From: Ostrea edulis
Taxonomy: Eukaryota
DNA length: 64,000 nucleotides
Assembly (NCBI RefSeq): GCF_947568905.1
Contig: NC_079171.1
Span: 8,680,001-8,744,000 of the forward strand
Reading direction: 5' to 3'
Made by a program: the position numbers and the translations under genes. Under the pieces are notes generated by a model that saw nothing but the letters and a program-made list of their open reading frames with translations, was not told where the DNA came from and made no database searches. Within the stretch, counting starts at the first letter, position 1; each line of letters begins with the position of its first letter. Shown here piece by piece: positions 1-64,000 of the stretch.

Positions 1-3000
1 TTTTTAATATATTTGTCATTTACTAATTCAAGACTTTAAGAAAAGTACACAACTATTTCTCATTTAACATTTCTTACATTATTTGATTAGTAGATGTTAT
101 AATGATAAAATCAAAACAAAAAAAAAAGATACCGGATAGCGGGGCTTTTCCGCGGGGTGATAAATTTAGCTTGTTTTAGCGGTTAAATAGCTTTCCGCCA
201 AAATTTCACTCGTCAAATATGGACTCAATTGCGACTTCACTATTTGCAACAGCGATAGAACTTCCTTGTCCGCCAAAATTTATTATGGTAAAAGTATTAG
301 TATTAGCATACCTTTGAACCAGTAATCGGTAAATTTCAAACCCGCGAAAAAAACCACTAAACGGTAACTCCGCAGTTATTGTTGAAACAAGATTCTACCT
401 GCTCGCTCTATTGTCCATTACCCAAATGGAATGATGCTGACACCAGTCTGGTTCCAATTAATTACAAGTGAGCCAGAAATGTTATGTTTTTGGCTTTAGA
501 GTAAATTCGTTCAACGTCAGTTGGCAACGTATTCATGCCTTTGGTGGCCTTCCGCTTTCTAAAACTCATTCTGGAGAGTGATGATTTTATTCTATCACTA
601 TTAATGGTAATTCAGACAAAATGTTCTTATTTTTTATACATAAAACCCCCTACACCTGTCATTAAAATTTTGTATTGACAACACTTTCAGACGCACATGT
701 CTGAAATCATCGTATTTCCCCAAATGCAAGGGACGTCGATGGGGAGAATACTCCTAACTGTAATCTTGTTTATATTTATTTGCAAAATGATGTGTAACTT
801 TTGATGGTTCATTATCAATGCATATTTAGTTATTCTTTAACGTGTATCAGGTGAATGTGTATCATATAATCCCTAGTTACGTTTTCTCAACAGAATATTG
901 AAAACTTTTTTTCCACAGAGTCATTGTGCACGTCTGTGATTCCTGCATCTTCAGGGTCGTCTATCTTGCGGGGAACAAGGTAGAATTGACAATGGGGGAG
1001 CACTAACCCTTGGGGATTGTTCTTTCTTAACAAATGTAGAAGCGACATCAATGAACAGATGTAAACGACCTCTTGGATTCGAAAATACTAGTGAACAAAC
1101 TCCAAATTACAAGTGACAATTTTTATCTTAATAGCTGAAGCGAAAACTCATTACCAGCAATAGTGAAAACTTATCCGAAAGTAAAAACGTATGTAGTATG
1201 TTTTATACGAAACACGGGAGGTAATCCTAGTAAACATTGATTAGGGAGTAAAGACGAACTATTCGAAGGTGTTAATCCGCGACATTCAAACCATCGTGAA
1301 ACATCGAAGGACAAAACTCGCGAAAATTAGTCCTGTAAAGTTAATGCCCCTTTAGCACATGCTCAGATATAAAGTGTAGCTAGGTAACTGATGCATCATG
1401 AACAAATGAAATATCAATTTTAAATGCTGGAGAATGTAGGAGTGTATACATTCAAGCTTTAACTACGCTGATTTCGTGCATCTATACGTTTAATCTAGGG
1501 TTGTATCCATGTGATCGATGCATATACCTACACATTCATTTGTATTTACATATCCTACTGCTTTTTCTGTGATAGCCTTTGAATCGTCAGGCTAATTATC
1601 TTTTTGTGAACAACATTTTGTAAATCAGCGCATTCCATAATGTATTTTGAAATGTACACGGAATGTGATGGGTATTTCAAATGCACTAAATGTGTGTAAT
1701 GAGTGTCAAGTGTTATCTATATGTGGGGATTATTACACTAGGAAAGTCATTTTATGTATAACGACGGATATCTAAGTAGTAAATGATGGGTGGATTTCAG
1801 GATTTCAGGTCGGTCTCTGCTATTACTCGAGCTACTCTGTCTCTTAACCCGAACTCTCCAGGCCTGAAAATGTTTTTATCTCAGCATTTTAGTGATATTC
1901 GTCTAGTCTCTGTAAGTTGTCTGGTTTACAGTTGATATTTGTTTACGAGTGTCTTTCTGGTGTTGTTCAATGTATAGAAAATAACTTTGATATTGTAGTT
2001 TTTAGGAAAAGGGAAATTGAGTCATTTCATAAAACTTTATTTTTCCTTTTTCAAATTTAGGTTAACATTTTGAATTTTGTAAATGATTTTTCCAATTGGT
2101 AGACGGGTAGTTCTCAGTGTATGCACATGGATTCACTGTGTTACGCCTTTGACATATCCAGTTTTGTTAAGTCTGGTAACACGAATATTATAATTATTTT
2201 TTTTCCAAAATATATATGTGTAGCTTCTTATCTTTAGCTCTTCAACATAACACGGAGGCGGACGAGAGCTACCTTTCAGAAAAACCGTTCATGCACTTCA
2301 CAGAAAATTACACTAACAGTTGAATCGGGAAAATCGCTATATTCTTGCATCGCCGTCTCAAAGAACTAACTTCTTACGTGTTTCCTCGATGAATTTGTGT
2401 CCAAACTCACCTCCAAACATTCATTAAAGTCTCTTGTCAACCGAACACACGCCATACCTTCAAAGCATTTCGTTTGTAGACGTTACCATGTTAGTCAGCA
2501 GTCAATTAGAACCCTGCTGATCTTTGTATCTATCCATTGTATCCAATATGTATATATTCGGTGTTCATTTATAATAAACACAAACACTGGACATAAAATT
2601 CGTGAATGTTTGGACACAAGTGTAGTGGGAAAAATGTTAGAAATATTTTTTTTATATTATGATATGGCGATGACAAAATACAGCGATATAAGGCCTCGAT
2701 CGCGAGCTGTGAATTGAAGGATTTTATAAGGGGTTATTTCCCAGAGAGCTACATATCTGAAGCTAAATAGATATATACATGTATGTGATTCCGAACTTCT
2801 TGTACGTTTAGAATGTTTTGTGTTGTATATGTGTGGATGACCGAATAAAGCTGTATGATAAAGGACTAAGACCATGTTTATCAAAATTCGGCCTAACGTC
2901 CAAAGTGAATAGTTTTTTGTTAGAAATATTCTCTAACATGTTCTTTTCCTGTAATGTACTGGTTTTTATATGTAGAGTTGGTGAAAGAACACAATTTTTA

Positions 3001-4780
3001 GGTTTACATTACTAGTATAAATCCTATAATTTGCGCTACTTTTTAAGATTGCGTCATACAACGTCGCTATATATTATTAGAAGTGGTAACGTATTGTAAA
3101 ACATGATTATGCAATGAGTGGTTTAATATATAATAAGATCTTGAAAAAGAAATTTTCTTTCCCAAATACGCAAGAAGGTTATTTTACTTATAGCCCGAAT
3201 GGCACACCATATTTTTCAATCCTTCATTCGGCCATTTTCACACGCCTCGCCGTTAACCTGTTTGCGCTTTTCGTGGAAGTTGCAGAGGATGTACTCATCG
3301 CATTTCAACGTAAGTTTTAGAAATATGAATATACTTCACCTCTACTCGTTAAACTGTATAACCAAATAGGTGTACCGATTGCTCTTAAAAATAATAAACA
3401 AGTCGCATGGAACGTATAGTATGGTGCGCCTGTGGTGTGTTGACATAAACTCATAATATTCACGCACTGGGCTGTTGGAAATCCCACAACAAATCTGTTA
3501 ACTGTTGTCAACATATATTTATTGTTTATCTATTATAATTATATATTGTTAAGATTTAAAATTGTATGTATATCAGCTGATCAGAAAAATCAGCTGTTTC
3601 ACGATCATGCCATTTTCAATTCCGAGTGCATGACCTTCTCGGGTCTATTTGAATTTTCTTACATGATGTTTGACTCACTTTACACTTTGAACTTTCCATG
3701 TATCATTGTATGGTCTAAAAAGTATTTGTATAGGTTAAAGAGACATATAATTGTAAAAAGATGTATATTTCCATAATGGTATATGTCTCTGGGGTAACAT
3801 GTAGGCCTGTGGGGGGTTATAGGTTGAATAATTTTCGAATGATTTGGTATTCTAGTATTCTACTATGTTTAAACTTAACTTAGTGATTATTTAGTAATCA
3901 AATAAAAGTTGTATGATGAATCGATACATTTCTTCAATTTACTGTAAACAAAAACTGTTTCTGTGTTTTGGAATCTGTCTGGTATTAGTGCATAATAAAT
4001 AACTTCATAAGTCAATAAATATATTCTTGTTGTAGTGATGACATTTGCAAAATATGTGAGAATAGAAAAAAATGTGTTGGGGTCAACAGAAATTTTTGAT
4101 TAGGGTAGGTCGGGAAAGTGGAAACCAATTAACATATATATTTTTTTTTTTGGCCTTACGCGGAAACATGGATTAGAAAAGTCGGAATGATTTTTACATT
4201 CAATAATTTTTAAATACTTAAAAGCACCATTAAGCCAGGAAAATCATAAGAACAGTTTGGTTTTATAATTTAAATATGCCTTATTTCAAGATAAATTGTA
4301 AACATGTCAAACTTAATTTCAACAATTACGCTTACAACTTACATGCCTTCATTGGGATTAGACATAGAATCACTCAGAGAATGTTGAATTTCATGGGTAC
4401 TACCATGATTTAAGCATATAATTTTTTGTTAGCTTAAATCTCCTTTATATTATTGAATATTAAATTTTTCCATACATCTACCACAAGAAAGAGTATGAAA
4501 GATAAAAATATTTTGTGAATTTGCTGATAATTGTGAAGTAAGATAATATATCAACATTAGCTACAACAAAAATTATTAGATGGGGAATCAAATTCAAATG
4601 AAATGTTTGTGTATATAATTATTTATGCAGAAATGTACATGTAGCTAAACTGTCCTCTATTGTTTAGTTGGAGACATGTCAATCTCCCACCGAATACATA
4701 AATGTAATTTTTCTGAATTCTATATCAATGAAAATACATGAGGGCATGAAAGTACAACTTTTATATGAATATTATAATAC

Positions 4781-4866
4781 AGGGGTCCGTGTTTGCCCAA
4801 TTATCTATTTTGTATTGCTTGTAGGAGTTATGAGATTGATCACTGTTTGTTATCTTCACCTTTCAT
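4781..4866 (+). mobile_element. 3'-terminal fragment of a Penelope-like element (PLE)
   Basis: ggggtccgtgtttgcccaa...gagattgatcactgtttgttatcttcacctttc matches the 3' UTR/terminus of the RT-bearing copy at 48913-50087. Confidence 0.8.
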
Positions 4867-5683
4867 TTATGATATAGTTTTGATAATGATATAATACTGG
4901 AGTAATTTGAATTTCAGGATGATATAATATGTACAGCAAAAATGTATGGCAAGGGTGACATGAATCAGATTGACAAGAATCCATATTCCTACTCCTCAAT
5001 AATGCTATCATCACTGCCATCAGATTCATCAATGATAGTGGCATCAGTGACACATGCGGATAAGTGTTGGACATCACTGCAGGAATAGCTTCCTTGTTGT
5101 GCCTGCCAATAGCAAGGTACCAGATTATACAGCAGTTATGTGGAAACAGATTCCCACAATAGGGGGACCAGATTGACACCTACATTGTACAGTATCAGGC
5201 AGTTATATCAGAACTGGAAAAACTGGATCCAAACAAGACTATATTGCTTGGAAAAAACATGTCGACTCTGAAGTTTAACCCTTATTAACCCATGGCACTT
5301 CCAGAGACATCCTGATACCATGGTTCTATGTCATTTGAAATATACCTGTGGAGGTTTTTAAAGTGGGTTTTTTTTTGGGGGGGGGGTGTTATTAATTGGA
5401 AGAATTTATATTTGATGATTCAAATGAAAATCTGCATGTTGAATTATGAATGTCGTAATAAATGTCCTTTTTGAATGAGTTCAAGAATGGTTGTCCTGAT
5501 AAAAAGTGTAGAGTCAAAAGTTAACAAATTGTCAAAAACACTGGTCAGGTCTGAATTCATCATCTTGGACACCTTGCAGTTGGAAAATTATCTCTATGAA
5601 GAAATGCTGAAAATCTTGTAAAAGAGGAAATGACAAGTTGGGGTCCAAGGCACTTGCATATATGCATGAGAAGGTGTTCTATC

Positions 5684-6159
5684 CAGGCTTGAGGTCAATT
5701 ACATAGCAATGTAACGCCTTACATTACCTAGAAAATTTCACATTACCATTACTCCTATTTTGAAATATAATGTATTACATTACTTGAGAGTGAATTTACA
5801 TTACACATTTACATAACATACTGTCAGATATTAAAGAAATGGCAGAAAAATTATTTCTGTATTATGATTTTTAATATAAGTACACAAAATATTCAGCAAT
5901 GTTAGGAAACATATCTATTAAGTTATTCATTGCATTTGATTGTCATCAATTTTTCAGATGCTTCAGTCAATCACTAATATAATGAATTATTCTAAATCTT
6001 CAAAATATCATCAAATATTTGAAGTAGTGTAAATGTAATGAAAAATAATGTGCAGTACAGTGTGCATTACATTACCATTACTTGTAATGCAAAAATGGTC
6101 CATTACACCCCCATTACATTGAAACTGGCTGTCATTTAATTACCATTACCCCAGGCCTG
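5684..6159. mobile_element. hAT-like MITE
   Basis: Imperfect TIRs (caggcttgaggtcaat / attaccccaggcctg), 8-bp TSD with one mismatch (gttctatc 5676-5683, gttctgtc 6160-6167), internal cattac/gtaatg repeats. Confidence 0.75.
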
Positions 6160-6663
6160 GTTCTGTCGAGAGGTATTGAAATTGTCTGTAGAGACTTTGT
6201 CTCAGGAAGTGGCCGAGATTGGTTGTGACAATTTTGTTGGATGTGAATTTACTGACACACATGTCTACACTTGCTACACAATATAGCATGTGGTGGTTTC
6301 AACAAGAAAGTTCTTACTCTGCAGGAAATGACAAATAGCTAATGGATTCACCTTTTTTCTGACTTTTCTTCTGTACATTAGATGCATTGGAAAAACTTTC
6401 CTTTCCATTATCTTTTGCTGGTACATACTTTGAAATAAAATCAAGTCCGAAAATAAAGTATTTTGGGGTGTTTTTTTTTTCAATTAATTTTAAAAAATGT
6501 AATCTGTAATCCTTGCATATTTTCTTGGTGTTCTGTGATTACATAGGCCTATTGATTTTTATTTGTATTAAAGTATAATTTTATCTTCAGTGTCTTGAAA
6601 GAAATTAATTTTTCAATAACGCAAAGAAAAATGTAGTTAACAGTATGATTTAAAAAAAAAAAT

Positions 6664-6734
6664 CGACACGGGTAGGAATTGAACCCGGATCTCCCGATTG
6701 AAGGACGTGCTCTTTACCACTAAGCTACGACGTC
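6664..6734 (-). pseudogene. tRNA-like sequence (degenerate tRNA or SINE head)
   Basis: Minus strand has A box tagcttagtggt and B box ggttcaattcc about 70 nt apart overall; acceptor and anticodon stems pair poorly. Confidence 0.6.
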
Positions 6735-8051
6735 TATGGCATTACTCATTCAAAAATCCTTCATACATTTACTTGCCCTAGTTAACGTTATACTTTCGAT
6801 ATATCGGCAATAGTTTTAGTTATATCAATGCATGTTCTATAAATTCTTTTCATTTTGATCTTAGTAATTCTGTTGGTGTCGTCTAAATAAAAACTTTCTA
6901 TAGCATTGAAGGTCCGATTTGTCGGACAGCAGATTCGTTTGTTTACGCATCAAAATTCAATAGCTTTTAGAATTCCTGCACAAACCTGTGATAAAAACAC
7001 CACATAGGGGTGTATTCTGCATGGAAATGATGTAGACTCCACATAAGTATATTGTTTTAATTTTTCAAAGCAACATAATTAATAAAATACCCACAACTCT
7101 CACAAACATAAATAATTCCGGATTGCTCTTGATTTAATTCAAAGTTGATATTCATCAACAGCACACCTTTCGATCCAAAAAATCGTTCGTGCAAAATTTA
7201 TTTGTATTGATAGATTTTGATAGACTACATTCAGTTTCTGGATCGAAGGTCGTGTTTTATATGAATTATATGACTAAATTTGAAAAAAGTGGAGATTTCT
7301 GCAGAAAACCAGACCGATACCGGTTTTGTCTTGTATAGAATTCCACAAGCTGACGTTTTGGCGGGGAAATCTTGGTACGTCGCGATGGTATAAAGATTAT
7401 ATTATCAAATGGTAACAATTTTATTTCAATTCATTCTGCTTTATTTTTTAACACACCACAGGGCCGATATAGCTAAACATGGTCTTAGTCCTTTATACAT
7501 TTTGTAATAAGCAAACCACAAAGAATTTCTTCACACAGCATTTATTCATATAATGACAGTCAGGGTTTATCATCATGCCTTTACAAACCTACCTAACTCG
7601 ACAGTACGGGTATTTTATCTACCATTTACTCACACATCTACTCTAATGTGCATTCATTCAAAGATAAAAAGAGGAAAAGGGATAGAAAAGAATGAAGTTT
7701 CTCTGGCTTATGATATGTACAGATTAATGTTAATCTGATAGGTTGTCAAGTGTACATGTATATCAAATGTACTGTTATCACATTGATAATACCTTAAATA
7801 CATCAATGCTAATGTATACAATTACATATATCTCCTACATCATATAAAACTATAAATCCATGTCACGCATTCCATTTCTTCTCAAAAACATCAACATAAT
7901 CATTTTTAAATGCTAACTGCCTTTTTACGTTGTACACAGTTGTGCAAGTGTTAACAAAGTTTTTCAACAAATGCGGATTGAATCTACATTAAAATAGCTA
8001 AAATAGCTCTAGCAATTTATCGTTATTTCGGATTTCAAACATTTCGGTTAA

Positions 8052-8095
8052 GTATCACTGAAGAGACATTATTTGTCGAAATGCGTATCTGGTGC
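8052..8095 (+). ncRNA. Minimal type I hammerhead ribozyme (PLE/retrozyme type)
   Basis: gtatca-CTGAAGA-gac(attattt)gtc-GAAA-tgcgta-TC-tggtgc: full catalytic core, helix I gtatca/tggtgc (with G-U pairs), helix II gac/gtc, near-palindromic helix III, AUC cleavage triplet ending at 8089. Confidence 0.8.
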
Positions 8096-9007
8096 ATTAA
8101 AATTGGTAACATATACGTTTTACATTTGCAACAATATACAAAATACTTTGAATAATAAGTAATCAAACCAAAAAATGAAATGGTCAACATTTCATTTTTT
8201 GAGATAAACAGCAACTGTTGTTTTTTTTTTTATCAACAACATTTACTGTCAAAAAATCCCTAAACTATAAACTTATATTCGATTCATAATAATGCATTGA
8301 CGTTGGAAAACTAAAACATTAATCGTGATATATTTTCCATATATGTATGCATGCAAAAAAACAACAACAACTGAATTAATGGCCTTGTGGGTTTATTTTA
8401 ACTCAGGCAAATCAAATAGTTTCAAATGGTTTAAAACGTAACGGGCCTACCACAATACTATACCAACCATTCGACATTGAATATGTTTAACGATTTTCTG
8501 CTTCAATACAATACGCAGATTTAAATGGCCAAGTCAGTCGTTGAATGTACGAGTCAGTCCTCCTCGCAAAACTTCAATAATTACTGTTGAGGCCTGGGTA
8601 TTTAAATTATATCTACATTCGCCACCGTTTACTATTAGAAAGCGCCGATATTTCGAAACCTGCATGTTGATCAAACGTTAATATTTCTGATCTCAGAAGA
8701 AGAACACCTTAACTGTCACTCACGTATCGATAGATTGAAGCAGAGACTCTTTTTATTTCATTTACTCTTGCCTCACATAGGCTTCCATGTTCATGACACT
8801 ATACTTTCTATTAAGGGTCTACGCCACAGTCTTGTCCCGTGACCCGTGGTACAGTGTGAATGAAAGTTTTCTCCCATAATCTCTTTCCACAGGAAGGACA
8901 GTGAAATTATTAGTTTGGTATGTGCTTGACAATAGTTCATTTATAGACATTACGGTGTGTTCCATTTGTTTTCGAAAATTTAGACGCCGATTCGCCGGAT
9001 TTGAAAT

Positions 9008-9019
9008 GAAAACGAAAGT
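9008..9019 (+). promoter_or_regulatory. ISRE/IRF-binding element upstream of TRIM copy 1
   Basis: GAAAACGAAAGT fits GAAANNGAAA; ends 20 nt before the ATG; same position in all paralogs. Confidence 0.6.
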
Positions 9020-9038
9020 TGATTTGTCATTTATAAAG

Positions 9039-10913
9039 ATGGCAACATCCCTAGACAGTTCTTCGATGGAGGATGTTACATTGTGTTCTATATGTTTCGA
9101 AAAGTTCAAGTCGCCGAGGTTTTTACCGTGTACACATTCCTTCTGTCACGGTTGTTTATCTTCCTACATTGTTAATGTGTGTAAATCTACAGAGTTTCGT
9201 TTGGGATTTAATTGTCCATTATGCCGCGAGTACATACCCTGTCCTGGTGCATTCGATACGCCAGATGCGTGGGCGGGGCTATTTCCGTTGAATGAAGTTT
9301 TAGAGACAATCGTTAAGAAACCTGATGGGAAATTGTGTGATGCCTGTTTACGAGAAAACGAAAGTGAAAATGCTATCGGGTTTTGCTTGTCTTGTACTGA
9401 ATATTTATGCAAGGTGTGTACCAAATATCACAAAAGGCAATTGCTCTCAAGAGATCATACCATATGTCAACTGAACGAGATGAAATCTGGCAACATATTT
9501 CCCGAATCAGGGAATATCCATAGCTGCCCAAAACATAAAAGGGAAACTGTCAAATTCTTCTGTAATGATCACCAGCAGTCCTGTTGTTCAGTGTGTATAG
9601 GAACAAGTCACAGAAAATGCGAAAGTATTGATACTGTTGAAGATGCAGCAAAAAATATAAAACAAAATCGCCAACTGGATGTTCTTTTAGGTGATATGAA
9701 GAACGTGGAAAAGAAACTGACAAAAGCAAAGAGCGAACAAGAGATAAATGTAGCAGAAATAGAGAATTCAGTGGACAAAATCATAGAGAAAACAGAAAGG
9801 GAATTCAAGGAACTTGTTGATCACCTAGACATACTGAAGAACAAACATTTAGATGAGGTAGCAGATGCGCTGAAGAAAGGAAGGGGGAAGTTAAGTGAAT
9901 GTACAAATGTACTTACTGATGGTATACAGTGTACAAATTACTGCTGCCGGAATATTGAAAGAGTTAAAGAGACGGAGAATGACGCTGAAATGGTGATGAC
10001 GTATTACAGAGTGAAAGAGAGGCTCTTACAGCTGAAACGGTTTAAATGCACGAAGAAACAGATAACGATATCTGAAAAAAAGTCACAAGTTTTGAAAGAA
10101 ATGAGAAATATGGAATCTTTTGGAGATGTTGAATATGCTGAGTCTGATCGTCGCATCACGTACGATGTAAATGACATTGCGTTATCTTTAGTTAATGAAT
10201 TCAGCATTGATGGAGAAAATCCAATTGTGTGGACTGGGAATTTTCTGTCCAATGGTAACTTTGTATTTGCAGATTACATACCTGATGGACGTTGTTTTAT
10301 TTATAACAAAGACTGGAGATTCACGGAAGTCATTAATAGACTGAGTTACCCTTTTGAAGCAATACAAGCTGGAGAAGAATTACTGGTGACGTGTGATGGA
10401 ACGAAGTCTATAGAAGTTTTTTCTTTGTCTGATTTACATAAACTGCGAAGTATCAAAATCAACGACACAATGTATGGAATAACACAACACAATGGAATTT
10501 GTTATGTAGCATGTGGAAATAAGATTATAAAATTCAATCTGTCTGGTGAAAAACTTAGAGAATATAAAGTCGAAGGCAATTACAATATTCACATAAGTAC
10601 AACAAAAGATGGATATATTGTGTACAGTAACTGTTCCCTGAATACAGTAACTGCCATCACGGACCAGGGAGACACCGTGTGGCAGTATAAACATATCAAA
10701 ATGAAAGTACCCCGTGGACTTGATGTAGACTCTTTCGGTAATATCTTTGTTGCCGCTAGAGGAAGTGACAATATCAACGTGTTGTCTGGCGCTGGCAGTC
10801 TCATTAGGATTATCGAGGATATTCCACAGCCAATGTGTATTAAACTAATGGAGGAGAGGAGTGTGTGTTGTGTGTGTAGCAATCGCAGAATCATGAAAGT
10901 GTATAAACTGTAG
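9039..10913 (+). CDS. TRIM E3 ubiquitin ligase, copy 1 (RING-B1-B2-CC-NHL-like propeller), 624 aa, intronless CDS
   Basis: C3HC4 RING (CSIC...CTHSFCHGC...CPLC), B-box1 (CDAC...CLSC...C...H), B-box2 (CPKH...C.DH...C..C....H), coiled coil, C-terminal PRGLDVDSFGNIFVA repeat. ATG 9039 (aagATGG context) matches the start of all paralogs; the track's 8901 start is a GTG. Confidence 0.93.
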   Translation: MATSLDSSSMEDVTLCSICFEKFKSPRFLPCTHSFCHGCLSSYIVNVCKSTEFRLGFNCPLCREYIPCPGAFDTPDAWAGLFPLNEVLETIVKKPDGKLCDACLRENESENAIGFCLSCTEYLCKVCTKYHKRQLLSRDHTICQLNEMKSGNIFPESGNIHSCPKHKRETVKFFCNDHQQSCCSVCIGTSHRKCESIDTVEDAAKNIKQNRQLDVLLGDMKNVEKKLTKAKSEQEINVAEIENSVDKIIEKTEREFKELVDHLDILKNKHLDEVADALKKGRGKLSECTNVLTDGIQCTNYCCRNIERVKETENDAEMVMTYYRVKERLLQLKRFKCTKKQITISEKKSQVLKEMRNMESFGDVEYAESDRRITYDVNDIALSLVNEFSIDGENPIVWTGNFLSNGNFVFADYIPDGRCFIYNKDWRFTEVINRLSYPFEAIQAGEELLVTCDGTKSIEVFSLSDLHKLRSIKINDTMYGITQHNGICYVACGNKIIKFNLSGEKLREYKVEGNYNIHISTTKDGYIVYSNCSLNTVTAITDQGDTVWQYKHIKMKVPRGLDVDSFGNIFVAARGSDNINVLSGAGSLIRIIEDIPQPMCIKLMEERSVCCVCSNRRIMKVYKL

Positions 10914-11778
10914 ATTTTGTTAATTTTGTCGTAATAAAATATTCAGAAAAAAATCAACATTAATGTTTATATGAAAATTGTCTTATCCATATACATTGCT
11001 AGTATTACCTCCATTCTAGGAAACTTTGTCATCTCACAAGAATACTAATGAGTATCAGCTGTAATTTGTTCTGCCTTAAATTACAGGCACATTACACCGT
11101 TTTTCAGATAAAAGTAAAGGTTAGCCTAAAATTCTTGATAAGGAATGGAAAATTCCAACTTAACTTTCAACTACCGTGGGTGGTATGGAGAAGTGACGGT
11201 GGAATTTTGAAACTTAAAACTCATAAACTAAAATTGCCTAAATAAATTTGCCGAAACTCCAATTTCTTAAAGGGGTGGAACTCATCCGTTTAATTCATAA
11301 CTTTTACACTTTTATTTTTCTCTTTCACTACTGCTATCCAAATAATGGTAGAGACGACAGTAGGCACCCAATTATGATACATCTTTATTTACATATGTAG
11401 GGTATCAAAGATTTTGGATTTGTTTTAGCATAAACAATATTTGGTCTGGTCTATCTAATTGTCCAATTAGTTCTGTTATTGAAGTTAATGTGAAGATTTG
11501 CTCCTGTGTCAATGCTTTAAACTATGGATACAATGCTAGATATATGGGATCTCACATGATTCGTGATTTGATGCGACTTATATTCAACGAGTTGTGTGTT
11601 TTCTCTCCCTGAGACACAAACCATGAGATATTCTTTTTATCACATGTCAACCCCTAAGGCTATTCATTTATGTTGCTGTATTGTTGAGAATTTTACTTTC
11701 TGACATGTAAAACTGACGTTTATTTGTGACGTCGCAAACGGTGTTGGAAATGATAGGTTGCATGTATGTAGTGATATA

Positions 11779-11995
11779 TGCAAGGTGAAGACAACGAACA
11801 GTGATCAGTTCTTTAGAATTTTTTAGAATCCACATTTCATTAACACAACTTCTGGCATATGTAGTCGCACAGTAAGTTTGAAGTTTCTCCTTCACAGCTG
11901 TTAACATTTTCGTGAGGAGCAAAGATAGGGGCTTGGTAGAGCACTTACTGGATCCAGCAATGTATTGAACACAGGAGTAAACATCTGATAAATGT
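11779..11995 (-). mobile_element. Internally deleted PLE (RT N-terminal piece joined to 3' terminus)
   Basis: Minus strand encodes YIAGSSKCSTKPLS...KLQTYCATTYARSCVNEMWILKNSKEL, overlapping the 5' end of the 49-50 kb RT, then jumps to the terminal gatcactgttcgttgtcttcaccttgca. Confidence 0.75.
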
Positions 11996-14461
11996 CGTGG
12001 ACAACATACTGACGGGAATGGACTGATGTGTGATGATAATTTGAATATTTCTTCATGTGGGACAGAACATGTTGACATTTTCCATTCTACATAATATTCT
12101 AAATCATTACAGTTTGTCATTCTTTCTGTTTTCATGTCCTAGGAATACTTTAATGTTGCATGTATTACATTTTCACGGATAACCGTGCTAGAATGGGATA
12201 AATGATCAAATCACAGAAACAAATTACATATTTATTTGGTATACAACTAAAATTTAAGTTTCTGGTCCCGGTTTATGGCGTTGAGCCTAAACTTCCTCAA
12301 AGGCGTCTGGCTTAAACTCAGATCCACTATGCTTATGACTGCTGTCATACGTAGACACAACAAATATATCGATCCTCCCCATTGTTTGGTTTTCATACTG
12401 TTGTACTTGGTACACATTGATTTGGTACACACTAAAAGATAGTACCTACGGCAATAAAGTCATATAAACGTACACATACACACAGGTGTTCAGGTTGAAA
12501 CCTTACTTTACATTATCCATGGATAAATCCCACCATACACCGCTATACATATCAGTTACTTCATATTATAACAAGATACACAAAACTCTAGCAATTCTAT
12601 GCATATGAGTTACTCAATACGTTTCTTACAGCGAAACAATTATGGCCAGTACTAACGCCGTAACTTTACAAACAGGACTATGTAGCGAACACGTTTATGA
12701 AAAAGAAAACCGATATTGAAACAATCACAAAACACATAACTAAATAAAGATAGTTGGAAGCTTTAGGACCTTTTTAACAAAAAAAAAATACTATATAAAG
12801 ATCATTACATAAAAGTCACCTCAAAACAAGCTGAAAACGGGCAACATTTACAGCAAAGTGTCTGCAGTAGTTAATTTGTAATTGCTGTCACAACATTCTG
12901 TTGAAAGTGTGATAAGATGAATGCGTCCATCTTGCATGACAGCTCGATTCCTACTGAGAGCACGGACTGGCGGTTTTATGCTCCAATAGATTGGGATTTA
13001 ATAAAGGGGTATTTACAATTTAAAAGAAGCCCCAAGCAGGATAAAACTACGTTTTGTTTGACAAGACAAAACTGAACTAAAATTGAACATATAAATAAAA
13101 TTGAAAGTGACATACATCATGTCAATGTTTGTGTGTAAACTATTGACAGTTTTATGTACAAAGTGAGAAAACTCAAGAGAAAATGTTATGGAACTGCCTC
13201 GTAGTCCCAGACAGGATAAAACATTAAATTCATATACTATACTATATGATAGTCTGTATGTTCGGATTTTGCAATGGTAATATTTTTCTGTTTGAAACAA
13301 GGTTTATATCTCAATCACTGTCTGATAGGCATGAAACGAAGAAGTCGTCAGTGCTATTTCACACATATATTCTTTATTTGTATTGTGTATTGTTGATGTA
13401 GTACTGTTTTTGTTGTGTGAAAGCTACGTAGGGATCTTAACATGGAACGGAAGTGAATAGATACGAAAGGGCAAATATACCAATTGATTATAATTGTAAA
13501 AATTACTGGTCGATTATTCGTTCATTTAAATAGCGTTCATTTATCAATGATGAAGCATGTAAAACTCTAGTAAACTCGCTAGTTACATCCAGATTAGATT
13601 ACGGAAATGCATTGATCTATGATGTTCATTCTCAACACACCAGCACATTTCAGAGGGCACAAAACACAGGTGCAATATTAATAACACGCTCAAAAATAAT
13701 TCGACCATATTACTCCTGTTCCAATAGATCTTCAGTGGCTCCCAGTTGAATACAGAATTCAATGTAAGATACTTCTTCATACTTTCAAATTTCTCAACAC
13801 CCTATCTCCAGTTTACATAAAGAATATCCTGTAGTTTACAATCCCACAAAATCACTAAGATCCGAATCTCTGCATCTTCCCGAGGTACCTCGGACACGTA
13901 CGAAAACATATGGGAATTGACGTTTAGACAAGGCTGCATCGAGTCTCTCGAACTCACTGTTTTTTAAACTCAGACAATGTCTTTCACTGTCTAGTTTTAA
14001 AGTGGACCCCAAAACGCATTTATTTTATATTAGCTTTTAATTTGTGATTATTTTTATATACTTAGTGCCCTCACATACAAAAAAAACCTTGTCGTTTGTT
14101 ATTACACCTATGTACTTTCTATGTATTTAATTATTACTATGGCTTGTTTTAAATTGTTTCATATGTTATTAGGGTGATCATATCATTACATTGGGTGCTA
14201 TATATTAATATAATAATTATGCATTTTAATTCTGACACTAAGGATATTTTATTCACATGAATGTGCAAATCGATTTTATATTATCTTTTCTTTCACATTT
14301 GTAAAGAGAACTAATGTTGATAGGGCGCTATATAAATCGTTTCATTACAATTACAATTAACATGCAACGGAAGTGAATAGATGCGAAAGAGCGAATATGC
14401 CAATTTATTATAAATGTAAATATTACCGGTCGATTCTAAGTCTTAAAAAATAAATATATTG

Positions 14462-15130
14462 TCTTAATGGCTATTTTAATGTATCTATGTCAACACGTGT
14501 GATGCTGGATCTTATTGGTTATTTTAGTGTATGTATATCAACACGTGTAATGTTGGTTCTTATTGGTTATTTTAGTGTATCTATATCAACACGTGTGGTG
14601 CTGGATCTTATTGGTTATTTTAGTTTATCTATATCAACACATGTGATGCTGGATCTTATTGGTTATTTTAGTGTATCTATATCAACACGTGATGCTGGAT
14701 CTTATTGGTTATTTTAGTGTATATATATCAACACGTGTAATGCTGGTTCTTATTGGTTATTTTAGTGTATCTATATCAACACGTGTGGTGCTGGATCTTA
14801 TTGATTATTTTAGTTTATCTATATCAACACATGTGATGCTGGATCTTATTGGTTATTTTAGTGTATATATATCAACACGTGTAATGCTGGTTCTTATTGG
14901 TTATTTTAGTGTATCTATATCAACACGTGTTGTGCTGGATCTTATTGGTTATTTTAGTTTATCTATATCAACACACGTGATGCTGGATCTTATTGTTTAT
15001 TTTAGTGTATCTATATCAACACGTGTAATGCTGGTTCTTATTGGTTATTTTAGTGTATATATATCAACACCTGTGATGCTGGATCTTATTGGTTATTTTA
15101 GTGTATCTATATCAACACGTGTGATGCTGG
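14462..15130 (+). repeat. 48-bp minisatellite, about 14 units, with a 3-unit higher-order pattern
   Basis: Unit tatcaacacgtgtgatgctggatcttattggttattttagtgtatcta; three variant units recur in the same order three times. Confidence 0.95.
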
Positions 15131-15182
15131 TTTCATTAATTTGGATAGTAACGACAAAATAATAATCAATAATAACAATGTT

Positions 15183-15330
15183 AGACCGGTCGACAGGGGA
15201 TGCTTACTTCTCCTAGGCACATGATCCCACCTCTGGTTTATCCAGGAGTTCGTGCTTGTCCTACTCTCCATTTTGTATTTCTTATAGGAATTATGAGATT
15301 GATCACAGTTCGTTATCTTCCCTTTTCCAT
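15183..15330 (+). mobile_element. PLE 3' fragment (paralogous copy at 31403-31552)
   Basis: accggtcgacagggatgcttact...cacctctgg...gagattgatcacagttcgttatcttc. Confidence 0.8.
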
Positions 15331-15901
15331 GTGTCACTTTGAGGAGGACATTTTTATTGGGATTAGTTTGTGACATGTGATCTGTTTCTCGGTAATAGAC
15401 TAGAAGATTTATTTATCTGGACAAACTTACCTGGACCTAAGGCGTCTGCATTTATGAAGGTTGAGTTGTATGTTTGACGAGTGGTCAAAACACAAAAAAG
15501 GTTGCCACAAGGCTAGGGCTGACTAGGAGGGACATACGCAAGGTCACACATTTTCCAAATCTCTGAAAAATAAAATGGATTCAAAACAGATATATTGAAC
15601 TTACTTTGATTTGGTAACAAGTCGTGGCCAAATTTAACGTTTGTGTCAAGATACATAATCAAATATTGAAATGAAATAGCCAAAATTCAGAAAGATTGCA
15701 ATTTTCAAGTTTAAACCAATGCCAGTAGGAAATATTAAACAATTGTCATAAAGAATATGGTAATCAGAAAACTACATTCCCTTGATATGAAATGACTGAC
15801 ATTTGAAATGAATTTATCAAAATATATTCATGAAAAGTGCATAACATTAGCAACAATTTGATTAATTTAGTCAATTCTATCAATTTTGATTGGATTTGAT
15901 A

Positions 15902-16490
15902 TTTTTAGCTCATCTGAGGTCAAGGGTTATGTGAGCTTTTCTGATCAAAACTTCTCGTCTGCTATCGTAAACTTTTTCACATTTTCATCTTCTTTCAAAC
16001 CACCTTGCCAATTTCAACCAAACTTCACACACAAAAAATCCTTGGGTCAAGAGGATTCATGTTTATAGAAATGAGGGGCAATATAGTGAAGATGCACTTA
16101 ACAAATTTTCTTCTCCAGAACTAGTGAGCCAATTTCAATCAAACTTGGTACAAATCATCCTTTTGTGAAAGGAGCTATATTATGTTCAAATGAATGGTCA
16201 TGACCCTTTCCAAATGGAGGTAACAAAACAAATGTGATGGGGTTCATTTAAAAATCTTCTCAAAAGGCACAGGGTCAGACAAGTTCAAATTTACAGAACG
16301 GTTTCCTGACATAGTGCAGATTCAAGTGTGTTAAAATCATAACCTCCTCTGGAGTTAGGGTGAGGCCATAACAAGGGGTCAAACTTTTGACATGCAGATG
16401 TGTAGGTAAAATCTTTTATAAATCTTCTCCAGAACATGGGAGCTCCAGGAGATAGTGTAGATTTAAGTTTGTTAAAATCATGACACCGGA
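15902..16490 (+). mobile_element. Helentron-associated (HINE/DINE-like) non-autonomous element, partial; paralog at about 32174-32630
   Basis: Starts tttttagctcatctgag...gtgagcttttctgatc, a 5' structure I recognise from bivalve HINE-like repeats; 3' end not resolved. Confidence 0.55.
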
Positions 16491-16643
16491 GCTAAATAAA
16501 CCATAAACCTCTTCTTTCCTCTGGTATGAGTGAAATCTACAAAATAATAGCAACATTTCTCAAATTTGGTCATTTCAATTTCCTGTTATATGTATTTGTC
16601 TGATAGATATTTTTGGTAACTTGACAAATTAAAGGAGGGGGAC

Positions 16644-17150
16644 TGTAGTAAATGACACTATATCGACCTACATAGCTCAGTGGTTAGAGGACCTGACTAG
16701 TAATGCAGGAGTCCCGGGCAGGTTTGATTCCAGATCCAGCCACACATATTCTATCCCCATTATATATTACAGTTGGTACCATGACCACACTGCAAAGCAT
16801 GTTGTCCTGCCATGGGCGAAAAGAATCTCGGTTGTGTGTCTCTGAGGATGAAGGCAATTTAGGGAGAGATGAATGTAGCGGCCAGCCGGGTTACATCACT
16901 GGTGGTCAGATAGCTTAGTTGATAGATCACCTGATTAGAGAGTCAGGGGGCCTGGGTTCGATTTTCGGTGTGATCCGTTGCATTCCATCCCTTTCTGTCA
17001 CATTTGGTGCCGTAGATCAGCCCCTGGAACTGACCGGTGAAAATGTCTGTCAAGGAATATAGATCCTGGGTTGATGTTCTCAAGAGAATTCTGGGGACCC
17101 GGGTTCGAATCCCAGTAAGTTCCGTTTTCATTTTCTCCATTCCTGTAACA
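16644..17150 (+). mobile_element. Tandem miniature LTR retroelement (terminal-repeat retrotransposon in miniature) with tRNA-like LTRs
   Basis: LTR1 16644-16771 (TG...CA, 128 bp), PBS-like tggtaccatgacc, PPT agggagagatgaa 16861-16873, LTR2 16874-17002 (129 bp), PBS-like tggtgccgtagatc, deleted junction, partial LTR3 ending tgtaaca 17150. Each LTR has A and/or B boxes. Confidence 0.75.
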
Positions 17151-18100
17151 TTTGTTTTACTTTTCCGATGGTGAAATCATGCTTTATACAAAATGCTTAT
17201 ACGAGGCATTGGATGATATATTAGTTTAATGAACCACTTAATTTTTTTTCTAAATCTTACATGTAGGTATACAGTGGTGAACTTAAGGTGTCCCCCTCCT
17301 TAATTTTTCAAATTTAAGGGTCTCTTGTTTATAAAAAATGTAAACGATAAAAGAAGCAATAATTTCTTCCACTCTCGGCGAAATAAATGACAAAATCTTT
17401 TGATTTATTGAATTACTTTTATTGGGAGAACGTACATTTTTTCCCCAAAACCCTTACAATTTGCGTATTTGTTTTTAACTTCACCTCATTTAAAATGACA
17501 GAAAATAGTTCAAATGACTAGATAAGAGATATATTTCAAGTGCTAAAAAATCTGTAAATTCCAAGAGCTCACGGGGGCTTCGCACCGTGGGTCTCCACCA
17601 ACGTGGCCAACAGACCTCCTGCCTCGTTGACTTGCGCCTCCATAAATGCAATTCCTGGATCCGCCCTTGGTATATACATTTTTAGGAAGTTCCGAAATTT
17701 TAAAAACTGCGTTTGCGTCTAAATTTAGTATTTCTAATCTTGGAATACCAATACATGAACTGTCATCAGTGTACCACTATATATTAAATTAGCCTGTATA
17801 TCGAATTTAAACCTTAGCCTTCTAAAATTAAATTAGGCCTACTTATGTCCCACATAGCTTTCCATCTTTCTGAATACTCTACCTACATGTACGTCACTTT
17901 TGTTCCGTTTCTGGAGACATTTTCTGCACGTCGATGTTGCGGACAGTTTAGACTCTAGATCTACAAGGACGGTGAAATGTGTGCCTTTTGTGCTTGTTGA
18001 CAAGGATAATATCGACAATCGATATTTCATCAACACAAATTCCATTTGTTTCGGAAAATTCAGAACACCGAGGTTACAACGGGTTCACCGAATTTGACAT

Positions 18101-18112
18101 GAAACCGAAAGT
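18101..18112 (+). promoter_or_regulatory. ISRE/IRF-E upstream of TRIM copy 2
   Basis: GAAACCGAAAGT is a perfect match to the IRF-E consensus G(A)AAA(G/C)(T/C)GAAA(G/C)(T/C); 20 nt before the ATG. Confidence 0.65.
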
Positions 18113-18131
18113 TGATTTGTAATTTATAAAG

Positions 18132-20005
18132 ATGGCAACATCACTAGACAGTTCTTGGATGGAGGGTGTTACATTGTGTTCTATATGTTTCGAAAAGTTC
18201 AAGTCGCCGAGGTTTTTACCGTGTACACATTCCTTCTGTCACGGTTGTTTATCTTCCTACATTGTTAATGTGTGTAAATCTACGGAGCCTCGTTTGGGAT
18301 TCAATTGTCCATTATGCCGTGAGTACATTCCCAGTCCTGGAGCCTTCGATAAGTCAAACGAGTGGGCGGGGCTATTTCCGTTGAATGAAGTTTTAGAGAC
18401 AATCGTTAAGAAACCTGATGGGAAATTATGTGATACCTGTTTACGAGAAAACGGAAGTGAAAATGCTATCGGGTTTTGCTTGTCTTGTACTGAATATTTA
18501 TGCAAGATGTGTACCAAATATCACAAAAGGAATTTGCGCTCAAACGATCATATCATATGTCAATTGAACAAGATGAAATCCGGCAACATATTTCCTGAAT
18601 CAGGAAATATCCATAGCTGCCCCGAACATAAAAGGGAAACTGTCAAATTCTTCTGCAACGATCACCAGCAGTCCTGTTGTTCAGTATGTATAGGAACAAA
18701 ACACAGAAAATGCGAAAGTGTTGATACTGTCGAAGATGCGGCAAAGCTAATAAAAGAAAATGGCCAACTGGATGTTCTTTTGGGTGATGTGAAGAACCTG
18801 GAAAAAAACTGACAGAAGCAAAGAGCGAACAAGAGAAGACTGTAGCAGAAATAGAGAACTCAGTGGACGAAATCATAGAGAAAACAAAAAGGGAATTCAA
18901 AGAACTTGTTGATCACTTAGAAATACTGAAAAACAAATATTTAGATGAAGTAGCATGTGTCCTGAAGAAAGGAAGGGGGAAGTTAGGTGATTGTACAAAT
19001 GTACTTACTGATGGTATACAGTGTACAAATTACTGCTGCCGGAATATTGAAAGAGCTAAAGAGACGGAAAATGATGCTGAAATGGTAATGATGTATTACA
19101 GAGTGAAAGAGAGGCTCTTGCAGCTGAAACAGTTTAAATTCACAAAGAAAAAGATAACGATATCAGAAGCGAAGTCACAAGTTTTGAAAAAAGTGAGGAA
19201 TATGAAGTATTTTGGAGATATTGAATATGCTGAGTCTGATGGTCACATCATGTACGATGTACATGACATTGCATTATCTTTAGTTTCTGAATTCAGTATT
19301 GGTGGAGGAAGTCCGAATGTGTGCACTGGGAATTTTCTGTCAAATGGTAACTTTATAGTCGCAAATTACAAATCTGATGGCAATTGTTTTATTTATAACA
19401 AAGACTGGCAATCCACAGAAGTCATTGATGGGCTGCGTTATCCTGTTGAAGCAATACAAGCTGGAGTTGAACTACTGGTGACCTGTTATGGAACGCAATC
19501 TATAGAAGTCTTTTCTGTGGATGATTTACGTAAACTGCGAAGTGTCAATATAAACGAAGCAGTGCATGGAATAACAAAGCACAATGGGGCGTGTTATGTA
19601 GCATGTGGAAGTAAAATTATAAAAATTGATATGTCTGGTAAAAAACTTAGAAAATATAAAGTTGAAGGCAGTAATAATATTTACATAAGTGCAACAAGAG
19701 ATGGACGTCTTGTGTACAGTAACTTGTCCCTTAATACAGTAACCGCCATCACGGACCAGGGAGACACCGTCTGGCAGTACAAACATCTGAAAATGAAACA
19801 ACCCCATGGACTTGATGTAGACTCTGTCGGTAATATCTTTGTTGCCGCTAGAGGAAGTGACAATATCCACGTGTTGTCTGGTGCTGGTACGCTCCTTAGG
19901 ATTATTGAGGATATTTTACTGCCAGTGTTTATTAAACTAATGGAGGAGAGGGGTATATGTTGTGTGTGCAGCAATTTCAAAATCGTGAGAGTGTATAAAC
20001 TGTAG
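18132..20005 (+). pseudogene. TRIM copy 2, 1-nt frameshift in an A7 run (18802-18808); pseudogene or assembly error
   Basis: ORFs 18132-18812 (RING-B1-B2) and 18863-20005 (CC-propeller). Span is 1874 nt; adding one A gives 1875 nt, the length of copies 1 and 3, and restores EKKLT. Confidence 0.85.
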
Positions 20006-21082
20006 ATTTCGTTAATTTTGTCTTCATAAAATACCCAGTTTCACCCTCATTCAAGGAGACATTGTTATTTCACAAGTATACTCACGAGTATTAGCTGTAG
20101 AGTTTTTTTTCTGTCTTAAAGCTGACATGAATTAATAAATATGAACACCTTTCTCATCCGCCATATTTCTCTCAGGTAGCCTAATTTACTCTACCCGTAT
20201 ATACCCTAAATGTGATTGTCACACCTGAGTGATTTTTCTAGGTGGACTCGACCAGTGCACATGTCCTATAGTAATATATAGGGAATGAGAAACAAATAAA
20301 ATCACATTTTAAAACATTATACTTTGCTCAAAACAACAAAACATTTATTGTATACCAATGCAACATTCTGAAAGTTTAGATAATTTGGAAAAAAATGCTA
20401 TAAAAAAAAAATACTTGCAAGTGCATGCAAGTATTTGCAATTTCTTATGAAATAAATGCGGATAAATCATTTGCCAATTACTTACTGATAGAATGGAATA
20501 AGCAAAGAGCAAAAAATCTATTATTTATATCAATTCTTGCAAAATACAGGTGCATGCCATATGCATAATATGTAATGCACATGGCATATTCGCCACCCCC
20601 CCCCCCCCTGATAAATCATGATAAACTCCATTTGTATCTCGTTAGAACTTTACAACACGTTGTCATTCCATTATACAGACTGCGACACACTTCACCCGTG
20701 CCAAACAGAGTGTCTTCAATCAGGGGAGATGTCAGAGTCGAAAATTTTTCCTGTATTGAATGCTTGTCTGGTCGAGGTTTTGTAGTTTATAGAAATTGGG
20801 ATCTAATCATATACACTGAGCATCTGGTTGGATATATTGCATGCATAATTCAAAATTTATCGATGATTATATACAAACTTGGATATACAAATAAGGGAAT
20901 AATGATCGAAATATACATCTGTGTGAAAATGCGGGTATTACATTTGCAATCCATAATAAACAGTTGATCACACGCAGACACATATAAAAGGAAATATATA
21001 AACTAAAATATAGTTTTATTGTCTCTTTGGGAACGATATAATTATTTACGGTCTCTGTATGTCCATATTCATTGATTGAACA

Positions 21083-21085
<3 letters not shown>

Positions 21086-21143
<58 letters not shown>
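21086..21143 (+). repeat. (GA)n microsatellite
   Basis: Pure GA run. Confidence 0.98.
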
Positions 21144-21144
<1 letters not shown>

Positions 21145-22768
21145 GGCGCGCGTCCTACTTCGATATTTCAAAGAAGGAAAGAAAATTGATCACTGATATA
21201 AATGTAAGCTTACAAGCATTAAAAATTTCCAGCTATTTAAAAATTTGTGATTGACAATATATTGGAAACTTACAGGAGTTGATGCTTATAATTGTATTCA
21301 TTACAAATTTTTAAAAAGATATTAGTTTGAACTGTGCATTTAGAAAATACTGACTTTGTATGTTAGAATAACGGGAAAAAGTAAATTGTCAAAAAAGTGG
21401 GGAGAGCAGACCAGCCTCCCTTTCCACCCCAAACCCCTATATGCATGCCTGAAACAATATATCAATTTGTGTTGAAAGAAAGGTGCATATCTGCATTTTA
21501 TTAAATTTCAAAGGAGATCGAATTTATGTGTGTCCCCTATTAATGATTTTGGATACAAGATTCGTTCCCGAATTTAGAATCATGCTTTCAGTCAGAGCAG
21601 AAATGAATTCATTTTGAAGTACATCGAGCTTGAATGCAAATGTGGGGTTCCTTCTTTTAATTTCATCAGACTCATTAACCCCCCTCCCCAACTATGCAGC
21701 TTTGTTTCTATTGATATCTAAATCGGTATATGAATCCGGATATAAATTATATAATGTTTTTTCGTGATCATATAGATATTGATACTAATAATGAAAAAGG
21801 AAAAGGTTTATACTCTTGCCTTTTGCATATCCTACTAATGCATGTATATTGACACTGTATCATATCGAATAAAACTTCAACACGAATTTTACTGATTTAT
21901 GAATACTAACATCTAATCAAATACATTTGAATTTGAAATTTCGACGTACAGAGGTATGTCTACTTTCAGTATATATCCATTGCGCCATATTTACGAAATG
22001 AAAATATTTATGAATAAATTACACTCGAGCCTGAAAGTAATCATTATGGCATGTTACAGAAACGTTAAAACACATATATAATCTAGTTCTGCAATGCATG
22101 CATGCGAGTTTTCTGAATACATGTATTTATGTATTCGTGAATGAAGTTACAACGCTTAAAAATATATTGGTATTTATGTATTTTGTTTTGTGATTTTGGT
22201 TTACCATTCCTTACACTGTGTAAATGAAGGAACACTTGGTAAAAGGTGCAATTATACACCATACAATTAGTATACATGCATGTGTTGCAAAGCATAATTC
22301 ACATGTAATAATCAGATATGTATCGTCATTTTTCATAGGGGGGGGGGGGGGGGTACAACAGGAAGAAATAACGGAGAATTGAATTCTTCAAAATGTCTTG
22401 CCTTTCAAAATAATAATTTAAAAAAGATTAACGGAAACAGCAATAAAATAAAACAAAAAACCCAAACAAACCAAGATGTTTTGTCCGATGTTCAAAGACC
22501 TAATGTGGGGGTGAAGGGTTAAAGAGTCTTTTACTTTGCCTGCCTCAATAATTTCCCCTTACACTTCATTTTCCTCAATCGTTGGGGTGGGATGGGGTGG
22601 TTAGAGTCCTCTAGCTACTATGAGTGCCTCATAATATCCTAATTTTCTTAATTGGTGGTGGTGTGTGTCTTCTGCTACATGTATTATATCAGAACTTTCA
22701 AGCTGGGGTCAAGTGGGGAAGGGGGTTGTCACCCAAGATATCTTCTTAAGTTCATTTATTTTCACACA

Positions 22769-22771
<3 letters not shown>

Positions 22772-22833
<62 letters not shown>
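22772..22833 (+). repeat. (CT)n microsatellite
   Basis: Pure CT run. Confidence 0.98.
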
Positions 22834-22836
<3 letters not shown>

Positions 22837-25800
22837 CCATACACTCGTATAGTGTTGTATATGCAAATTATATATGTATGAACAATTTATGTACCTATAA
22901 ATGATTTCCTGATTTATAAATCTGCAATTCTCTGACCAGTAAATAACACGGTATAAGGATTCATGCACAATACAGGGTAAATATTATACTCTGATACTCC
23001 CCCTGATTGAAGATAGCTGATCGGTGTGGGCGAAGTGTGTTACAGTCTGTACAATGGTATTTACTGTTGGGATTCAAATGGAGCTTATCGTTTTGTTTCA
23101 TGGATTATGCAAATGAAAGGAGTTTTACTACTACTTAGAGTATTTTCGACAAGTGTACACGTACATCTGTGATCCTTTACAGATATTAGGAGTAGACCCG
23201 GGTAAATAGTCGTCCGCATTCGATGCGTTTTCATGGCGAGCACCTATGTCATGTGCATAACTACAGTAGTATTTATATATTTGCATTTTGCTTGAAGTAA
23301 GTGTCAATGGTATAGATTTTCTACTCTTTGCTTATTCCATTTTATCAATAGATAATAGATGAAATATTTCTCCGCGTTTTTTGTATAGTTTTGACATATT
23401 TACTGCAAATGTACGTACATTCACGTAAAGAAAAGGCATTCTATATTTATGTATCCAAAGCTTTTAAAATGATTTACTACTGTCCGGTATGCTTATTGTA
23501 ATTTTGAGCACTGTGTGGTGTTCCAAAACGTGATTTCATTTCTTCTTGATGTCCTATCAATTAATATTGGAGATGTACATGTTACCTGTCGAAGCTACCC
23601 GCACAAGTAAATCGAAGACACTGATGTGAAGTGAAGCGTAGCAAAACTCGTCAACTTATATACCATGCGAACCCTGATACATATAACAATAGAATATCCA
23701 ACTAATATGGCGGATTTTCAAAGAAATATGGCGGACATATAGAATTATACTATATTTATTAATTCATGTCAGCTTTAAATTACAGGCACATATTATCGAC
23801 TCGTTTTCTAAATAAAGATAGGGTGCAGTCGGAGGTTAGCCTACAAATTTCAACAAGCAATATACAAAATTCCCACTTTTAAAATAGTAAATCGTGGGGG
23901 AAGTGACGATTGAATGTTTAGACTTAAGGACATACGGGACGATGTGGCCAAAATAACTAGTCAATGAATATTTTTTTCTTTTTTTCATGAAGCACCATCA
24001 GGATGTCCTGTACAATGTGTGTAAATTTCATGGCCACTTTCTAGGTATGCAAGGGAGGTAATAAGCTTTGAATTACCCCCTTTTCGAAAATTGTGAATTT
24101 TACAAGATCATTCCATCAAAAAAATAATTTGATGGAATTTTTATCTATATCTTTACAATAATCTTTAGAATATATGCAAAATATAAAGTATATAATAAAA
24201 ACATGCTTAAACATAACCATATAATAAGAAATTGGGAAAATTTAAGGAATTTGGGTGGAAATTAGTACTTAAAAACAGGGTAGTCCAGATACTAAATGAA
24301 GCACTGCTCAAAAACCTCTCAATGAATTGTTTTGCAAACACTGCAATTAAAAGCTATTCATATACCTAACTTCCTGTAGAAATATGACAGGGTGAAGCTA
24401 ATCTTGATTTTGAGGTAGGCGTCCTTGAAGTTATACATTCATATGTTCACTTGGGGTTAGGCTTGGCAAAATATCTGTTATTAATAACTTTCAAATTTAT
24501 ATTCTTTTCATCTATGGGCTATACTATCAAAATTACTGTGGCGCATACTATATATATACAAGTAATATATGTAATGTATATGAAAAGGAGACTTGTAAAT
24601 TCCATGAAATAAAATGAAAATTACCATTTGACAAAAATTCAACAGATTTACACAGGACACTTGACAGTGGTAGCAAATTACGACAAAATATGATGACATT
24701 TTCCCCGCGATACAACGTCGTGACGGACTTTTTTTTTTTATTATGACGTAATATAGTGTGTATGTACAGCATTGTGAACTTTAACTACGCTGCGTCCGGT
24801 TCTAAATTTAAAATAAATTCGCAACCATCACGTGATCATCGTCCCGCATATCCTTAATCAACTAAAATCGCCTACCTTGTTTTGCCCAAACTCTGATTTT
24901 TTAAAACGAGGATGGAGTGTTCTTCGGTTCAATTCATAACGTTAACACTTTCATTCTTCTCAAGCACAACTGCTATCCAACATAATGGGGGAGGCGACAG
25001 TAGTCACCCATGATATCTGTATTTGCCATTGAAGGGTGTCGTATATTCTGGATTTTCAAAATCATTAACATTTATTTTTAACACCGTGAACAATAGTTTT
25101 GTTATTGAAGTTAACATAAAGATTCCCTCCCTTGTTAACGCTCTAAGCTATGAATACAGTCCTAGAAATATACATATGTATGTATTGGGCATCTCCCATG
25201 GTTCATGGTTTGATATGATTTATATTCAACGTGTTGTGTTTTTTTTTCTATCCGTTTGCCACAAACCATAAGATTTTCTTCTTATCACATGTTAACTCCC
25301 TTTATTTACGTTATTGTATTGTTGGGAACTTTACTTCCTGACATTTTGTAAACACTGGATAAGGCAGTAAACATGTGATAAATGTTAATAGGCCTATTTA
25401 GTCATGTACAACAAGGAAACTCCACTTTTGTGAAATTTCCCACTCTCACTTTAAAATGAAGAATTTAATGATTTCTTTCTGGGTTGGATATTTAACTTGT
25501 CTATCTGTGTATATTATGTTCAGATCTGGTTGTTCTTTAGTGGGTCAGAGTTACATAATTTGATAAACTTAAAGCATTAGGGCACGGATCCAGTAAGACT
25601 TATTTTCAGAGGACGGACTCCTTCAAACTTTTATCTAAATCAATTGATTATGGTAGTAATTTGCACCATGTCTTGTTTTAGAATGTGCAGAAGTAGCACC
25701 TGCCAAAAATCAATACTACCAGGAAAGTGGAGAACATGCTCATTAAAATCGAAAATAAAATATTTGAATTTTCTTCATTATGTGAATAAATGCAATTCTA

Positions 25801-26039
25801 CTAAAAAATCAAATATAAACAATGATGTCGTTGAATGACTCAAACATACATTTTACTGAACAAAGCCTAAGTGCCAACCCATTGAACCTACTAAAGCAGG
25901 TTTCTGTAGTTAGATTTGCAAAAAATCCCTCGGAGTTCATGGGCTTTATTTTCGAACTGATAAAACCAAGACTTTGAACATTGGGGGTTACTGCTTCTTC
26001 CCTACGAATATAGCATGATACGTTAAGTGTCACACACAA

Positions 26040-26081
26040 AGAGAACCGAGATAAACTGATTCCCTGTTATCTCGGTTCTCT
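26040..26081. repeat. Perfect 15-bp inverted repeat with 12-nt loop
   Basis: agagaaccgagataa-actgattccctg-ttatctcggttctct; probably a transposon-derived hairpin. Confidence 0.8.
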
Positions 26082-27444
26082 ACGCGTACAACAATTTTTG
26101 ACGGCCAGGATTCGGGCTTCATCGTCATTTCACGCGAATAACGAGAGTTCCTTTCAAAACAACAACGACGCTAACTTTGACGTCACAGTCGACTACACTA
26201 CGTTACAGTGAAGTAGGCCTATGAAGTGCGAAAGTTCGTAACGTAGGACAGTAGAGTTTGACGTCACCGACTCTACCATTCGGAATCTCTCTAGTGAGAC
26301 ATAAAAATCAACTGACCAATGAAATCCGCTCTTTTGGGCTAACCAAAGTACCGATTAACCGTTGTTTGTGTGTAGCATCATTCAGCGGGGAACCAGTTTA
26401 ACAGAAGCGAGATAAACATGGGTACCAGTTTATCATTTTTTCTCTCAAAGTAATTTTGATTAGGCGTCGTTTTACGAAAACCAATTAAAATCATTATTCT
26501 ATACAAACAGATCAATCGAGTACTTGTATTTATTATGACGAACCAAGACGGATAGCAGTTATTTTTCCGTTGCCGGCAATCACTAAAAAACGATCGGCCA
26601 TACCGAGCGAAAAAAGAAAATTTGGGCCTTTCTGATGACTTTACTAAGCCTTTAGTAAGCCACCTTGAATACTTATCGGCCATTTGTTGGTGGTCAACAC
26701 CAATCTGAATCACTGCCTTATAAACTGATACTAGTTTGTGTATTATCATTGGTGTATTTACAGTGAGGTAAAATTCTATTTAGATTAAATTTCCTACCTC
26801 TTGGGACTACTTCTTGGGACTAATGATACCTTTGTAACATATCTTGCGTTCGTATACTCTGTACTTTGTGTTGTGCTCGTTTTATTTCATTTCATAGTGG
26901 TGACTTACAAAAGACCCAGCTACACTATGAAGTTAATAGAAATGAAAATAAGATTGACAACACTTTACGAATTTATTACCAGTATGAATATGACAAACAG
27001 ACACTCCTAAAGCTTAGAACTTAGCCTACAAACTATCAACAAATTCTCCCAACCCAAAGGTAATATTATAATTTAGTAAGTTAAATGTGGCAAACTGAAA
27101 GTATAACGACAAAATGGATAAAGTAGATGTGATTCCAGTATAGGAAGATTGGGAGGAGAAGTGTTGCTAGCACGGCCATCTGTCTCGTGTCGACGAATTG
27201 TTGGCTGCATGGCCTTATATAGTAATTTAAGGAAAACAAATTGTCATTAAAGTTATTGGCCGAAAGATAAAGTGGGTTTGCTAAAATGCAATATTACATG
27301 GGAGCAAAATTCAGAAATAAAAGTAAAAGTTAAACCGAAACTACCACACATTTAGGTAATACTCAGGTGACTGATAAGGCCTGTGGGCCTCTTGTTGTGC
27401 ATTGTTATGGGAACCATTTCTAGTATTGTCGTCGAATTTTTCAG

Positions 27445-27556
27445 AATAAAGTATATCCTAGAGAACTAGATCACAGAGACCCAAAAGTCCGAGGTCGTAT
27501 CCGAGTGCAGCTCAGAGATGAAAATGATGGATATGTTATGCCAGAATTCAAAACAA
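27445..27556 (+). CDS. SRP19: Signal recognition particle 19 kDa protein, penultimate coding exon (112 nt)
   Basis: tttttcag|AAT...ACA A|gtaag encodes NKVYPRELDHRDPKVRGRIRVQLRDENDGYVMPEFKT, matching SRP19 YxRE...RGRVRVQLK. Confidence 0.88.
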
Positions 27557-27883
27557 GTAAGAACTCTACAAAGCATTCCTTGTATACACCAAACTAGAAA
27601 ATGAAGTTTCTACTCCCATTAACCTTCGCTCCTGCAATGAAAATTGGTCATGTTTTCTCAGACCAGTCACAATAGGTTGAGTGTTCGCTATACAACAAGG
27701 AAGGAAGGGGGTGGTCCAAATTTGATTCTCGATCCTGTGCTGCCCCAAACTTACAATATTATCGTAGGCAGTGTCATCGTTTCTAAACTCCAGGCTTTGA
27801 AAGTAAAAGTTACCATTTCCTAGACGAAAAACGGTAAAAACTATTGCTCCAAGGAGGTAGCAATGACCCGGAAATGTAAGAAT

Positions 27884-28182
27884 ATATCGAGTTACTGATC
27901 CCGTACTGAATTTTTCAGAGGATATCGAGTTACTGATCCCGTACTGGATTTGTCAGAGGATATCGAGTTACTAATCCCGTACTGGATTTGTCAGAGGATA
28001 TCAAGTTACTGATCCCGTACTGGATTTGTCAGAGGATATCGAGTTACTGATCCCGTACTGGATTTGTCAGAGGATATCGAGTTACTAATCCCGTACTGGA
28101 TTTGTCAGAGGATATCAAGTTATTGATCCCGTACTGGATTTGTCAGAGGATATCGAGTTACTGATCCCGTACTGGATTTGTC
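27884..28182 (+). repeat. 38-bp minisatellite, about 8 units, in the SRP19 intron
   Basis: Unit atatcgagttactgatcccgtactggatttgtcagagg at 38-bp spacing. Confidence 0.95.
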
Positions 28183-28704
28183 TGTCACACTCGCACCTCC
28201 GAATACTCATATACATAAGTGTAAGGGAACTGCAGGGATCTATTATTTTAACAGATCAAACAGAGTTACTGATCCTATACCACAACTTAGAATATGAAGT
28301 GAATATTGATTAATGATGTACAGTAGTGTAGGTACAGTGTTTGTCTTTGTCTCATGATTATTCATGATAACTTGTCACGTATTGACAAAGCTTCGGTATC
28401 AGATGAGCAATCTCGTTATCAAAAGAGAAACCTCTTTACACCTAAATCAAAACATGTATCAGATAAAGCACATTTTTGAAGAATCTGAAATATGTATAAA
28501 CTTTGACTTTGTTACTTAGCTCTTTTCAGAGCAGGCAGCCATTTTCTGGCATTATACATATTAAATATTTTGTTGGAAAAGGGAGTCAGCTTTTATGATA
28601 TGATAGCAATTTAAAATATGTCCAATATTTACTAGTCTCTTTACATTCTATATATATTTTCTGTATTTTGTAAATACACTGCAATTGTATATTTTTATTG
28701 CATC

Positions 28705-29195
28705 TTATACACCCCCCCGCAACAAAGTTGTGGGGGGGGGGAGTATACTGGAATCGGTTTGTCCGTCTGTCTGTTCTTTCGTCTGTAGACGCAATGGTTT
28801 CCGGGCTCTGGAGCATTATCCTTTCCACCTACAGTCACCATATGAAACACATGGACTATCCATGAGACAAAGATGTTGCCCATCAGATTTGGGGTCTTAA
28901 GGTCAAGCGCACTGGACATCTAGCAATAGGATTTCCAGGTTCTAAAGCGTTATCCTTTCCACCTACAGTCACCATATCATACATATGGACTACCCATGGA
29001 ATGAAGATGTTCCCTATTGAATTTGGGGTCAAAGGTCAGAAGTCAAGTGCAGTGGACATCGAAGTAGCAATATAGTTTCCGGGCTCTAAAGGGTTATCCT
29101 TTCCACCTACAGTCTCCATATCATACATATTGACTACCCATGGGACAAAGGTGTTCCCTATGGAATTTGGTGTCAAAAGGTCAAAGGTCAAGTGC
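28705..29195 (+). mobile_element. HINE/DINE-like element with internal tandem repeats
   Basis: 5' hairpin cccccccgcaacaaagttgtggggggg, ccgtctgtctg tract, three internal ~135-145 bp repeats starting tatcctttccacctacagtc. Confidence 0.6.
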
Positions 29196-29426
29196 ACTCT
29201 TAGAAAAGAGACTACCCAAGGTTTTGTCATGCCCTTTCTTTTAGACACTCAGGAAAGGTAATTTATACCTATTAACAACACCCTTTGGGAGATTGGGGTA
29301 AGCAAAGGGTATCCTTAGTAAGCATTGCTCACAGTGCCTCTTGTTTATACATAAAGAATAACAAATTCCAATGCACTTGGTTGAGGTTTGCCTGCCTCAA
29401 GTAAAAACAATGTAAAGTCTCCTTGG

Positions 29427-30356
29427 TTTTTAGGTTACCTGAGTAAACTTAATTGGTTGTCCTCCGCTTTTGTGCGTCGTCCGTCGTGTGTTAACACTTG
29501 GACATTTCTAACTTCTTGATACCTATTATCCCCATTCTTTTCAAATTTGGTATGACACATCTAAAGAACAAGGGGGACATCAATTTTTAATTTCAGGACT
29601 CTTGGACCCCTGAGGCCTTAGAGACAGGGCAACAACTGCCAAAAATTGACCAATTTATACAAGTCTTCTTCCTAGAACTGCACATGTGTAAGACAAAGTA
29701 AATGCATAGTGATGTAAGGCAGGATGGTCTCTACCAAAATTGTAAATTTCATGATCCCCAGGGTAGGGGTTCTGACCCCAGTGTGGGGCCAAACTTAGTA
29801 TATAGTATTTATGTGTAAAACATTTAAACATCTTTAGTGCTATTAACACTAAATTGAAACTAAATGGATATTTAGAAAGAGTAGGTAGTCCTTTACAAAA
29901 ATTGCAAATTCCATAAGCCTAGGGGTAAGGGTTTGGTTTAAGGATGGTGTCAAAATTATAACAGTGATTGGAAGGACATATTTAAGTTTGCTGATACTGT
30001 ATAAAATCTAAATGTATACTAAGGAATAGCAAAAAAGGATGTACAAAAAATGGTGAATTTTACAACCCCAGGGTTTACACTGATCTTAGATGCGACCAAA
30101 TAAGTCATATCTTTTAATGTTAATACACATATTATATTATGTAAAACCTTTCATCAGTGTATGCACTTTTGAGGGCATTGAAGTTTTAAAACACATCTTG
30201 TTTTATACTGTTCCTGAACATTAGAATTTAGCTTAGATATTCAGAACGGGAATTTTTCCCTAGATTTCATAAATACACATGTAGTCTTTTCGAGTAGTGA
30301 TACATGTACTTTTTTTTAGTACTCAAGTGACCGTTAAGGCCTGTTGGCCTCTTGTT
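29427..30356 (+). mobile_element. HINE/DINE-like element; a second 3' end of the same type at 27361-27396
   Basis: Subterminal inverted motifs tacctgagta / tactcaagtga, cgtcgtccgtcg tract, 3' hairpin aggcctgttggcct followed by cttgtt. Confidence 0.6.
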
Positions 30357-30411
30357 TAATGTAGAATCATAAAGAATATCGATTGGTTGAAACAACACTC
30401 TTTTTTTGCAG

Positions 30412-30545
30412 GGAAAGCGGTTCTGGAAGTTATATGTGAGAAAATTCCAAAATTAAAATCGCGGATTCAGGGCGCATCTTCCCAGCCTGCCCCAGCTCAA
30501 CAGCAGACATCCGCAAAGTCAAAGAAAGGACGCAAGGGGAAATAG
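30412..30545 (+). CDS. SRP19: SRP19 last coding exon (134 nt to the stop)
   Basis: tctttttttgcag|GG completes A|GG (Arg), then KAVLEVICEKIPKLKSRIQGASSQPAPAQQQTSAKSKKGRKGK*, matching SRP19 IPKLKTR...SKKGKGKK. Confidence 0.88.
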
Positions 30546-32634
30546 TCAGGGATATAAAGGGGAAATAATCAGGGATATAAAGGGGAGATAAACAGCGATA
30601 CACAGAGAAGAAGTGTTTGGATGACAATGGCTGGTGTGAGTGGACATCATACTGACTGGAATAGACTGATATGTGATGAGAATTTGAATAATCCATCATG
30701 TGCGACACGACATAGTGACATTTTCCTTTCTACATTATATTCTAAAACATTACAGTTTGTCATTTCTTCCTGTTTGCACGTCCTAGGAATAATTTGATGT
30801 TATACATAATACATTATGTCAATATCACTTCTGTCTTCACACCACAGGGATAATTTGATGTTATATATAATACATGATGTCAATGTTTGTTTGTGTATTA
30901 TTGACAGTTATATATGTATATGTACAAAGTGAGGGAACTCAAGAACTAATGTTAAGGTACTGCCTCTCAATTTCAGACAGGATAAAACATTAATTCATAT
31001 AAAAACTGCTAGTTTGTATGTTCGGAGTCTGCAATGGTAAAGGTTTTCTGTTTGAAACAAGGTTTATATCTCAATCACTGTCTGATATGCATGAAACTAA
31101 GAAGTCGTCAGTGATATTTCACACATGTATTCTTTATTTGTATTGTTTATTGTTGATGTAGTACTGTTTTTGTTGTGTGAAAGCTAGGTAGGGATATTAA
31201 CATGGAACGGAAGTGAATAGATGCGAAAGAGCAAATATACCAATTGATTATACATGTAAAACTTACTGGTCGATTCAAAGTTTTGAAAAATGAATATGTT
31301 CTCTTATTGGTTATTTCAGTTTATCTATATCAACACGTGTGATGCTGGGTTTTTTTTTTATTTGGATATTGACAAATAAGATAATAATCAATAATAATAA
31401 GGTGAGACCGGTCGACGGGGGATGCTTACTCATCCTAGGTACGTGATACCACCTCTGGTTTATCCAGGGGTCCGTGTTTGTCCAACTCTCTATTTTGTAT
31501 TGCTTATATAGTAGTTATGAGATTGATCAGTTCATTAACTTCACCATTTCATGCATCAGTTTGAGGAGGATATTTTTATTGGGATTAGTTTGTGACATGT
31601 GATCTGTTTATCTGTAATAGATTAAAAGATTTATTTATCTGGACAAATTTGCCTGGACCTAAGGCGTCCACATTAACGAAGTTTTATATGTATGTTTGAC
31701 AAGTGGTCAAAAGCCAAAAAGGTTGTCGCAAGGCTAAGACAGGCCAGAAAGGACACATGTAAAGTTACAGAGGTTGCCATGAGGCTAGGGATGATTAGGG
31801 GGGACATGCACAAAGTTTCACATATTCCAAACCTCTGAAAATTCAAATGGATTCAAAATCGATATCATGAACTTACTTTGATTTGGTAAGAAGTTGTGGT
31901 CAAGGTTAAAGTTTGTGTCGAGATACATCGTCAAATATTGAAATAAAATTTCCATAATTTAGAAATATTCCGATTTTCAAATTTAAACGAATTCCAATAG
32001 GAATTATTATAAAGGTTGTCATAAAGAATATGGTAATCAGAAAACTACATGCCCTTGATATAAAATGACTGACAATTGAAATGAATTTATTAAAATATCT
32101 TCATGAAAGTGCATAAAATTAGCAATAAGTTGATTATCTTAGTAAATTCTATCAATTTTGATTGGAATTGGTATTTTTAGCTCATCTGAGGCAAAGGGTT
32201 ATGTGAGCTTTTCTGATCAAAACTTTTCGTTGCCTGGTGTTGTAATCTTTTCACATTTTCATTTTCTTCCAAATCACCTAGCCAATTTAAACTAAACTTA
32301 ACACAAAGCACCCTTTGGTGAAGGGGATTCAAGTTGATTGAAATGAGGAGCAATGCCCTTCTCTAAGGAGAGATAATGAAGATACACTTACACATTTTAT
32401 TCTTCTCTAGAACTAGCAAGCCAATTTCAATGAAATTTGGTACAAAGCATCATTGTGTGAAGGGAAACCCTATTGTCTTGAAATGAAAGGCCATGCCCCT
32501 TTCAAAGGGGAGATAATCATAAAAATGTGATGGGGTCATTTAAAAGTTTTCTCAAGAGCCATTGGGTCAGGCAAGTTCAAATTTACGTTACGGATTCCTG
32601 ACACAGTGCAAATTCAAGTGTGTTCAAATCAGGG

Positions 32635-32955
32635 GCGAAAAGAATCTGGGTTGTGTGTTTGAGGATGAAGGCAATTTAGGGAGGGAGGAATGTAAGCGGT
32701 CAGCCGAATTCGAACACCGGTAGTTGGTAGAACACCTGATTAGAGATTCAGGGAGTCCAGGTTCGAATCTCTGTATGGTCCGTTGCATTTTATCCTTTTC
32801 CGTTATATTTGGTGCCGTAGATCAGCCACTGGAACTGACTGGTGAAAATGTCTGTCAAGGAATAAATATCCTGGGTTGATGTCCTCAAGAGAATTCCAGG
32901 GACCCGGGTTCGAATCCCAGTAAGTTCCGTTTTCATTTTCTCCATTCCTGTAATA
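32635..32955 (+). mobile_element. Paralogous, 5'-truncated copy of the miniature tRNA-LTR retroelement
   Basis: PPT agggagggaggaa, LTR from 32691, PBS-like tggtgccgtagatc, same internal deletion junction as the 16.6-17.1 kb copy. Confidence 0.75.
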
Positions 32956-33902
32956 TAATTAAGAGTTTGTTTTACTTTTACGATGGTGAAATCATGCTTT
33001 ATACAAAATGCTTATACGAGGCATTAGATGAAACACTTTTTCTATAGTCTTACATGTATGTATACAGTGGTAGACTTAAGGCGCCCCCCCCCCCCTCCTT
33101 AAATTTTCAAATTTAAGGATATCTTGTTTATAAAAAAAAAATGTAAACGATAAAAGAAGCAATAATTTCTTCCAGTCTCGGCGAAATAAATGAAAAAATC
33201 TTTTGATTTATTGAATTACTTTTATTTGGAGAACGTACTTTTTTTTTTCAAAACCCTTAAAATTTGCGTCATTTTCTTTTAATTTAATCTCATTTAAAAT
33301 GACAGAAAATAGTTCAAATGACTAGATAAGAGATAATTTTGAGCGTTAAAAAATCTGTAAATTCCAAGAGCTCCTGGGGGCTTCACACCCTGGGTCCACC
33401 AGACCCCCTGCCTCATTAACTTGCGCCTCTATAACTGCAATTCCTGGATCCGCCCTTGGTATGTACATTTTTAGGAAGTTCCGACATTCTGAAAACTGCG
33501 TTTGCGTCTAAATTTAGCATTTCTAATCTTGGAATACCATATACAACTGTCATCAGCGTATCACTGTATTAAATTAGCCTGTATATAAATCGAATTTAAA
33601 CCTTACCCCCCCCCCCCTTAAAATCAGATTAGGCCTACTTATGTTCCGCATAGCTTTCCATCTTTCTGACTACTCTGCCTACGTCACAGTTTTGTCTCAT
33701 TTCTGGAGACAGTTTATGCACGTCGTTGTTGCGGACAGTTTAGACTATAGATCTACAAGGACGGTGAAATGTGTGCCTTTTGTGCTTGTTGGCAATGGCA
33801 ATGTCGACAATCGACACTTCATCAACAGACATCACACTGTGTTCCAATTGTTTCGGAAAATTCAGAACACCGAGGTTACAACGGGTTCGCCGAATTTGAA
33901 AT

Positions 33903-33914
33903 GAAACCGAAAGT
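33903..33914 (+). promoter_or_regulatory. ISRE/IRF-E upstream of TRIM copy 3
   Basis: GAAACCGAAAGT, 20 nt before the ATG. Confidence 0.65.
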
Positions 33915-33933
33915 TGATTTGTAATTCATAAAG

Positions 33934-35808
33934 ATGGCAACATCACTAGACAGCTCTTCGATGGAGGATGTTACATTGTGTTCTATATGTTTCGAAAAGT
34001 TCAAGTCGCCGAGGTTTTTACCGTGTACACATTCCTTCTGTCACGGATGTTTATCTTCCTACATTGTTAATGTGTGTAAATCTACGGAGCCTCGTTTGGG
34101 ATTTAATTGTCCATTATGCCGCGAGTACACACCCTGTCCTGGAGCCTTCGATAAGTCAGACGAGTGGGCGGAGCTATTTCCTGTGAATGAAGTTTTAGAG
34201 ACAATCATTAAGAAACCTGATGGGGAATTATGTGATGCCTGTTTACGAGAAAACGAAAGTGAAAACGCTATCGGGTTTTGCTTGTCTTGTACTGAATATT
34301 TATGTAAGATGTGTACCAAATATCACAAAAGGCAATTACTCTCAAGAGACCATACCATATGTCAATTAAACGAGATGAAATCAGAGAACATATTTCCTGA
34401 ATCAGGAAATATCCACGGTTGCCCTGAGCATAAAAAGGAAACAATAAAATTCTTCTGTAACGAACACCAGCAGTCCTGTTGTTCAGTGTGTATAGGAACA
34501 AAGCACAGAAAATGCGAAAGTGTTGATACTGTCGAAGATGCGGCCAAAAATATAAAAGAAAATGGCCAACTGGATGTACTTCTGGGTGATGTGAAGAACC
34601 TGGAAAAGAAACTGACAAAAGCAAAGAGCGAACAAGAAAAAAATGTAGCAGAAATAGAGAATTCAGTGGACGAAATCATAGAGAAAACAGAAAGGGAATT
34701 CAAAGAACTTGTTGATCACCTAGAAATACTGAAGAACAAACATTTAGATGAAGTAGCAGGTGCCCTGAAGAAAGGTAGGAGGAAGTTAAGTGATTGTGCA
34801 AATGTACTTACTGATGGTAAACAGTGTACAAATTACTGCTGTCGGAATATTGAAAGAGTTAAAGAGACGGAGAATGACGCTGAGATGGTAACTACTTATT
34901 ACAGAGTGAAAGAGAGGCTCTTACAGCTTAAACGGTTTAAATTCACGAAGATAAACATAACGATATCTGAAATGACGTCACAAGTTTTGAAAGAAGTGAG
35001 AAATATGGAATCTTTTGGTGATATTGAATATATTGAGTCTGATCGTCACATCACGTACGATGTACATGACATTGCGTTATCTTTAGTTTCTGAATTCAAT
35101 ATTGCTGGAGGAAATCCGAATGTGTGGACTGGGAATTTTCTGTCAAATGGTAACTTTGTAGTTGCAGACCACAGCAGTAGTGGCTGTTGTTTTATTTATA
35201 ACAAAGACTGGAAATCCACGGAAGTCATTGATGGACTGAGTTACCCTTTTCAAGCAATACAAGCTGGAGAAGAATTACTGGTGACGTGTCATTTAGCGAA
35301 GTCTATAGAAGTTTTTTCTGCGTCTGATTTACATAAACTGCGAAGCATCAATATAAACGAAACAGTGTATGGAATAACAAAACACAATGGAGCGTGTTAT
35401 GTAGCATGTGGAAGTAAAATTATAAAAATTGATATGTCCGGTAAAAACCTTCGAGAATATAAAGTTGAAGGCAATAATAATGTTAACATAAGTGGAACAA
35501 ATGATGGACATCTTGTGTACAGTAACTGGTTCCTTAATACAGTAACCGCCATCACGGACCAGGGAGACACCATCTGGCAGTATAAGCATCTCAAAATGAA
35601 ACAACCCCGTGGACTTGATGTAGACTCTGTCGGTAATATCTTTGTTGCCGCTGAACAAAGTAACAATATCCATGTGTTGTCTGGTGCTGGTACACTCCTT
35701 AGGATTATCGAGGATATTCCACAGCCAGTGTTTATTAAACTAATGCAGGATAGGAGTATGTGTTGTGTGTGTAGCAATCGCAAAATAATGAAAGTGTATA
35801 AACTGTAG
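33934..35808 (+). CDS. TRIM E3 ubiquitin ligase, copy 3, 624 aa, intact and intronless
   Basis: Same domain order as copy 1; uninterrupted ORF; AATAAA at 35828-35833. Confidence 0.93.
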   Translation: MATSLDSSSMEDVTLCSICFEKFKSPRFLPCTHSFCHGCLSSYIVNVCKSTEPRLGFNCPLCREYTPCPGAFDKSDEWAELFPVNEVLETIIKKPDGELCDACLRENESENAIGFCLSCTEYLCKMCTKYHKRQLLSRDHTICQLNEMKSENIFPESGNIHGCPEHKKETIKFFCNEHQQSCCSVCIGTKHRKCESVDTVEDAAKNIKENGQLDVLLGDVKNLEKKLTKAKSEQEKNVAEIENSVDEIIEKTEREFKELVDHLEILKNKHLDEVAGALKKGRRKLSDCANVLTDGKQCTNYCCRNIERVKETENDAEMVTTYYRVKERLLQLKRFKFTKINITISEMTSQVLKEVRNMESFGDIEYIESDRHITYDVHDIALSLVSEFNIAGGNPNVWTGNFLSNGNFVVADHSSSGCCFIYNKDWKSTEVIDGLSYPFQAIQAGEELLVTCHLAKSIEVFSASDLHKLRSININETVYGITKHNGACYVACGSKIIKIDMSGKNLREYKVEGNNNVNISGTNDGHLVYSNWFLNTVTAITDQGDTIWQYKHLKMKQPRGLDVDSVGNIFVAAEQSNNIHVLSGAGTLLRIIEDIPQPVFIKLMQDRSMCCVCSNRKIMKVYKL

Positions 35809-35895
35809 GATTTTGTAACTTTGCCTTAATAAAATAAGAAAAATCAACTTTAGTGTTCACACAAGTTATCTTATACATACATTGGAAGTATTGCC

Positions 35896-35973
35896 TTCAT
35901 TCAACTAATGGAAGAGAGGAGTGTTTGTTGTGTGTGCAGCTATTACACAATCATGAAAGTGTATAAACTGTAG
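35896..35973 (+). pseudogene. Duplicated TRIM 3' end (last 25 codons plus stop)
   Basis: Translates FIQLMEERSVCCVCSYYTIMKVYKL*. Confidence 0.88.
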
Positions 35974-36551
35974 ATTTTTGTGATTTGTTTTAAAATATTC
36001 CATGAGATAAAATATGCCAAAATACAAGTCGTTGGACAATTTTATCAATGCAATTCTAATTGAAAATCAAATATAAAATATGATTTCGTTCGATGACTCG
36101 CTGAATTTTAACTTAACAAAAATCGTCTGTGTCAACCCACTGTTCTTGCTGAATGGTTTCACTCAAGGGAGGTCTTGGGCTCTATTTTTGATTCCAGTAC
36201 GTCGTCAGACTTAAGACTGAATCCATTGATAGTGAATCAATATGTATAACCTTAAAGCTAAAATGAGGTTATAAATATCTTACAATGTTTTCGCCACATA
36301 CAATATTTCATTTACATGTATTTGTATTGCTGTACATCAAGTATGTAGGAAACTCTACTATTTTTTGTTTTTTTGTTTTGGTTGATTCGGTGGCTTGTCA
36401 GAAGAAGCGAATAAATTGTCACTGTACATAATCGGCAGTTGTCAGTCTCAGTAAATAAAAATGATATAAAATACGGATTATGTATTCGTTATTCTAAAAC
36501 AATCAACAATATGTAAAATATATACTAAGGGTAATGATTTCTATTTACTGT

Positions 36552-36760
36552 ATGAAAGGTGAAGATGACTAAAAAAAATTGATCATTCTCATAACTCCCA
36601 CAAGCAATACAAAAAAGATAGATTGGCAAGCATGGCCCCTGGACACACCAGAGGTGGGATCTGGTGCCTAGGAGGAGTAAGCATCGCTTATCGACCGGTC
36701 ACACCCGCCGTGAGCCCTATATCCTGATCGGGTAAACGGAGTTATCCGCAGTCAAAATCA
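36552..36760 (-). mobile_element. PLE 3' fragment
   Basis: gaaaggtgaagat...ctggacacaccagaggtgggatc...cagtcaaaatca matches 48913-49115. Confidence 0.8.
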
Positions 36761-36776
36761 TTGTACAATTGTATTT

Positions 36777-37369
36777 GACTATAATGACCAAACAATTCTC
36801 AATCGACAAGCATTGACCGGTCTTAAGCAGTATTGTACATTGTACATTTATTTCCATTGAAATAGGTGTAAGTTTATAACTTGCCTGCATTTCATATTCT
36901 TGTTATACTCCCCGTATATTGTGACGTCAACAGTTGTAGGGGAAGTAACACTAATCTAGATCAATGCTTATCGGCTACGACCGTAGCAGTGGGGGTTCTT
37001 TAACGCCGGGCAATGCCTATCGCGTCGCCTCCATATCCAAACGATTCGGGATTCTCACTTGTAACTATGGAGCAATTTGCAAAAGAGCAATCCCTGCATG
37101 CATTTGAGTGCTAGCCATGACACCAGAGGAGCTCTAACTAACGAATTCGCGGTTGCTAACTTTACCTTCGATAAGATTTCTTATATCAAGTATGAATGCC
37201 TATTTAGTACATGTACACATTATTTACATTGTAATACATACGGGCTGAATTTTATTATAATCAGTGTTGGCAGAAATGTGGTCAATATGAGTATTGACCG
37301 GGCCGGTGGTCAATACTGGTTAAGACCGGGCAATGCTTGTCGATTGAAAATTGTTTGGTCATTATAGTC
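36777..37369. mobile_element. MITE with ~59-bp TIRs
   Basis: gactataatgaccaaacaattctcaatcgacaagcattgaccggtcttaagcagtattg and its reverse complement at 37311-37369; no clear TSD. Confidence 0.8.
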
Positions 37370-37620
37370 TCGTTGGAATTGTTACTTGTTATTCTAATTG
37401 TTTATGTGGCCATAACGGTAGCTATTGTAATTCATCACATGTACTATGAGTTTATGATATACTTATAAGTCATACTATCAAAAAACATAATGTAAATGAC
37501 TCGATTGAGTTGGGGAAGATGCAAAGTTCTCTGTTCAAATACCTTACCTTTAACAAGATCTACCTATTGTTTTAAATATTCATTTAATAAATAAACATTT
37601 GAGTGGTGGGTTGGTGATGT

Positions 37621-37622
<2 letters not shown>

Positions 37623-37682
<60 letters not shown>
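37623..37682 (+). repeat. (GA)n microsatellite
   Basis: Pure GA run. Confidence 0.98.
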
Positions 37683-37684
<2 letters not shown>

Positions 37685-38310
37685 CGATCATATTTACACA
37701 ATGAATGCCGGCATCATTGGGGAACAGGAAGTATACAATACAGGTATTCTTACAACTGCCCACATCAAAGAGTATTTGAAATTCGCTTTTAAAATTAGCT
37801 AGACATGCAGGGCTGATTTCTTGTAAAGTTGTTCGCCCAGCCAAAGACCTACTAACCCTGAGAAAATAACTGCATATTTAAAACTTACTTTTACATGTAT
37901 TACTACAAGTATACATCTTCTAATGGAGTACGACGGACCTAATTCGTTTCTAGTTCATTATTTTTATTGAAATTTGATATACAGTTGAATATGCAGTAAA
38001 ATATACTAAATTGATGAGATCTGTCCATTTTGTTACAGGTACAATAATTTCATTTAGCGGAAATTTTTTCACGTCCGATCGGGTGTCTATACCAAGAAAT
38101 TTATTCGCCCGTGGTAAAATTCATGCATCTCGGACGGTCGGGTGCACGGTTATTTCAAACACTACAACGGGCTGAAAACTCTAAATTCTATAATAACAAG
38201 AGAGTGAAGTTAATTAGAAAAAGTAACAGACGTTTCAAGTGAATCTGTAATACAAGTTAAAAATAAGCATAGTTTTAAAACGCGTTCATGTTTTCAAGGG
38301 GTTGTTTGGT

Positions 38311-38981
38311 GGGTACCTGTAAAGTGTGAAACGAAATAGAAACGAAACGAAACGAAACCCACCGAAACGAAACGAAATAGATAGCATAACCGAACTCATT
38401 TAATTATAATATTTAAAAATGGTATCTTAGGCTCCTGTGAAAGTTACCACGTATAAATAAGATTCGCCTCCCCTTTGGTGTAGGCTTTCGGCTTGACTGA
38501 TACAAAGTTTCAAAAGTTGGAAAGGGAAGGTGAGTAAGTACAAAGTACACATCCGAAGTTGATTAAATTCCATGTGCAATTAGTTTCAGATCCATAAATT
38601 TCAGAACGGAGCGTTACAATCTCAGAGGTCCGGAGAAACACACTTACCGCCGGGTGGAGTCGCCGGCGTTGGATCCACCTTTGGACATACATATATGTTT
38701 CAGTATTTTTTGCTTTACAGACAAATATATATATATGCGGATATTCTGTATTTGTATGTAGTATATCAAACGGTGGATTTTTAGTATGTCCTCCCGTTCT
38801 CTTTGTAATTTCTGCTTCTCTTGTTCATAAGCCTTTTGATTTTACAAAATGCTGACCTCCTCCTGATATTATTGCATAACAAAAATTTCCGTTCTCCGTC
38901 CGTTTTCAATTCCACGTCTTAGCAACAACCCAAATGAATAGAATTTTTAGACTCTTTATATATCAATAATAATTTTTAATA

Positions 38982-39017
<36 letters not shown>

Positions 39018-39348
39018 TACCGAATTGCATTCATATATGTTATACTATTTAATTTTTTCCATTACTGTAAGTACTCGCACCTCAGCAGTTAGAAATGAAA
39101 TAAGAGGTTAAGAGCTCTTCCTGATTCCAATTTTCTCAATCACCAGCTTCTTCAAACAATGTATCTATGTCAAAAGACGGATCCAATGTCGACGACCCCA
39201 CCCCTCGTTTAGTGTGTTTCCCCAAACTGTAACCATTCTTTATTATTACAATTAAAAGAGCTCGGTTATGCAACCTGTTTCGTTTCGTTTCGGTGGATTT
39301 TGTTTCGTTTCGGTAGATTTCCTTTCGTTTCGCACTTTACAGGTACCC
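38311..39348. mobile_element. Mutator-like (MULE) non-autonomous element
   Basis: TIRs of about 100 bp (gggtacctgtaaagtg...gaaac repeats / ...cactttacaggtaccc) and a perfect 10-bp TSD gttgtttggt (38301-38310, 39349-39358). Confidence 0.85.
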
Positions 39349-40999
39349 GTTGTTTGGTTTGGAAAGTGAGCCTTTCCATGTGTTTGTAGGGGGAGGGGGG
39401 TGGATAAACATGAATATAGTGTAAGATAGGTACAACTTTGGTTCCATTTCTGGTTAGAATATCAAAACCTGATTAAACTATGTGAAACTAAACATTCAAC
39501 CTTAGTGGGATTCATAATTGAAATTATACTATAATATTAGTTAATTCATTGCTAATGCGATCACGCGATGGCAAAAGAAGAAAAGAATTTCAATTATTAG
39601 CCTTGCAAAACGAATAAGATATATAGGTCAATATATGTACACATTCATATAAGTTAAGAAATTTTGCAACATGTATTTTGTAAATAATTAATTATATTGT
39701 TCATACAAATTTGATTTCCCCTTAAAACCAAGAGTCAATAACGTTGTTTTGAGTTCTTTTTGAAGTGACGCATGAAAAGTAAATGAATGACGTCGTTGAA
39801 TGACGTCGCGATTATTTAATTGTAACGTTGTTTGTTAAAATGTTCTGCTTTGATGAATTCCTTCTCTTTTTAAAATCAAACTTTGATATTTCTTTCTTTA
39901 TAAAACGAACGCGATATCCCCCCCCCCCCCCCCCCCCGAAAAAAGACAGAAAAAAATCAAATTGTTTTTGTTTCGCTTTGATACTAATATTAACAAAATT
40001 AACAGTACCCAAATTCTGTCTACTTAAAAGATGAATCACACAAAGTCAATCACTTATGTCCTATATAATTCAATGGAAAACAGTGTCACTGCCGTTAAAA
40101 CAATGGTATGTTGAAAACCTAATTACTAAAAAAAAAAAACTGTGCTTTTTAATGAAAAACAATTTTCACAGAATTGCATATACATTGTCAAGATACATCG
40201 GTCCAATTTTCAGGTGGGGTTTTCGAGGGGGTAAAAAAGGTCTAAACCCGCGACCTACGTTAAATCGCCAGGTTTTGATTGATACAAAAACAATCATGTA
40301 AATCAGCATTCAAGGAGAATGGAAATACAAAAACTGGTTATCATCTCACTGTATTGCGTTGGTTGTACGTTGACGATGCGGTGTTAAAATAGGATTTTTC
40401 TGTTCACAAACTTCTCAATATCACAAAGCTGTAAAAAGGCGCCAGGAACATTTTTCTTGTCTCCAAATATTATGGGCAGCACTAAACGCCGCCATAGTGC
40501 CGTATTGCAGTAGTAAAATGTTATAGAGTCAATATCTGCAGTGATATACAATATTAGTTTTCTAAAATTTAACATCTTTGAATCAAGAGCTATCAGAATA
40601 TACGTAGGTGTACAAGTTGATACGACGAAAACTATTTATAAAGCGTCCAGGAACGAGGCTGCGGATTGAACTAATAACATATAACTTTTAACGGAGTCTT
40701 TGTATGTCTTTATTTGGAAATGAAATAATGCATTTTTGGACCAAGGACTATCAGTTTGGGTGATGTAATGAAGAACAAATGAGGGGATGTTGTGCCGAAA
40801 TACAGTCCTATAATAATTCACATGTTTGTTCTGAAATATTCATTCTTGTGTCCATGTTGATTGGCTCATCTTGTGGCTGCACAGTATTCACGACATTGGT
40901 ACATTTTACATGCCTTGATGTATGAATTCATAGAAAACAATCTACGCGCTTTAAGACCAGAGTAGTGAATCTATCGTACGGATATATAAATTTATATGT

Positions 41000-41175
41000 G
41001 TAACGTGCAACGCCTGCCGTGACACGGACCTCCGTTTTAAGGTCATGTCGGAGAGATCCGTGGTCCTTCTTAATGCAGAACGTTTTGGGAAAGAGCAGGC
41101 ATCATCTATGTTTACGTCTTGGGATTGACTTCCCGGTTACGAAGTGAAAGCTCTACCACTGAGCTACTGCGACCA
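41000..41175 (-). mobile_element. tRNA-derived SINE, degenerate
   Basis: Minus strand starts ggtcgcagtagctcagtggtagagc (A box); body aaaacggaggtccgtgtcacggcaggcgttgcacg resembles the SINEs at 45.1 and 51.3 kb. Confidence 0.65.
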
Positions 41176-43721
41176 GTATCAAATCGATTTTCTCATAAGA
41201 TACACAATATTGCTTTAAAAACTATATTACATAGAATGTCTTAGATATATATTGATCAACCAAATTCGTCGGGAAATTCAGAAAACCCGTGCTTCCGTCT
41301 CATACTTCCTTCGCGTTTCACAAGTGGGTCTAGAGTGTTGAAATTGATAAAATTGTGTACGAATTACATGTGAAAGGTGATATAAAGGACTAGGTGTATT
41401 TATCAAAAAGCATACTTTCGGGAAATAGTTACTATCTACCAAACAAATGAAGTAGGCAAAGACATGAAATGACAGAGAAAGACGAGTTTGAATCAGCGAC
41501 TTGAACATTGTAGACCCACCCGTGACACGTGAAGTGCACAGGTACCGGTTTCTGAAATTCGGTGACAAATTTGATTGATCACGATGAATGTACGATAACG
41601 TTTGCAATAGGATTTTTTCAGAATTATTGTATGTCTTATTGCCAATGTGTATTTAGAGGGTTCTACGAAATGAGAATTCAGAATCGGATATGAAGCCATA
41701 TGAAGTCTAGGTGTTGTATAAGTAATCATATCTAATCCCAACAAAGGGAACGTATTACAAATATAAGTATATTACACACACTTGAACACCAAATCAACAT
41801 GAGGGGATGGGGGCTAACAATAATAGGGGAGACAATGCCTAATGTGTGTCCGTTACAGGTGTCCGAATCGATTTTGAGAAGGGATTGAACTAATTTACTG
41901 CATCAACATCAATGTAAATATTGAAGTATATCACGGACCTTTCCACCTGTGTTTAAGAACGAATTATAACACCACTTTTTGTTCATCCTAAAGTTATTGC
42001 CAGTGTTTAAGACATAATGACCTCCTCAAGGGTGTCACAGTAGACATTAGTAAGATGAAGGCGACTCGCCCCTACTGTCATGGATATCTTGTATATTACC
42101 GAAGTCATCTTCACAAGTCAACGGTTATTGATTCGTTACATCGCACCACAGGGGCTTAGCCCGATTTGGGCCCGAATACAATAAATGATATCACAAGAGT
42201 TTGGGCCCAAAACGGGCTTAGCCTCTATGCTTCGCACTAACACTTGACATCAGTCGCTATATAAAAGTTCGGCTCATTTAGATCATTACACAACCTACTA
42301 TAGATAGAACATCCAATGAAATCATTGCATCTTGTTATAGTGTACATGGATACAAATGACGCAATCTCATACTGCTGTATTGATTGTAATATTTACACCA
42401 CTAATTATGTTTATTGATTGTACATCAAGTTTTAAAATATTTGCGCATTAGATAATATTGTTTAAAACGATTCGAATAGCCGTATCAATAGCCATATCAA
42501 TACACAGGTTTTTATTTGAATCTCTCGCTTCGCGTTGTTATAAATAGAACCGCTTTCTCATTGGTTCCCACTCTTGTGTGGAAACAATCAGAACAATCCC
42601 AACTTTTTGATAATCACTGATGTTAAAGGGTTAATGCGAGGTAAAGAATCAATAACCCTTGACTTGTGAAAATGTACCGAAGTTAGCAGCGTCTTTATAT
42701 GCGTGAAAGCCGGTGGGTGCCAGGGTATATAATTAGTATGCATTGATCTTGCGGTCAATACTTAATTTATATGGCGACCGCTACTTAATCTACCAGACGA
42801 GTGTCAGTAATTAAATTCATATTCTTTAGTTATTATTATACTGATAATCATAATATGATCTCTCTCTCTCGATCTCTCTCTCTCTCTCGATCTCTCTCTC
42901 TCCAAAAATAAAAGGGGATCAACTACTGTAACCGAAACCGATTGTGTTGTTAATTCACAACGTTATATGAATGTCCATATCAAATGTCGACAAATATATT
43001 CGCGCACGAAAAAATCTTACTGTGTACTTTATAGACTAACGTATTTTGTACTTGGAAGCAAGTGCTGTCCTCAACCTTTGGCAACGTTTATATTTCGTTA
43101 TTTTACATGCAAATTATGTTATTTTACAGGTAAAATAAGATAAATGATGGAGTTAGCCATCACTCCACTCATTTAATGGTACTAATGAAAGTAAAATATT
43201 TAACCTTGACTGAACTGATGAATTGAAAGACCAAGGGAGCTGACCTCCAATCAATTTAGGAGTATAAAGCTTGGACAAAAGAGATTTTGAGATCCTAATT
43301 ATGCTTTGTTAGCACTTCTAGAAGACAAATTCTCCTTCGGCTGTTCCAACACTTTAACAACTGATTCTACGAGTCTGTGGACTATTTTCAACTCTTACAA
43401 AACTAATAACTCAGTAGTACAAAGGTGTTTTATTAAATAGACAGTCGGCATGTCTAAATTAAGGGACGGCTGCCATATAATTTAAGTGGTCACCGGTTAG
43501 ATAAATGACGGTCGCAAATTAAACCAAGTGCCAACCGCCAGCTCAATTACGTGGCAGTTACCAGTTACATTAAGTTGGCGAAAATTCATAATATCGGATG
43601 TATAGAAATATGGAAACATACATATGGTTTGTTGTTGTGATGAGATTATTTTATTTCATTGATTAATGAATTTAAAGAGTTGATTGATTCAATAAACAAG
43701 ATGTTGATGTGCTTGCCCATA

Positions 43722-43912
43722 CACCTGATCCTACCCTGGTGTGTCCAGGGGTCCGTGTTTGTCTGATCCCACCTCTGGTGTGTCCAGGGGTCCGTGTTTG
43801 TCTGATCCCACCTCTGGTGTGTCCAGGGGTCCGTGTTTGCCCAACTCTATATTTTGTATTCCTTATAAGAGTTATGGGATTGATCAATGTTCGTTATCTA
43901 CACCTTTTCATT
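43722..43912 (+). mobile_element. PLE 3' fragment containing a 39-bp unit in triplicate
   Basis: ctggtgtgtccaggggtccgtgtttgtctgatcccacct x3, then the normal PLE terminus. Confidence 0.85.
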
Positions 43913-45019
43913 TAAAAACTTTAATAATAATAAATTCTTCTTAAATCGCATGACATAAGCCATTTTCCGAGATGCGTTGTTATTAATCGGGTTTGCCATT
44001 AGATAAATGTTTCACGCCTGAGTTTAAAGGATATTTTTATTGACATCCATGTATTGGTGCTGTAAGTAATTTGTCAATCTTTTGCATTATCATTCTTTTG
44101 ATATGGCTGAATTAAATAAAATTGTCTCCATTTTCCAAAATTCTTCTTTCATAAATGATTAGCTCAAGGCCATTAATAATTACATATATCTCTTTGAAAA
44201 ACTCTGGAAGTTTACCACTACATGTAGAATATAATTATATTCATTATAAGCGTCACAATACTTTCCTCGCTATGAAAATATACTGATATTTGTATGTGAA
44301 TTAATTTTCTTGATGCTTCTGAAAATACGATTAAGTCTCCTGATTTAAGAAAAAAGAAGATGGGTTGAAAAAAATATAAATACCAGTTTTCTAAGGCACC
44401 TGAAATATTATTGTATGTTCAATTATAACTTTACTATGATTTTACTGGCTCAAAGGCGGGATAATATTTCATATTTATCGATCTCCCTGATTTCGGTCTT
44501 GGACTGACGGACTAGCGCGGCTATTTGGAACTTATTTTACAATCTTTATATGTTGATCTCTAATTCCTTGTTTATCCTATTCTTTGATTTCTCATTTTTA
44601 ACCATTCAGTTGAGCTAATTTGGGTCACATGGCAATCATTGATTTTACACAAGAGAGAAGTTATGTTTGATCTGCCAACTGGATTTTATAGACCCACTGT
44701 CCACCCTTCTGTCATCTGCAGCCATTTTTGTGTAGGCTGTGTATCGGCCTTTAGTTTTTGTTGTCTACTTTTTATTTAGAGCAAGCAGCAATATCATGGC
44801 ATTTACATTTGTATTTTGTTTTTCTTGTGTGAATGCTAACTAAGATTATTAACATGAAATTGCAATGAATATATATGATAGAACAAGTACACTGAATTAT
44901 TTTAGTTTTTTGAATTACTGATTGATTCTAAATTTTTAAAAGATAAGTATATTGTCTTATTGGTTAATTTTAGTCTATCTATAGTAAACATGCAAAATGT
45001 TTTTGCTGCTTTCCTAAAT

Positions 45020-45076
45020 GACAATATTCACGTGCTATGTGGCGCTGGCAGACTCGTTAGGATTATTGAGGATATT
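45020..45076 (+). pseudogene. Relic of a further TRIM propeller C-terminal segment
   Basis: Translates DNIHVLCGAGRLVRIIEDI versus DNIHVLSGAGTLLRIIEDI in copy 2. Confidence 0.8.
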
Positions 45077-45104
45077 CGTTGTTTTCTTTTCCTGTGGAGC
45101 TCCG

Positions 45105-45340
45105 GGTTACAGTAGGTTCTCAGTAAATGTTTGTCGTAAATGGTGACACAAAAATCGAGGCTCCATGTCAGAGCAAAAGTGGCACGATATAGATCCCTCC
45201 CTGCTTAATGGTCATAAGCACCGAGGATAGCGGCCTATATTTTGAAGCCTTACCGCGGCAATAGTGACGTCTCCATATGAGTGAAATATTCTCGAGAGGA
45301 ACGTTAAACAATACGTAACAATATACAATCAATCGATCAG
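45105..45340 (+). mobile_element. SINE 3' part with (caat)n tail
   Basis: gtgacgtctccatatgagtgaaatattctcgagag...aacaat...caatcaatc; homologous to 51262-51520. Confidence 0.75.
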
Positions 45341-45487
45341 TCATTGTTTTTCTTCAAATGTACTCACTAGTATCATATAAAATATGAAATAGCTTCTGTC
45401 TAAAACCGTGTTTCAAGGGACCGTGGAAGGCGGAAAGTTAGCCTGCTTAAAATTCCTCACAAACAATTAAAAATGGCCGAGTTTCAA

Positions 45488-48400
45488 GTTCAAGTTCATT
45501 TTATTCACTCAAACCACATTATACATGGTACATGAGGTGCATTAAGTAAACATACATTTGAGTAAGAATAAGGTCAGAATATGTACAAATATACATGTAT
45601 TGAAAAAGTATTTAGAAAATATATTAAGGAGGACAGACTAACTCATAGATTTTCGAGATAAGCATACAGAGTTTTTTAAGTGTTTTAACCTTACTGGTTG
45701 ACATAATTTCATGAAATTTAATAACATTAGGTCTTGTGTAATATCAACTGTGTAGGTATTCTTTTCTAATATTTGACAAAGCATTGCATTCTAATATATA
45801 ATGGAATTCGTTTGGAATTTTCGATTCCTTACACAAAACACAAAATCTTTCATTATATGGAATATCAATCCATCTACCAGTCTCTATAGGGAGGCGGTGA
45901 TTTGTGGTGCGAAATTAAAGAAAAATAGTTCTAAATTTTTTTGACAATATTTCTAAATATTTTTCTGGTCCAAAGTCTATTTTAAAAGTTCTGTATATTT
46001 TACCTTTAGATGAATTGAACATATCGCTCGACCATGTTTGAATGAATTGATCCTTAAGTCTTTGTTTGACAGTATTTGTTATCCATTTTACATTTATGTT
46101 CTTTTGTTGATTCCATATATTTGAAAGACCGCACATGTTTAAAATTCGATGAATACATTCAAACCAGGGGTTCTTAACAGTACCGTTAAGATATTGTGTA
46201 TGCAAAAATTTATAAAGTACATTAACAATTTTAAAGTCACAACCTTGCAATAATGTAGCCCAGTATGAAATCATTCTGCTATACATATTAATATAGATTG
46301 GGAAACGACCTGTTTCACCATATACCATAAATGAGGGCGTAGAGCTTTTCAGCTGAAAAATGTGTTTCAGAAATTTTAAGTGAATGCGCTCTACAACTTG
46401 TAAATTTTCATTCCCCCATATTTCACATCCATAAATTAAAACTGGTAAAACTACTTTTTCAAACAGGTCAAATTGACAACTAATTGGTAAATCAAACAAT
46501 CTAATTTTCCTTATAATTCCATACATAGCTTTCTGGGCTTGTTCACATAAATGTTTCTTAGCTCTACAAAAAGACCCTGATCTAGAAAATATAATACCGA
46601 GATATTTGAATTCTTTTACATTCTCTATCACACCCCCATTATAGTAAAATTGCCTTTTCATCAATGGACCCTTTGAGAATATCAAATTTTTGTTTTATCG
46701 ACATTAACATTCAATTTCCACTGGGTACAGTATATAAAAAATTCATTCAACGCACATTGTAAATCATCAGCAGATTCAGCCATTATAATTGTATCATCTG
46801 CATATAGCAGAATTAAAAGTTTCAAGTACAACATAAGTTCTTCTTCAATTGAATTAGTAACACTATGTAGGCCAATAATGCCTTTTTCTTGTAAAAAATA
46901 TTCAAGATCGTTAATATACAAAGCAAACAGAAATGGGGATACATGTTCGCCCTGTCTTACCCCAACATTACATGTGAAAAAGTCAGTTGACATGCCATTT
47001 ATCTTAATCATTGATTTAATTCCCATATACATATTTCTGATATAAGTAAAACATTTTCCCTTGATACCGTTTGTAGTTAACTTGTTCCACAGACCATTTC
47101 TCCACACAGTGTCAAATGCTTGTTTAAAATCAATAAATGCGCAAAATAATTTCTTTTTTTACTCATTAGAGTGTGTGACAAAAACTGTAAAGAAAGAATA
47201 TGATCTAATGTTGAATGGTTTTTCCTAAACCCAGCTTGATTTTCATTAATCAAATTAACTTCCTCGGCGTATGCCTCCAGTCAACTATTTAAAATGCATG
47301 TGAAAAGTTTACCGAGACAACTTAACAAAGTAATAGGGCGGTAATTTTCCGGTGATGTTGGATCACCCTTATTTTTGTATATAGGTTTAACAACTCCAAG
47401 TAACCACTCATCTTGAACAAAGCCACTGTCAAAAATCATATTAAAAAGTTTCTTATACACAGGTAAAAATATTGACAAAGTTGATGAGATATGTTCATTT
47501 AATACATTATCATAGTCAGGTGCTTTATCGTGTTTAAGTTTTCTAGCAGCCTTTTCTATTTCGTCGTCAGTAATAACAGTGTTAAGGAACTCATCAGAGG
47601 TATCTCCATCGTTTGGAACAAAATCAAAATTATCAAAATTCCCTGTTAAATCGTCATTAGAATCACCTAAATTAAGATTCCTCATAAACTGGAACATTTC
47701 GTTAATATCGACGGCGCATTTCTTATTTTTATTTGATGAATTTAAGATCTTTCAATATTCTTTAGAGTTTGTAGAGCGCAGTTCAGACAGTGTACGTGCT
47801 ATTTCAAACTTATACTTTTTCATACAACTATCCATTATACGTTTGTAGTTTTTACTCATTGTTTTAAGATTGTCTTTGTTTTCTGCTGTCGTGTGCCTAT
47901 TATGAAGTCGTTTCGCTAAATGAAATTTTCTTCTTGCAGCTCTACATTCTCTATTGAACCAGGGTTTATTTTTCATTTTTTGTACATTTTTTGTAACTCC
48001 AAATACTTCACTGGCTGTGTTCAAATACACATTACATATATCATTTGCTACCTTGGTAATGTCTGCTTTACAAATACTAGACCTAGTGGATAATTCATTC
48101 AAGTAACTTTCAATATTATTTACGGCCTGAACGTCAATACCATTACGAAAAACGTCAGCTTTGTCCGCGCACCACAATTTCACACGTGGCTGATTTTCAC
48201 CTGTACTTTGATGTTCATTTTTTTTTTTTAAAGTGGTAAAATTCTGAACTGTAGAGATACAAAAAGAAATAGGATTATGAACATCTGAAAATAAAGCACA
48301 GAAATCTAAAATATCAAACTTCATTAAAATATTAAACAGTTCTCTGCTTGATAACACATAATACACAGTGCTTCTGTTTTTACAGGAAAAATCTCCAACA

Positions 48401-48912
48401 CCTTTATCATTACCCAAAAGACTGTTTACAATATATAGATTATTATTCACACAAAAATCTATCAATTTATAACCAAAATTATTAGTTGAGGTATCCTGCG
48501 CTGTTCTGACTGCGGAGATATTGATATTGTCAAAAAATGATAAAATATCAATATTTTCAATTTCAACAGAATTACATTGTTTGACATTTGTTAAAAAATC
48601 ATCCACTTCAACAAAATCATTTAATTTTCCAATTCTCGAGTTGAAATCTCCCATCAAACATACATATTTACACTCTCTACTTATATTGATTGATTCGTGT
48701 TCAATCTCAACATAACAATCAGGAGATGAGTATTTACTTCCTTCAGGAGGGATGTATACAGCACCGAAATAAATATCTTCATCAATATTAAACAGTGATT
48801 TGTTCATTTTAAACCAGGATACATATTTACAATTTGTGTTAATTACTGTGACACACTTCACAAGTGAATCTCTAAACAGCAAAGCAATGCCACCAGATCT
48901 AACTTTTGATAG
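45488..48912 (-). mobile_element. 5'-truncated, inactivated LINE (APE endonuclease, RT, C-terminal CCHC); clade not resolved
   Basis: APE motifs (GGIALL, YIPP, GDFNSR, SD.H), RT motifs (KAP, YRPITLL, QAGFR, DFKQAFD, GVRQG, LYADD), C-terminal CxxC...HYILEC; several stops and two 1-nt frameshifts; AATAAA plus (GAACTT)n tail at the 3' end. Confidence 0.9.
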
Positions 48913-50087
48913 TGCAAGGTGAAGATAACGAACAGTGATCAATCTCATAATTCCTACAAGCAATACAAAATAGATAGTTGGGCAAACACGGACCCTGGAC
49001 ACACCAGAGGTGGGATCAGGTGCCTAGGAGGAGTAAGCATCCTCTGTTAACCGGTCACACCCGCAGTGAGCCCCATATCCTGATCAGGTAAACGGAGTTA
49101 TCCTCAGTCAAAATCAGTGTGCCAAGAACGGCTTAACAATCGGTATGAAACACGTCAGACAGCATTTGACCCAATGCGATGTTGTATTGACGAACTAGAT
49201 CGTTATAACGATCATAGAATTTGCGAAATGCTGACTTCAATCGAGACTGTTGAAATTCCTGTACCATCAACTTGTTTGTCAGTAGCTTACCTCGATTTAA
49301 AAACTGACTATACCCAGAACAAGTTCTTGCATATCGAATCAGTTGAGATATATAAACACCATATGCAGGTGATCATGGAATATTGCTACATAAATGTGGG
49401 AAGTTTACAATGGAGAAGCTGAAATCATCCCGTTTGTCATACAGTTGAGTTGTTAGTTTGCCGTTAATGTCTACATTCAATAAAATATCCAAGTATGAAG
49501 CAGAAGTGGACGACTTTGTGGTATCCTTTATTTCGAGCTCACAGGGATATATCAAATCGACATATGAATGAAAGTTATCATTGTTAATAGACAAAACGTC
49601 ATCGATATATCTAAAAGTCGAATTGAAGGTCACAGCGAGAGATTTTTTCTTTTCACGTAGAAGTTTTTGAATAAATTATGCTTCATATGAATATAAAAAC
49701 AGGTCAGCTAACAAAGGAGCACAATTCGTGCCCATGGGAATTCCAACAGACTGTTGGAAGACCTGATCACCAAAGACCACGAAGATATTGTCAATGAGGA
49801 ACTCTAGCATATTTTTTATTTCAACTTCAGAGTACTTGTGCGTGGAATCAGAGTGGTGTTTAACAAAGTAAGTTTTTGAATGACTGATCACTAGATATGA
49901 ATATTTCCGTTTTCCGTTTTTGTTGAAGAAGCAACTGTCTATGATGTCAAAAAGTCTAGTCTTTAATTTATCGTGAGGAATGGTCGTGTATAGTGTTGAA
50001 AAGTCATAGGTTTTAATGCTATTGATTTGGGGAAAATTCTGTGATTTCAAGTTTACTAAAAGTTCTTTAGAATTTTTTAGAATCCAC
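48913..50087 (-). mobile_element. Penelope-like element: RT core, thumb and 3' UTR (possibly Naiad/Chlamys type, RT at the C-terminus)
   Basis: One frame 50087-49133 with two nonsense codons: TYDFSTLYTTIPH, GIPMGTNCAPLLADLFL, FRYIDD, YDKRDDF, AYGVYISQLIRYAR; ORF ends VFHTDC* with no GIY-YIG after the thumb. Confidence 0.82.
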
Positions 50088-51261
50088 TAGTTTCAAAATC
50101 CTAAATTGTGGGCGGATGGGATGGGGAAATAAAGGGGGATTTGGAGACTTCATGAACTAAAACAGGAACATTTTACCTAAATATCATAATGAATATTTCA
50201 GTGTACATTGTAAATGAAATTATACATTTTCTAAAAGAAAATGACATAGTTTAATGATCTTTGCATTTTGCTGATAAACAAAAATAATGGAGCGATAAGC
50301 ATTATTGAGTAAACTCGGCAAGCCGACAATAATTACGGACACTTGCAGGTTGATAGATAATGCACATATTTTAGAAATAACTTGTGTACTTGGTCAGTGG
50401 GTAAGGATGCACTAACTGACCACTGGGGTAGGATCAGAAATAAATAGCTTCTCACACAGAGACAGGGAGATAATAATGCTGAATCCCCTTATTAGGATAG
50501 GAGTTATTTAAGAATAATAATAGGTGGTATAAAAACGCGCACAAGGCGAAAAGTCGTCAGAATTCCTTCGCTAAATTCTGACGAAGTATTGCTGTTTTTA
50601 GGTAAGAAGTTATGTGATTTTGTAGTTTATAAGATGAACTTGTTGAATATGCTAAGATAATGGATTGTTTTATTGATTATTTATTTGTTGATGTTTAAAC
50701 TTCACTTTATATTTGTAAATATAAAATTGTATTTATTAAATGTGTGTGTTAAAAATAAAGAATTCCTTTGCTAAATTTTGACGAAGTCTTCCTGTTTTTA
50801 GGTGCCGAGGACGCTATACACCAAAGTTAACGGGTTGGACTTTTCGCATTGGAATTGAGATTGGTTCCGTAGTTATCACTAAAGGAATTGGTTAGTAATT
50901 CATAAGGGGAGAATGAACTCGTAGTGATTTCATTGAGCTAAGACCCTGTAACTATAAGGGATACCCCGAATACCGGAAAATCATAAATATCATAACAAGA
51001 GAAATAAATGTTATGATATAAACTTCGAATCCTCAAATCAGTGGAGAAAGGAGGGGGGGGGGGGTACTGACCCTTCGCTGCATGGGTTAAATTCATAACT
51101 TTCCAGCACATATTTTCATTCTCTAGCCTCGAAATTCCATATTTTGATAGCAGTAGTGAATTGTGATAATCCCAATACATCTTTATTTCCTATGTAGGGG
51201 AAGAAGATTTGAAATTTCAATTTATACTTTAAAAATAAACAATTTTGGTTGTGCTCTTTCT

Positions 51262-51520
51262 AACTGTAGAATAGGTCCTCAGTAACCCTTGCTTGTCGTG
51301 AGAGGCGACTAAATGGTGCGGTCCTTCGGATGAGACCGCAAAAACCGAGGTCACGCGTCACAACAGGCGTGGCACGATAAATAGCCCTTCCTGCTCAAAG
51401 GCCGTAAGCGCCGAGCATAGGCCTAAATGTTGCAGCCCTTCATCAGCAGTGGTGACGTCTCCATATGAGTTAAAGATTCTCGAGAGGGACTTTAAACAAT
51501 ATTTAATCAATCAATCAATC
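51262..51520 (+). mobile_element. SINE (probably MetaSINE-related), 5'-truncated
   Basis: cttgcttgtcgtgagaggcgactaaa central domain, shared 3' part, (aatc)n tail; family assignment is from memory. Confidence 0.7.
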
Positions 51521-52308
51521 TAATTGGTCTTGCTATTTAAATCAATATGAATATTTGCTCCTGGGTTAATGTTAGAAATGTAAGAATTTGTTTTCGTGCA
51601 ATAAGGGAGCTCCACCTTAATGCAATTTTGTACACCCACATTCTGTCTTTAAAATGAAGGAATTTGTCATTTCGTTCTCCGGTTGGAGATGAGTTCTTAT
51701 TCAGCCAAACACTTATCTAATCTATGTGTGCCTGTTATTTACATATATGTTTCTCCTTAACCACAGGGCCACAGTCAGATAATTTTATAAACTTAAAGCA
51801 TTTAGGCACGGATCTAGTAAAAATCAATTTCAGGAAGCGAACTCCTCCATCTAAACAAAAATTATAATTGAAATTGAATGGTCTGCGAATAAATCTAGTG
51901 TTTCTAATTTTGGAATATCAATACATTAATTAACTGTCACCCATGTATCGTCGTGTTAAATTATTCTTTATATAAATACAAACCAAACCTTAACCAGCAC
52001 CCCGCCCCAAAAAAGGATTAGGTATATTTATGTCCCACATAGCTTTCCATGTCTCTGAATACTCTGCCTACGTCACAGTTTTGTCCCGTTTCTGAAGACA
52101 TTTTCAGTGTGTGTTTTCTGCACGTCGGTGTTGCGGACATTGTATTCTCTATATCTACACGGACAGTGAAATTTATGATTTATGTGCTTTTTGGCATGAC
52201 AACGTCGACCATCGACTCTTCATTTACAGATGCAAACATAATGTGTTCCATTTGTTTCGAAAAAGAAGTTGAACGTCCAGGTTACGACAAATTCGCCAAA
52301 TTTGAAAT

Positions 52309-52320
52309 GAAAGCGAAAGT
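52309..52320 (+). promoter_or_regulatory. ISRE/IRF-E upstream of TRIM copy 4
   Basis: GAAAGCGAAAGT, 20 nt before the ATG. Confidence 0.65.
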
Positions 52321-52339
52321 TGGTTTGTAATTTATAAAG

Positions 52340-54208
52340 ATGGCAACATCACTAGACAGTTCTTCGATGGAGGATGTTGCATTGTGTTCTATATGTTTCG
52401 AAAAGTTCAAGTCGCCGAGGTTTTTACCGTGTACACATTCCTTCTGTCACGGTTGTTTATCTTCCTACATCGTGAGCTTGTGTAAATCTACGGAGACTCG
52501 TTTGGGATTTAATTGTCCATTATGCCGTGAGTATACGCCCAGTCCTGGCGCCTTCGATAAGCCACACGAGTGGGCGGGGCTTTTTCCTGTGAATGAAATG
52601 TTGAGGAAAATTGTAGACAAATCAGACCAATTGCTTTGTGAGCCATGCTTGAGAGAAAAAGAAGAAGAGGAGGCCTCGGACTACTGCTTTTCATGTTTAG
52701 AACATTTATGCAAAATATGTACGAAATGCCACAGGAAGAATATGTCGTCACGAGACCACAAAGTATCTCCACTAAATGAACTGAAATCGGCGAACAGAAC
52801 ATCCATTGTTGATATCTCAAACAGCTGTGCCACCCATAAGGATGAAAAGATTAGGTTATATTGCTTTGATCACGAACAGCCCTGTTGCGCAATGTGTGGT
52901 GGCATGGAGCATAGGAGATGTGAGCAGTTTGACACTATTGAAAATGCTGTACATGTTTTTAAGGAAAGTGGCAAGGTTGACTCCATTATGGATGATGTAA
53001 ACAAATTTAAAAGTAAATTAGAAAAGGCCAAAGACGAAGAAGAGAAGAATATAACGGAAATCGAAAATTCGGTTGATGAAATGATAGCAAGATCGGAAGA
53101 GGATTTTAAAACTCTTCTTGACCACTTACAGAAATTGCAACATGAACATATAGAAGAAATATCCAGTTCTCTGAAGAAAAGCAAGGAAAAATTGCAAACA
53201 TGCATAGGCACCTTAACGGATGGAATACAATGTGCAGAGTATTGCAGCAAAATGTTTGAACAAGCCCGAATCAGTGAATATGAAACGGAGTTCATAATGA
53301 AGTTTCATACGTCGAAAATAACGTATGAACATTTAAAACACGTGAATTTTTCACGAAAGCGCATCATGATTTCTGCAAAAAAGGATCCTATTTTGACGGA
53401 AATCTTGAATATGACAGCTCTCTCTGACGTTCACCATACCGAATCCTCTCGTCAACTTTATTTTGATGTTCGAACTGTAGAAATGTCTTTAATAAAGGAA
53501 TTTAGCATTGATGGGGATGTCGTGTGCGATGGTATATTTCTGTCTAATGGCACTTTTGTGATAGCGGATTACAGAGATGATGGGAAATGCATGTTTTTGG
53601 ACAAACATTGGGTCCCCAGTATATTTGGTTAAAGTCTTAAGAAACCATTTGGTTTGATAGAAAACGATGAAGAAGTTCTTGTGACTTGCAGCGGCTCAAA
53701 AAGTATTGAAGTATTTTCTTCATCAGATTTACAGAAACTTCGAAGTATTCCCATGACTGAATCAGTTTTTGGAATAACAAACCGGAGGGGTGACATATAT
53801 GTTGCGTGTGGAAAGAAAATCATTAAAATCGATAGCGTGGGTAGGATATTGAAAATATACGATGTAGAAGGGGCAAATAATGTAAATATACTTGCAACAA
53901 GCACTGGACTTATTGTGTACAGTGATTGGAAAATAGAAAAAGTGACAGCGATAACCGATCAGGGAGACATTGTCTGGAAGTATAAAAATCGTAACCTGAA
54001 ATGTCCATGTGGAATCGATCAAGACTCTGTCGGTAACATATACGTTACAGGAACAGATAGCAATAACGTCCACGTGTTGTCTGGAACCGGGGAACTTATT
54101 AGGGTGTTCGAAGACATCCCGAGCCCGACATTCTTTAAATTAAATGAAGAGAGGGGCATTATATGTGCTTTTGATATATCAAAACGCATAAGAGTGTTTG
54201 AAGTTTAA
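52340..54208 (+). pseudogene. TRIM copy 4 (divergent), in-frame TAA at 53630-53632; pseudogene or assembly error
   Basis: ORFs 52340-53632 and 53654-54208 are in the same frame (1869 nt total) and align collinearly with the paralogs across the stop. Confidence 0.85.
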
Positions 54209-54249
54209 GTTTCCCAGGAACATGACATTACATTGATTCTGAACAACAG

Positions 54250-54317
54250 TCCTATTGTATATTGTATTCCTTATAGGAGTTATGAGATTGATCGCTGTTT
54301 GTTATCTTCACCTTTCC
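54250..54317 (+). mobile_element. PLE 3' terminal fragment
   Basis: ttgtattccttataggagttatgagattgatcgctgtttgttatcttcacctttc. Confidence 0.75.
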
Positions 54318-55696
54318 TATAAAATGTTAGCTGCGCTAATGCAGCCCTCTCCGATTATTTCTTTCTTTCTTTTTGAGGGGGCTACAACTCCTTAGGATCT
54401 CCGTAATGGTGCAAATGCGAGAGTGATTCACTCCCGCAACATTTTCGATCATTTTAAACATTTGCTGACTTCCATTACGTAATTGAAATGCTATTCTCTA
54501 TTTCTTAGTCAATATATGAATTTACAACCTGCAACTTTTCGATGTATTCCAATTTCTTGATTCATATTTGTGTGCCATCTTTGATGTACTGAAGTTTCAA
54601 CTTCCAGTTGTCAAATTATTTGCATATGCCATATAAGGTAGTGTTTACATCAATGGACGAGCACGGAGGTGAAAGCGATTTCGTCGGTATTAAAATATCA
54701 AGTTAAAAAGCAACAGCAGAGTGTACGTTTCTCGGCCACCACATGATTTGTCCTTTTTTGTCGGAATGACTCAAGTAACTACATTTTCGCGCTGATTGTC
54801 AATGTTGAGGTTTTTCAGTAGATTTACTGACGAGATCTCACGATAATAAGCATGGCATAGCAAACCAAGAATCTTGAATGTTGTAAATATATTTAATTAA
54901 AAACACCTTTCTCAAACAATAATCAATCAATCATTCAAACATGCCCAAGCACAAAGTCGGTAGTATTTATTGTGTAAACAACAGCATTTGATACAAATAC
55001 AAGGATTTTATTAAAGGTTATTCATTAAAAAAATATTGGCATCATTACGAAGATCCCGTGGACTTCTAGCCCTATCCTGAAAACGTCTGAATAAAAAAGG
55101 AGAGGATTAGATTATTGCAGAATATAAAATGTCAAACAATCTATTTAAAACATTCGTTGCTCATCAAAAACACTCAGGACATAGCGAATCAAAGTTGATA
55201 TTGATAGAAATAAAACATGTGAAATTGATATTAATCTTTTTTCCCGATTTAACCTTTTCAGAATGATTATCAGGCCCTTCCCTAACCTGTAAAATATGTA
55301 ATTAAAGTGAATAAAGTATCTCTTGACTGTGTGTCAATTAACATTCAAGTGTTATTTTATGAAATTAGTCGTCACTATTTCTTGGTATTTATTTTTCGCC
55401 GAGATATTGACATTTCGTAGTTAGCCATTTACGAAATTTGTCCCTGCATTATGTTTATGCCCGGACTAAGAATGCAAGTTTTATCACTCGTGTATATACT
55501 TAGTTTTGCTCAGTCGGAAATATACGATAGAACAATCATATAGACGAAAAGTGACACTGCTTGCTGTGAAAAATACCATCAAGCCCATGACTCTTGTCCG
55601 TTCGTACCGTGTTAGAGTTGAAATATCACATCAGAACAAAACGCACGCCATACAAGTGCAAATCAGATGTTCGTTATCTCCATTTGTTCATTCTTT

Positions 55697-55747
55697 TTAA
55701 TTAACAACTACAATTAATTAACAACTACAATTAATTAACAACTACAA
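55697..55747 (+). repeat. 17-bp tandem repeat x3
   Basis: ttaattaacaactacaa x3. Confidence 0.9.
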
Positions 55748-55875
55748 TACTACAGAGAATCAAAGTTTCATATTTGTTCTTTATATCCAACATTTGAACA
55801 TATAGAAAAAAATACTATTCTAATGTTCTGCATAAACTTCACTGTTATCACAACACTGAGAGAGGAGCGCTGGGA

Positions 55876-57770
55876 TTATTTGAATTCGTACACTTTGATG
55901 TGTTTTCGATTGCTACACACGCAACATGTATTTCTCGCTTTGTTTATTTTCATAAAGTATGGTCTCGGAATGTCCTCAAAAAGTCGAATTAATTTGCCTT
56001 CACTGGACAACACATGGACATTGTCACTGGATTTACCAGCGACATAGATATTACCATCAGAGTCCGTGTCAAGGCCACACAGAAATTTAAGATGTGGACT
56101 GTCGCATTTCCACACGGTTTGACCTCCGTCTGTTACGACGTGTGTTTTTCTGTTACTGTATATTATGTGTTTTTTCGTGGCGACGATGTGCTTCACGCCA
56201 GTCTCTGCGCTGTACTCTTTCATTATTCTTTCATACTCGTTTATCTTCACGATTTTGTCATTGCATGCATAGTAAAAGTAAGCATCCTTCTTTGCTATTC
56301 CAAAGTTTTTGTGAAGACTGGTGAATATCATATTTGATGATTTGGAATAAGAGTAAAGTGATACCCTTTCAATGGATCTTGAACCGTGGCATGCCACTAA
56401 TAATTCTCGTGCCTTTTCACACAGACCGAAAGGTTCTGAAGACAAGTCAATGGATCTTGTGCACGCAAACACTTTGTTATAAAAGAAGCATTTACCATTG
56501 TTGCTCCTTTTACAACCCCGCCTTTTTGTCGACAGCCATGATAGAACGAACTCTCCATTTGATAAAAACGTACCATCACATACGCAGCCTGCATCAATGC
56601 TAAAATGATTTAATAAAGATAACTCAACTCTTCTCAGATCAGACTTGACATCAAATAGGGACTCTGAAAATACTGCACCAGGAAAACTTTCAAGATCCAT
56701 GATATCTTCCAAAATAGGATCCTTTCCTTCCTTAAGCCCTATGCGTATTTGTGTAAATTCGTAATTTTTGAGTTGTTCAAATATTTTTCTGCTTTTATAG
56801 TACTTCACAACCATATCGATGTCATCCTGACTTTTTCTACAATCCTCAATATTTCTGTAACAGTAATCTGTGCATTGAATTCCATCTGATAGCGTGTCTA
56901 TGCATTTTTCGTATTTTTCTTTATTTCTCTTTACAGCGGTAGCCATTTTTGTTAGATACTCATTTTTCAGATGCTGCAAGTGATCGATAGCAACCCGAAA
57001 TTCTCTCGTGGTATTCTCTGTAATCTGGTCTGCTTTATCATCCATTCTGTAACGAACCTTTCTTGTTCCTTCTTTGCATCTACTAATTTGTTTTCAAGAA
57101 TATGTATGTCTTCAGACAGGCTGTCGAAATTATGACTAAGAATCTCTCTGAGAGTCTCAGCAGTTTTCTTTATAGCATCAACACTTTCACATTTTCTGTG
57201 TTCCGTACTGACACACATTGCACAGCATGGCTCTTCGTGATCGTTGCAAAATAGCTCTAGTTTTCTATCCTGATGTGTTGAACACATATTTTCTCTACCA
57301 ATTCTCGGTGTAATATTCATTCCTTTCATTTTATTCACTGGTACTGTCTTATGGTCAAGTGTTGTTAGACTTCTTTTATGATATTTTGTACACAATTTGC
57401 ACAAATATTCCATGCAAAAGAAACAAAAATCGGTTGCATACTCTACTTCGCTCTGTCGTAAGCAAGTCTCGCATTGTGTTTGTTCTGATTCCTGTAAAAG
57501 TTTTCCTAATACTTCGTTTTCAGGGAAAAGTTCTGCCCACTTCTCTGGCTCACCCAAGGCATTATCAATGGGAATGTACTCACGGCATAATGGACAATTA
57601 AATCCCAAACGAGGCTCCGTAGATTTACACACATTATCAATGTAGGAAGATAAACACTTGTGACAGAAGGAATGTGTACACGGTAAAAACCTCGGCGACT
57701 TGAACTTTTCGATACATATCGAACAAAATGTAACATCCTCCGTTGTAGAGCTGTCTAGTGAAGTTGCCAT
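55876..57770 (-). pseudogene. TRIM copy 5 (most divergent, inverted), 1-nt frameshift at about 57045; pseudogene or assembly error
   Basis: ORFs 57770-56967 and 57045-55876. GAATGG would need to be GAA ATG G to give EQERFVTEMDDKADQI, which aligns with EQEINVAEIENSVDKI; 1895+1 nt is divisible by 3. Confidence 0.85.
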
Positions 57771-57787
57771 TTTTCTATCACAATTCA

Positions 57788-57799
57788 ACTTTCGCTTTC
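57788..57799 (-). promoter_or_regulatory. ISRE/IRF-E upstream of TRIM copy 5
   Basis: Minus-strand GAAAGCGAAAGT, 18 nt before the ATG at 57770. Confidence 0.65.
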
Positions 57800-59799
57800 A
57801 GTACGAATTCAGCGTACCCGTTTTAGCCTCGGCGTTATAAATTTTCCGAAACAAATGGAACACCCTGTGATGTCTGTAAATGAAATATCGATTGTAGACG
57901 TTGTCATTGCTGACAAGAAAATAAACCATAAATTCACTGCCCTTGTATATTAAGAGTCTAATGCACCGTCCTTCCCATGAGAATCATTGGACAAAACGTG
58001 CATTCACACTGATAAAAGTGCAACGAGTTATAAAACAAGTCTGTTACGTAGATCTCTGCCCGGAAGTATAGTATTCGGGAACATGGAAGCCTATGTCGGA
58101 CATAAGTAATTTAGATAGGAGATTAAAGGTTTAAATTCAATGTGACAATTAATCTCTTGATATTCCAGGATTTAAAAAAAGTCTAAATTTAGACGCACAT
58201 GCAGTCTTAAAAATTCCGGAGCTATCTATTATCATATACTTTATATTCCACACAATATAATGATACGCAAGACGCAATCTAATACACAATTACCGAGCTG
58301 CCCAAGAGTTATTTCCCTTTTTGACCTCTTACGGACGGTGAGGCGCAAAATGTTTTTGTACTCACGCGGTGGGTACAAATGCTGATCGTTGTGTTCATAT
58401 ATTGTCTAAAGGGTGATTATCAGGCGTCATGCAGCAACCCGAACTGCTGGAACACACACATTTAGTAAGTTTATGAGTATTTGATAATAAAATAGCTCAA
58501 ACAAAAATTGATAATCACCATCTTTCTTTGATAAAAGTATCACTTACATAGCAGAGGAAATAAACAATAAGTTCATATTTAATGCAATGGCGTAATTCAA
58601 ACAAAATATTCTTGATATTGTCAGTATAATGTATACCAACGGTTGATAAAAAGAAAAGAAGTAGGTACAGTTTCTACTGTCATCTGGTCCAGGAAATAGA
58701 TGAATTCAGCAGGGGTCCCAAAATCTGACATTCAAATAAGGAATATATAAGCAAATCAAAACTACGTTTAATTTGATCCGAAATTACTTTGTGTTGTATG
58801 AGAGGAGCGTGAAGTTGGCATAAAATTGCCAAAAATGCCAAAATGAATGAAAAATTTCATAAATTCAGGGTGTTTTCCCTTCAGAAAACATACAGCCCAT
58901 GTGTCGAGCAAATTCATATTCAAATACATTTTTCGCCTTCTCTTAATACACAATATATATTAATTGCATTTTGCTCGACGGATGGGGACACCTTTTCCTA
59001 AGCAATAATCTGGATCAAATTTAACAGTTATCAAACTCTTTTTGAAAAATGGCGGGAAAAACTCTTATTCATGACGTAATAATGCTATAAAATTAGAAAT
59101 AACTTCGATTTAAGTTGAGATTGTGTACTTGGCATGTATTTAACTTATTCAAAACACAGATCAAGCTTGATTCAAGACACATTTAAATCAAGAGAAATTT
59201 TTTGGGCCTTTTTATGTACACAATTGTACCTTGTTCTTTACGCTTTCATCCTTATTTAGATAGCCAGTCTATACTGTATTTATACATCTTGTACCCACCA
59301 AAGCGTTCAACAGAATACAGAACGTACCGCCATCACAAAAGAGCTGATATCTCGGAAGTTGCGTATCAAGATCAGGTCTTCTCTAACCGTTACACTGGAG
59401 ACAGATCTGACAGCATTGCATTTGAGGTCGTGTTATTGACCACCGTCTCATGAATAATTCAATAAAGATTCGACCAATAACAATAACTTGACAAATAATG
59501 AAGGACTAATCAGGAATCGTTTTACTGAAGTGTACACAAAAATTGGCATCGATCCATGAAGTGTTCAAACGAACTCCAAATATCAGCGTTAAAGGAAGAA
59601 CAAATGACGATCGTATATATTATACATCCATTATCGTTAAATATATTTTCTGTGGTATTCTAACATCGATCATGGCCGCCACCACCTTCTTCGATTATTA
59701 TCCCGTGTTTCTCGGTAATTATCGACATGCGCATGATAAATACCAAGTATGTTCCGATATAACAGGAAACTTTCACGTTGACGAGAGCCTTCATTTGAT

Positions 59800-59870
59800 A
59801 GAAAGGTGAATATAACGAACAGTGATCAATCTCATAACTCCTATAAGCAATACAGTGTAGATAGTTGGCA
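59800..59870 (-). mobile_element. PLE 3' terminal fragment
   Basis: gaaaggtgaatataacgaacagtgatcaatctcataactcctataagcaatac. Confidence 0.75.
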
Positions 59871-60030
59871 TGAGCTCACACTTAGTGTTGTTAGATCCCT
59901 CTCCAGTGTATCGGTGAGAGAGGATCTGATTTGAATCAGATTGTATCGTCACAACACTATAACAATCATCCTAGGGCACCGAGGTTAGATGAGAACAAAA
60001 CGCTGGACAAATATTGGGCCAATGTTTTTT

Positions 60031-60332
60031 GAGAATGTCGAGATTATATGTCCGAGTTAGTTGGGTTAGTATGTAACTTGACTCAACATTTAGTCGATAT
60101 TGTGAGAATGTCGAGATTATATGTCCGAGTTAGTGGGATAAGTGTGCAACTTGACTCGACATTTAGCCGATATTGTGAGAATGTCGAGATAATATGTCCG
60201 AGTTAGTCGGGTAAGTGTGCACCTTGGTTCAACATTTGGCCGATATTGTGAGAATGTCGAGATTATATGTCCGAGTTAGTGGGGTAAGTGTGTAACTTGG
60301 TTCAACATTTGGCCGATATTATGAGAGTGTCG
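60031..60332 (+). repeat. 73-bp minisatellite, about 4 units
   Basis: gagaatgtcgagattatatgtccgagttag... recurs at 60031, 60104, 60177, 60250, 60323. Confidence 0.93.
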
Positions 60333-60380
60333 CCACAGCAATCCGGAGTTACTTGGGTACACAGCTTTGACCCATCCTAA

Positions 60381-60582
60381 AAATGTGAAGATAAGAAACA
60401 ATGATCAACCTAAGAATACGAAATTAAGTGCAGGGCAAACACAGGCCGTTAGACATGCCAGAGGTGGAATTAGGTGCCTATGAGGAGAGAGTATCCCCTG
60501 TCGACCGCTTACATCCACCTTAAGCCCTATATCTTGATCAGGTTAATGGATTTATCAGTAGTCAAAATCAGTGTGTCAAGAA
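60381..60582 (-). mobile_element. Degenerate PLE 3' fragment
   Basis: gtgaagataagaaacaatgatc...ccagaggtggaattaggtgcct...gtcaaaatcagtgtgtcaagaac. Confidence 0.7.
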
Positions 60583-60727
60583 CTATATTTTTAATCACAA
60601 GTAATGAGCCAACACATTCATACATTATTTAGAATTACAATGAAACATAAAAAGGTTGGGTTTTTTTTTTTTTTACATTAATCAATGCTTTTTTTTTTAA
60701 ATACGTTGCATTTACTAAAGAATTTGT

Positions 60728-60970
60728 TCCGTGGCCGAGTGGTTACAGTATTGCGCTGAAAATCACACGGCCTCTCACCTCTTTCGGCGCGGGTTCGAAT
60801 CCCGCTCGTGCCGGTAAGCGAGAAAGTTTCCCATTTTACTTTCGAAAGGTCGGTGGTCTCTCCCCAGGTACATTGTATCTGGGTTCTCTCTTCCACCAAT
60901 AAAAACTGGGCGCCACCATATAACTGAAAAATTGTTGAGTGTGGCGGAAAACATCAAAACAATCAATCAA
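60728..60970 (+). mobile_element. Full-length tRNA-derived SINE (second family, V-SINE-like)
   Basis: A box tggccgagtgg, B box ggttcgaatcc, body ggtcggtggtctctcccc...ttccaccaataaaaactgg, (aatc)n tail. Confidence 0.8.
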
Positions 60971-61741
60971 AACAAAAAGAAGTTTATATTTTACATAAGA
61001 AATAATAACATTATCTAAAATTCTAAAGAGTGTATAGAATTAATTTATCTATATTTAACATGTGTATTCTTTCAATTAACAAAACTGTTCAAAGGAAATC
61101 TTTGTAAGTTAATGCAAGCGAAAGTGTTGAAGATCTGCAGCGTCCAAAATAAAAAATGCAAATAAATACAAAAACGTTTTATTTCTTTTCATTTACAATA
61201 ATGCGTACATGTGTAGACATGGAATTCTATACATCTTATAGACAAATAAAATACATTAAAAAAGTATATACCTGTTATAGACAAACAAAAGACATAAAAA
61301 TATATGCCTGTTATAGACAAACGGTATATACTAAATACAGTTCATCGGAATAGCAGCAATACTTCCTGTATTACATTTTGATTATACAAGTAAATATATA
61401 AAAAGCTGTCATTCATTTCTTTGCTCACACAATACTAATCCTACATACACGCTGGCGGTCTTCCGTGTGGTAGTTTTAATAGATGGATAACATTTTAACA
61501 AACATTGTTGATAGAATATGGATTGATATTGGGTTTGTTTTTTATCTCCTGATGAATGAGACAGATCTGTGATTGTGTAAAGAAAGACACACGTATTTTA
61601 TTTTGAACAGAGATTCTATGGTACATTTGTTAACTACACATTAGTTTACTTTGAATTATTGCTACTCTATGAAAGTTAAGCTATGGCTGAATTAACTCGA
61701 TACCATAATTTTTGGACACTTATTTGGAATGATTTAGCAGC

Positions 61742-62205
61742 AACATAGTAAAGCAATATTATTACGAATTCACGGTTATAACGAATTCGCAGTTATAACG
61801 AATTCACTCTCATGGAGAACTCACGCTTCTTGCGAATTCACGTTTATAACAAATTCAAGCTTATCAAGCTTATTGCGAAGTCATATTTATTCTCCTTAAC
61901 AATATTGGATATAACGAAGTTTGGTTAAAAGAAACTGTTTCTGATGGACCTGGAGGTTCGCTATAACTGTCTTCTACTGTAAAACTAGACTTTGTAGTAC
62001 TGTTTTAATGGCGCAGGAGGTTCGTTATAACTGTCTTCTATTGTATAACTAGACTTTGTCTGTAGTGCTGTTTTAATGACGCAGGAGGTTCGCTATAACT
62101 GTCTTTTACTGTATAACTAGACTTTGTCTGTAGTGCTGTTTTAATGGCGCTGGAGGTTCGCTATAACTGTCTTTTACTGTATAACAAGAGATTGTCTGTA
62201 CTACT
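61742..62205 (+). mobile_element. MITE with ttataacgaa subrepeats and a tandemly repeated 3' end (64-68 bp x about 3.7)
   Basis: ggaggttcgctataactgtcttctactgta recurs at 61952, 62016, 62084, 62152. Confidence 0.65.
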
Positions 62206-62605
62206 TACAGTGATATAATGTCCAACGTTAAGATCTGAATTTAAAATCAGTAGGATGGACATCCGAAAAAATCCAACGTTTAACATGCTTTTATCTTCAA
62301 TATCGCTTGTACATGTTTAAGATAATCATATTATATAGCTGACATATATTCTATTCATAATGTAAGCCATGTATCCCGATATTCCTACAGCACTAGAAAT
62401 ACAGACTAGCTCCTATCTAAAGTACAGCAAGTTCCCGGAATGTATGTAAAGTTAATATGTACATTATAAGTTAAATTTGTCTATACCATAACTTAGCTCT
62501 ACTTGCCGTGATCAAAAATGTGACCAACAATAAAAATTATTCGTAAAGATAAAAATATTATCCAACTCATTTGTTTTATTAAAAAAACAATCAGTTCTAC
62601 TTTTT

Positions 62606-62685
62606 AAAAATAAACCTTATCATTATCTGCTAAAAATAACCTTATCATTATCTGCTAAAAATAACCTTATCATTATCTGCTAAAA
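62606..62685 (+). repeat. 25-bp tandem repeat x3
   Basis: taaaaataaccttatcattatctgc x3. Confidence 0.9.
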
Positions 62686-63369
62686 GAAAATCTGAATCAC
62701 CTGCTTTGATAAAAAGAAACAGAGCTACAAGTTTAGATGAAAACACAGAATTACTTATTTTCATAAATAAAATCATAACGACTTATTTTCATAAAACATG
62801 CAGTCCTCTTCTGTATAAAAACAACTTATACTTGTCAATGATAGCGTGATGTAGATGCAATGTGTTAAAATATGTGAATATCAGTGTTTTTAGTTTTGTA
62901 TAGAACACGTACAGGAAGGGATTCTAGGAAGCTGGTGCTACAATTGTAAAAATTAAAGATGTCGACCATGGTCAAATATTTGATTTAATTTTCTTTTGAC
63001 AAGAACATTTGGACATGTTGCATATTTTTTGTGGTTGGGGTAATTCTGAAATCAGAATACACAAGTTGTTACATCATAAAACATAAAACTTAACTAAAAT
63101 CAAATTACGACAAACTGAACATTGTCTACATTACCAAACACTTTAAGTGTATCTGTATTCCAGTTCTATTTGAGCAAAATGAGTTTAATGCCCAATATAT
63201 AATCACCAATATGAACAATTATCAATTTGTGTCTGGTAGTTTCTGTCTAATTAGAGGTATACTTTAATATTCTACAAGTAGGTAGCTTCCTTAAAAAATC
63301 AAACAAAATTTCCTTCCAGTTTAGAAAATGTAAATATACAATAAAAACACCTTTATAATAATTTCAAAC

Positions 63370-63640
63370 TTACAGTAAAGCACAATTACATCAAACACTC
63401 TTATAATGAATTCACGTTTACAGCGAAGTGACTTTTATTTCCCGTAATTTTTAAATTGTGCTATAAATTTCTGAGGTATAACAAATCACGTTTATAATGA
63501 ATTGAAATTGTTCATCCCCAGTAATTAATTACAAGTATGTTTTACTATAAAAGTGTTCGCCCTAGCACTTCACTATTATAAGCATGTTTTACTGTAATTG
63601 TTCACCTTAGCACTTCACTATAAGTATGTTTAACTGTATT
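63370..63640 (+). mobile_element. Related MITE copy, also with a repeated 3' end
   Basis: tacagtaaagcac...ttataatgaattcacg...tgttttactata followed by two more gttc.cc.tagcacttcacta...gttttactgta units. Confidence 0.55.
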
Positions 63641-64000
63641 AGAAATAATTTGTTTTATCTACGATCAATTTAATCCTGTCACATTAGTATCAGAAGTCAT
63701 ATGTCTACAGTGTTTTCAATGTTACAAAAATGAGAACATTGTGAAACGCCCACCAAAGCTCCAAAAATCTAAGGATGGAATTTTCCGAAAATTATTAAAC
63801 TCTGTCCATGCAAATATCAAACAAAGAACTTCCTCCCTCTTTAATAACATTATGGATTCACCATTCACAAGCATGTCTCTGAAGATGTACTAATTATCTG
63901 GCACACAAACATACAAAAATAAAAAACCCTCAATTTCTGAGATGAAACACAACTACGAAACAAGTGTAGTCTAGAACAATCTAAATAATGAATCAGTGTT

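What the first reader, a model, noticed from the sequence alone, without database searches (positions are those of the whole stretch)
8928..57907. A fossil RING start sits just upstream of every TRIM gene, and is an ATG-to-stop uORF in three copies
Seen: about 140 nt before the main ATG each paralog carries a degenerate duplicate of its own N-terminus. Copy 3 (33795-33899): MAMSTIDTSSTDITLCSNCFGKFRTPRLQRVRRI*. Copy 5 (57907-57809, minus): MTTSTIDISFTDITGCSICFGKFITPRLKRVR*. Copy 4 (52196-52330): MTTSTIDSSFTDANIMCSICFEK...*. Compare the main ORF MATSLDSSSMEDVTLCSICFEKFKSPRF. Copy 2 has lost the ATG; copy 1 keeps DNSSFIDITVCSICFRKF in frame with the CDS with no stop. Inference: the family ancestor gained a new RING start by duplication or insertion, and the old start became promoter/5' UTR sequence that now abuts the ISRE. 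It may act as a translational-control uORF or CxxC micropeptide.
Basis: partly seen in the sequence, partly recalled or inferred. Interest (0 to 1): 0.7.

Follow-up and report, generated by a model that had tools for sequence, protein, structure and literature searches.

The report
Decaying duplicate start before oyster TRIM genes
Every gene of a 35-copy flat-oyster TRIM ubiquitin-ligase array carries, about 140 bases before its start codon, a worn copy of the first 28 codons of a TRIM gene; it is real and arose once, but it drifts like junk DNA, so it is a fossil and not a conserved regulatory mini-gene.

Summary
All five copies in the window carry the relic at the stated coordinates. So do all 33 genes and 2 gene stumps of one roughly 470-kb tandem array on a single Ostrea edulis chromosome.

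The relic is absent from 27 other TRIM paralogs of the same genome. It is also absent from four loci of Crassostrea gigas and Saccostrea cucullata relatives. It therefore arose once, in the founder of this array.

It shows no sign of selection:
- The ancestral upstream ATG survives in 18 of 33 copies and was lost by at least four different mutations.
- The reading frame is broken in at least three different ways.
- There is no codon-position pattern.
- In recent duplicate pairs it changes as fast as non-coding flank and third codon positions (0.045 against 0.041, 0.041 and 0.031). The adjacent ISRE-like leader (0.019) and RING codon positions 1+2 (0.010) are constrained.

A conserved uORF or CxxC micropeptide is not supported.

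The transcription start could not be mapped. The only possibly-RNA run was uninformative, so an incidental uORF effect in individual copies stays open.

The working start keeps a leader motif found in its nearest paralogs, so the relic looks like the added copy.

The scan had already noted the ISRE in neighbouring windows of this array. It had not noted the relic.

The parts
8929..8985 (+). Relic, copy 1 (57 nt left). The ATG region was lost by a 22-nt deletion and there is a 13-nt deletion at the 3' end. It is in frame with the CDS without a stop.
18003..18078 (+). Relic, copy 2. ATG changed to AGG, and a 13-nt deletion removes the first Cys codon.
33795..33899 (+). Relic, copy 3. Homology to the N-terminus spans 33795-33880. 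The ATG-to-TGA ORF of 34 codons runs to 33899.
52196..52330 (+). Relic, copy 4. Homology spans 52196-52286. The 44-codon ORF is frame-shifted after CSICFEK and reads through the ISRE mini-ORF.
57809..57907 (-). Relic, copy 5. Homology spans 57907-57822, and the ORF is 32 codons.
33881..33933 (+). Leader between the relic and the main ATG in copy 3. It holds the motif CGGGTTCG, the ISRE-like core at 33895-33914, and a 7-codon mini-ORF at 33901-33924. The equivalent ISRE cores are at about 9000-9019, 18093-18112, 52301-52320 and 57807-57788(-).
33934..35808 (+). Main intronless TRIM gene, copy 3 (624 aa, with RING, B-boxes and a C-terminal propeller-like region). The other main ATGs are at 9039 (intact), 18132 (broken), 52340 (broken) and 57770 minus strand (broken).

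Best explanation
The relic is a neutral fossil of a single small duplication. An approximately 84-nt copy of the first 28 codons of a TRIM gene (ATG through Pro-Arg-Phe) came to lie about 55 nt upstream of the working start codon. It sits just 5' of the gene's proximal leader, which holds the CGGG[A/T]TCG motif and the ISRE-like site. This happened in the founder gene of an Ostrea edulis tandem array. Array amplification, together with recombination among copies, then spread the relic to all roughly 35 members. Since then it has decayed without constraint on its ATG, its frame or its peptide. The ATG-to-stop ORFs in some copies are what remains of an originally open frame, not a maintained uORF.

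Shown: single origin, neutral rate, and scattered disablement. Inferred: the mechanism and polarity of the duplication. Unknown: whether the relic lies in the mRNA.
For: - **Real similarity.** Relic against own CDS gives z of about 4-10.
- **Distribution.** It is present in 33 genes and 2 stumps, all in one array. It scores at chance level in 27 other O. edulis TRIM paralogs (the one high score, L087, is an unrelated tandem repeat). It also scores at chance in 3 C. gigas and 1 Saccostrea locus. A second Saccostrea locus, L048, was in that test too but was scored from a start set one base off.
- **ATG loss.** The uATG column is kept in 18/33 copies. It was lost by ATT, AGG, a 15-nt deletion and a 22-nt deletion.
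- **Frame and Cys pair.** ORF lengths are 15, 32, 34 and 44 codons. The Cys pair is lost in seven copies by a frameshift, and in L004 by a 13-nt deletion.
- **No codon periodicity.** Pairwise divergence by codon position is 0.22, 0.31 and 0.24. In the real N-terminus it is 0.033, 0.032 and 0.108.
- **Neutral rate.** In eleven recent sister pairs the relic differs at 37/824 sites (0.045). Upstream flank gives 0.041, RING third positions 0.041 and CDS third positions 0.031. The spacer plus ISRE gives 0.019 (Fisher p=0.007) and RING positions 1+2 give 0.010 (p=2e-7).
- **No link to gene integrity.** Among the 17 copies with an intact main ORF, all relic states occur.
- **Window copies.** Two of the three window copies with a closed relic ORF (copies 4 and 5) have a broken main gene.
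Against: - Across all pairs the relic (0.25) is less diverged than far-upstream DNA (0.36-0.48) or CDS third positions (0.33-0.36). I attribute this to a shallower, recombining genealogy of the whole 5' module. RING third positions are only 0.11-0.15, and sister pairs by CDS are not sisters upstream. Weak constraint on parts of the relic is not excluded. The windows around the uATG and around GCCGAGGTTAC are its best-kept parts.
- Sixteen of 33 copies still have an ORF of 29 or more codons that starts at some ATG and crosses the relic.
- The transcription start is unmapped.
Confidence: 0.8

Rival explanations
1. Functional translational-control uORF. The transcript starts upstream of the relic. 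In copies that keep it, the uATG (G at -3) captures scanning ribosomes and damps or conditions translation of the TRIM protein.
For: - Closed ORFs of 32-44 codons end 10-35 nt before the main ATG in copies 3, 4 and 5 and their relatives.
- Conserved non-coding blocks lie upstream of the relic: GGACAGTGAAAT at about -180 (p=0.13) and a TACGTCA-containing block at about -255. The promoter may therefore extend beyond the relic.
Against: - The uATG was lost in 15/33 copies by at least four independent mutations.
- ORF length and frame are not conserved.
- The substitution rate is neutral.
- ATG triplets in -170..-1 are not depleted: 3.61 observed, 3.48 expected, 3.55 for CAT.
- Intact genes show every relic state.
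- No transcript evidence was obtained.
Confidence: 0.1
2. CxxC micropeptide. The relic ORF is translated into a small zinc-binding or RING-mimicking peptide with its own function.
For: A C-x-x-C pair is kept in the ORFs of copies 3, 4 and 5.
Against: - Codon position 2 is the most variable position (0.31).
- The Cys pair is lost by a frameshift in seven copies, deleted in L004, and altered in others (CYFC, RYFC, CSIS).
- The peptide stops at residue 27 of a RING that needs about 45 residues, so only the first Cys pair is present.
Confidence: 0.02
3. Alternative first coding exon. The relic ends in GAG|GT and could splice to the equivalent AG|G in the real N-terminus (139-nt GT..AG interval, in frame), which would give an alternative N-terminus.
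For: In copy 3 the homology ends exactly at CCGAG|GTTAC, and the same CCGAG|GT follows in the CDS. The frame would be preserved.
Against: - The GT is lost or deleted in many copies (GAGGC, GAGCT, GATGT, GAAGT, and a 13-nt deletion in six copies).
- The would-be acceptor has no pyrimidine tract.
- The +3 to +6 donor positions are poor.
- No joints were seen, although the runs laid were contigs and mostly DNA.
Confidence: 0.03
4. Different origin, same fate. The relic is the 5' stump of another, older TRIM paralog. A new copy carrying its own ISRE-bearing leader was joined to that paralog at codon 28 by illegitimate or unequal recombination. In that case the DNA upstream of the relic is the older gene's promoter.
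For: - The relic is as similar to N-termini of other family members (0.61-0.78) as to its own gene's (0.72).
- The region upstream of the relic shows no similarity to the leader (score 20 against 17.4 +/- 3.5). This argues against a simple tandem [leader + N-terminus] unit.
- Conserved blocks exist upstream of the relic.
Against: - No CGGG[A/T]TCG motif or full ISRE lies upstream of the relic.
- The short sequences give no resolving power.
Confidence: 0.25

Closest known systems
Decayed partial gene duplicates (pseudo-exons or 5' gene stumps) in tandem gene arrays
   Same: Significant similarity to a coding segment, disabling indels and start loss, a neutral rate, and inheritance by all array members from one event.
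   Different: It sits only 55 nt from the working start, inside the promoter/leader region. It may therefore incidentally add upstream ATGs to the mRNA.
Conserved-peptide uORFs (CPuORFs) and regulatory uORFs such as those of ATF4/GCN4
   Same: In some copies it is an ATG-to-stop ORF ending shortly before the main ATG.
   Different: The start codon, the frame and the peptide are not conserved among paralogs, and location in the mRNA is unproven.
Oyster IRF/ISRE-type antiviral promoters (IRF signalling and ISRE reporters in C. gigas: PMC5557890, PMC6685332, PMC8218723)
   Same: The adjacent leader holds GAAACCGAAAGT (a GAAANNGAAA-type core) and is kept more strictly than its flanks.
   Different: This concerns the neighbouring element, not the relic. 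Binding and inducibility are untested here.

Membership tests
Regulatory / conserved-peptide uORF | Lies in the 5' leader of the mature mRNA | tested here: inconclusive
   Three runs are DNA. The one possibly-RNA run covers only conserved CDS pieces, the first starting at 33960, and these come from other paralogs.
Regulatory / conserved-peptide uORF | uATG conserved among homologs | tested here: not met
   Kept in 18/33 copies, with at least four independent kinds of loss.
Regulatory / conserved-peptide uORF | Peptide or ORF under purifying selection (third-position excess, frame kept) | tested here: not met
   Divergence by codon position is 0.22/0.31/0.24. Rate is 0.045, equal to the neutral proxies. 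Frameshifts are present.
Regulatory / conserved-peptide uORF | Ribosome occupancy and an effect on main-ORF translation | not testable with these tools
   No Ribo-seq or reporter data are available.
Neutral fossil of a partial duplication | Similarity to a coding segment beyond chance | tested here: met
   z of about 4-10 against shuffles.
Neutral fossil of a partial duplication | Substitution rate equal to unconstrained DNA | tested here: met
   relic 0.045 against 0.041 (flank), 0.041 (RING position 3) and 0.031 (CDS position 3).
Neutral fossil of a partial duplication | Single origin, with a distribution limited to descendants | tested here: met
   35/35 array members carry it. None of 27 other paralogs does, nor do the four validly tested loci of other oyster genera.
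TRIM (RING-B-box-coiled-coil) E3 ligase, for the main gene | RING and B-box domains in order | tested here: met
   Pfam RING families match residues 14-64 and B-box families match 99-141 and 163-193. RefSeq names the proteins 'TRIM45-like'.
TRIM (RING-B-box-coiled-coil) E3 ligase, for the main gene | Coiled coil and C-terminal NHL-type propeller | tested here: inconclusive
   Only sub-threshold propeller-type Pfam hits (Vgb_lyase, Mala_s_1-like). No structure was predicted.

The most novel reading that the evidence does not exclude
The transcript starts upstream of the relic, for example at the conserved GGACAGTGAAAT block. The presence, absence and length of the relic ORF then act as a paralog-specific translational dial. 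Copies with the well-contexted uATG would be strongly repressed and depend on reinitiation, while copies that lost it would be freely translated. Members of an IRF-inducible TRIM array would thus have different protein outputs from similar promoters.
Probability: 0.1. Interest if true: 0.5.

Novelty: new member of a known kind. Interest (0 to 1): 0.25.

Why it matters
Mainly as annotation hygiene and as a dated marker.
- The relic shows that the whole 470-kb array descends from one founder gene.
- It marks the 5' edge of the conserved, homogenised ISRE-to-RING module.
- It explains the spurious upstream ORFs and N-terminal extensions in gene models.

If it turns out to be transcribed, it would be a clean natural series of uORF-present, uORF-absent and uORF-truncated alleles in one gene family. 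There is no sign that selection cares about it.

Tried and rejected
1. **RNA evidence.** One run search and one read laying were allowed. Runs X3, X5 and X6 cover the intergenic DNA and are genomic. X1 may be RNA: CDS depth is 60-130, unique flanks are at 0, and the CDS/repeat depth ratio is far above that of the DNA runs. Its pieces differ from copy 3 at 1-4% of bases. No TSS inference was drawn.
2. **Exact-protein look-ups for transcript contigs.** Copy 3 is not on record. The JGI contigs L036 and L037 start inside the CDS. All C. gigas contigs examined are collinear with genomic DNA, so none is a cDNA.
3. **Metagenome scan** with a conserved 19-mer from the RING. It returned three chance bacterial matches.
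4. **Homology between O. edulis and C. gigas/Saccostrea upstream regions.** This was suggested by eye (TACGTC...CATTTC...ACAG). It was rejected because every pairwise z is below 3 and the alignment is unconvincing.
5. **Simple tandem duplication of [leader + N-terminus].** There is no similarity between the region upstream of the relic and the leader.
6. **TATAAAG at -10..-4 as a TATA box with translation from Met10.** Rejected. The MATS start is conserved in Crassostrea and Saccostrea, and Met10 is absent in five array copies.
7. **L087, an apparent second case (z=21).** It is an unrelated tandem repeat upstream of the true ATG.
8. **Literature.** Nothing was found on this array or on uORFs born from start duplication.
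Full report
**What is there.** The window is Ostrea edulis chromosome-scale contig C8, 8,680,001-8,744,000. It holds five intronless TRIM-type genes with RING, two B-boxes and a C-terminal propeller-like region; RefSeq names them 'TRIM45-like'. The main ATGs are at 9039, 18132, 33934, 52340 and 57770 (minus strand). Only copies 1 and 3 have an intact main ORF.

**Check of the observation.**
- Copy 3 has ATG at 33795 and a TGA ending at 33899, giving 34 codons.
- Copy 4 runs 52196-52330, 44 codons.
- Copy 5 runs 57907-57809 on the minus strand, 32 codons.
- Copy 2 has AGG in place of the ATG.
- Copy 1 has lost the ATG region and reads in frame into the CDS.

Local DNA alignment of each upstream region with its own first 150 coding bases scores 27-38, against 16-17 +/- 2.4 for shuffles. 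Homology runs from the ATG to CCGAGGTT, about 84 nt at about 70% identity, and then stops. The relic ends about 15 nt before the ISRE-like core, which ends 19 nt before the main ATG.

**Extent.** A DNA search of the whole genome with relic + leader + N-terminus gives 35 matches. All lie on C8 between 8.46 and 8.93 Mb. Thirty-three are genes. Two (L034, L035) are stumps that keep the relic and ISRE but have deletions inside the true N-terminus. The alignment shows the relic in every copy.

A protein search with the RING finds the next paralogs at 64% identity or less, on other chromosomes. Twenty-eight such loci were fetched and 27 could be scored (L072 gave no RING ORF). None of the 27 has any upstream similarity to its own N-terminus, with z between -1.3 and 2.3. 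The single outlier, L087, is an unrelated tandem repeat. Three C. gigas loci and one Saccostrea locus also score at chance. A second Saccostrea locus, L048, was in that test but scored from a start set one base off. The relic therefore arose once, in the array founder, after it split from its nearest paralogs.

**Is it under selection?** No sign of it.
- *State tally.* The ancestral uATG column is ATG in 18/33 copies. It is ATT in six, AGG in one, removed by a 15-nt deletion in three, and removed by a 22-nt deletion in six.
- *Frame.* Among copies that keep the ATG, seven are frame-shifted to a 15-codon ORF that lacks the Cys pair. Five are shifted after CSICFEK and run 44 codons through the ISRE. 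Six keep a 32-34-codon ORF.
- *Codon periodicity.* Divergence by codon position in the relic frame is 0.22, 0.31 and 0.24. In the true N-terminus it is 0.033, 0.032 and 0.108.
- *Rate in eleven recent sister pairs.* The relic gives 37/824 = 0.045, upstream flank 0.041, RING third positions 0.041 and CDS third positions 0.031. The leader with the ISRE gives 0.019 (p=0.007 against the relic) and RING positions 1+2 give 0.010 (p=2e-7).
- *Link to gene integrity.* The 17 copies with intact main ORFs include every relic state.
- *ATG depletion.* ATG triplets are not depleted in -170..-1: 3.61 observed per copy, 3.48 expected, 3.55 for the reverse-strand control.

That is what is seen.

**A caveat on rates.** Over all pairs the relic (0.25) is less diverged than far-upstream DNA (0.36-0.48) or third positions in the CDS body (0.33-0.36). 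The whole 5' module has a shallower history. RING third positions are only 0.11-0.15. Pairs that are sisters by CDS can be 0.3-0.45 apart upstream, for example L019/L020 and L001/L005. This indicates recombination or conversion among array members, not constraint on the relic. For that reason the rate test used only pairs that are close in all regions.

**Origin and polarity (inference).**
- The region upstream of the relic shows no similarity to the leader (score 20 against 17.4 +/- 3.5). At the relic's own level of decay such similarity should be visible, so a plain tandem duplication of [leader + N-terminus] is disfavoured.
- The leader next to the working ATG carries CGGGTTCG at about -51. 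The motif CGGG[A/T]TCG occurs 44-89 nt before the ATG in four of the eight nearest paralogs. It occurs nowhere else in the up-to-450-nt upstream regions of the 27 paralogs scored, where about 0.7 occurrences are expected by chance (my own estimate, not a tool result).
- The working start thus keeps the subfamily's leader architecture.
- The relic is no closer to its own gene's N-terminus (0.72) than to those of other family members (0.61-0.78). A stump of another paralog is therefore an open alternative.

**Is it transcribed?** Unresolved. Of the runs offered, X3, X5 and X6 cover intergenic DNA and are genomic. X1 behaves like RNA: CDS depth is 60-130 and unique flanks are at 0. However, its contigs start at 33960, differ from copy 3 at 1-4% of bases, and come from other paralogs. 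The relics of those paralogs would not lay at 95% likeness. No cDNA contig could be found by exact-protein look-up.

Conserved blocks upstream of the relic (around -180 and around -255) allow a TSS upstream of it. The tight ISRE-to-ATG spacing allows a TSS downstream of it. I put this at roughly even odds.

If the relic is transcribed, copies with the uATG (G at -3) would carry a repressive uORF. Because intact paralogs switch this on and off freely, any such effect is incidental.

**Comparison with known things.** It behaves like a decayed partial duplicate (pseudo-exon or stump) in a tandem array. It fails the two testable defining features of a conserved or regulatory uORF. The neighbouring ISRE-like site agrees with earlier notes of this scan on adjacent windows of the same array and with the published oyster IRF/ISRE pathway (PMC5557890, PMC6685332, PMC8218723). 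Here it is about half as variable as neutral DNA.

- The read laying used 5,501 letters.
- A majority consensus was built only for the non-coding upstream region and first codons of this host gene family.

**Verdict.** A real, single-origin sequence fossil, evolving neutrally and of modest interest. The functional uORF and micropeptide readings are unsupported. The only open point is TSS mapping.

Noticed in passing
window 33889-34140 and the equivalent in all array copies (L001-L033): The stretch from the ISRE-like site through the RING (about -50 to +200) is far more alike among paralogs than the rest of the gene, even at third codon positions (0.11-0.15 against 0.33-0.36). Pairs that are sisters by CDS can be 0.3-0.45 apart upstream. 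The array is a recombination or conversion mosaic with a homogenised 5' module whose 5' edge coincides with the end of the relic.
   Followed up: partly
array copies, CDS +201..+1400 (L001-L033): In recent duplicate pairs, codon positions 1+2 change as fast as position 3 (0.029 against 0.031). This means relaxed or diversifying selection on the B-box/coiled-coil/propeller body. Sixteen of the 33 copies have truncated main ORFs.
   Followed up: partly
window 33901-33924; also 9006-9029, 18099-18122 and 52307-52330: The ISRE-like site itself contains a 7-codon ATG-to-TAA mini-ORF (MKPKVDL). An ATG at this place is present in 29/33 copies. In five copies (L028-L031 and L033, including window copy 1) the stop is lost and the mini-ORF becomes an in-frame extension, MKTKVDLSFIK. 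RefSeq model P0005 uses that extension as the protein start.
   Followed up: partly
L052, L053, L056 and L057 (44-89 nt before the ATG); window about 33883-33890: The CpG-containing motif CGGG[A/T]TCG recurs just upstream of the ATG in the four nearest out-of-array TRIM paralogs that have it, and in the array's leader. It decays in several array subgroups. It may be a subfamily promoter or leader element of unknown factor.
   Followed up: partly
L038:830-920, L046:125-225, L060:800-890 (C. gigas relatives): Three C. gigas paralogs share a putative 5'-UTR intron of about 85-95 nt (ACAG|GTA ... YAG|ACAAA) that ends 75-90 nt before the ATG. An inverted ISRE-like site lies downstream of the putative acceptor in two of them (L038 and L060). 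This rests on splice motifs only and has no transcript support.
   Followed up: no
L034:1500-1760 and L035:1470-1740 (C8 8,869,7xx and 8,534,0xx): Two gene stumps keep the relic and the ISRE but have deletions inside the true N-terminus and stops further on. They are dead array members.
   Followed up: yes
protein P0004 (RefSeq model, 569 aa): This gene model joins the C-terminus of one array member to the B-box2 region of the next, skipping the intergenic DNA, relic, RING and B-box1. It is probably an annotation artefact of the repetitive array.
   Followed up: no
window 14659-15162: A 167-codon ORF is made of a degenerate tandem repeat (units like MLDLIGYFSVYISTRV). It looks like a minisatellite and not a gene.
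   Followed up: no

What the first reader, a model, noticed from the sequence alone, without database searches (positions are those of the whole stretch)
9099..57710. Promoter-plus-RING cassette homogenised across otherwise divergent TRIMs
Seen: the 51-nt stretch gaaaagttcaagtcgccgaggtttttaccgtgtacacattccttctgtcac (17 codons, every synonymous site included) is identical in all five genes (e.g. 9099-9149 and 57710-57660), and the surrounding ~200 nt of RING plus upstream DNA is near-identical. B-boxes, coiled coil and propeller of copies 4 and 5 are strongly diverged from copies 1-3. Protein constraint cannot fix synonymous sites. Inference: ongoing gene conversion or cassette grafting keeps one inducible promoter/E3 catalytic module on a diversified set of recognition modules, a constant-plus-variable design for an innate immune receptor family. 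An overlapping RNA/DNA-level signal is the alternative.
Basis: partly seen in the sequence, partly recalled or inferred. Interest (0 to 1): 0.78.

Follow-up and report, generated by a model that had tools for sequence, protein, structure and literature searches.

The report
Shared front end on oyster TRIM genes
In a flat-oyster cluster of TRIM-NHL ubiquitin-ligase genes, two anciently diverged gene lineages carry the promoter, leader and RING finger of a third lineage; this is real patchwork ancestry from past copy-to-copy recombination, an ordinary process in tandem gene families, and there is no sign that it is still going on.

Summary
The 51-mer is exact at all five stated places. The window is Ostrea edulis OX387711.1, 8.680-8.744 Mb, and holds five intronless RING/B-box/coiled-coil/NHL-propeller genes. 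Copies 4 and 5 differ from copies 1-3 ("group A") at 73-80% of synonymous sites in the gene body, which is saturated, but at only 13-26% in the RING.

Body trees place copy 5 with Saccostrea P0028/P0033. They place group A with Saccostrea P0012/P0014, and copy 4 with a third oyster clade. All O. edulis copies nevertheless share about 465 nt of promoter, a relic duplicate of the gene start, an ISRE-like GAAANNGAAA site and the RING. Saccostrea paralogs share none of this upstream DNA.

Breakpoints are sharp and differ between the two lineages: CDS nt 259 for copy 4 and about nt 200 for copy 5. That implies at least two separate replacements of the 5' module by ectopic recombination.

"Ongoing homogenisation" is not supported:
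- Within group A, RING dS equals body dS.
- Each lineage has its own fixed cassette differences, shared by its three duplicates.
- The 51-mer is changed in 3 of the 13 copies examined.

No RNA-level signal was found. Inducibility and immune function remain untested. This is a clean new example of a known process. Neighbouring windows of this scan had already noted the ISRE-like site.

The parts
9039..10913 (+). c1, group-A TRIM-NHL gene, intact. Its ORF also runs upstream to GTG 8901 because the leader uORF stop is lost.
   Evidence: ORF list; Pfam RING and B-box; tblastn
18132..20005 (+). c2, group-A gene with a 1-nt frameshift in an A-run at about 18807-18808
33934..35808 (+). c3, group-A gene, intact, 624 aa. 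Residues 370-624 (35041-35805) fold as a 6-bladed NHL propeller.
   Evidence: AlphaFold pLDDT 95.4; Foldseek TM 0.84 to the TRIM2 NHL domain 7qrv
52340..54208 (+). c4, c4-type gene. Its body is orthologous to a different oyster clade. In-frame TAA at 53630-53632.
55876..57770 (-). c5, c5-type gene. Its body groups with Saccostrea P0028/P0033. 1-nt deletion at 57044/57045.
51880..52598 (+). Grafted 5' module of c4, about -460 to CDS nt 259: promoter, relic, leader, RING and linker up to the WAGLFPVNE motif
   Evidence: promoter homology to c2/c3/e8; max-chi2 breakpoint at nt 259, 0/500 permutations
57571..57960 (-). Grafted 5' module of c5, contiguous from about -190 to CDS nt ~200. It ends just after the CPLCREY motif. 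Weaker homology patches reach about 58225.
   Evidence: max-chi2 breakpoint at nt 197-203, 0/500 permutations
33469..34131 (+). Reference copy of the shared 5' module in c3 (-465 to +198). Homologous blocks lie at 8574-9236 (c1) and 17667-18329 (c2).
   Evidence: alignment of 9-13 copies; this DNA is found only upstream of TRIM copies
33994..34044 (+). The 51-mer (codons 21-37, EKFKSPRFLPCTHSFCH). Also at 9099-9149, 18192-18242, 52400-52450 and 57660-57710(-).
33795..33878 (+). Relic tandem duplicate of the start codon plus the first ~28 codons (in c4 the match also takes in the leader), about 70% identical to the live copy. Also at 8925-8991, 18040-18089, 52144-52284 and 57813-57908(-).
   Evidence: local alignment score 41-54 versus shuffle maximum 34-36; coordinates checked
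33903..33912 (+). ISRE/IRF-like core GAAANNGAAA, 31 or 29 nt before the ATG, inside a short uORF. Also at 9008-9017, 18101-18110, 52309-52318 and 57790-57799(-).
   Evidence: present in all 13 O. edulis copies, with variation only at the NN positions

Best explanation
The five genes belong to three ancient TRIM-NHL lineages (group A = c1-c3, c4-type, c5-type) that separated before Ostrea and Saccostrea split. Later, in the Ostrea lineage, the 5' module of group A was copied onto a c4-type gene and, separately, onto a c5-type gene. The module is a ~465-nt promoter with a relic duplicate of the gene start, a leader with an ISRE-like site, the start codon and the RING. The copying was homology-guided ectopic recombination: either interlocus gene conversion or a Lepore-type unequal crossover. 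The junctions fall in frame at the ends of two conserved motifs, after CPLCREY (nt ~200) in c5 and after WAGLFPVNE (nt 259) in c4. Afterwards the chimeric genes diverged normally. Neutral sites in the module accumulated about 0.1-0.3 changes per site, while purifying selection on the zinc-binding RING held non-synonymous sites. Together these give about 93-99% nucleotide identity and runs such as the 51-mer. The convergent c4/c5 pair was then triplicated with its surrounding block. What is shown: the mosaic ancestry, the breakpoints, and the order of events. What is inferred: the molecular mechanism, group A as the donor, and any selective benefit.
For: (1) Synonymous contrast. The module has 5-10 synonymous differences over 42-55 sites and the body has 240-260 over about 320, Fisher P 1e-13 to 1e-17. 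Four-fold sites agree. (2) Body tree. c5 groups with Saccostrea P0028/P0033, group A with P0012/P0014, and c4 with a third oyster clade, all at 99* support. The AU test rejects O. edulis monophyly for the body, p = 1e-45. (3) RING trees put all O. edulis copies in one cluster: 90/93 at protein level, with Saccostrea P0014 intruding, and 94/95 at DNA level including j9. (4) About 465 nt of promoter homology and the relic duplicate are shared by all 13 O. edulis copies. There is no promoter homology to or among the Saccostrea paralogs. (5) Breakpoints are sharp, distinct, and the same against every group-A comparator: nt 259 and nt 197-203. (6) Saccostrea paralogs show no contrast between RING and body (RING pS 0.59-0.83), so synonymous sites of this RING are not generally constrained. 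(7) Timing. Module pS between lineages is 0.12-0.30, about the same as body pS within group A (0.11-0.24). Both exceed the divergence between block duplicates (c4 0.07-0.08, c5 about 0.015). (8) Donor. JGI contigs j9 and j10 have group-A-like bodies (pS 0.42-0.48) and a related cassette (pS 0.28-0.38), so the cassette has co-diverged with group-A bodies.
Against: Topology tests on the RING alone are underpowered. The AU p-values for forcing the body-tree groupings onto RING data are 0.04, 0.068, 0.083 and 0.128. The direction of transfer rests on indirect evidence, because no c4-type or c5-type gene with a native RING was found in Ostrea. The distal promoter (-470 to -135) is more diverged between some group-A copies (0.40-0.60) than between c4 and c2/c3 (0.17-0.34). 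This points to more exchange events than the two counted, or to poor non-coding alignment. The 51-mer run is somewhat longer than expected (P 0.003-0.04). Only about 230 kb of the genome was sampled.
Confidence: 0.72

Rival explanations
1. Ongoing concerted evolution. Recurrent gene conversion, possibly favoured by selection, continually re-homogenises the promoter and RING across all subfamilies. The result is one regulatory and catalytic module kept on variable recognition modules.
For: Identity peaks at the RING core and decays in both directions. The 51-mer run is mildly over-long. Upstream haplotypes are shuffled relative to the bodies. Other conversion-like mosaics exist in the cluster: c4 versus c4b, 5' body pS 0.11 versus NHL 0.02, P = 0.003, and e7 versus e8, 3' end 3.4% versus 11.9%.
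Against: Within group A the RING is no more similar than the body at four-fold sites (15 pairs, none showing the RING significantly more similar than the body; the two lowest P values, 0.03 and 0.06, have the RING more diverged). The c4-type and c5-type cassettes form tight private clades (100/99 and 99/96) with fixed differences shared by three copies. The differences between c4 and its siblings are evenly spread and split about 6-7 versus 9 between the two branches. There is no clear GC3 excess.
Confidence: 0.15
2. A nucleotide-level functional element overlaps the RING codons and holds the 51-mer's synonymous sites. Candidates are an RNA structure, a small-RNA target, or a DNA binding site.
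For: Seventeen consecutive codons are invariant in 10 of 13 copies, with permutation P 0.003-0.04.
Against: There is no Rfam match and the 336-nt leader plus RING folds no better than shuffles, z = +0.69. The same codons are saturated at synonymous sites among the Saccostrea paralogs and between genera. e7, c4b and c4c, and the JGI copy j9 (4 changes, 3 of them synonymous) carry substitutions inside it. The low divergence extends 460 nt upstream and to CDS nt 259, far beyond the 51-mer.
Confidence: 0.05
3. An assembly or polishing artefact has pasted one consensus RING onto different gene bodies.
For: In four independent short-read contig sets the contigs break at the cassette, and depth there is about 5 times higher. 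This shows the cassette is a repeat that short reads cannot bridge.
Against: The junctions are in frame. They are reproduced in three separate c4-type and three c5-type copies with lineage-specific differences. An independent JGI contig carries a related cassette joined to a body. The cassette copies are not identical to each other.
Confidence: 0.02

Closest known systems
Domain-specific gene conversion in zebrafish NLR-B30.2 genes (Howe et al. 2016, PMC4852459)
   Same: A large tandem family of putative innate sensors. Different parts of the gene have different synonymous divergence between subfamilies, and this is read as conversion acting on only part of each gene.
   Different: In zebrafish the conversion is inferred to be ongoing, and it homogenises or shuffles the NACHT and B30.2 exons. 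Here the shared part is the promoter, leader and RING of intronless genes. The pattern fits a few dated events followed by ordinary divergence.
Lepore-type hybrid genes from unequal crossover between tandem paralogs, such as delta-beta globin, red/green opsin and CYP11B1/B2 (my own knowledge, not looked up here)
   Same: A chimeric gene with the promoter and 5' coding part of one paralog and the 3' part of another, joined in frame at a stretch of homology.
   Different: Those are recent, polymorphic, and occur between close paralogs. Here the partners were already about 40% diverged, the products are fixed and later duplicated, and c5 lies in inverted orientation. Inverted orientation favours conversion, or crossover with inversion.
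TRIM-NHL (class VII) proteins: TRIM2, TRIM3, TRIM32, TRIM71, Brat, Mei-P26, Thin
   Same: RING, B-box, coiled coil and a C-terminal six-bladed NHL propeller. TM 0.80-0.85 to the NHL domains of TRIM2, Thin and Brat.
   Different: Sequence identity to those NHL domains is 15-20% and the Pfam NHL model does not hit. No filamin domain was detected. The genes are intronless and expanded in a lineage-specific tandem array. RefSeq names them TRIM45-like.
Earlier notes of this scan on ISRE/IRF-like sites before TRIM-NHL start codons in neighbouring windows (s1-301806, s1-279193)
   Same: The same gene cluster and the same GAAANNGAAA motif 17-31 nt before the ATG.
   Different: Those notes concern the motif's conservation. 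This report shows that the motif travels as part of a transferred 5' module, so its presence on every copy is not independent evidence of selection.

Membership tests
TRIM-NHL E3 ligase family | N-terminal C3HC4 RING finger | tested here: met
   Pfam zf-C3HC4 and zf-RING_UBOX above cut-off in c1, c3, c4 and c5
TRIM-NHL E3 ligase family | B-box zinc finger(s) after the RING | tested here: met
   Pfam zf-B_box above cut-off, with two stretches in c1 and c3; a weak ANCHR-like B-box match at residues 99-141
TRIM-NHL E3 ligase family | Coiled coil between the B-box and the C-terminal domain | tested here: inconclusive
   Only a sub-threshold TRIM_CC hit, in c4 (16.8 bits against a cut-off of 30). 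This region was not modelled.
TRIM-NHL E3 ligase family | C-terminal six-bladed NHL beta-propeller | tested here: met
   AlphaFold model of c3 residues 370-624: pLDDT 95.4, 24 strands. Best PDB matches are the NHL domains of TRIM2, Thin, Brat, TRIM3 and TRIM71, TM 0.80-0.85, E about 1e-13.
Interlocus gene conversion / ectopic recombination mosaic | In one tract, paralogs within a genome are closer than the rest of the gene and the orthology relations allow, including at synonymous and non-coding sites | tested here: met
Interlocus gene conversion / ectopic recombination mosaic | Discrete, statistically supported breakpoints | tested here: met
   Max-chi2 breakpoints at nt 259 (c4) and nt 197-203 (c5), 0/500 permutations, against all six group-A comparators
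Ongoing concerted evolution of the RING cassette | Cassette divergence is clearly lower than body divergence, even among close paralogs, and cassettes do not sort by subfamily | tested here: not met
   Within group A the RING equals the body at four-fold sites. The c4-type and c5-type cassettes are private clades.
Ongoing concerted evolution of the RING cassette | GC-biased conversion signature | tested here: inconclusive
   RING GC3 is 0.41-0.48 against 0.34-0.38 in the body. The Saccostrea values overlap.
IRF/ISRE-controlled (virus-inducible) gene | ISRE/IRF-E core motif in the proximal promoter or leader | tested here: met
   GAAANNGAAA at -31 or -29 in all 13 O. edulis copies. Not found in the exact form in four Saccostrea paralogs.
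IRF/ISRE-controlled (virus-inducible) gene | Transcription induced by virus, dsRNA or IRF | not testable with these tools
   No RNA run holds the stretch. The transcription start site is unknown.

The most novel reading that the evidence does not exclude
The 5' module is a selected, portable unit made of an IRF-type switch, the leader uORFs and one particular RING. On this reading Ostrea has repeatedly moved it onto anciently diverged NHL recognition bodies, bringing them under one regulatory programme and one E2 pairing. That would be a germline constant-plus-variable architecture for an invertebrate sensor family. The relic start-duplicate would mark an earlier capture of the same kind.
Probability: 0.15. 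Interest if true: 0.65.

Novelty: new member of a known kind. Interest (0 to 1): 0.4.

Why it matters
This is a clean, datable case in a mollusc in which the regulatory and catalytic front end of a TRIM gene has a different history from its recognition end. It warns that RING-based trees and promoter-motif conservation in bivalve TRIM expansions cannot be read as independent evidence of orthology or of selection. For example, the ISRE-like site is present on every copy partly because the whole module was copied. If the module proves to be virus-inducible, the cluster would be a tractable system for asking whether module transfer rewires the expression of old sensor genes. As it stands, the mechanism is the familiar recombination among tandem paralogs.

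Tried and rejected
1. RNA evidence. No RNA run holds the stretch. The four contig runs that were laid cannot show transcription starts.
2. The T insertion behind 57044 in all four runs would restore the c5 reading frame. However, the contigs differ from the window by 1-4%, so they may come from the intact paralogs c5b and c5c. I do not claim that the c5 frameshift is an assembly error.
3. Two scans of metagenome contigs for the cassette, one codon-degenerate and one a 29-mer, found nothing. They did not even return the JGI contig already in hand. The cassette's spread in other oysters could therefore not be surveyed.
4. An Rfam search and RNA folding of the cassette gave nothing.
5. GC3 and CpG content as a signature of biased conversion were uninformative.
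6. AU tests on the RING alone are borderline or non-significant because there are only 69 amino-acid or 198 nucleotide columns. I rest the case on synonymous and non-coding divergence and on the breakpoints instead.
7. I tested whether the distal promoter is a transposable element. It occurs only upstream of TRIM copies in about 230 kb of sampled DNA, so that idea is rejected.
8. Literature searches found no paper on gene conversion in oyster TRIM genes.
9. Rapid adaptive divergence of the bodies was rejected as an explanation, because body synonymous sites are saturated and the bodies have cross-genus orthologues.


Full report
**Observation**

The 51-mer is present exactly five times, at the stated coordinates, against none in shuffles. 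Each copy lies 60 nt into an intronless ORF of about 624 codons. Pfam finds a C3HC4 RING and B-boxes. An AlphaFold model of c3 residues 370-624 (pLDDT 95.4) is a six-bladed propeller. Its best PDB matches are the NHL domains of TRIM2, Thin and Brat, with TM 0.80-0.85. The genes are therefore TRIM-NHL-type E3 ligases.

The window is Ostrea edulis OX387711.1, 8,680,001-8,744,000. It lies inside a TRIM cluster that spans at least 8.456-8.918 Mb.

In this assembly c1 and c3 are intact. The other three are disrupted:
- c2 has a 1-nt frameshift in an A-run.
- c4 has an in-frame TAA at 53630-53632.
- c5 has a 1-nt deletion at 57044/57045.

**How strong is the contrast?**

Sliding-window identity between c1-c3 ("group A") and c4 or c5 is 93-99% from about -130 to +120 around the 51-mer. 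It is 50-65% over the rest of the CDS.

| Comparison (c4 or c5 versus group A) | 5' module / RING | Body | Source |
|---|---|---|---|
| Nei-Gojobori pS | 0.13-0.26 | 0.73-0.80 (saturated) | |
| Synonymous differences / sites | 5-10 / 42-55 | 240-260 / about 320 | (Fisher P 1e-13 to 1e-17) |
| Four-fold sites | 0.09-0.33 | 0.56-0.70 | |

Protein constraint cannot produce this.

**Ancestry of the bodies**

I built a protein tree of residues 80 to the end, using Saccostrea, a third oyster clade from Logan assemblies, and Mytilus as outgroup. All three placements have 99* support:
- c5 groups with Saccostrea P0028/P0033.
- Group A groups with Saccostrea P0012/P0014.
- c4 groups with the third clade.

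The AU test rejects a single O. edulis clade for the body, p = 1e-45. The three lineages therefore predate the Ostrea-Saccostrea split.

RING trees instead put all O. edulis copies together. Support is 90/93 at protein level, with the long Saccostrea branch P0014 intruding, and 94/95 at DNA level including the related JGI copy j9. The RING alone is too short for decisive topology tests. AU p-values are 0.04-0.13 when the body groupings are forced onto it. I report this as a weakness.

**The module is larger than the RING**

All 13 O. edulis copies examined share homology from about -465 to the ATG. The 13 copies are five in the window; e6-e9 in L001-L003; c4b and c5b in L008; and c4c and c5c in L007. 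In about 230 kb of sampled DNA this upstream DNA is found only in front of TRIM copies.

The shared upstream region contains two notable features:
- A relic tandem duplicate of the start codon and the first ~28 codons (in c4 the match also takes in the leader). It is about 70% identical to the live copy, with alignment scores of 41-54 against a shuffle maximum of 34-36. In c3 it lies at 33795-33878.
- An ISRE/IRF-like core, GAAANNGAAA, at -31 or -29. Only the NN positions vary.

Saccostrea paralogs have no promoter homology to O. edulis or to each other. Their RINGs are saturated at synonymous sites, pS 0.59-0.83. The shared module is thus a derived feature of the Ostrea lineage, not an ancient conserved element.

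**Breakpoints and number of events**

Maximum chi-square puts the 3' junction of c4 at CDS nt 259, just after WAGLFPVNE. It puts the junction of c5 at nt 197-203, just after CPLCREY. The result is the same against all six group-A comparators, with 0/500 permutations reaching the observed value. The bodies are different ancient lineages and the junctions differ, so at least two transfers occurred.

Both junctions are in frame and sit at the end of a conserved motif, as expected for homology-guided recombination. Gene conversion and a single unequal crossover cannot be told apart here. c5 is inverted relative to group A, which favours conversion.

**Direction**

Two JGI contigs from an unidentified oyster, L009 (j9) and L010 (j10), have group-A-like bodies (pS 0.42-0.48) and a related cassette (pS 0.28-0.38 to all O. 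edulis types). This suggests the cassette co-diverged with group-A bodies, which would make group A the donor. This is an inference. No c4-type or c5-type gene with a native RING was found in Ostrea.

**Is it ongoing?**

The evidence says no, or at least not detectably:
- Within group A, four-fold divergence in the RING equals that in the body across 15 pairs.
- The c4/c5 convergent pair exists three times, at about 8.73, 8.81 and 8.90 Mb.
- The three c4-type cassettes share private fixed differences, and so do the three c5-type cassettes. Each set forms a tight clade, 100/99 and 99/96.
- The differences between c4 and c4b/c4c are evenly spread. Polarised against group A, they split about 6-7 versus 9 between the two branches, as plain divergence predicts.

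The order of events by synonymous divergence is as follows:

| Event | pS |
|---|---|
| Split of the three body lineages | ≥0.73, saturated |
| Split from j9/j10 | 0.45 |
| Module transfer | 0.12-0.30 |
| Group-A radiation | 0.11-0.24 |
| Block triplication, c4-type | 0.07-0.08 |
| Block triplication, c5-type | about 0.015 |

Non-coding divergence of the proximal module (-135 to 0) is about 0.2 between lineages. That matches the RING pS. One transfer age plus purifying selection on RING residues therefore explains the identity peak.

The 51-mer run is only mildly longer than expected (P 0.003-0.04, post hoc). It is altered in e7, c4b, c4c and j9.

Exchange is not special to the RING. Between c4 and c4b, pS is 0.11 in the 5' body and 0.02 in the NHL part (P = 0.003). 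Several group-A pairs also have internal breakpoints. The distal promoters fall into at least two haplotype classes that do not follow body relationships. This hints at additional older exchanges, although non-coding alignment at 40% divergence is unreliable.

**Alternative signals**

There is no Rfam match, and the leader plus RING folds no better than shuffles, z = +0.69. GC3 shows no clear biased-conversion signature.

An assembly artefact is unlikely. The junctions recur in three copies per lineage with lineage-specific differences, and an independent contig shows a related cassette joined to a body.

In the four public contig runs the contigs break at the cassette and summed depth there is about 5 times higher. 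This is consistent with a multi-copy repeat. Those contigs differ from the window by 1-4% and may come from paralogs, so I draw no conclusion about the c5 frameshift.

**Function**

"Inducible" rests only on the ISRE-like motif. Two earlier notes of this scan (s1-301806, s1-279193) report the same motif in neighbouring windows. Because the motif is part of a copied module, its ubiquity is not independent evidence of selection. The restriction of variation to the NN positions is suggestive.

No RNA data were available. Several copies, including all three c4-type genes, are broken in this assembly. The array therefore evolves by birth and death.

**Comparison and verdict**

The closest documented parallel is domain-specific gene conversion in the zebrafish NLR-B30.2 family, inferred from the same kind of synonymous-divergence contrast (PMC4852459). 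Mechanistically, Lepore-type hybrid genes are the simplest analogue; that comparison is from my own knowledge. I found no paper describing this in oyster TRIMs.

The finding is real and well supported as mosaic ancestry. It is a new example of a known process. The more ambitious reading, a maintained constant-plus-variable design, is not supported by the present data but is not excluded.

Noticed in passing
window 54100-54900: Between c4 and c5 lies a very high-copy repeat. Summed contig depth is 1e5-1e6, against about 1e2-1e3 in the flanks, in all four public runs, with many joints and loose ends.
   Followed up: no
window 14659-15162: The 167-aa 'ORF' is a tandem array of a ~16-17-residue unit (a 48-51-nt minisatellite), not a gene.
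   Followed up: no
window 45915-50050 (-): A string of minus-strand ORFs (416, 138, 141, 256 and 124 aa) that look like a retrotransposon. An earlier first-reader note, s1-302300, calls it a LINE-Penelope chimera. I did not test this.
   Followed up: no
window 9006-9041 (c1) versus 18099-18134 and 33901-33936: The leader holds a short uORF, MK(P/A)KVDL-stop, that overlaps the ISRE-like site. In c1 the stop is lost, so the upstream ATG reads in frame into the main ORF. RefSeq models a c1-like paralog this way (P0005 starts MKTKVDLSFIKMATS).
   Followed up: partly
L008:9096-10957 and L007:13042-14903; L008:12650-14551 and L007:9449-11350: The convergent c4/c5 pair is triplicated, at about 8.73, 8.81 and 8.90 Mb. 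c4b and c4c share a frameshift near residue 241 and a stop, both different from the c4 nonsense codon. c5b is a full-length intact ORF. c5c has a 1-nt insertion near its start. The copies in L007 and L008 differ by only 0.3-1% at synonymous sites, so a haplotypic duplication artefact is not excluded.
   Followed up: partly
window 52598-54208 versus L008: c4 versus c4b is itself mosaic. Synonymous divergence is 0.11 over residues 87-430 and 0.02 over the NHL part (Fisher P = 0.003). This suggests a recent exchange in the propeller region.
   Followed up: partly
L003:19909-21309 and L001:2102-2658: There are further decayed family members. e9 has an internal deletion of about residues 218-369 but keeps an exact 51-mer. 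L001 holds a short degenerate RING/B-box fragment. Several RefSeq models of cluster members start at an internal Met and lack the RING (P0006-P0008, P0011, P0013).
   Followed up: no
window 57044/57045: All four public contig runs show an extra T here, which would restore the c5 reading frame. The contigs may derive from the intact paralogs c5b and c5c, so the status of c5 is unresolved.
   Followed up: partly
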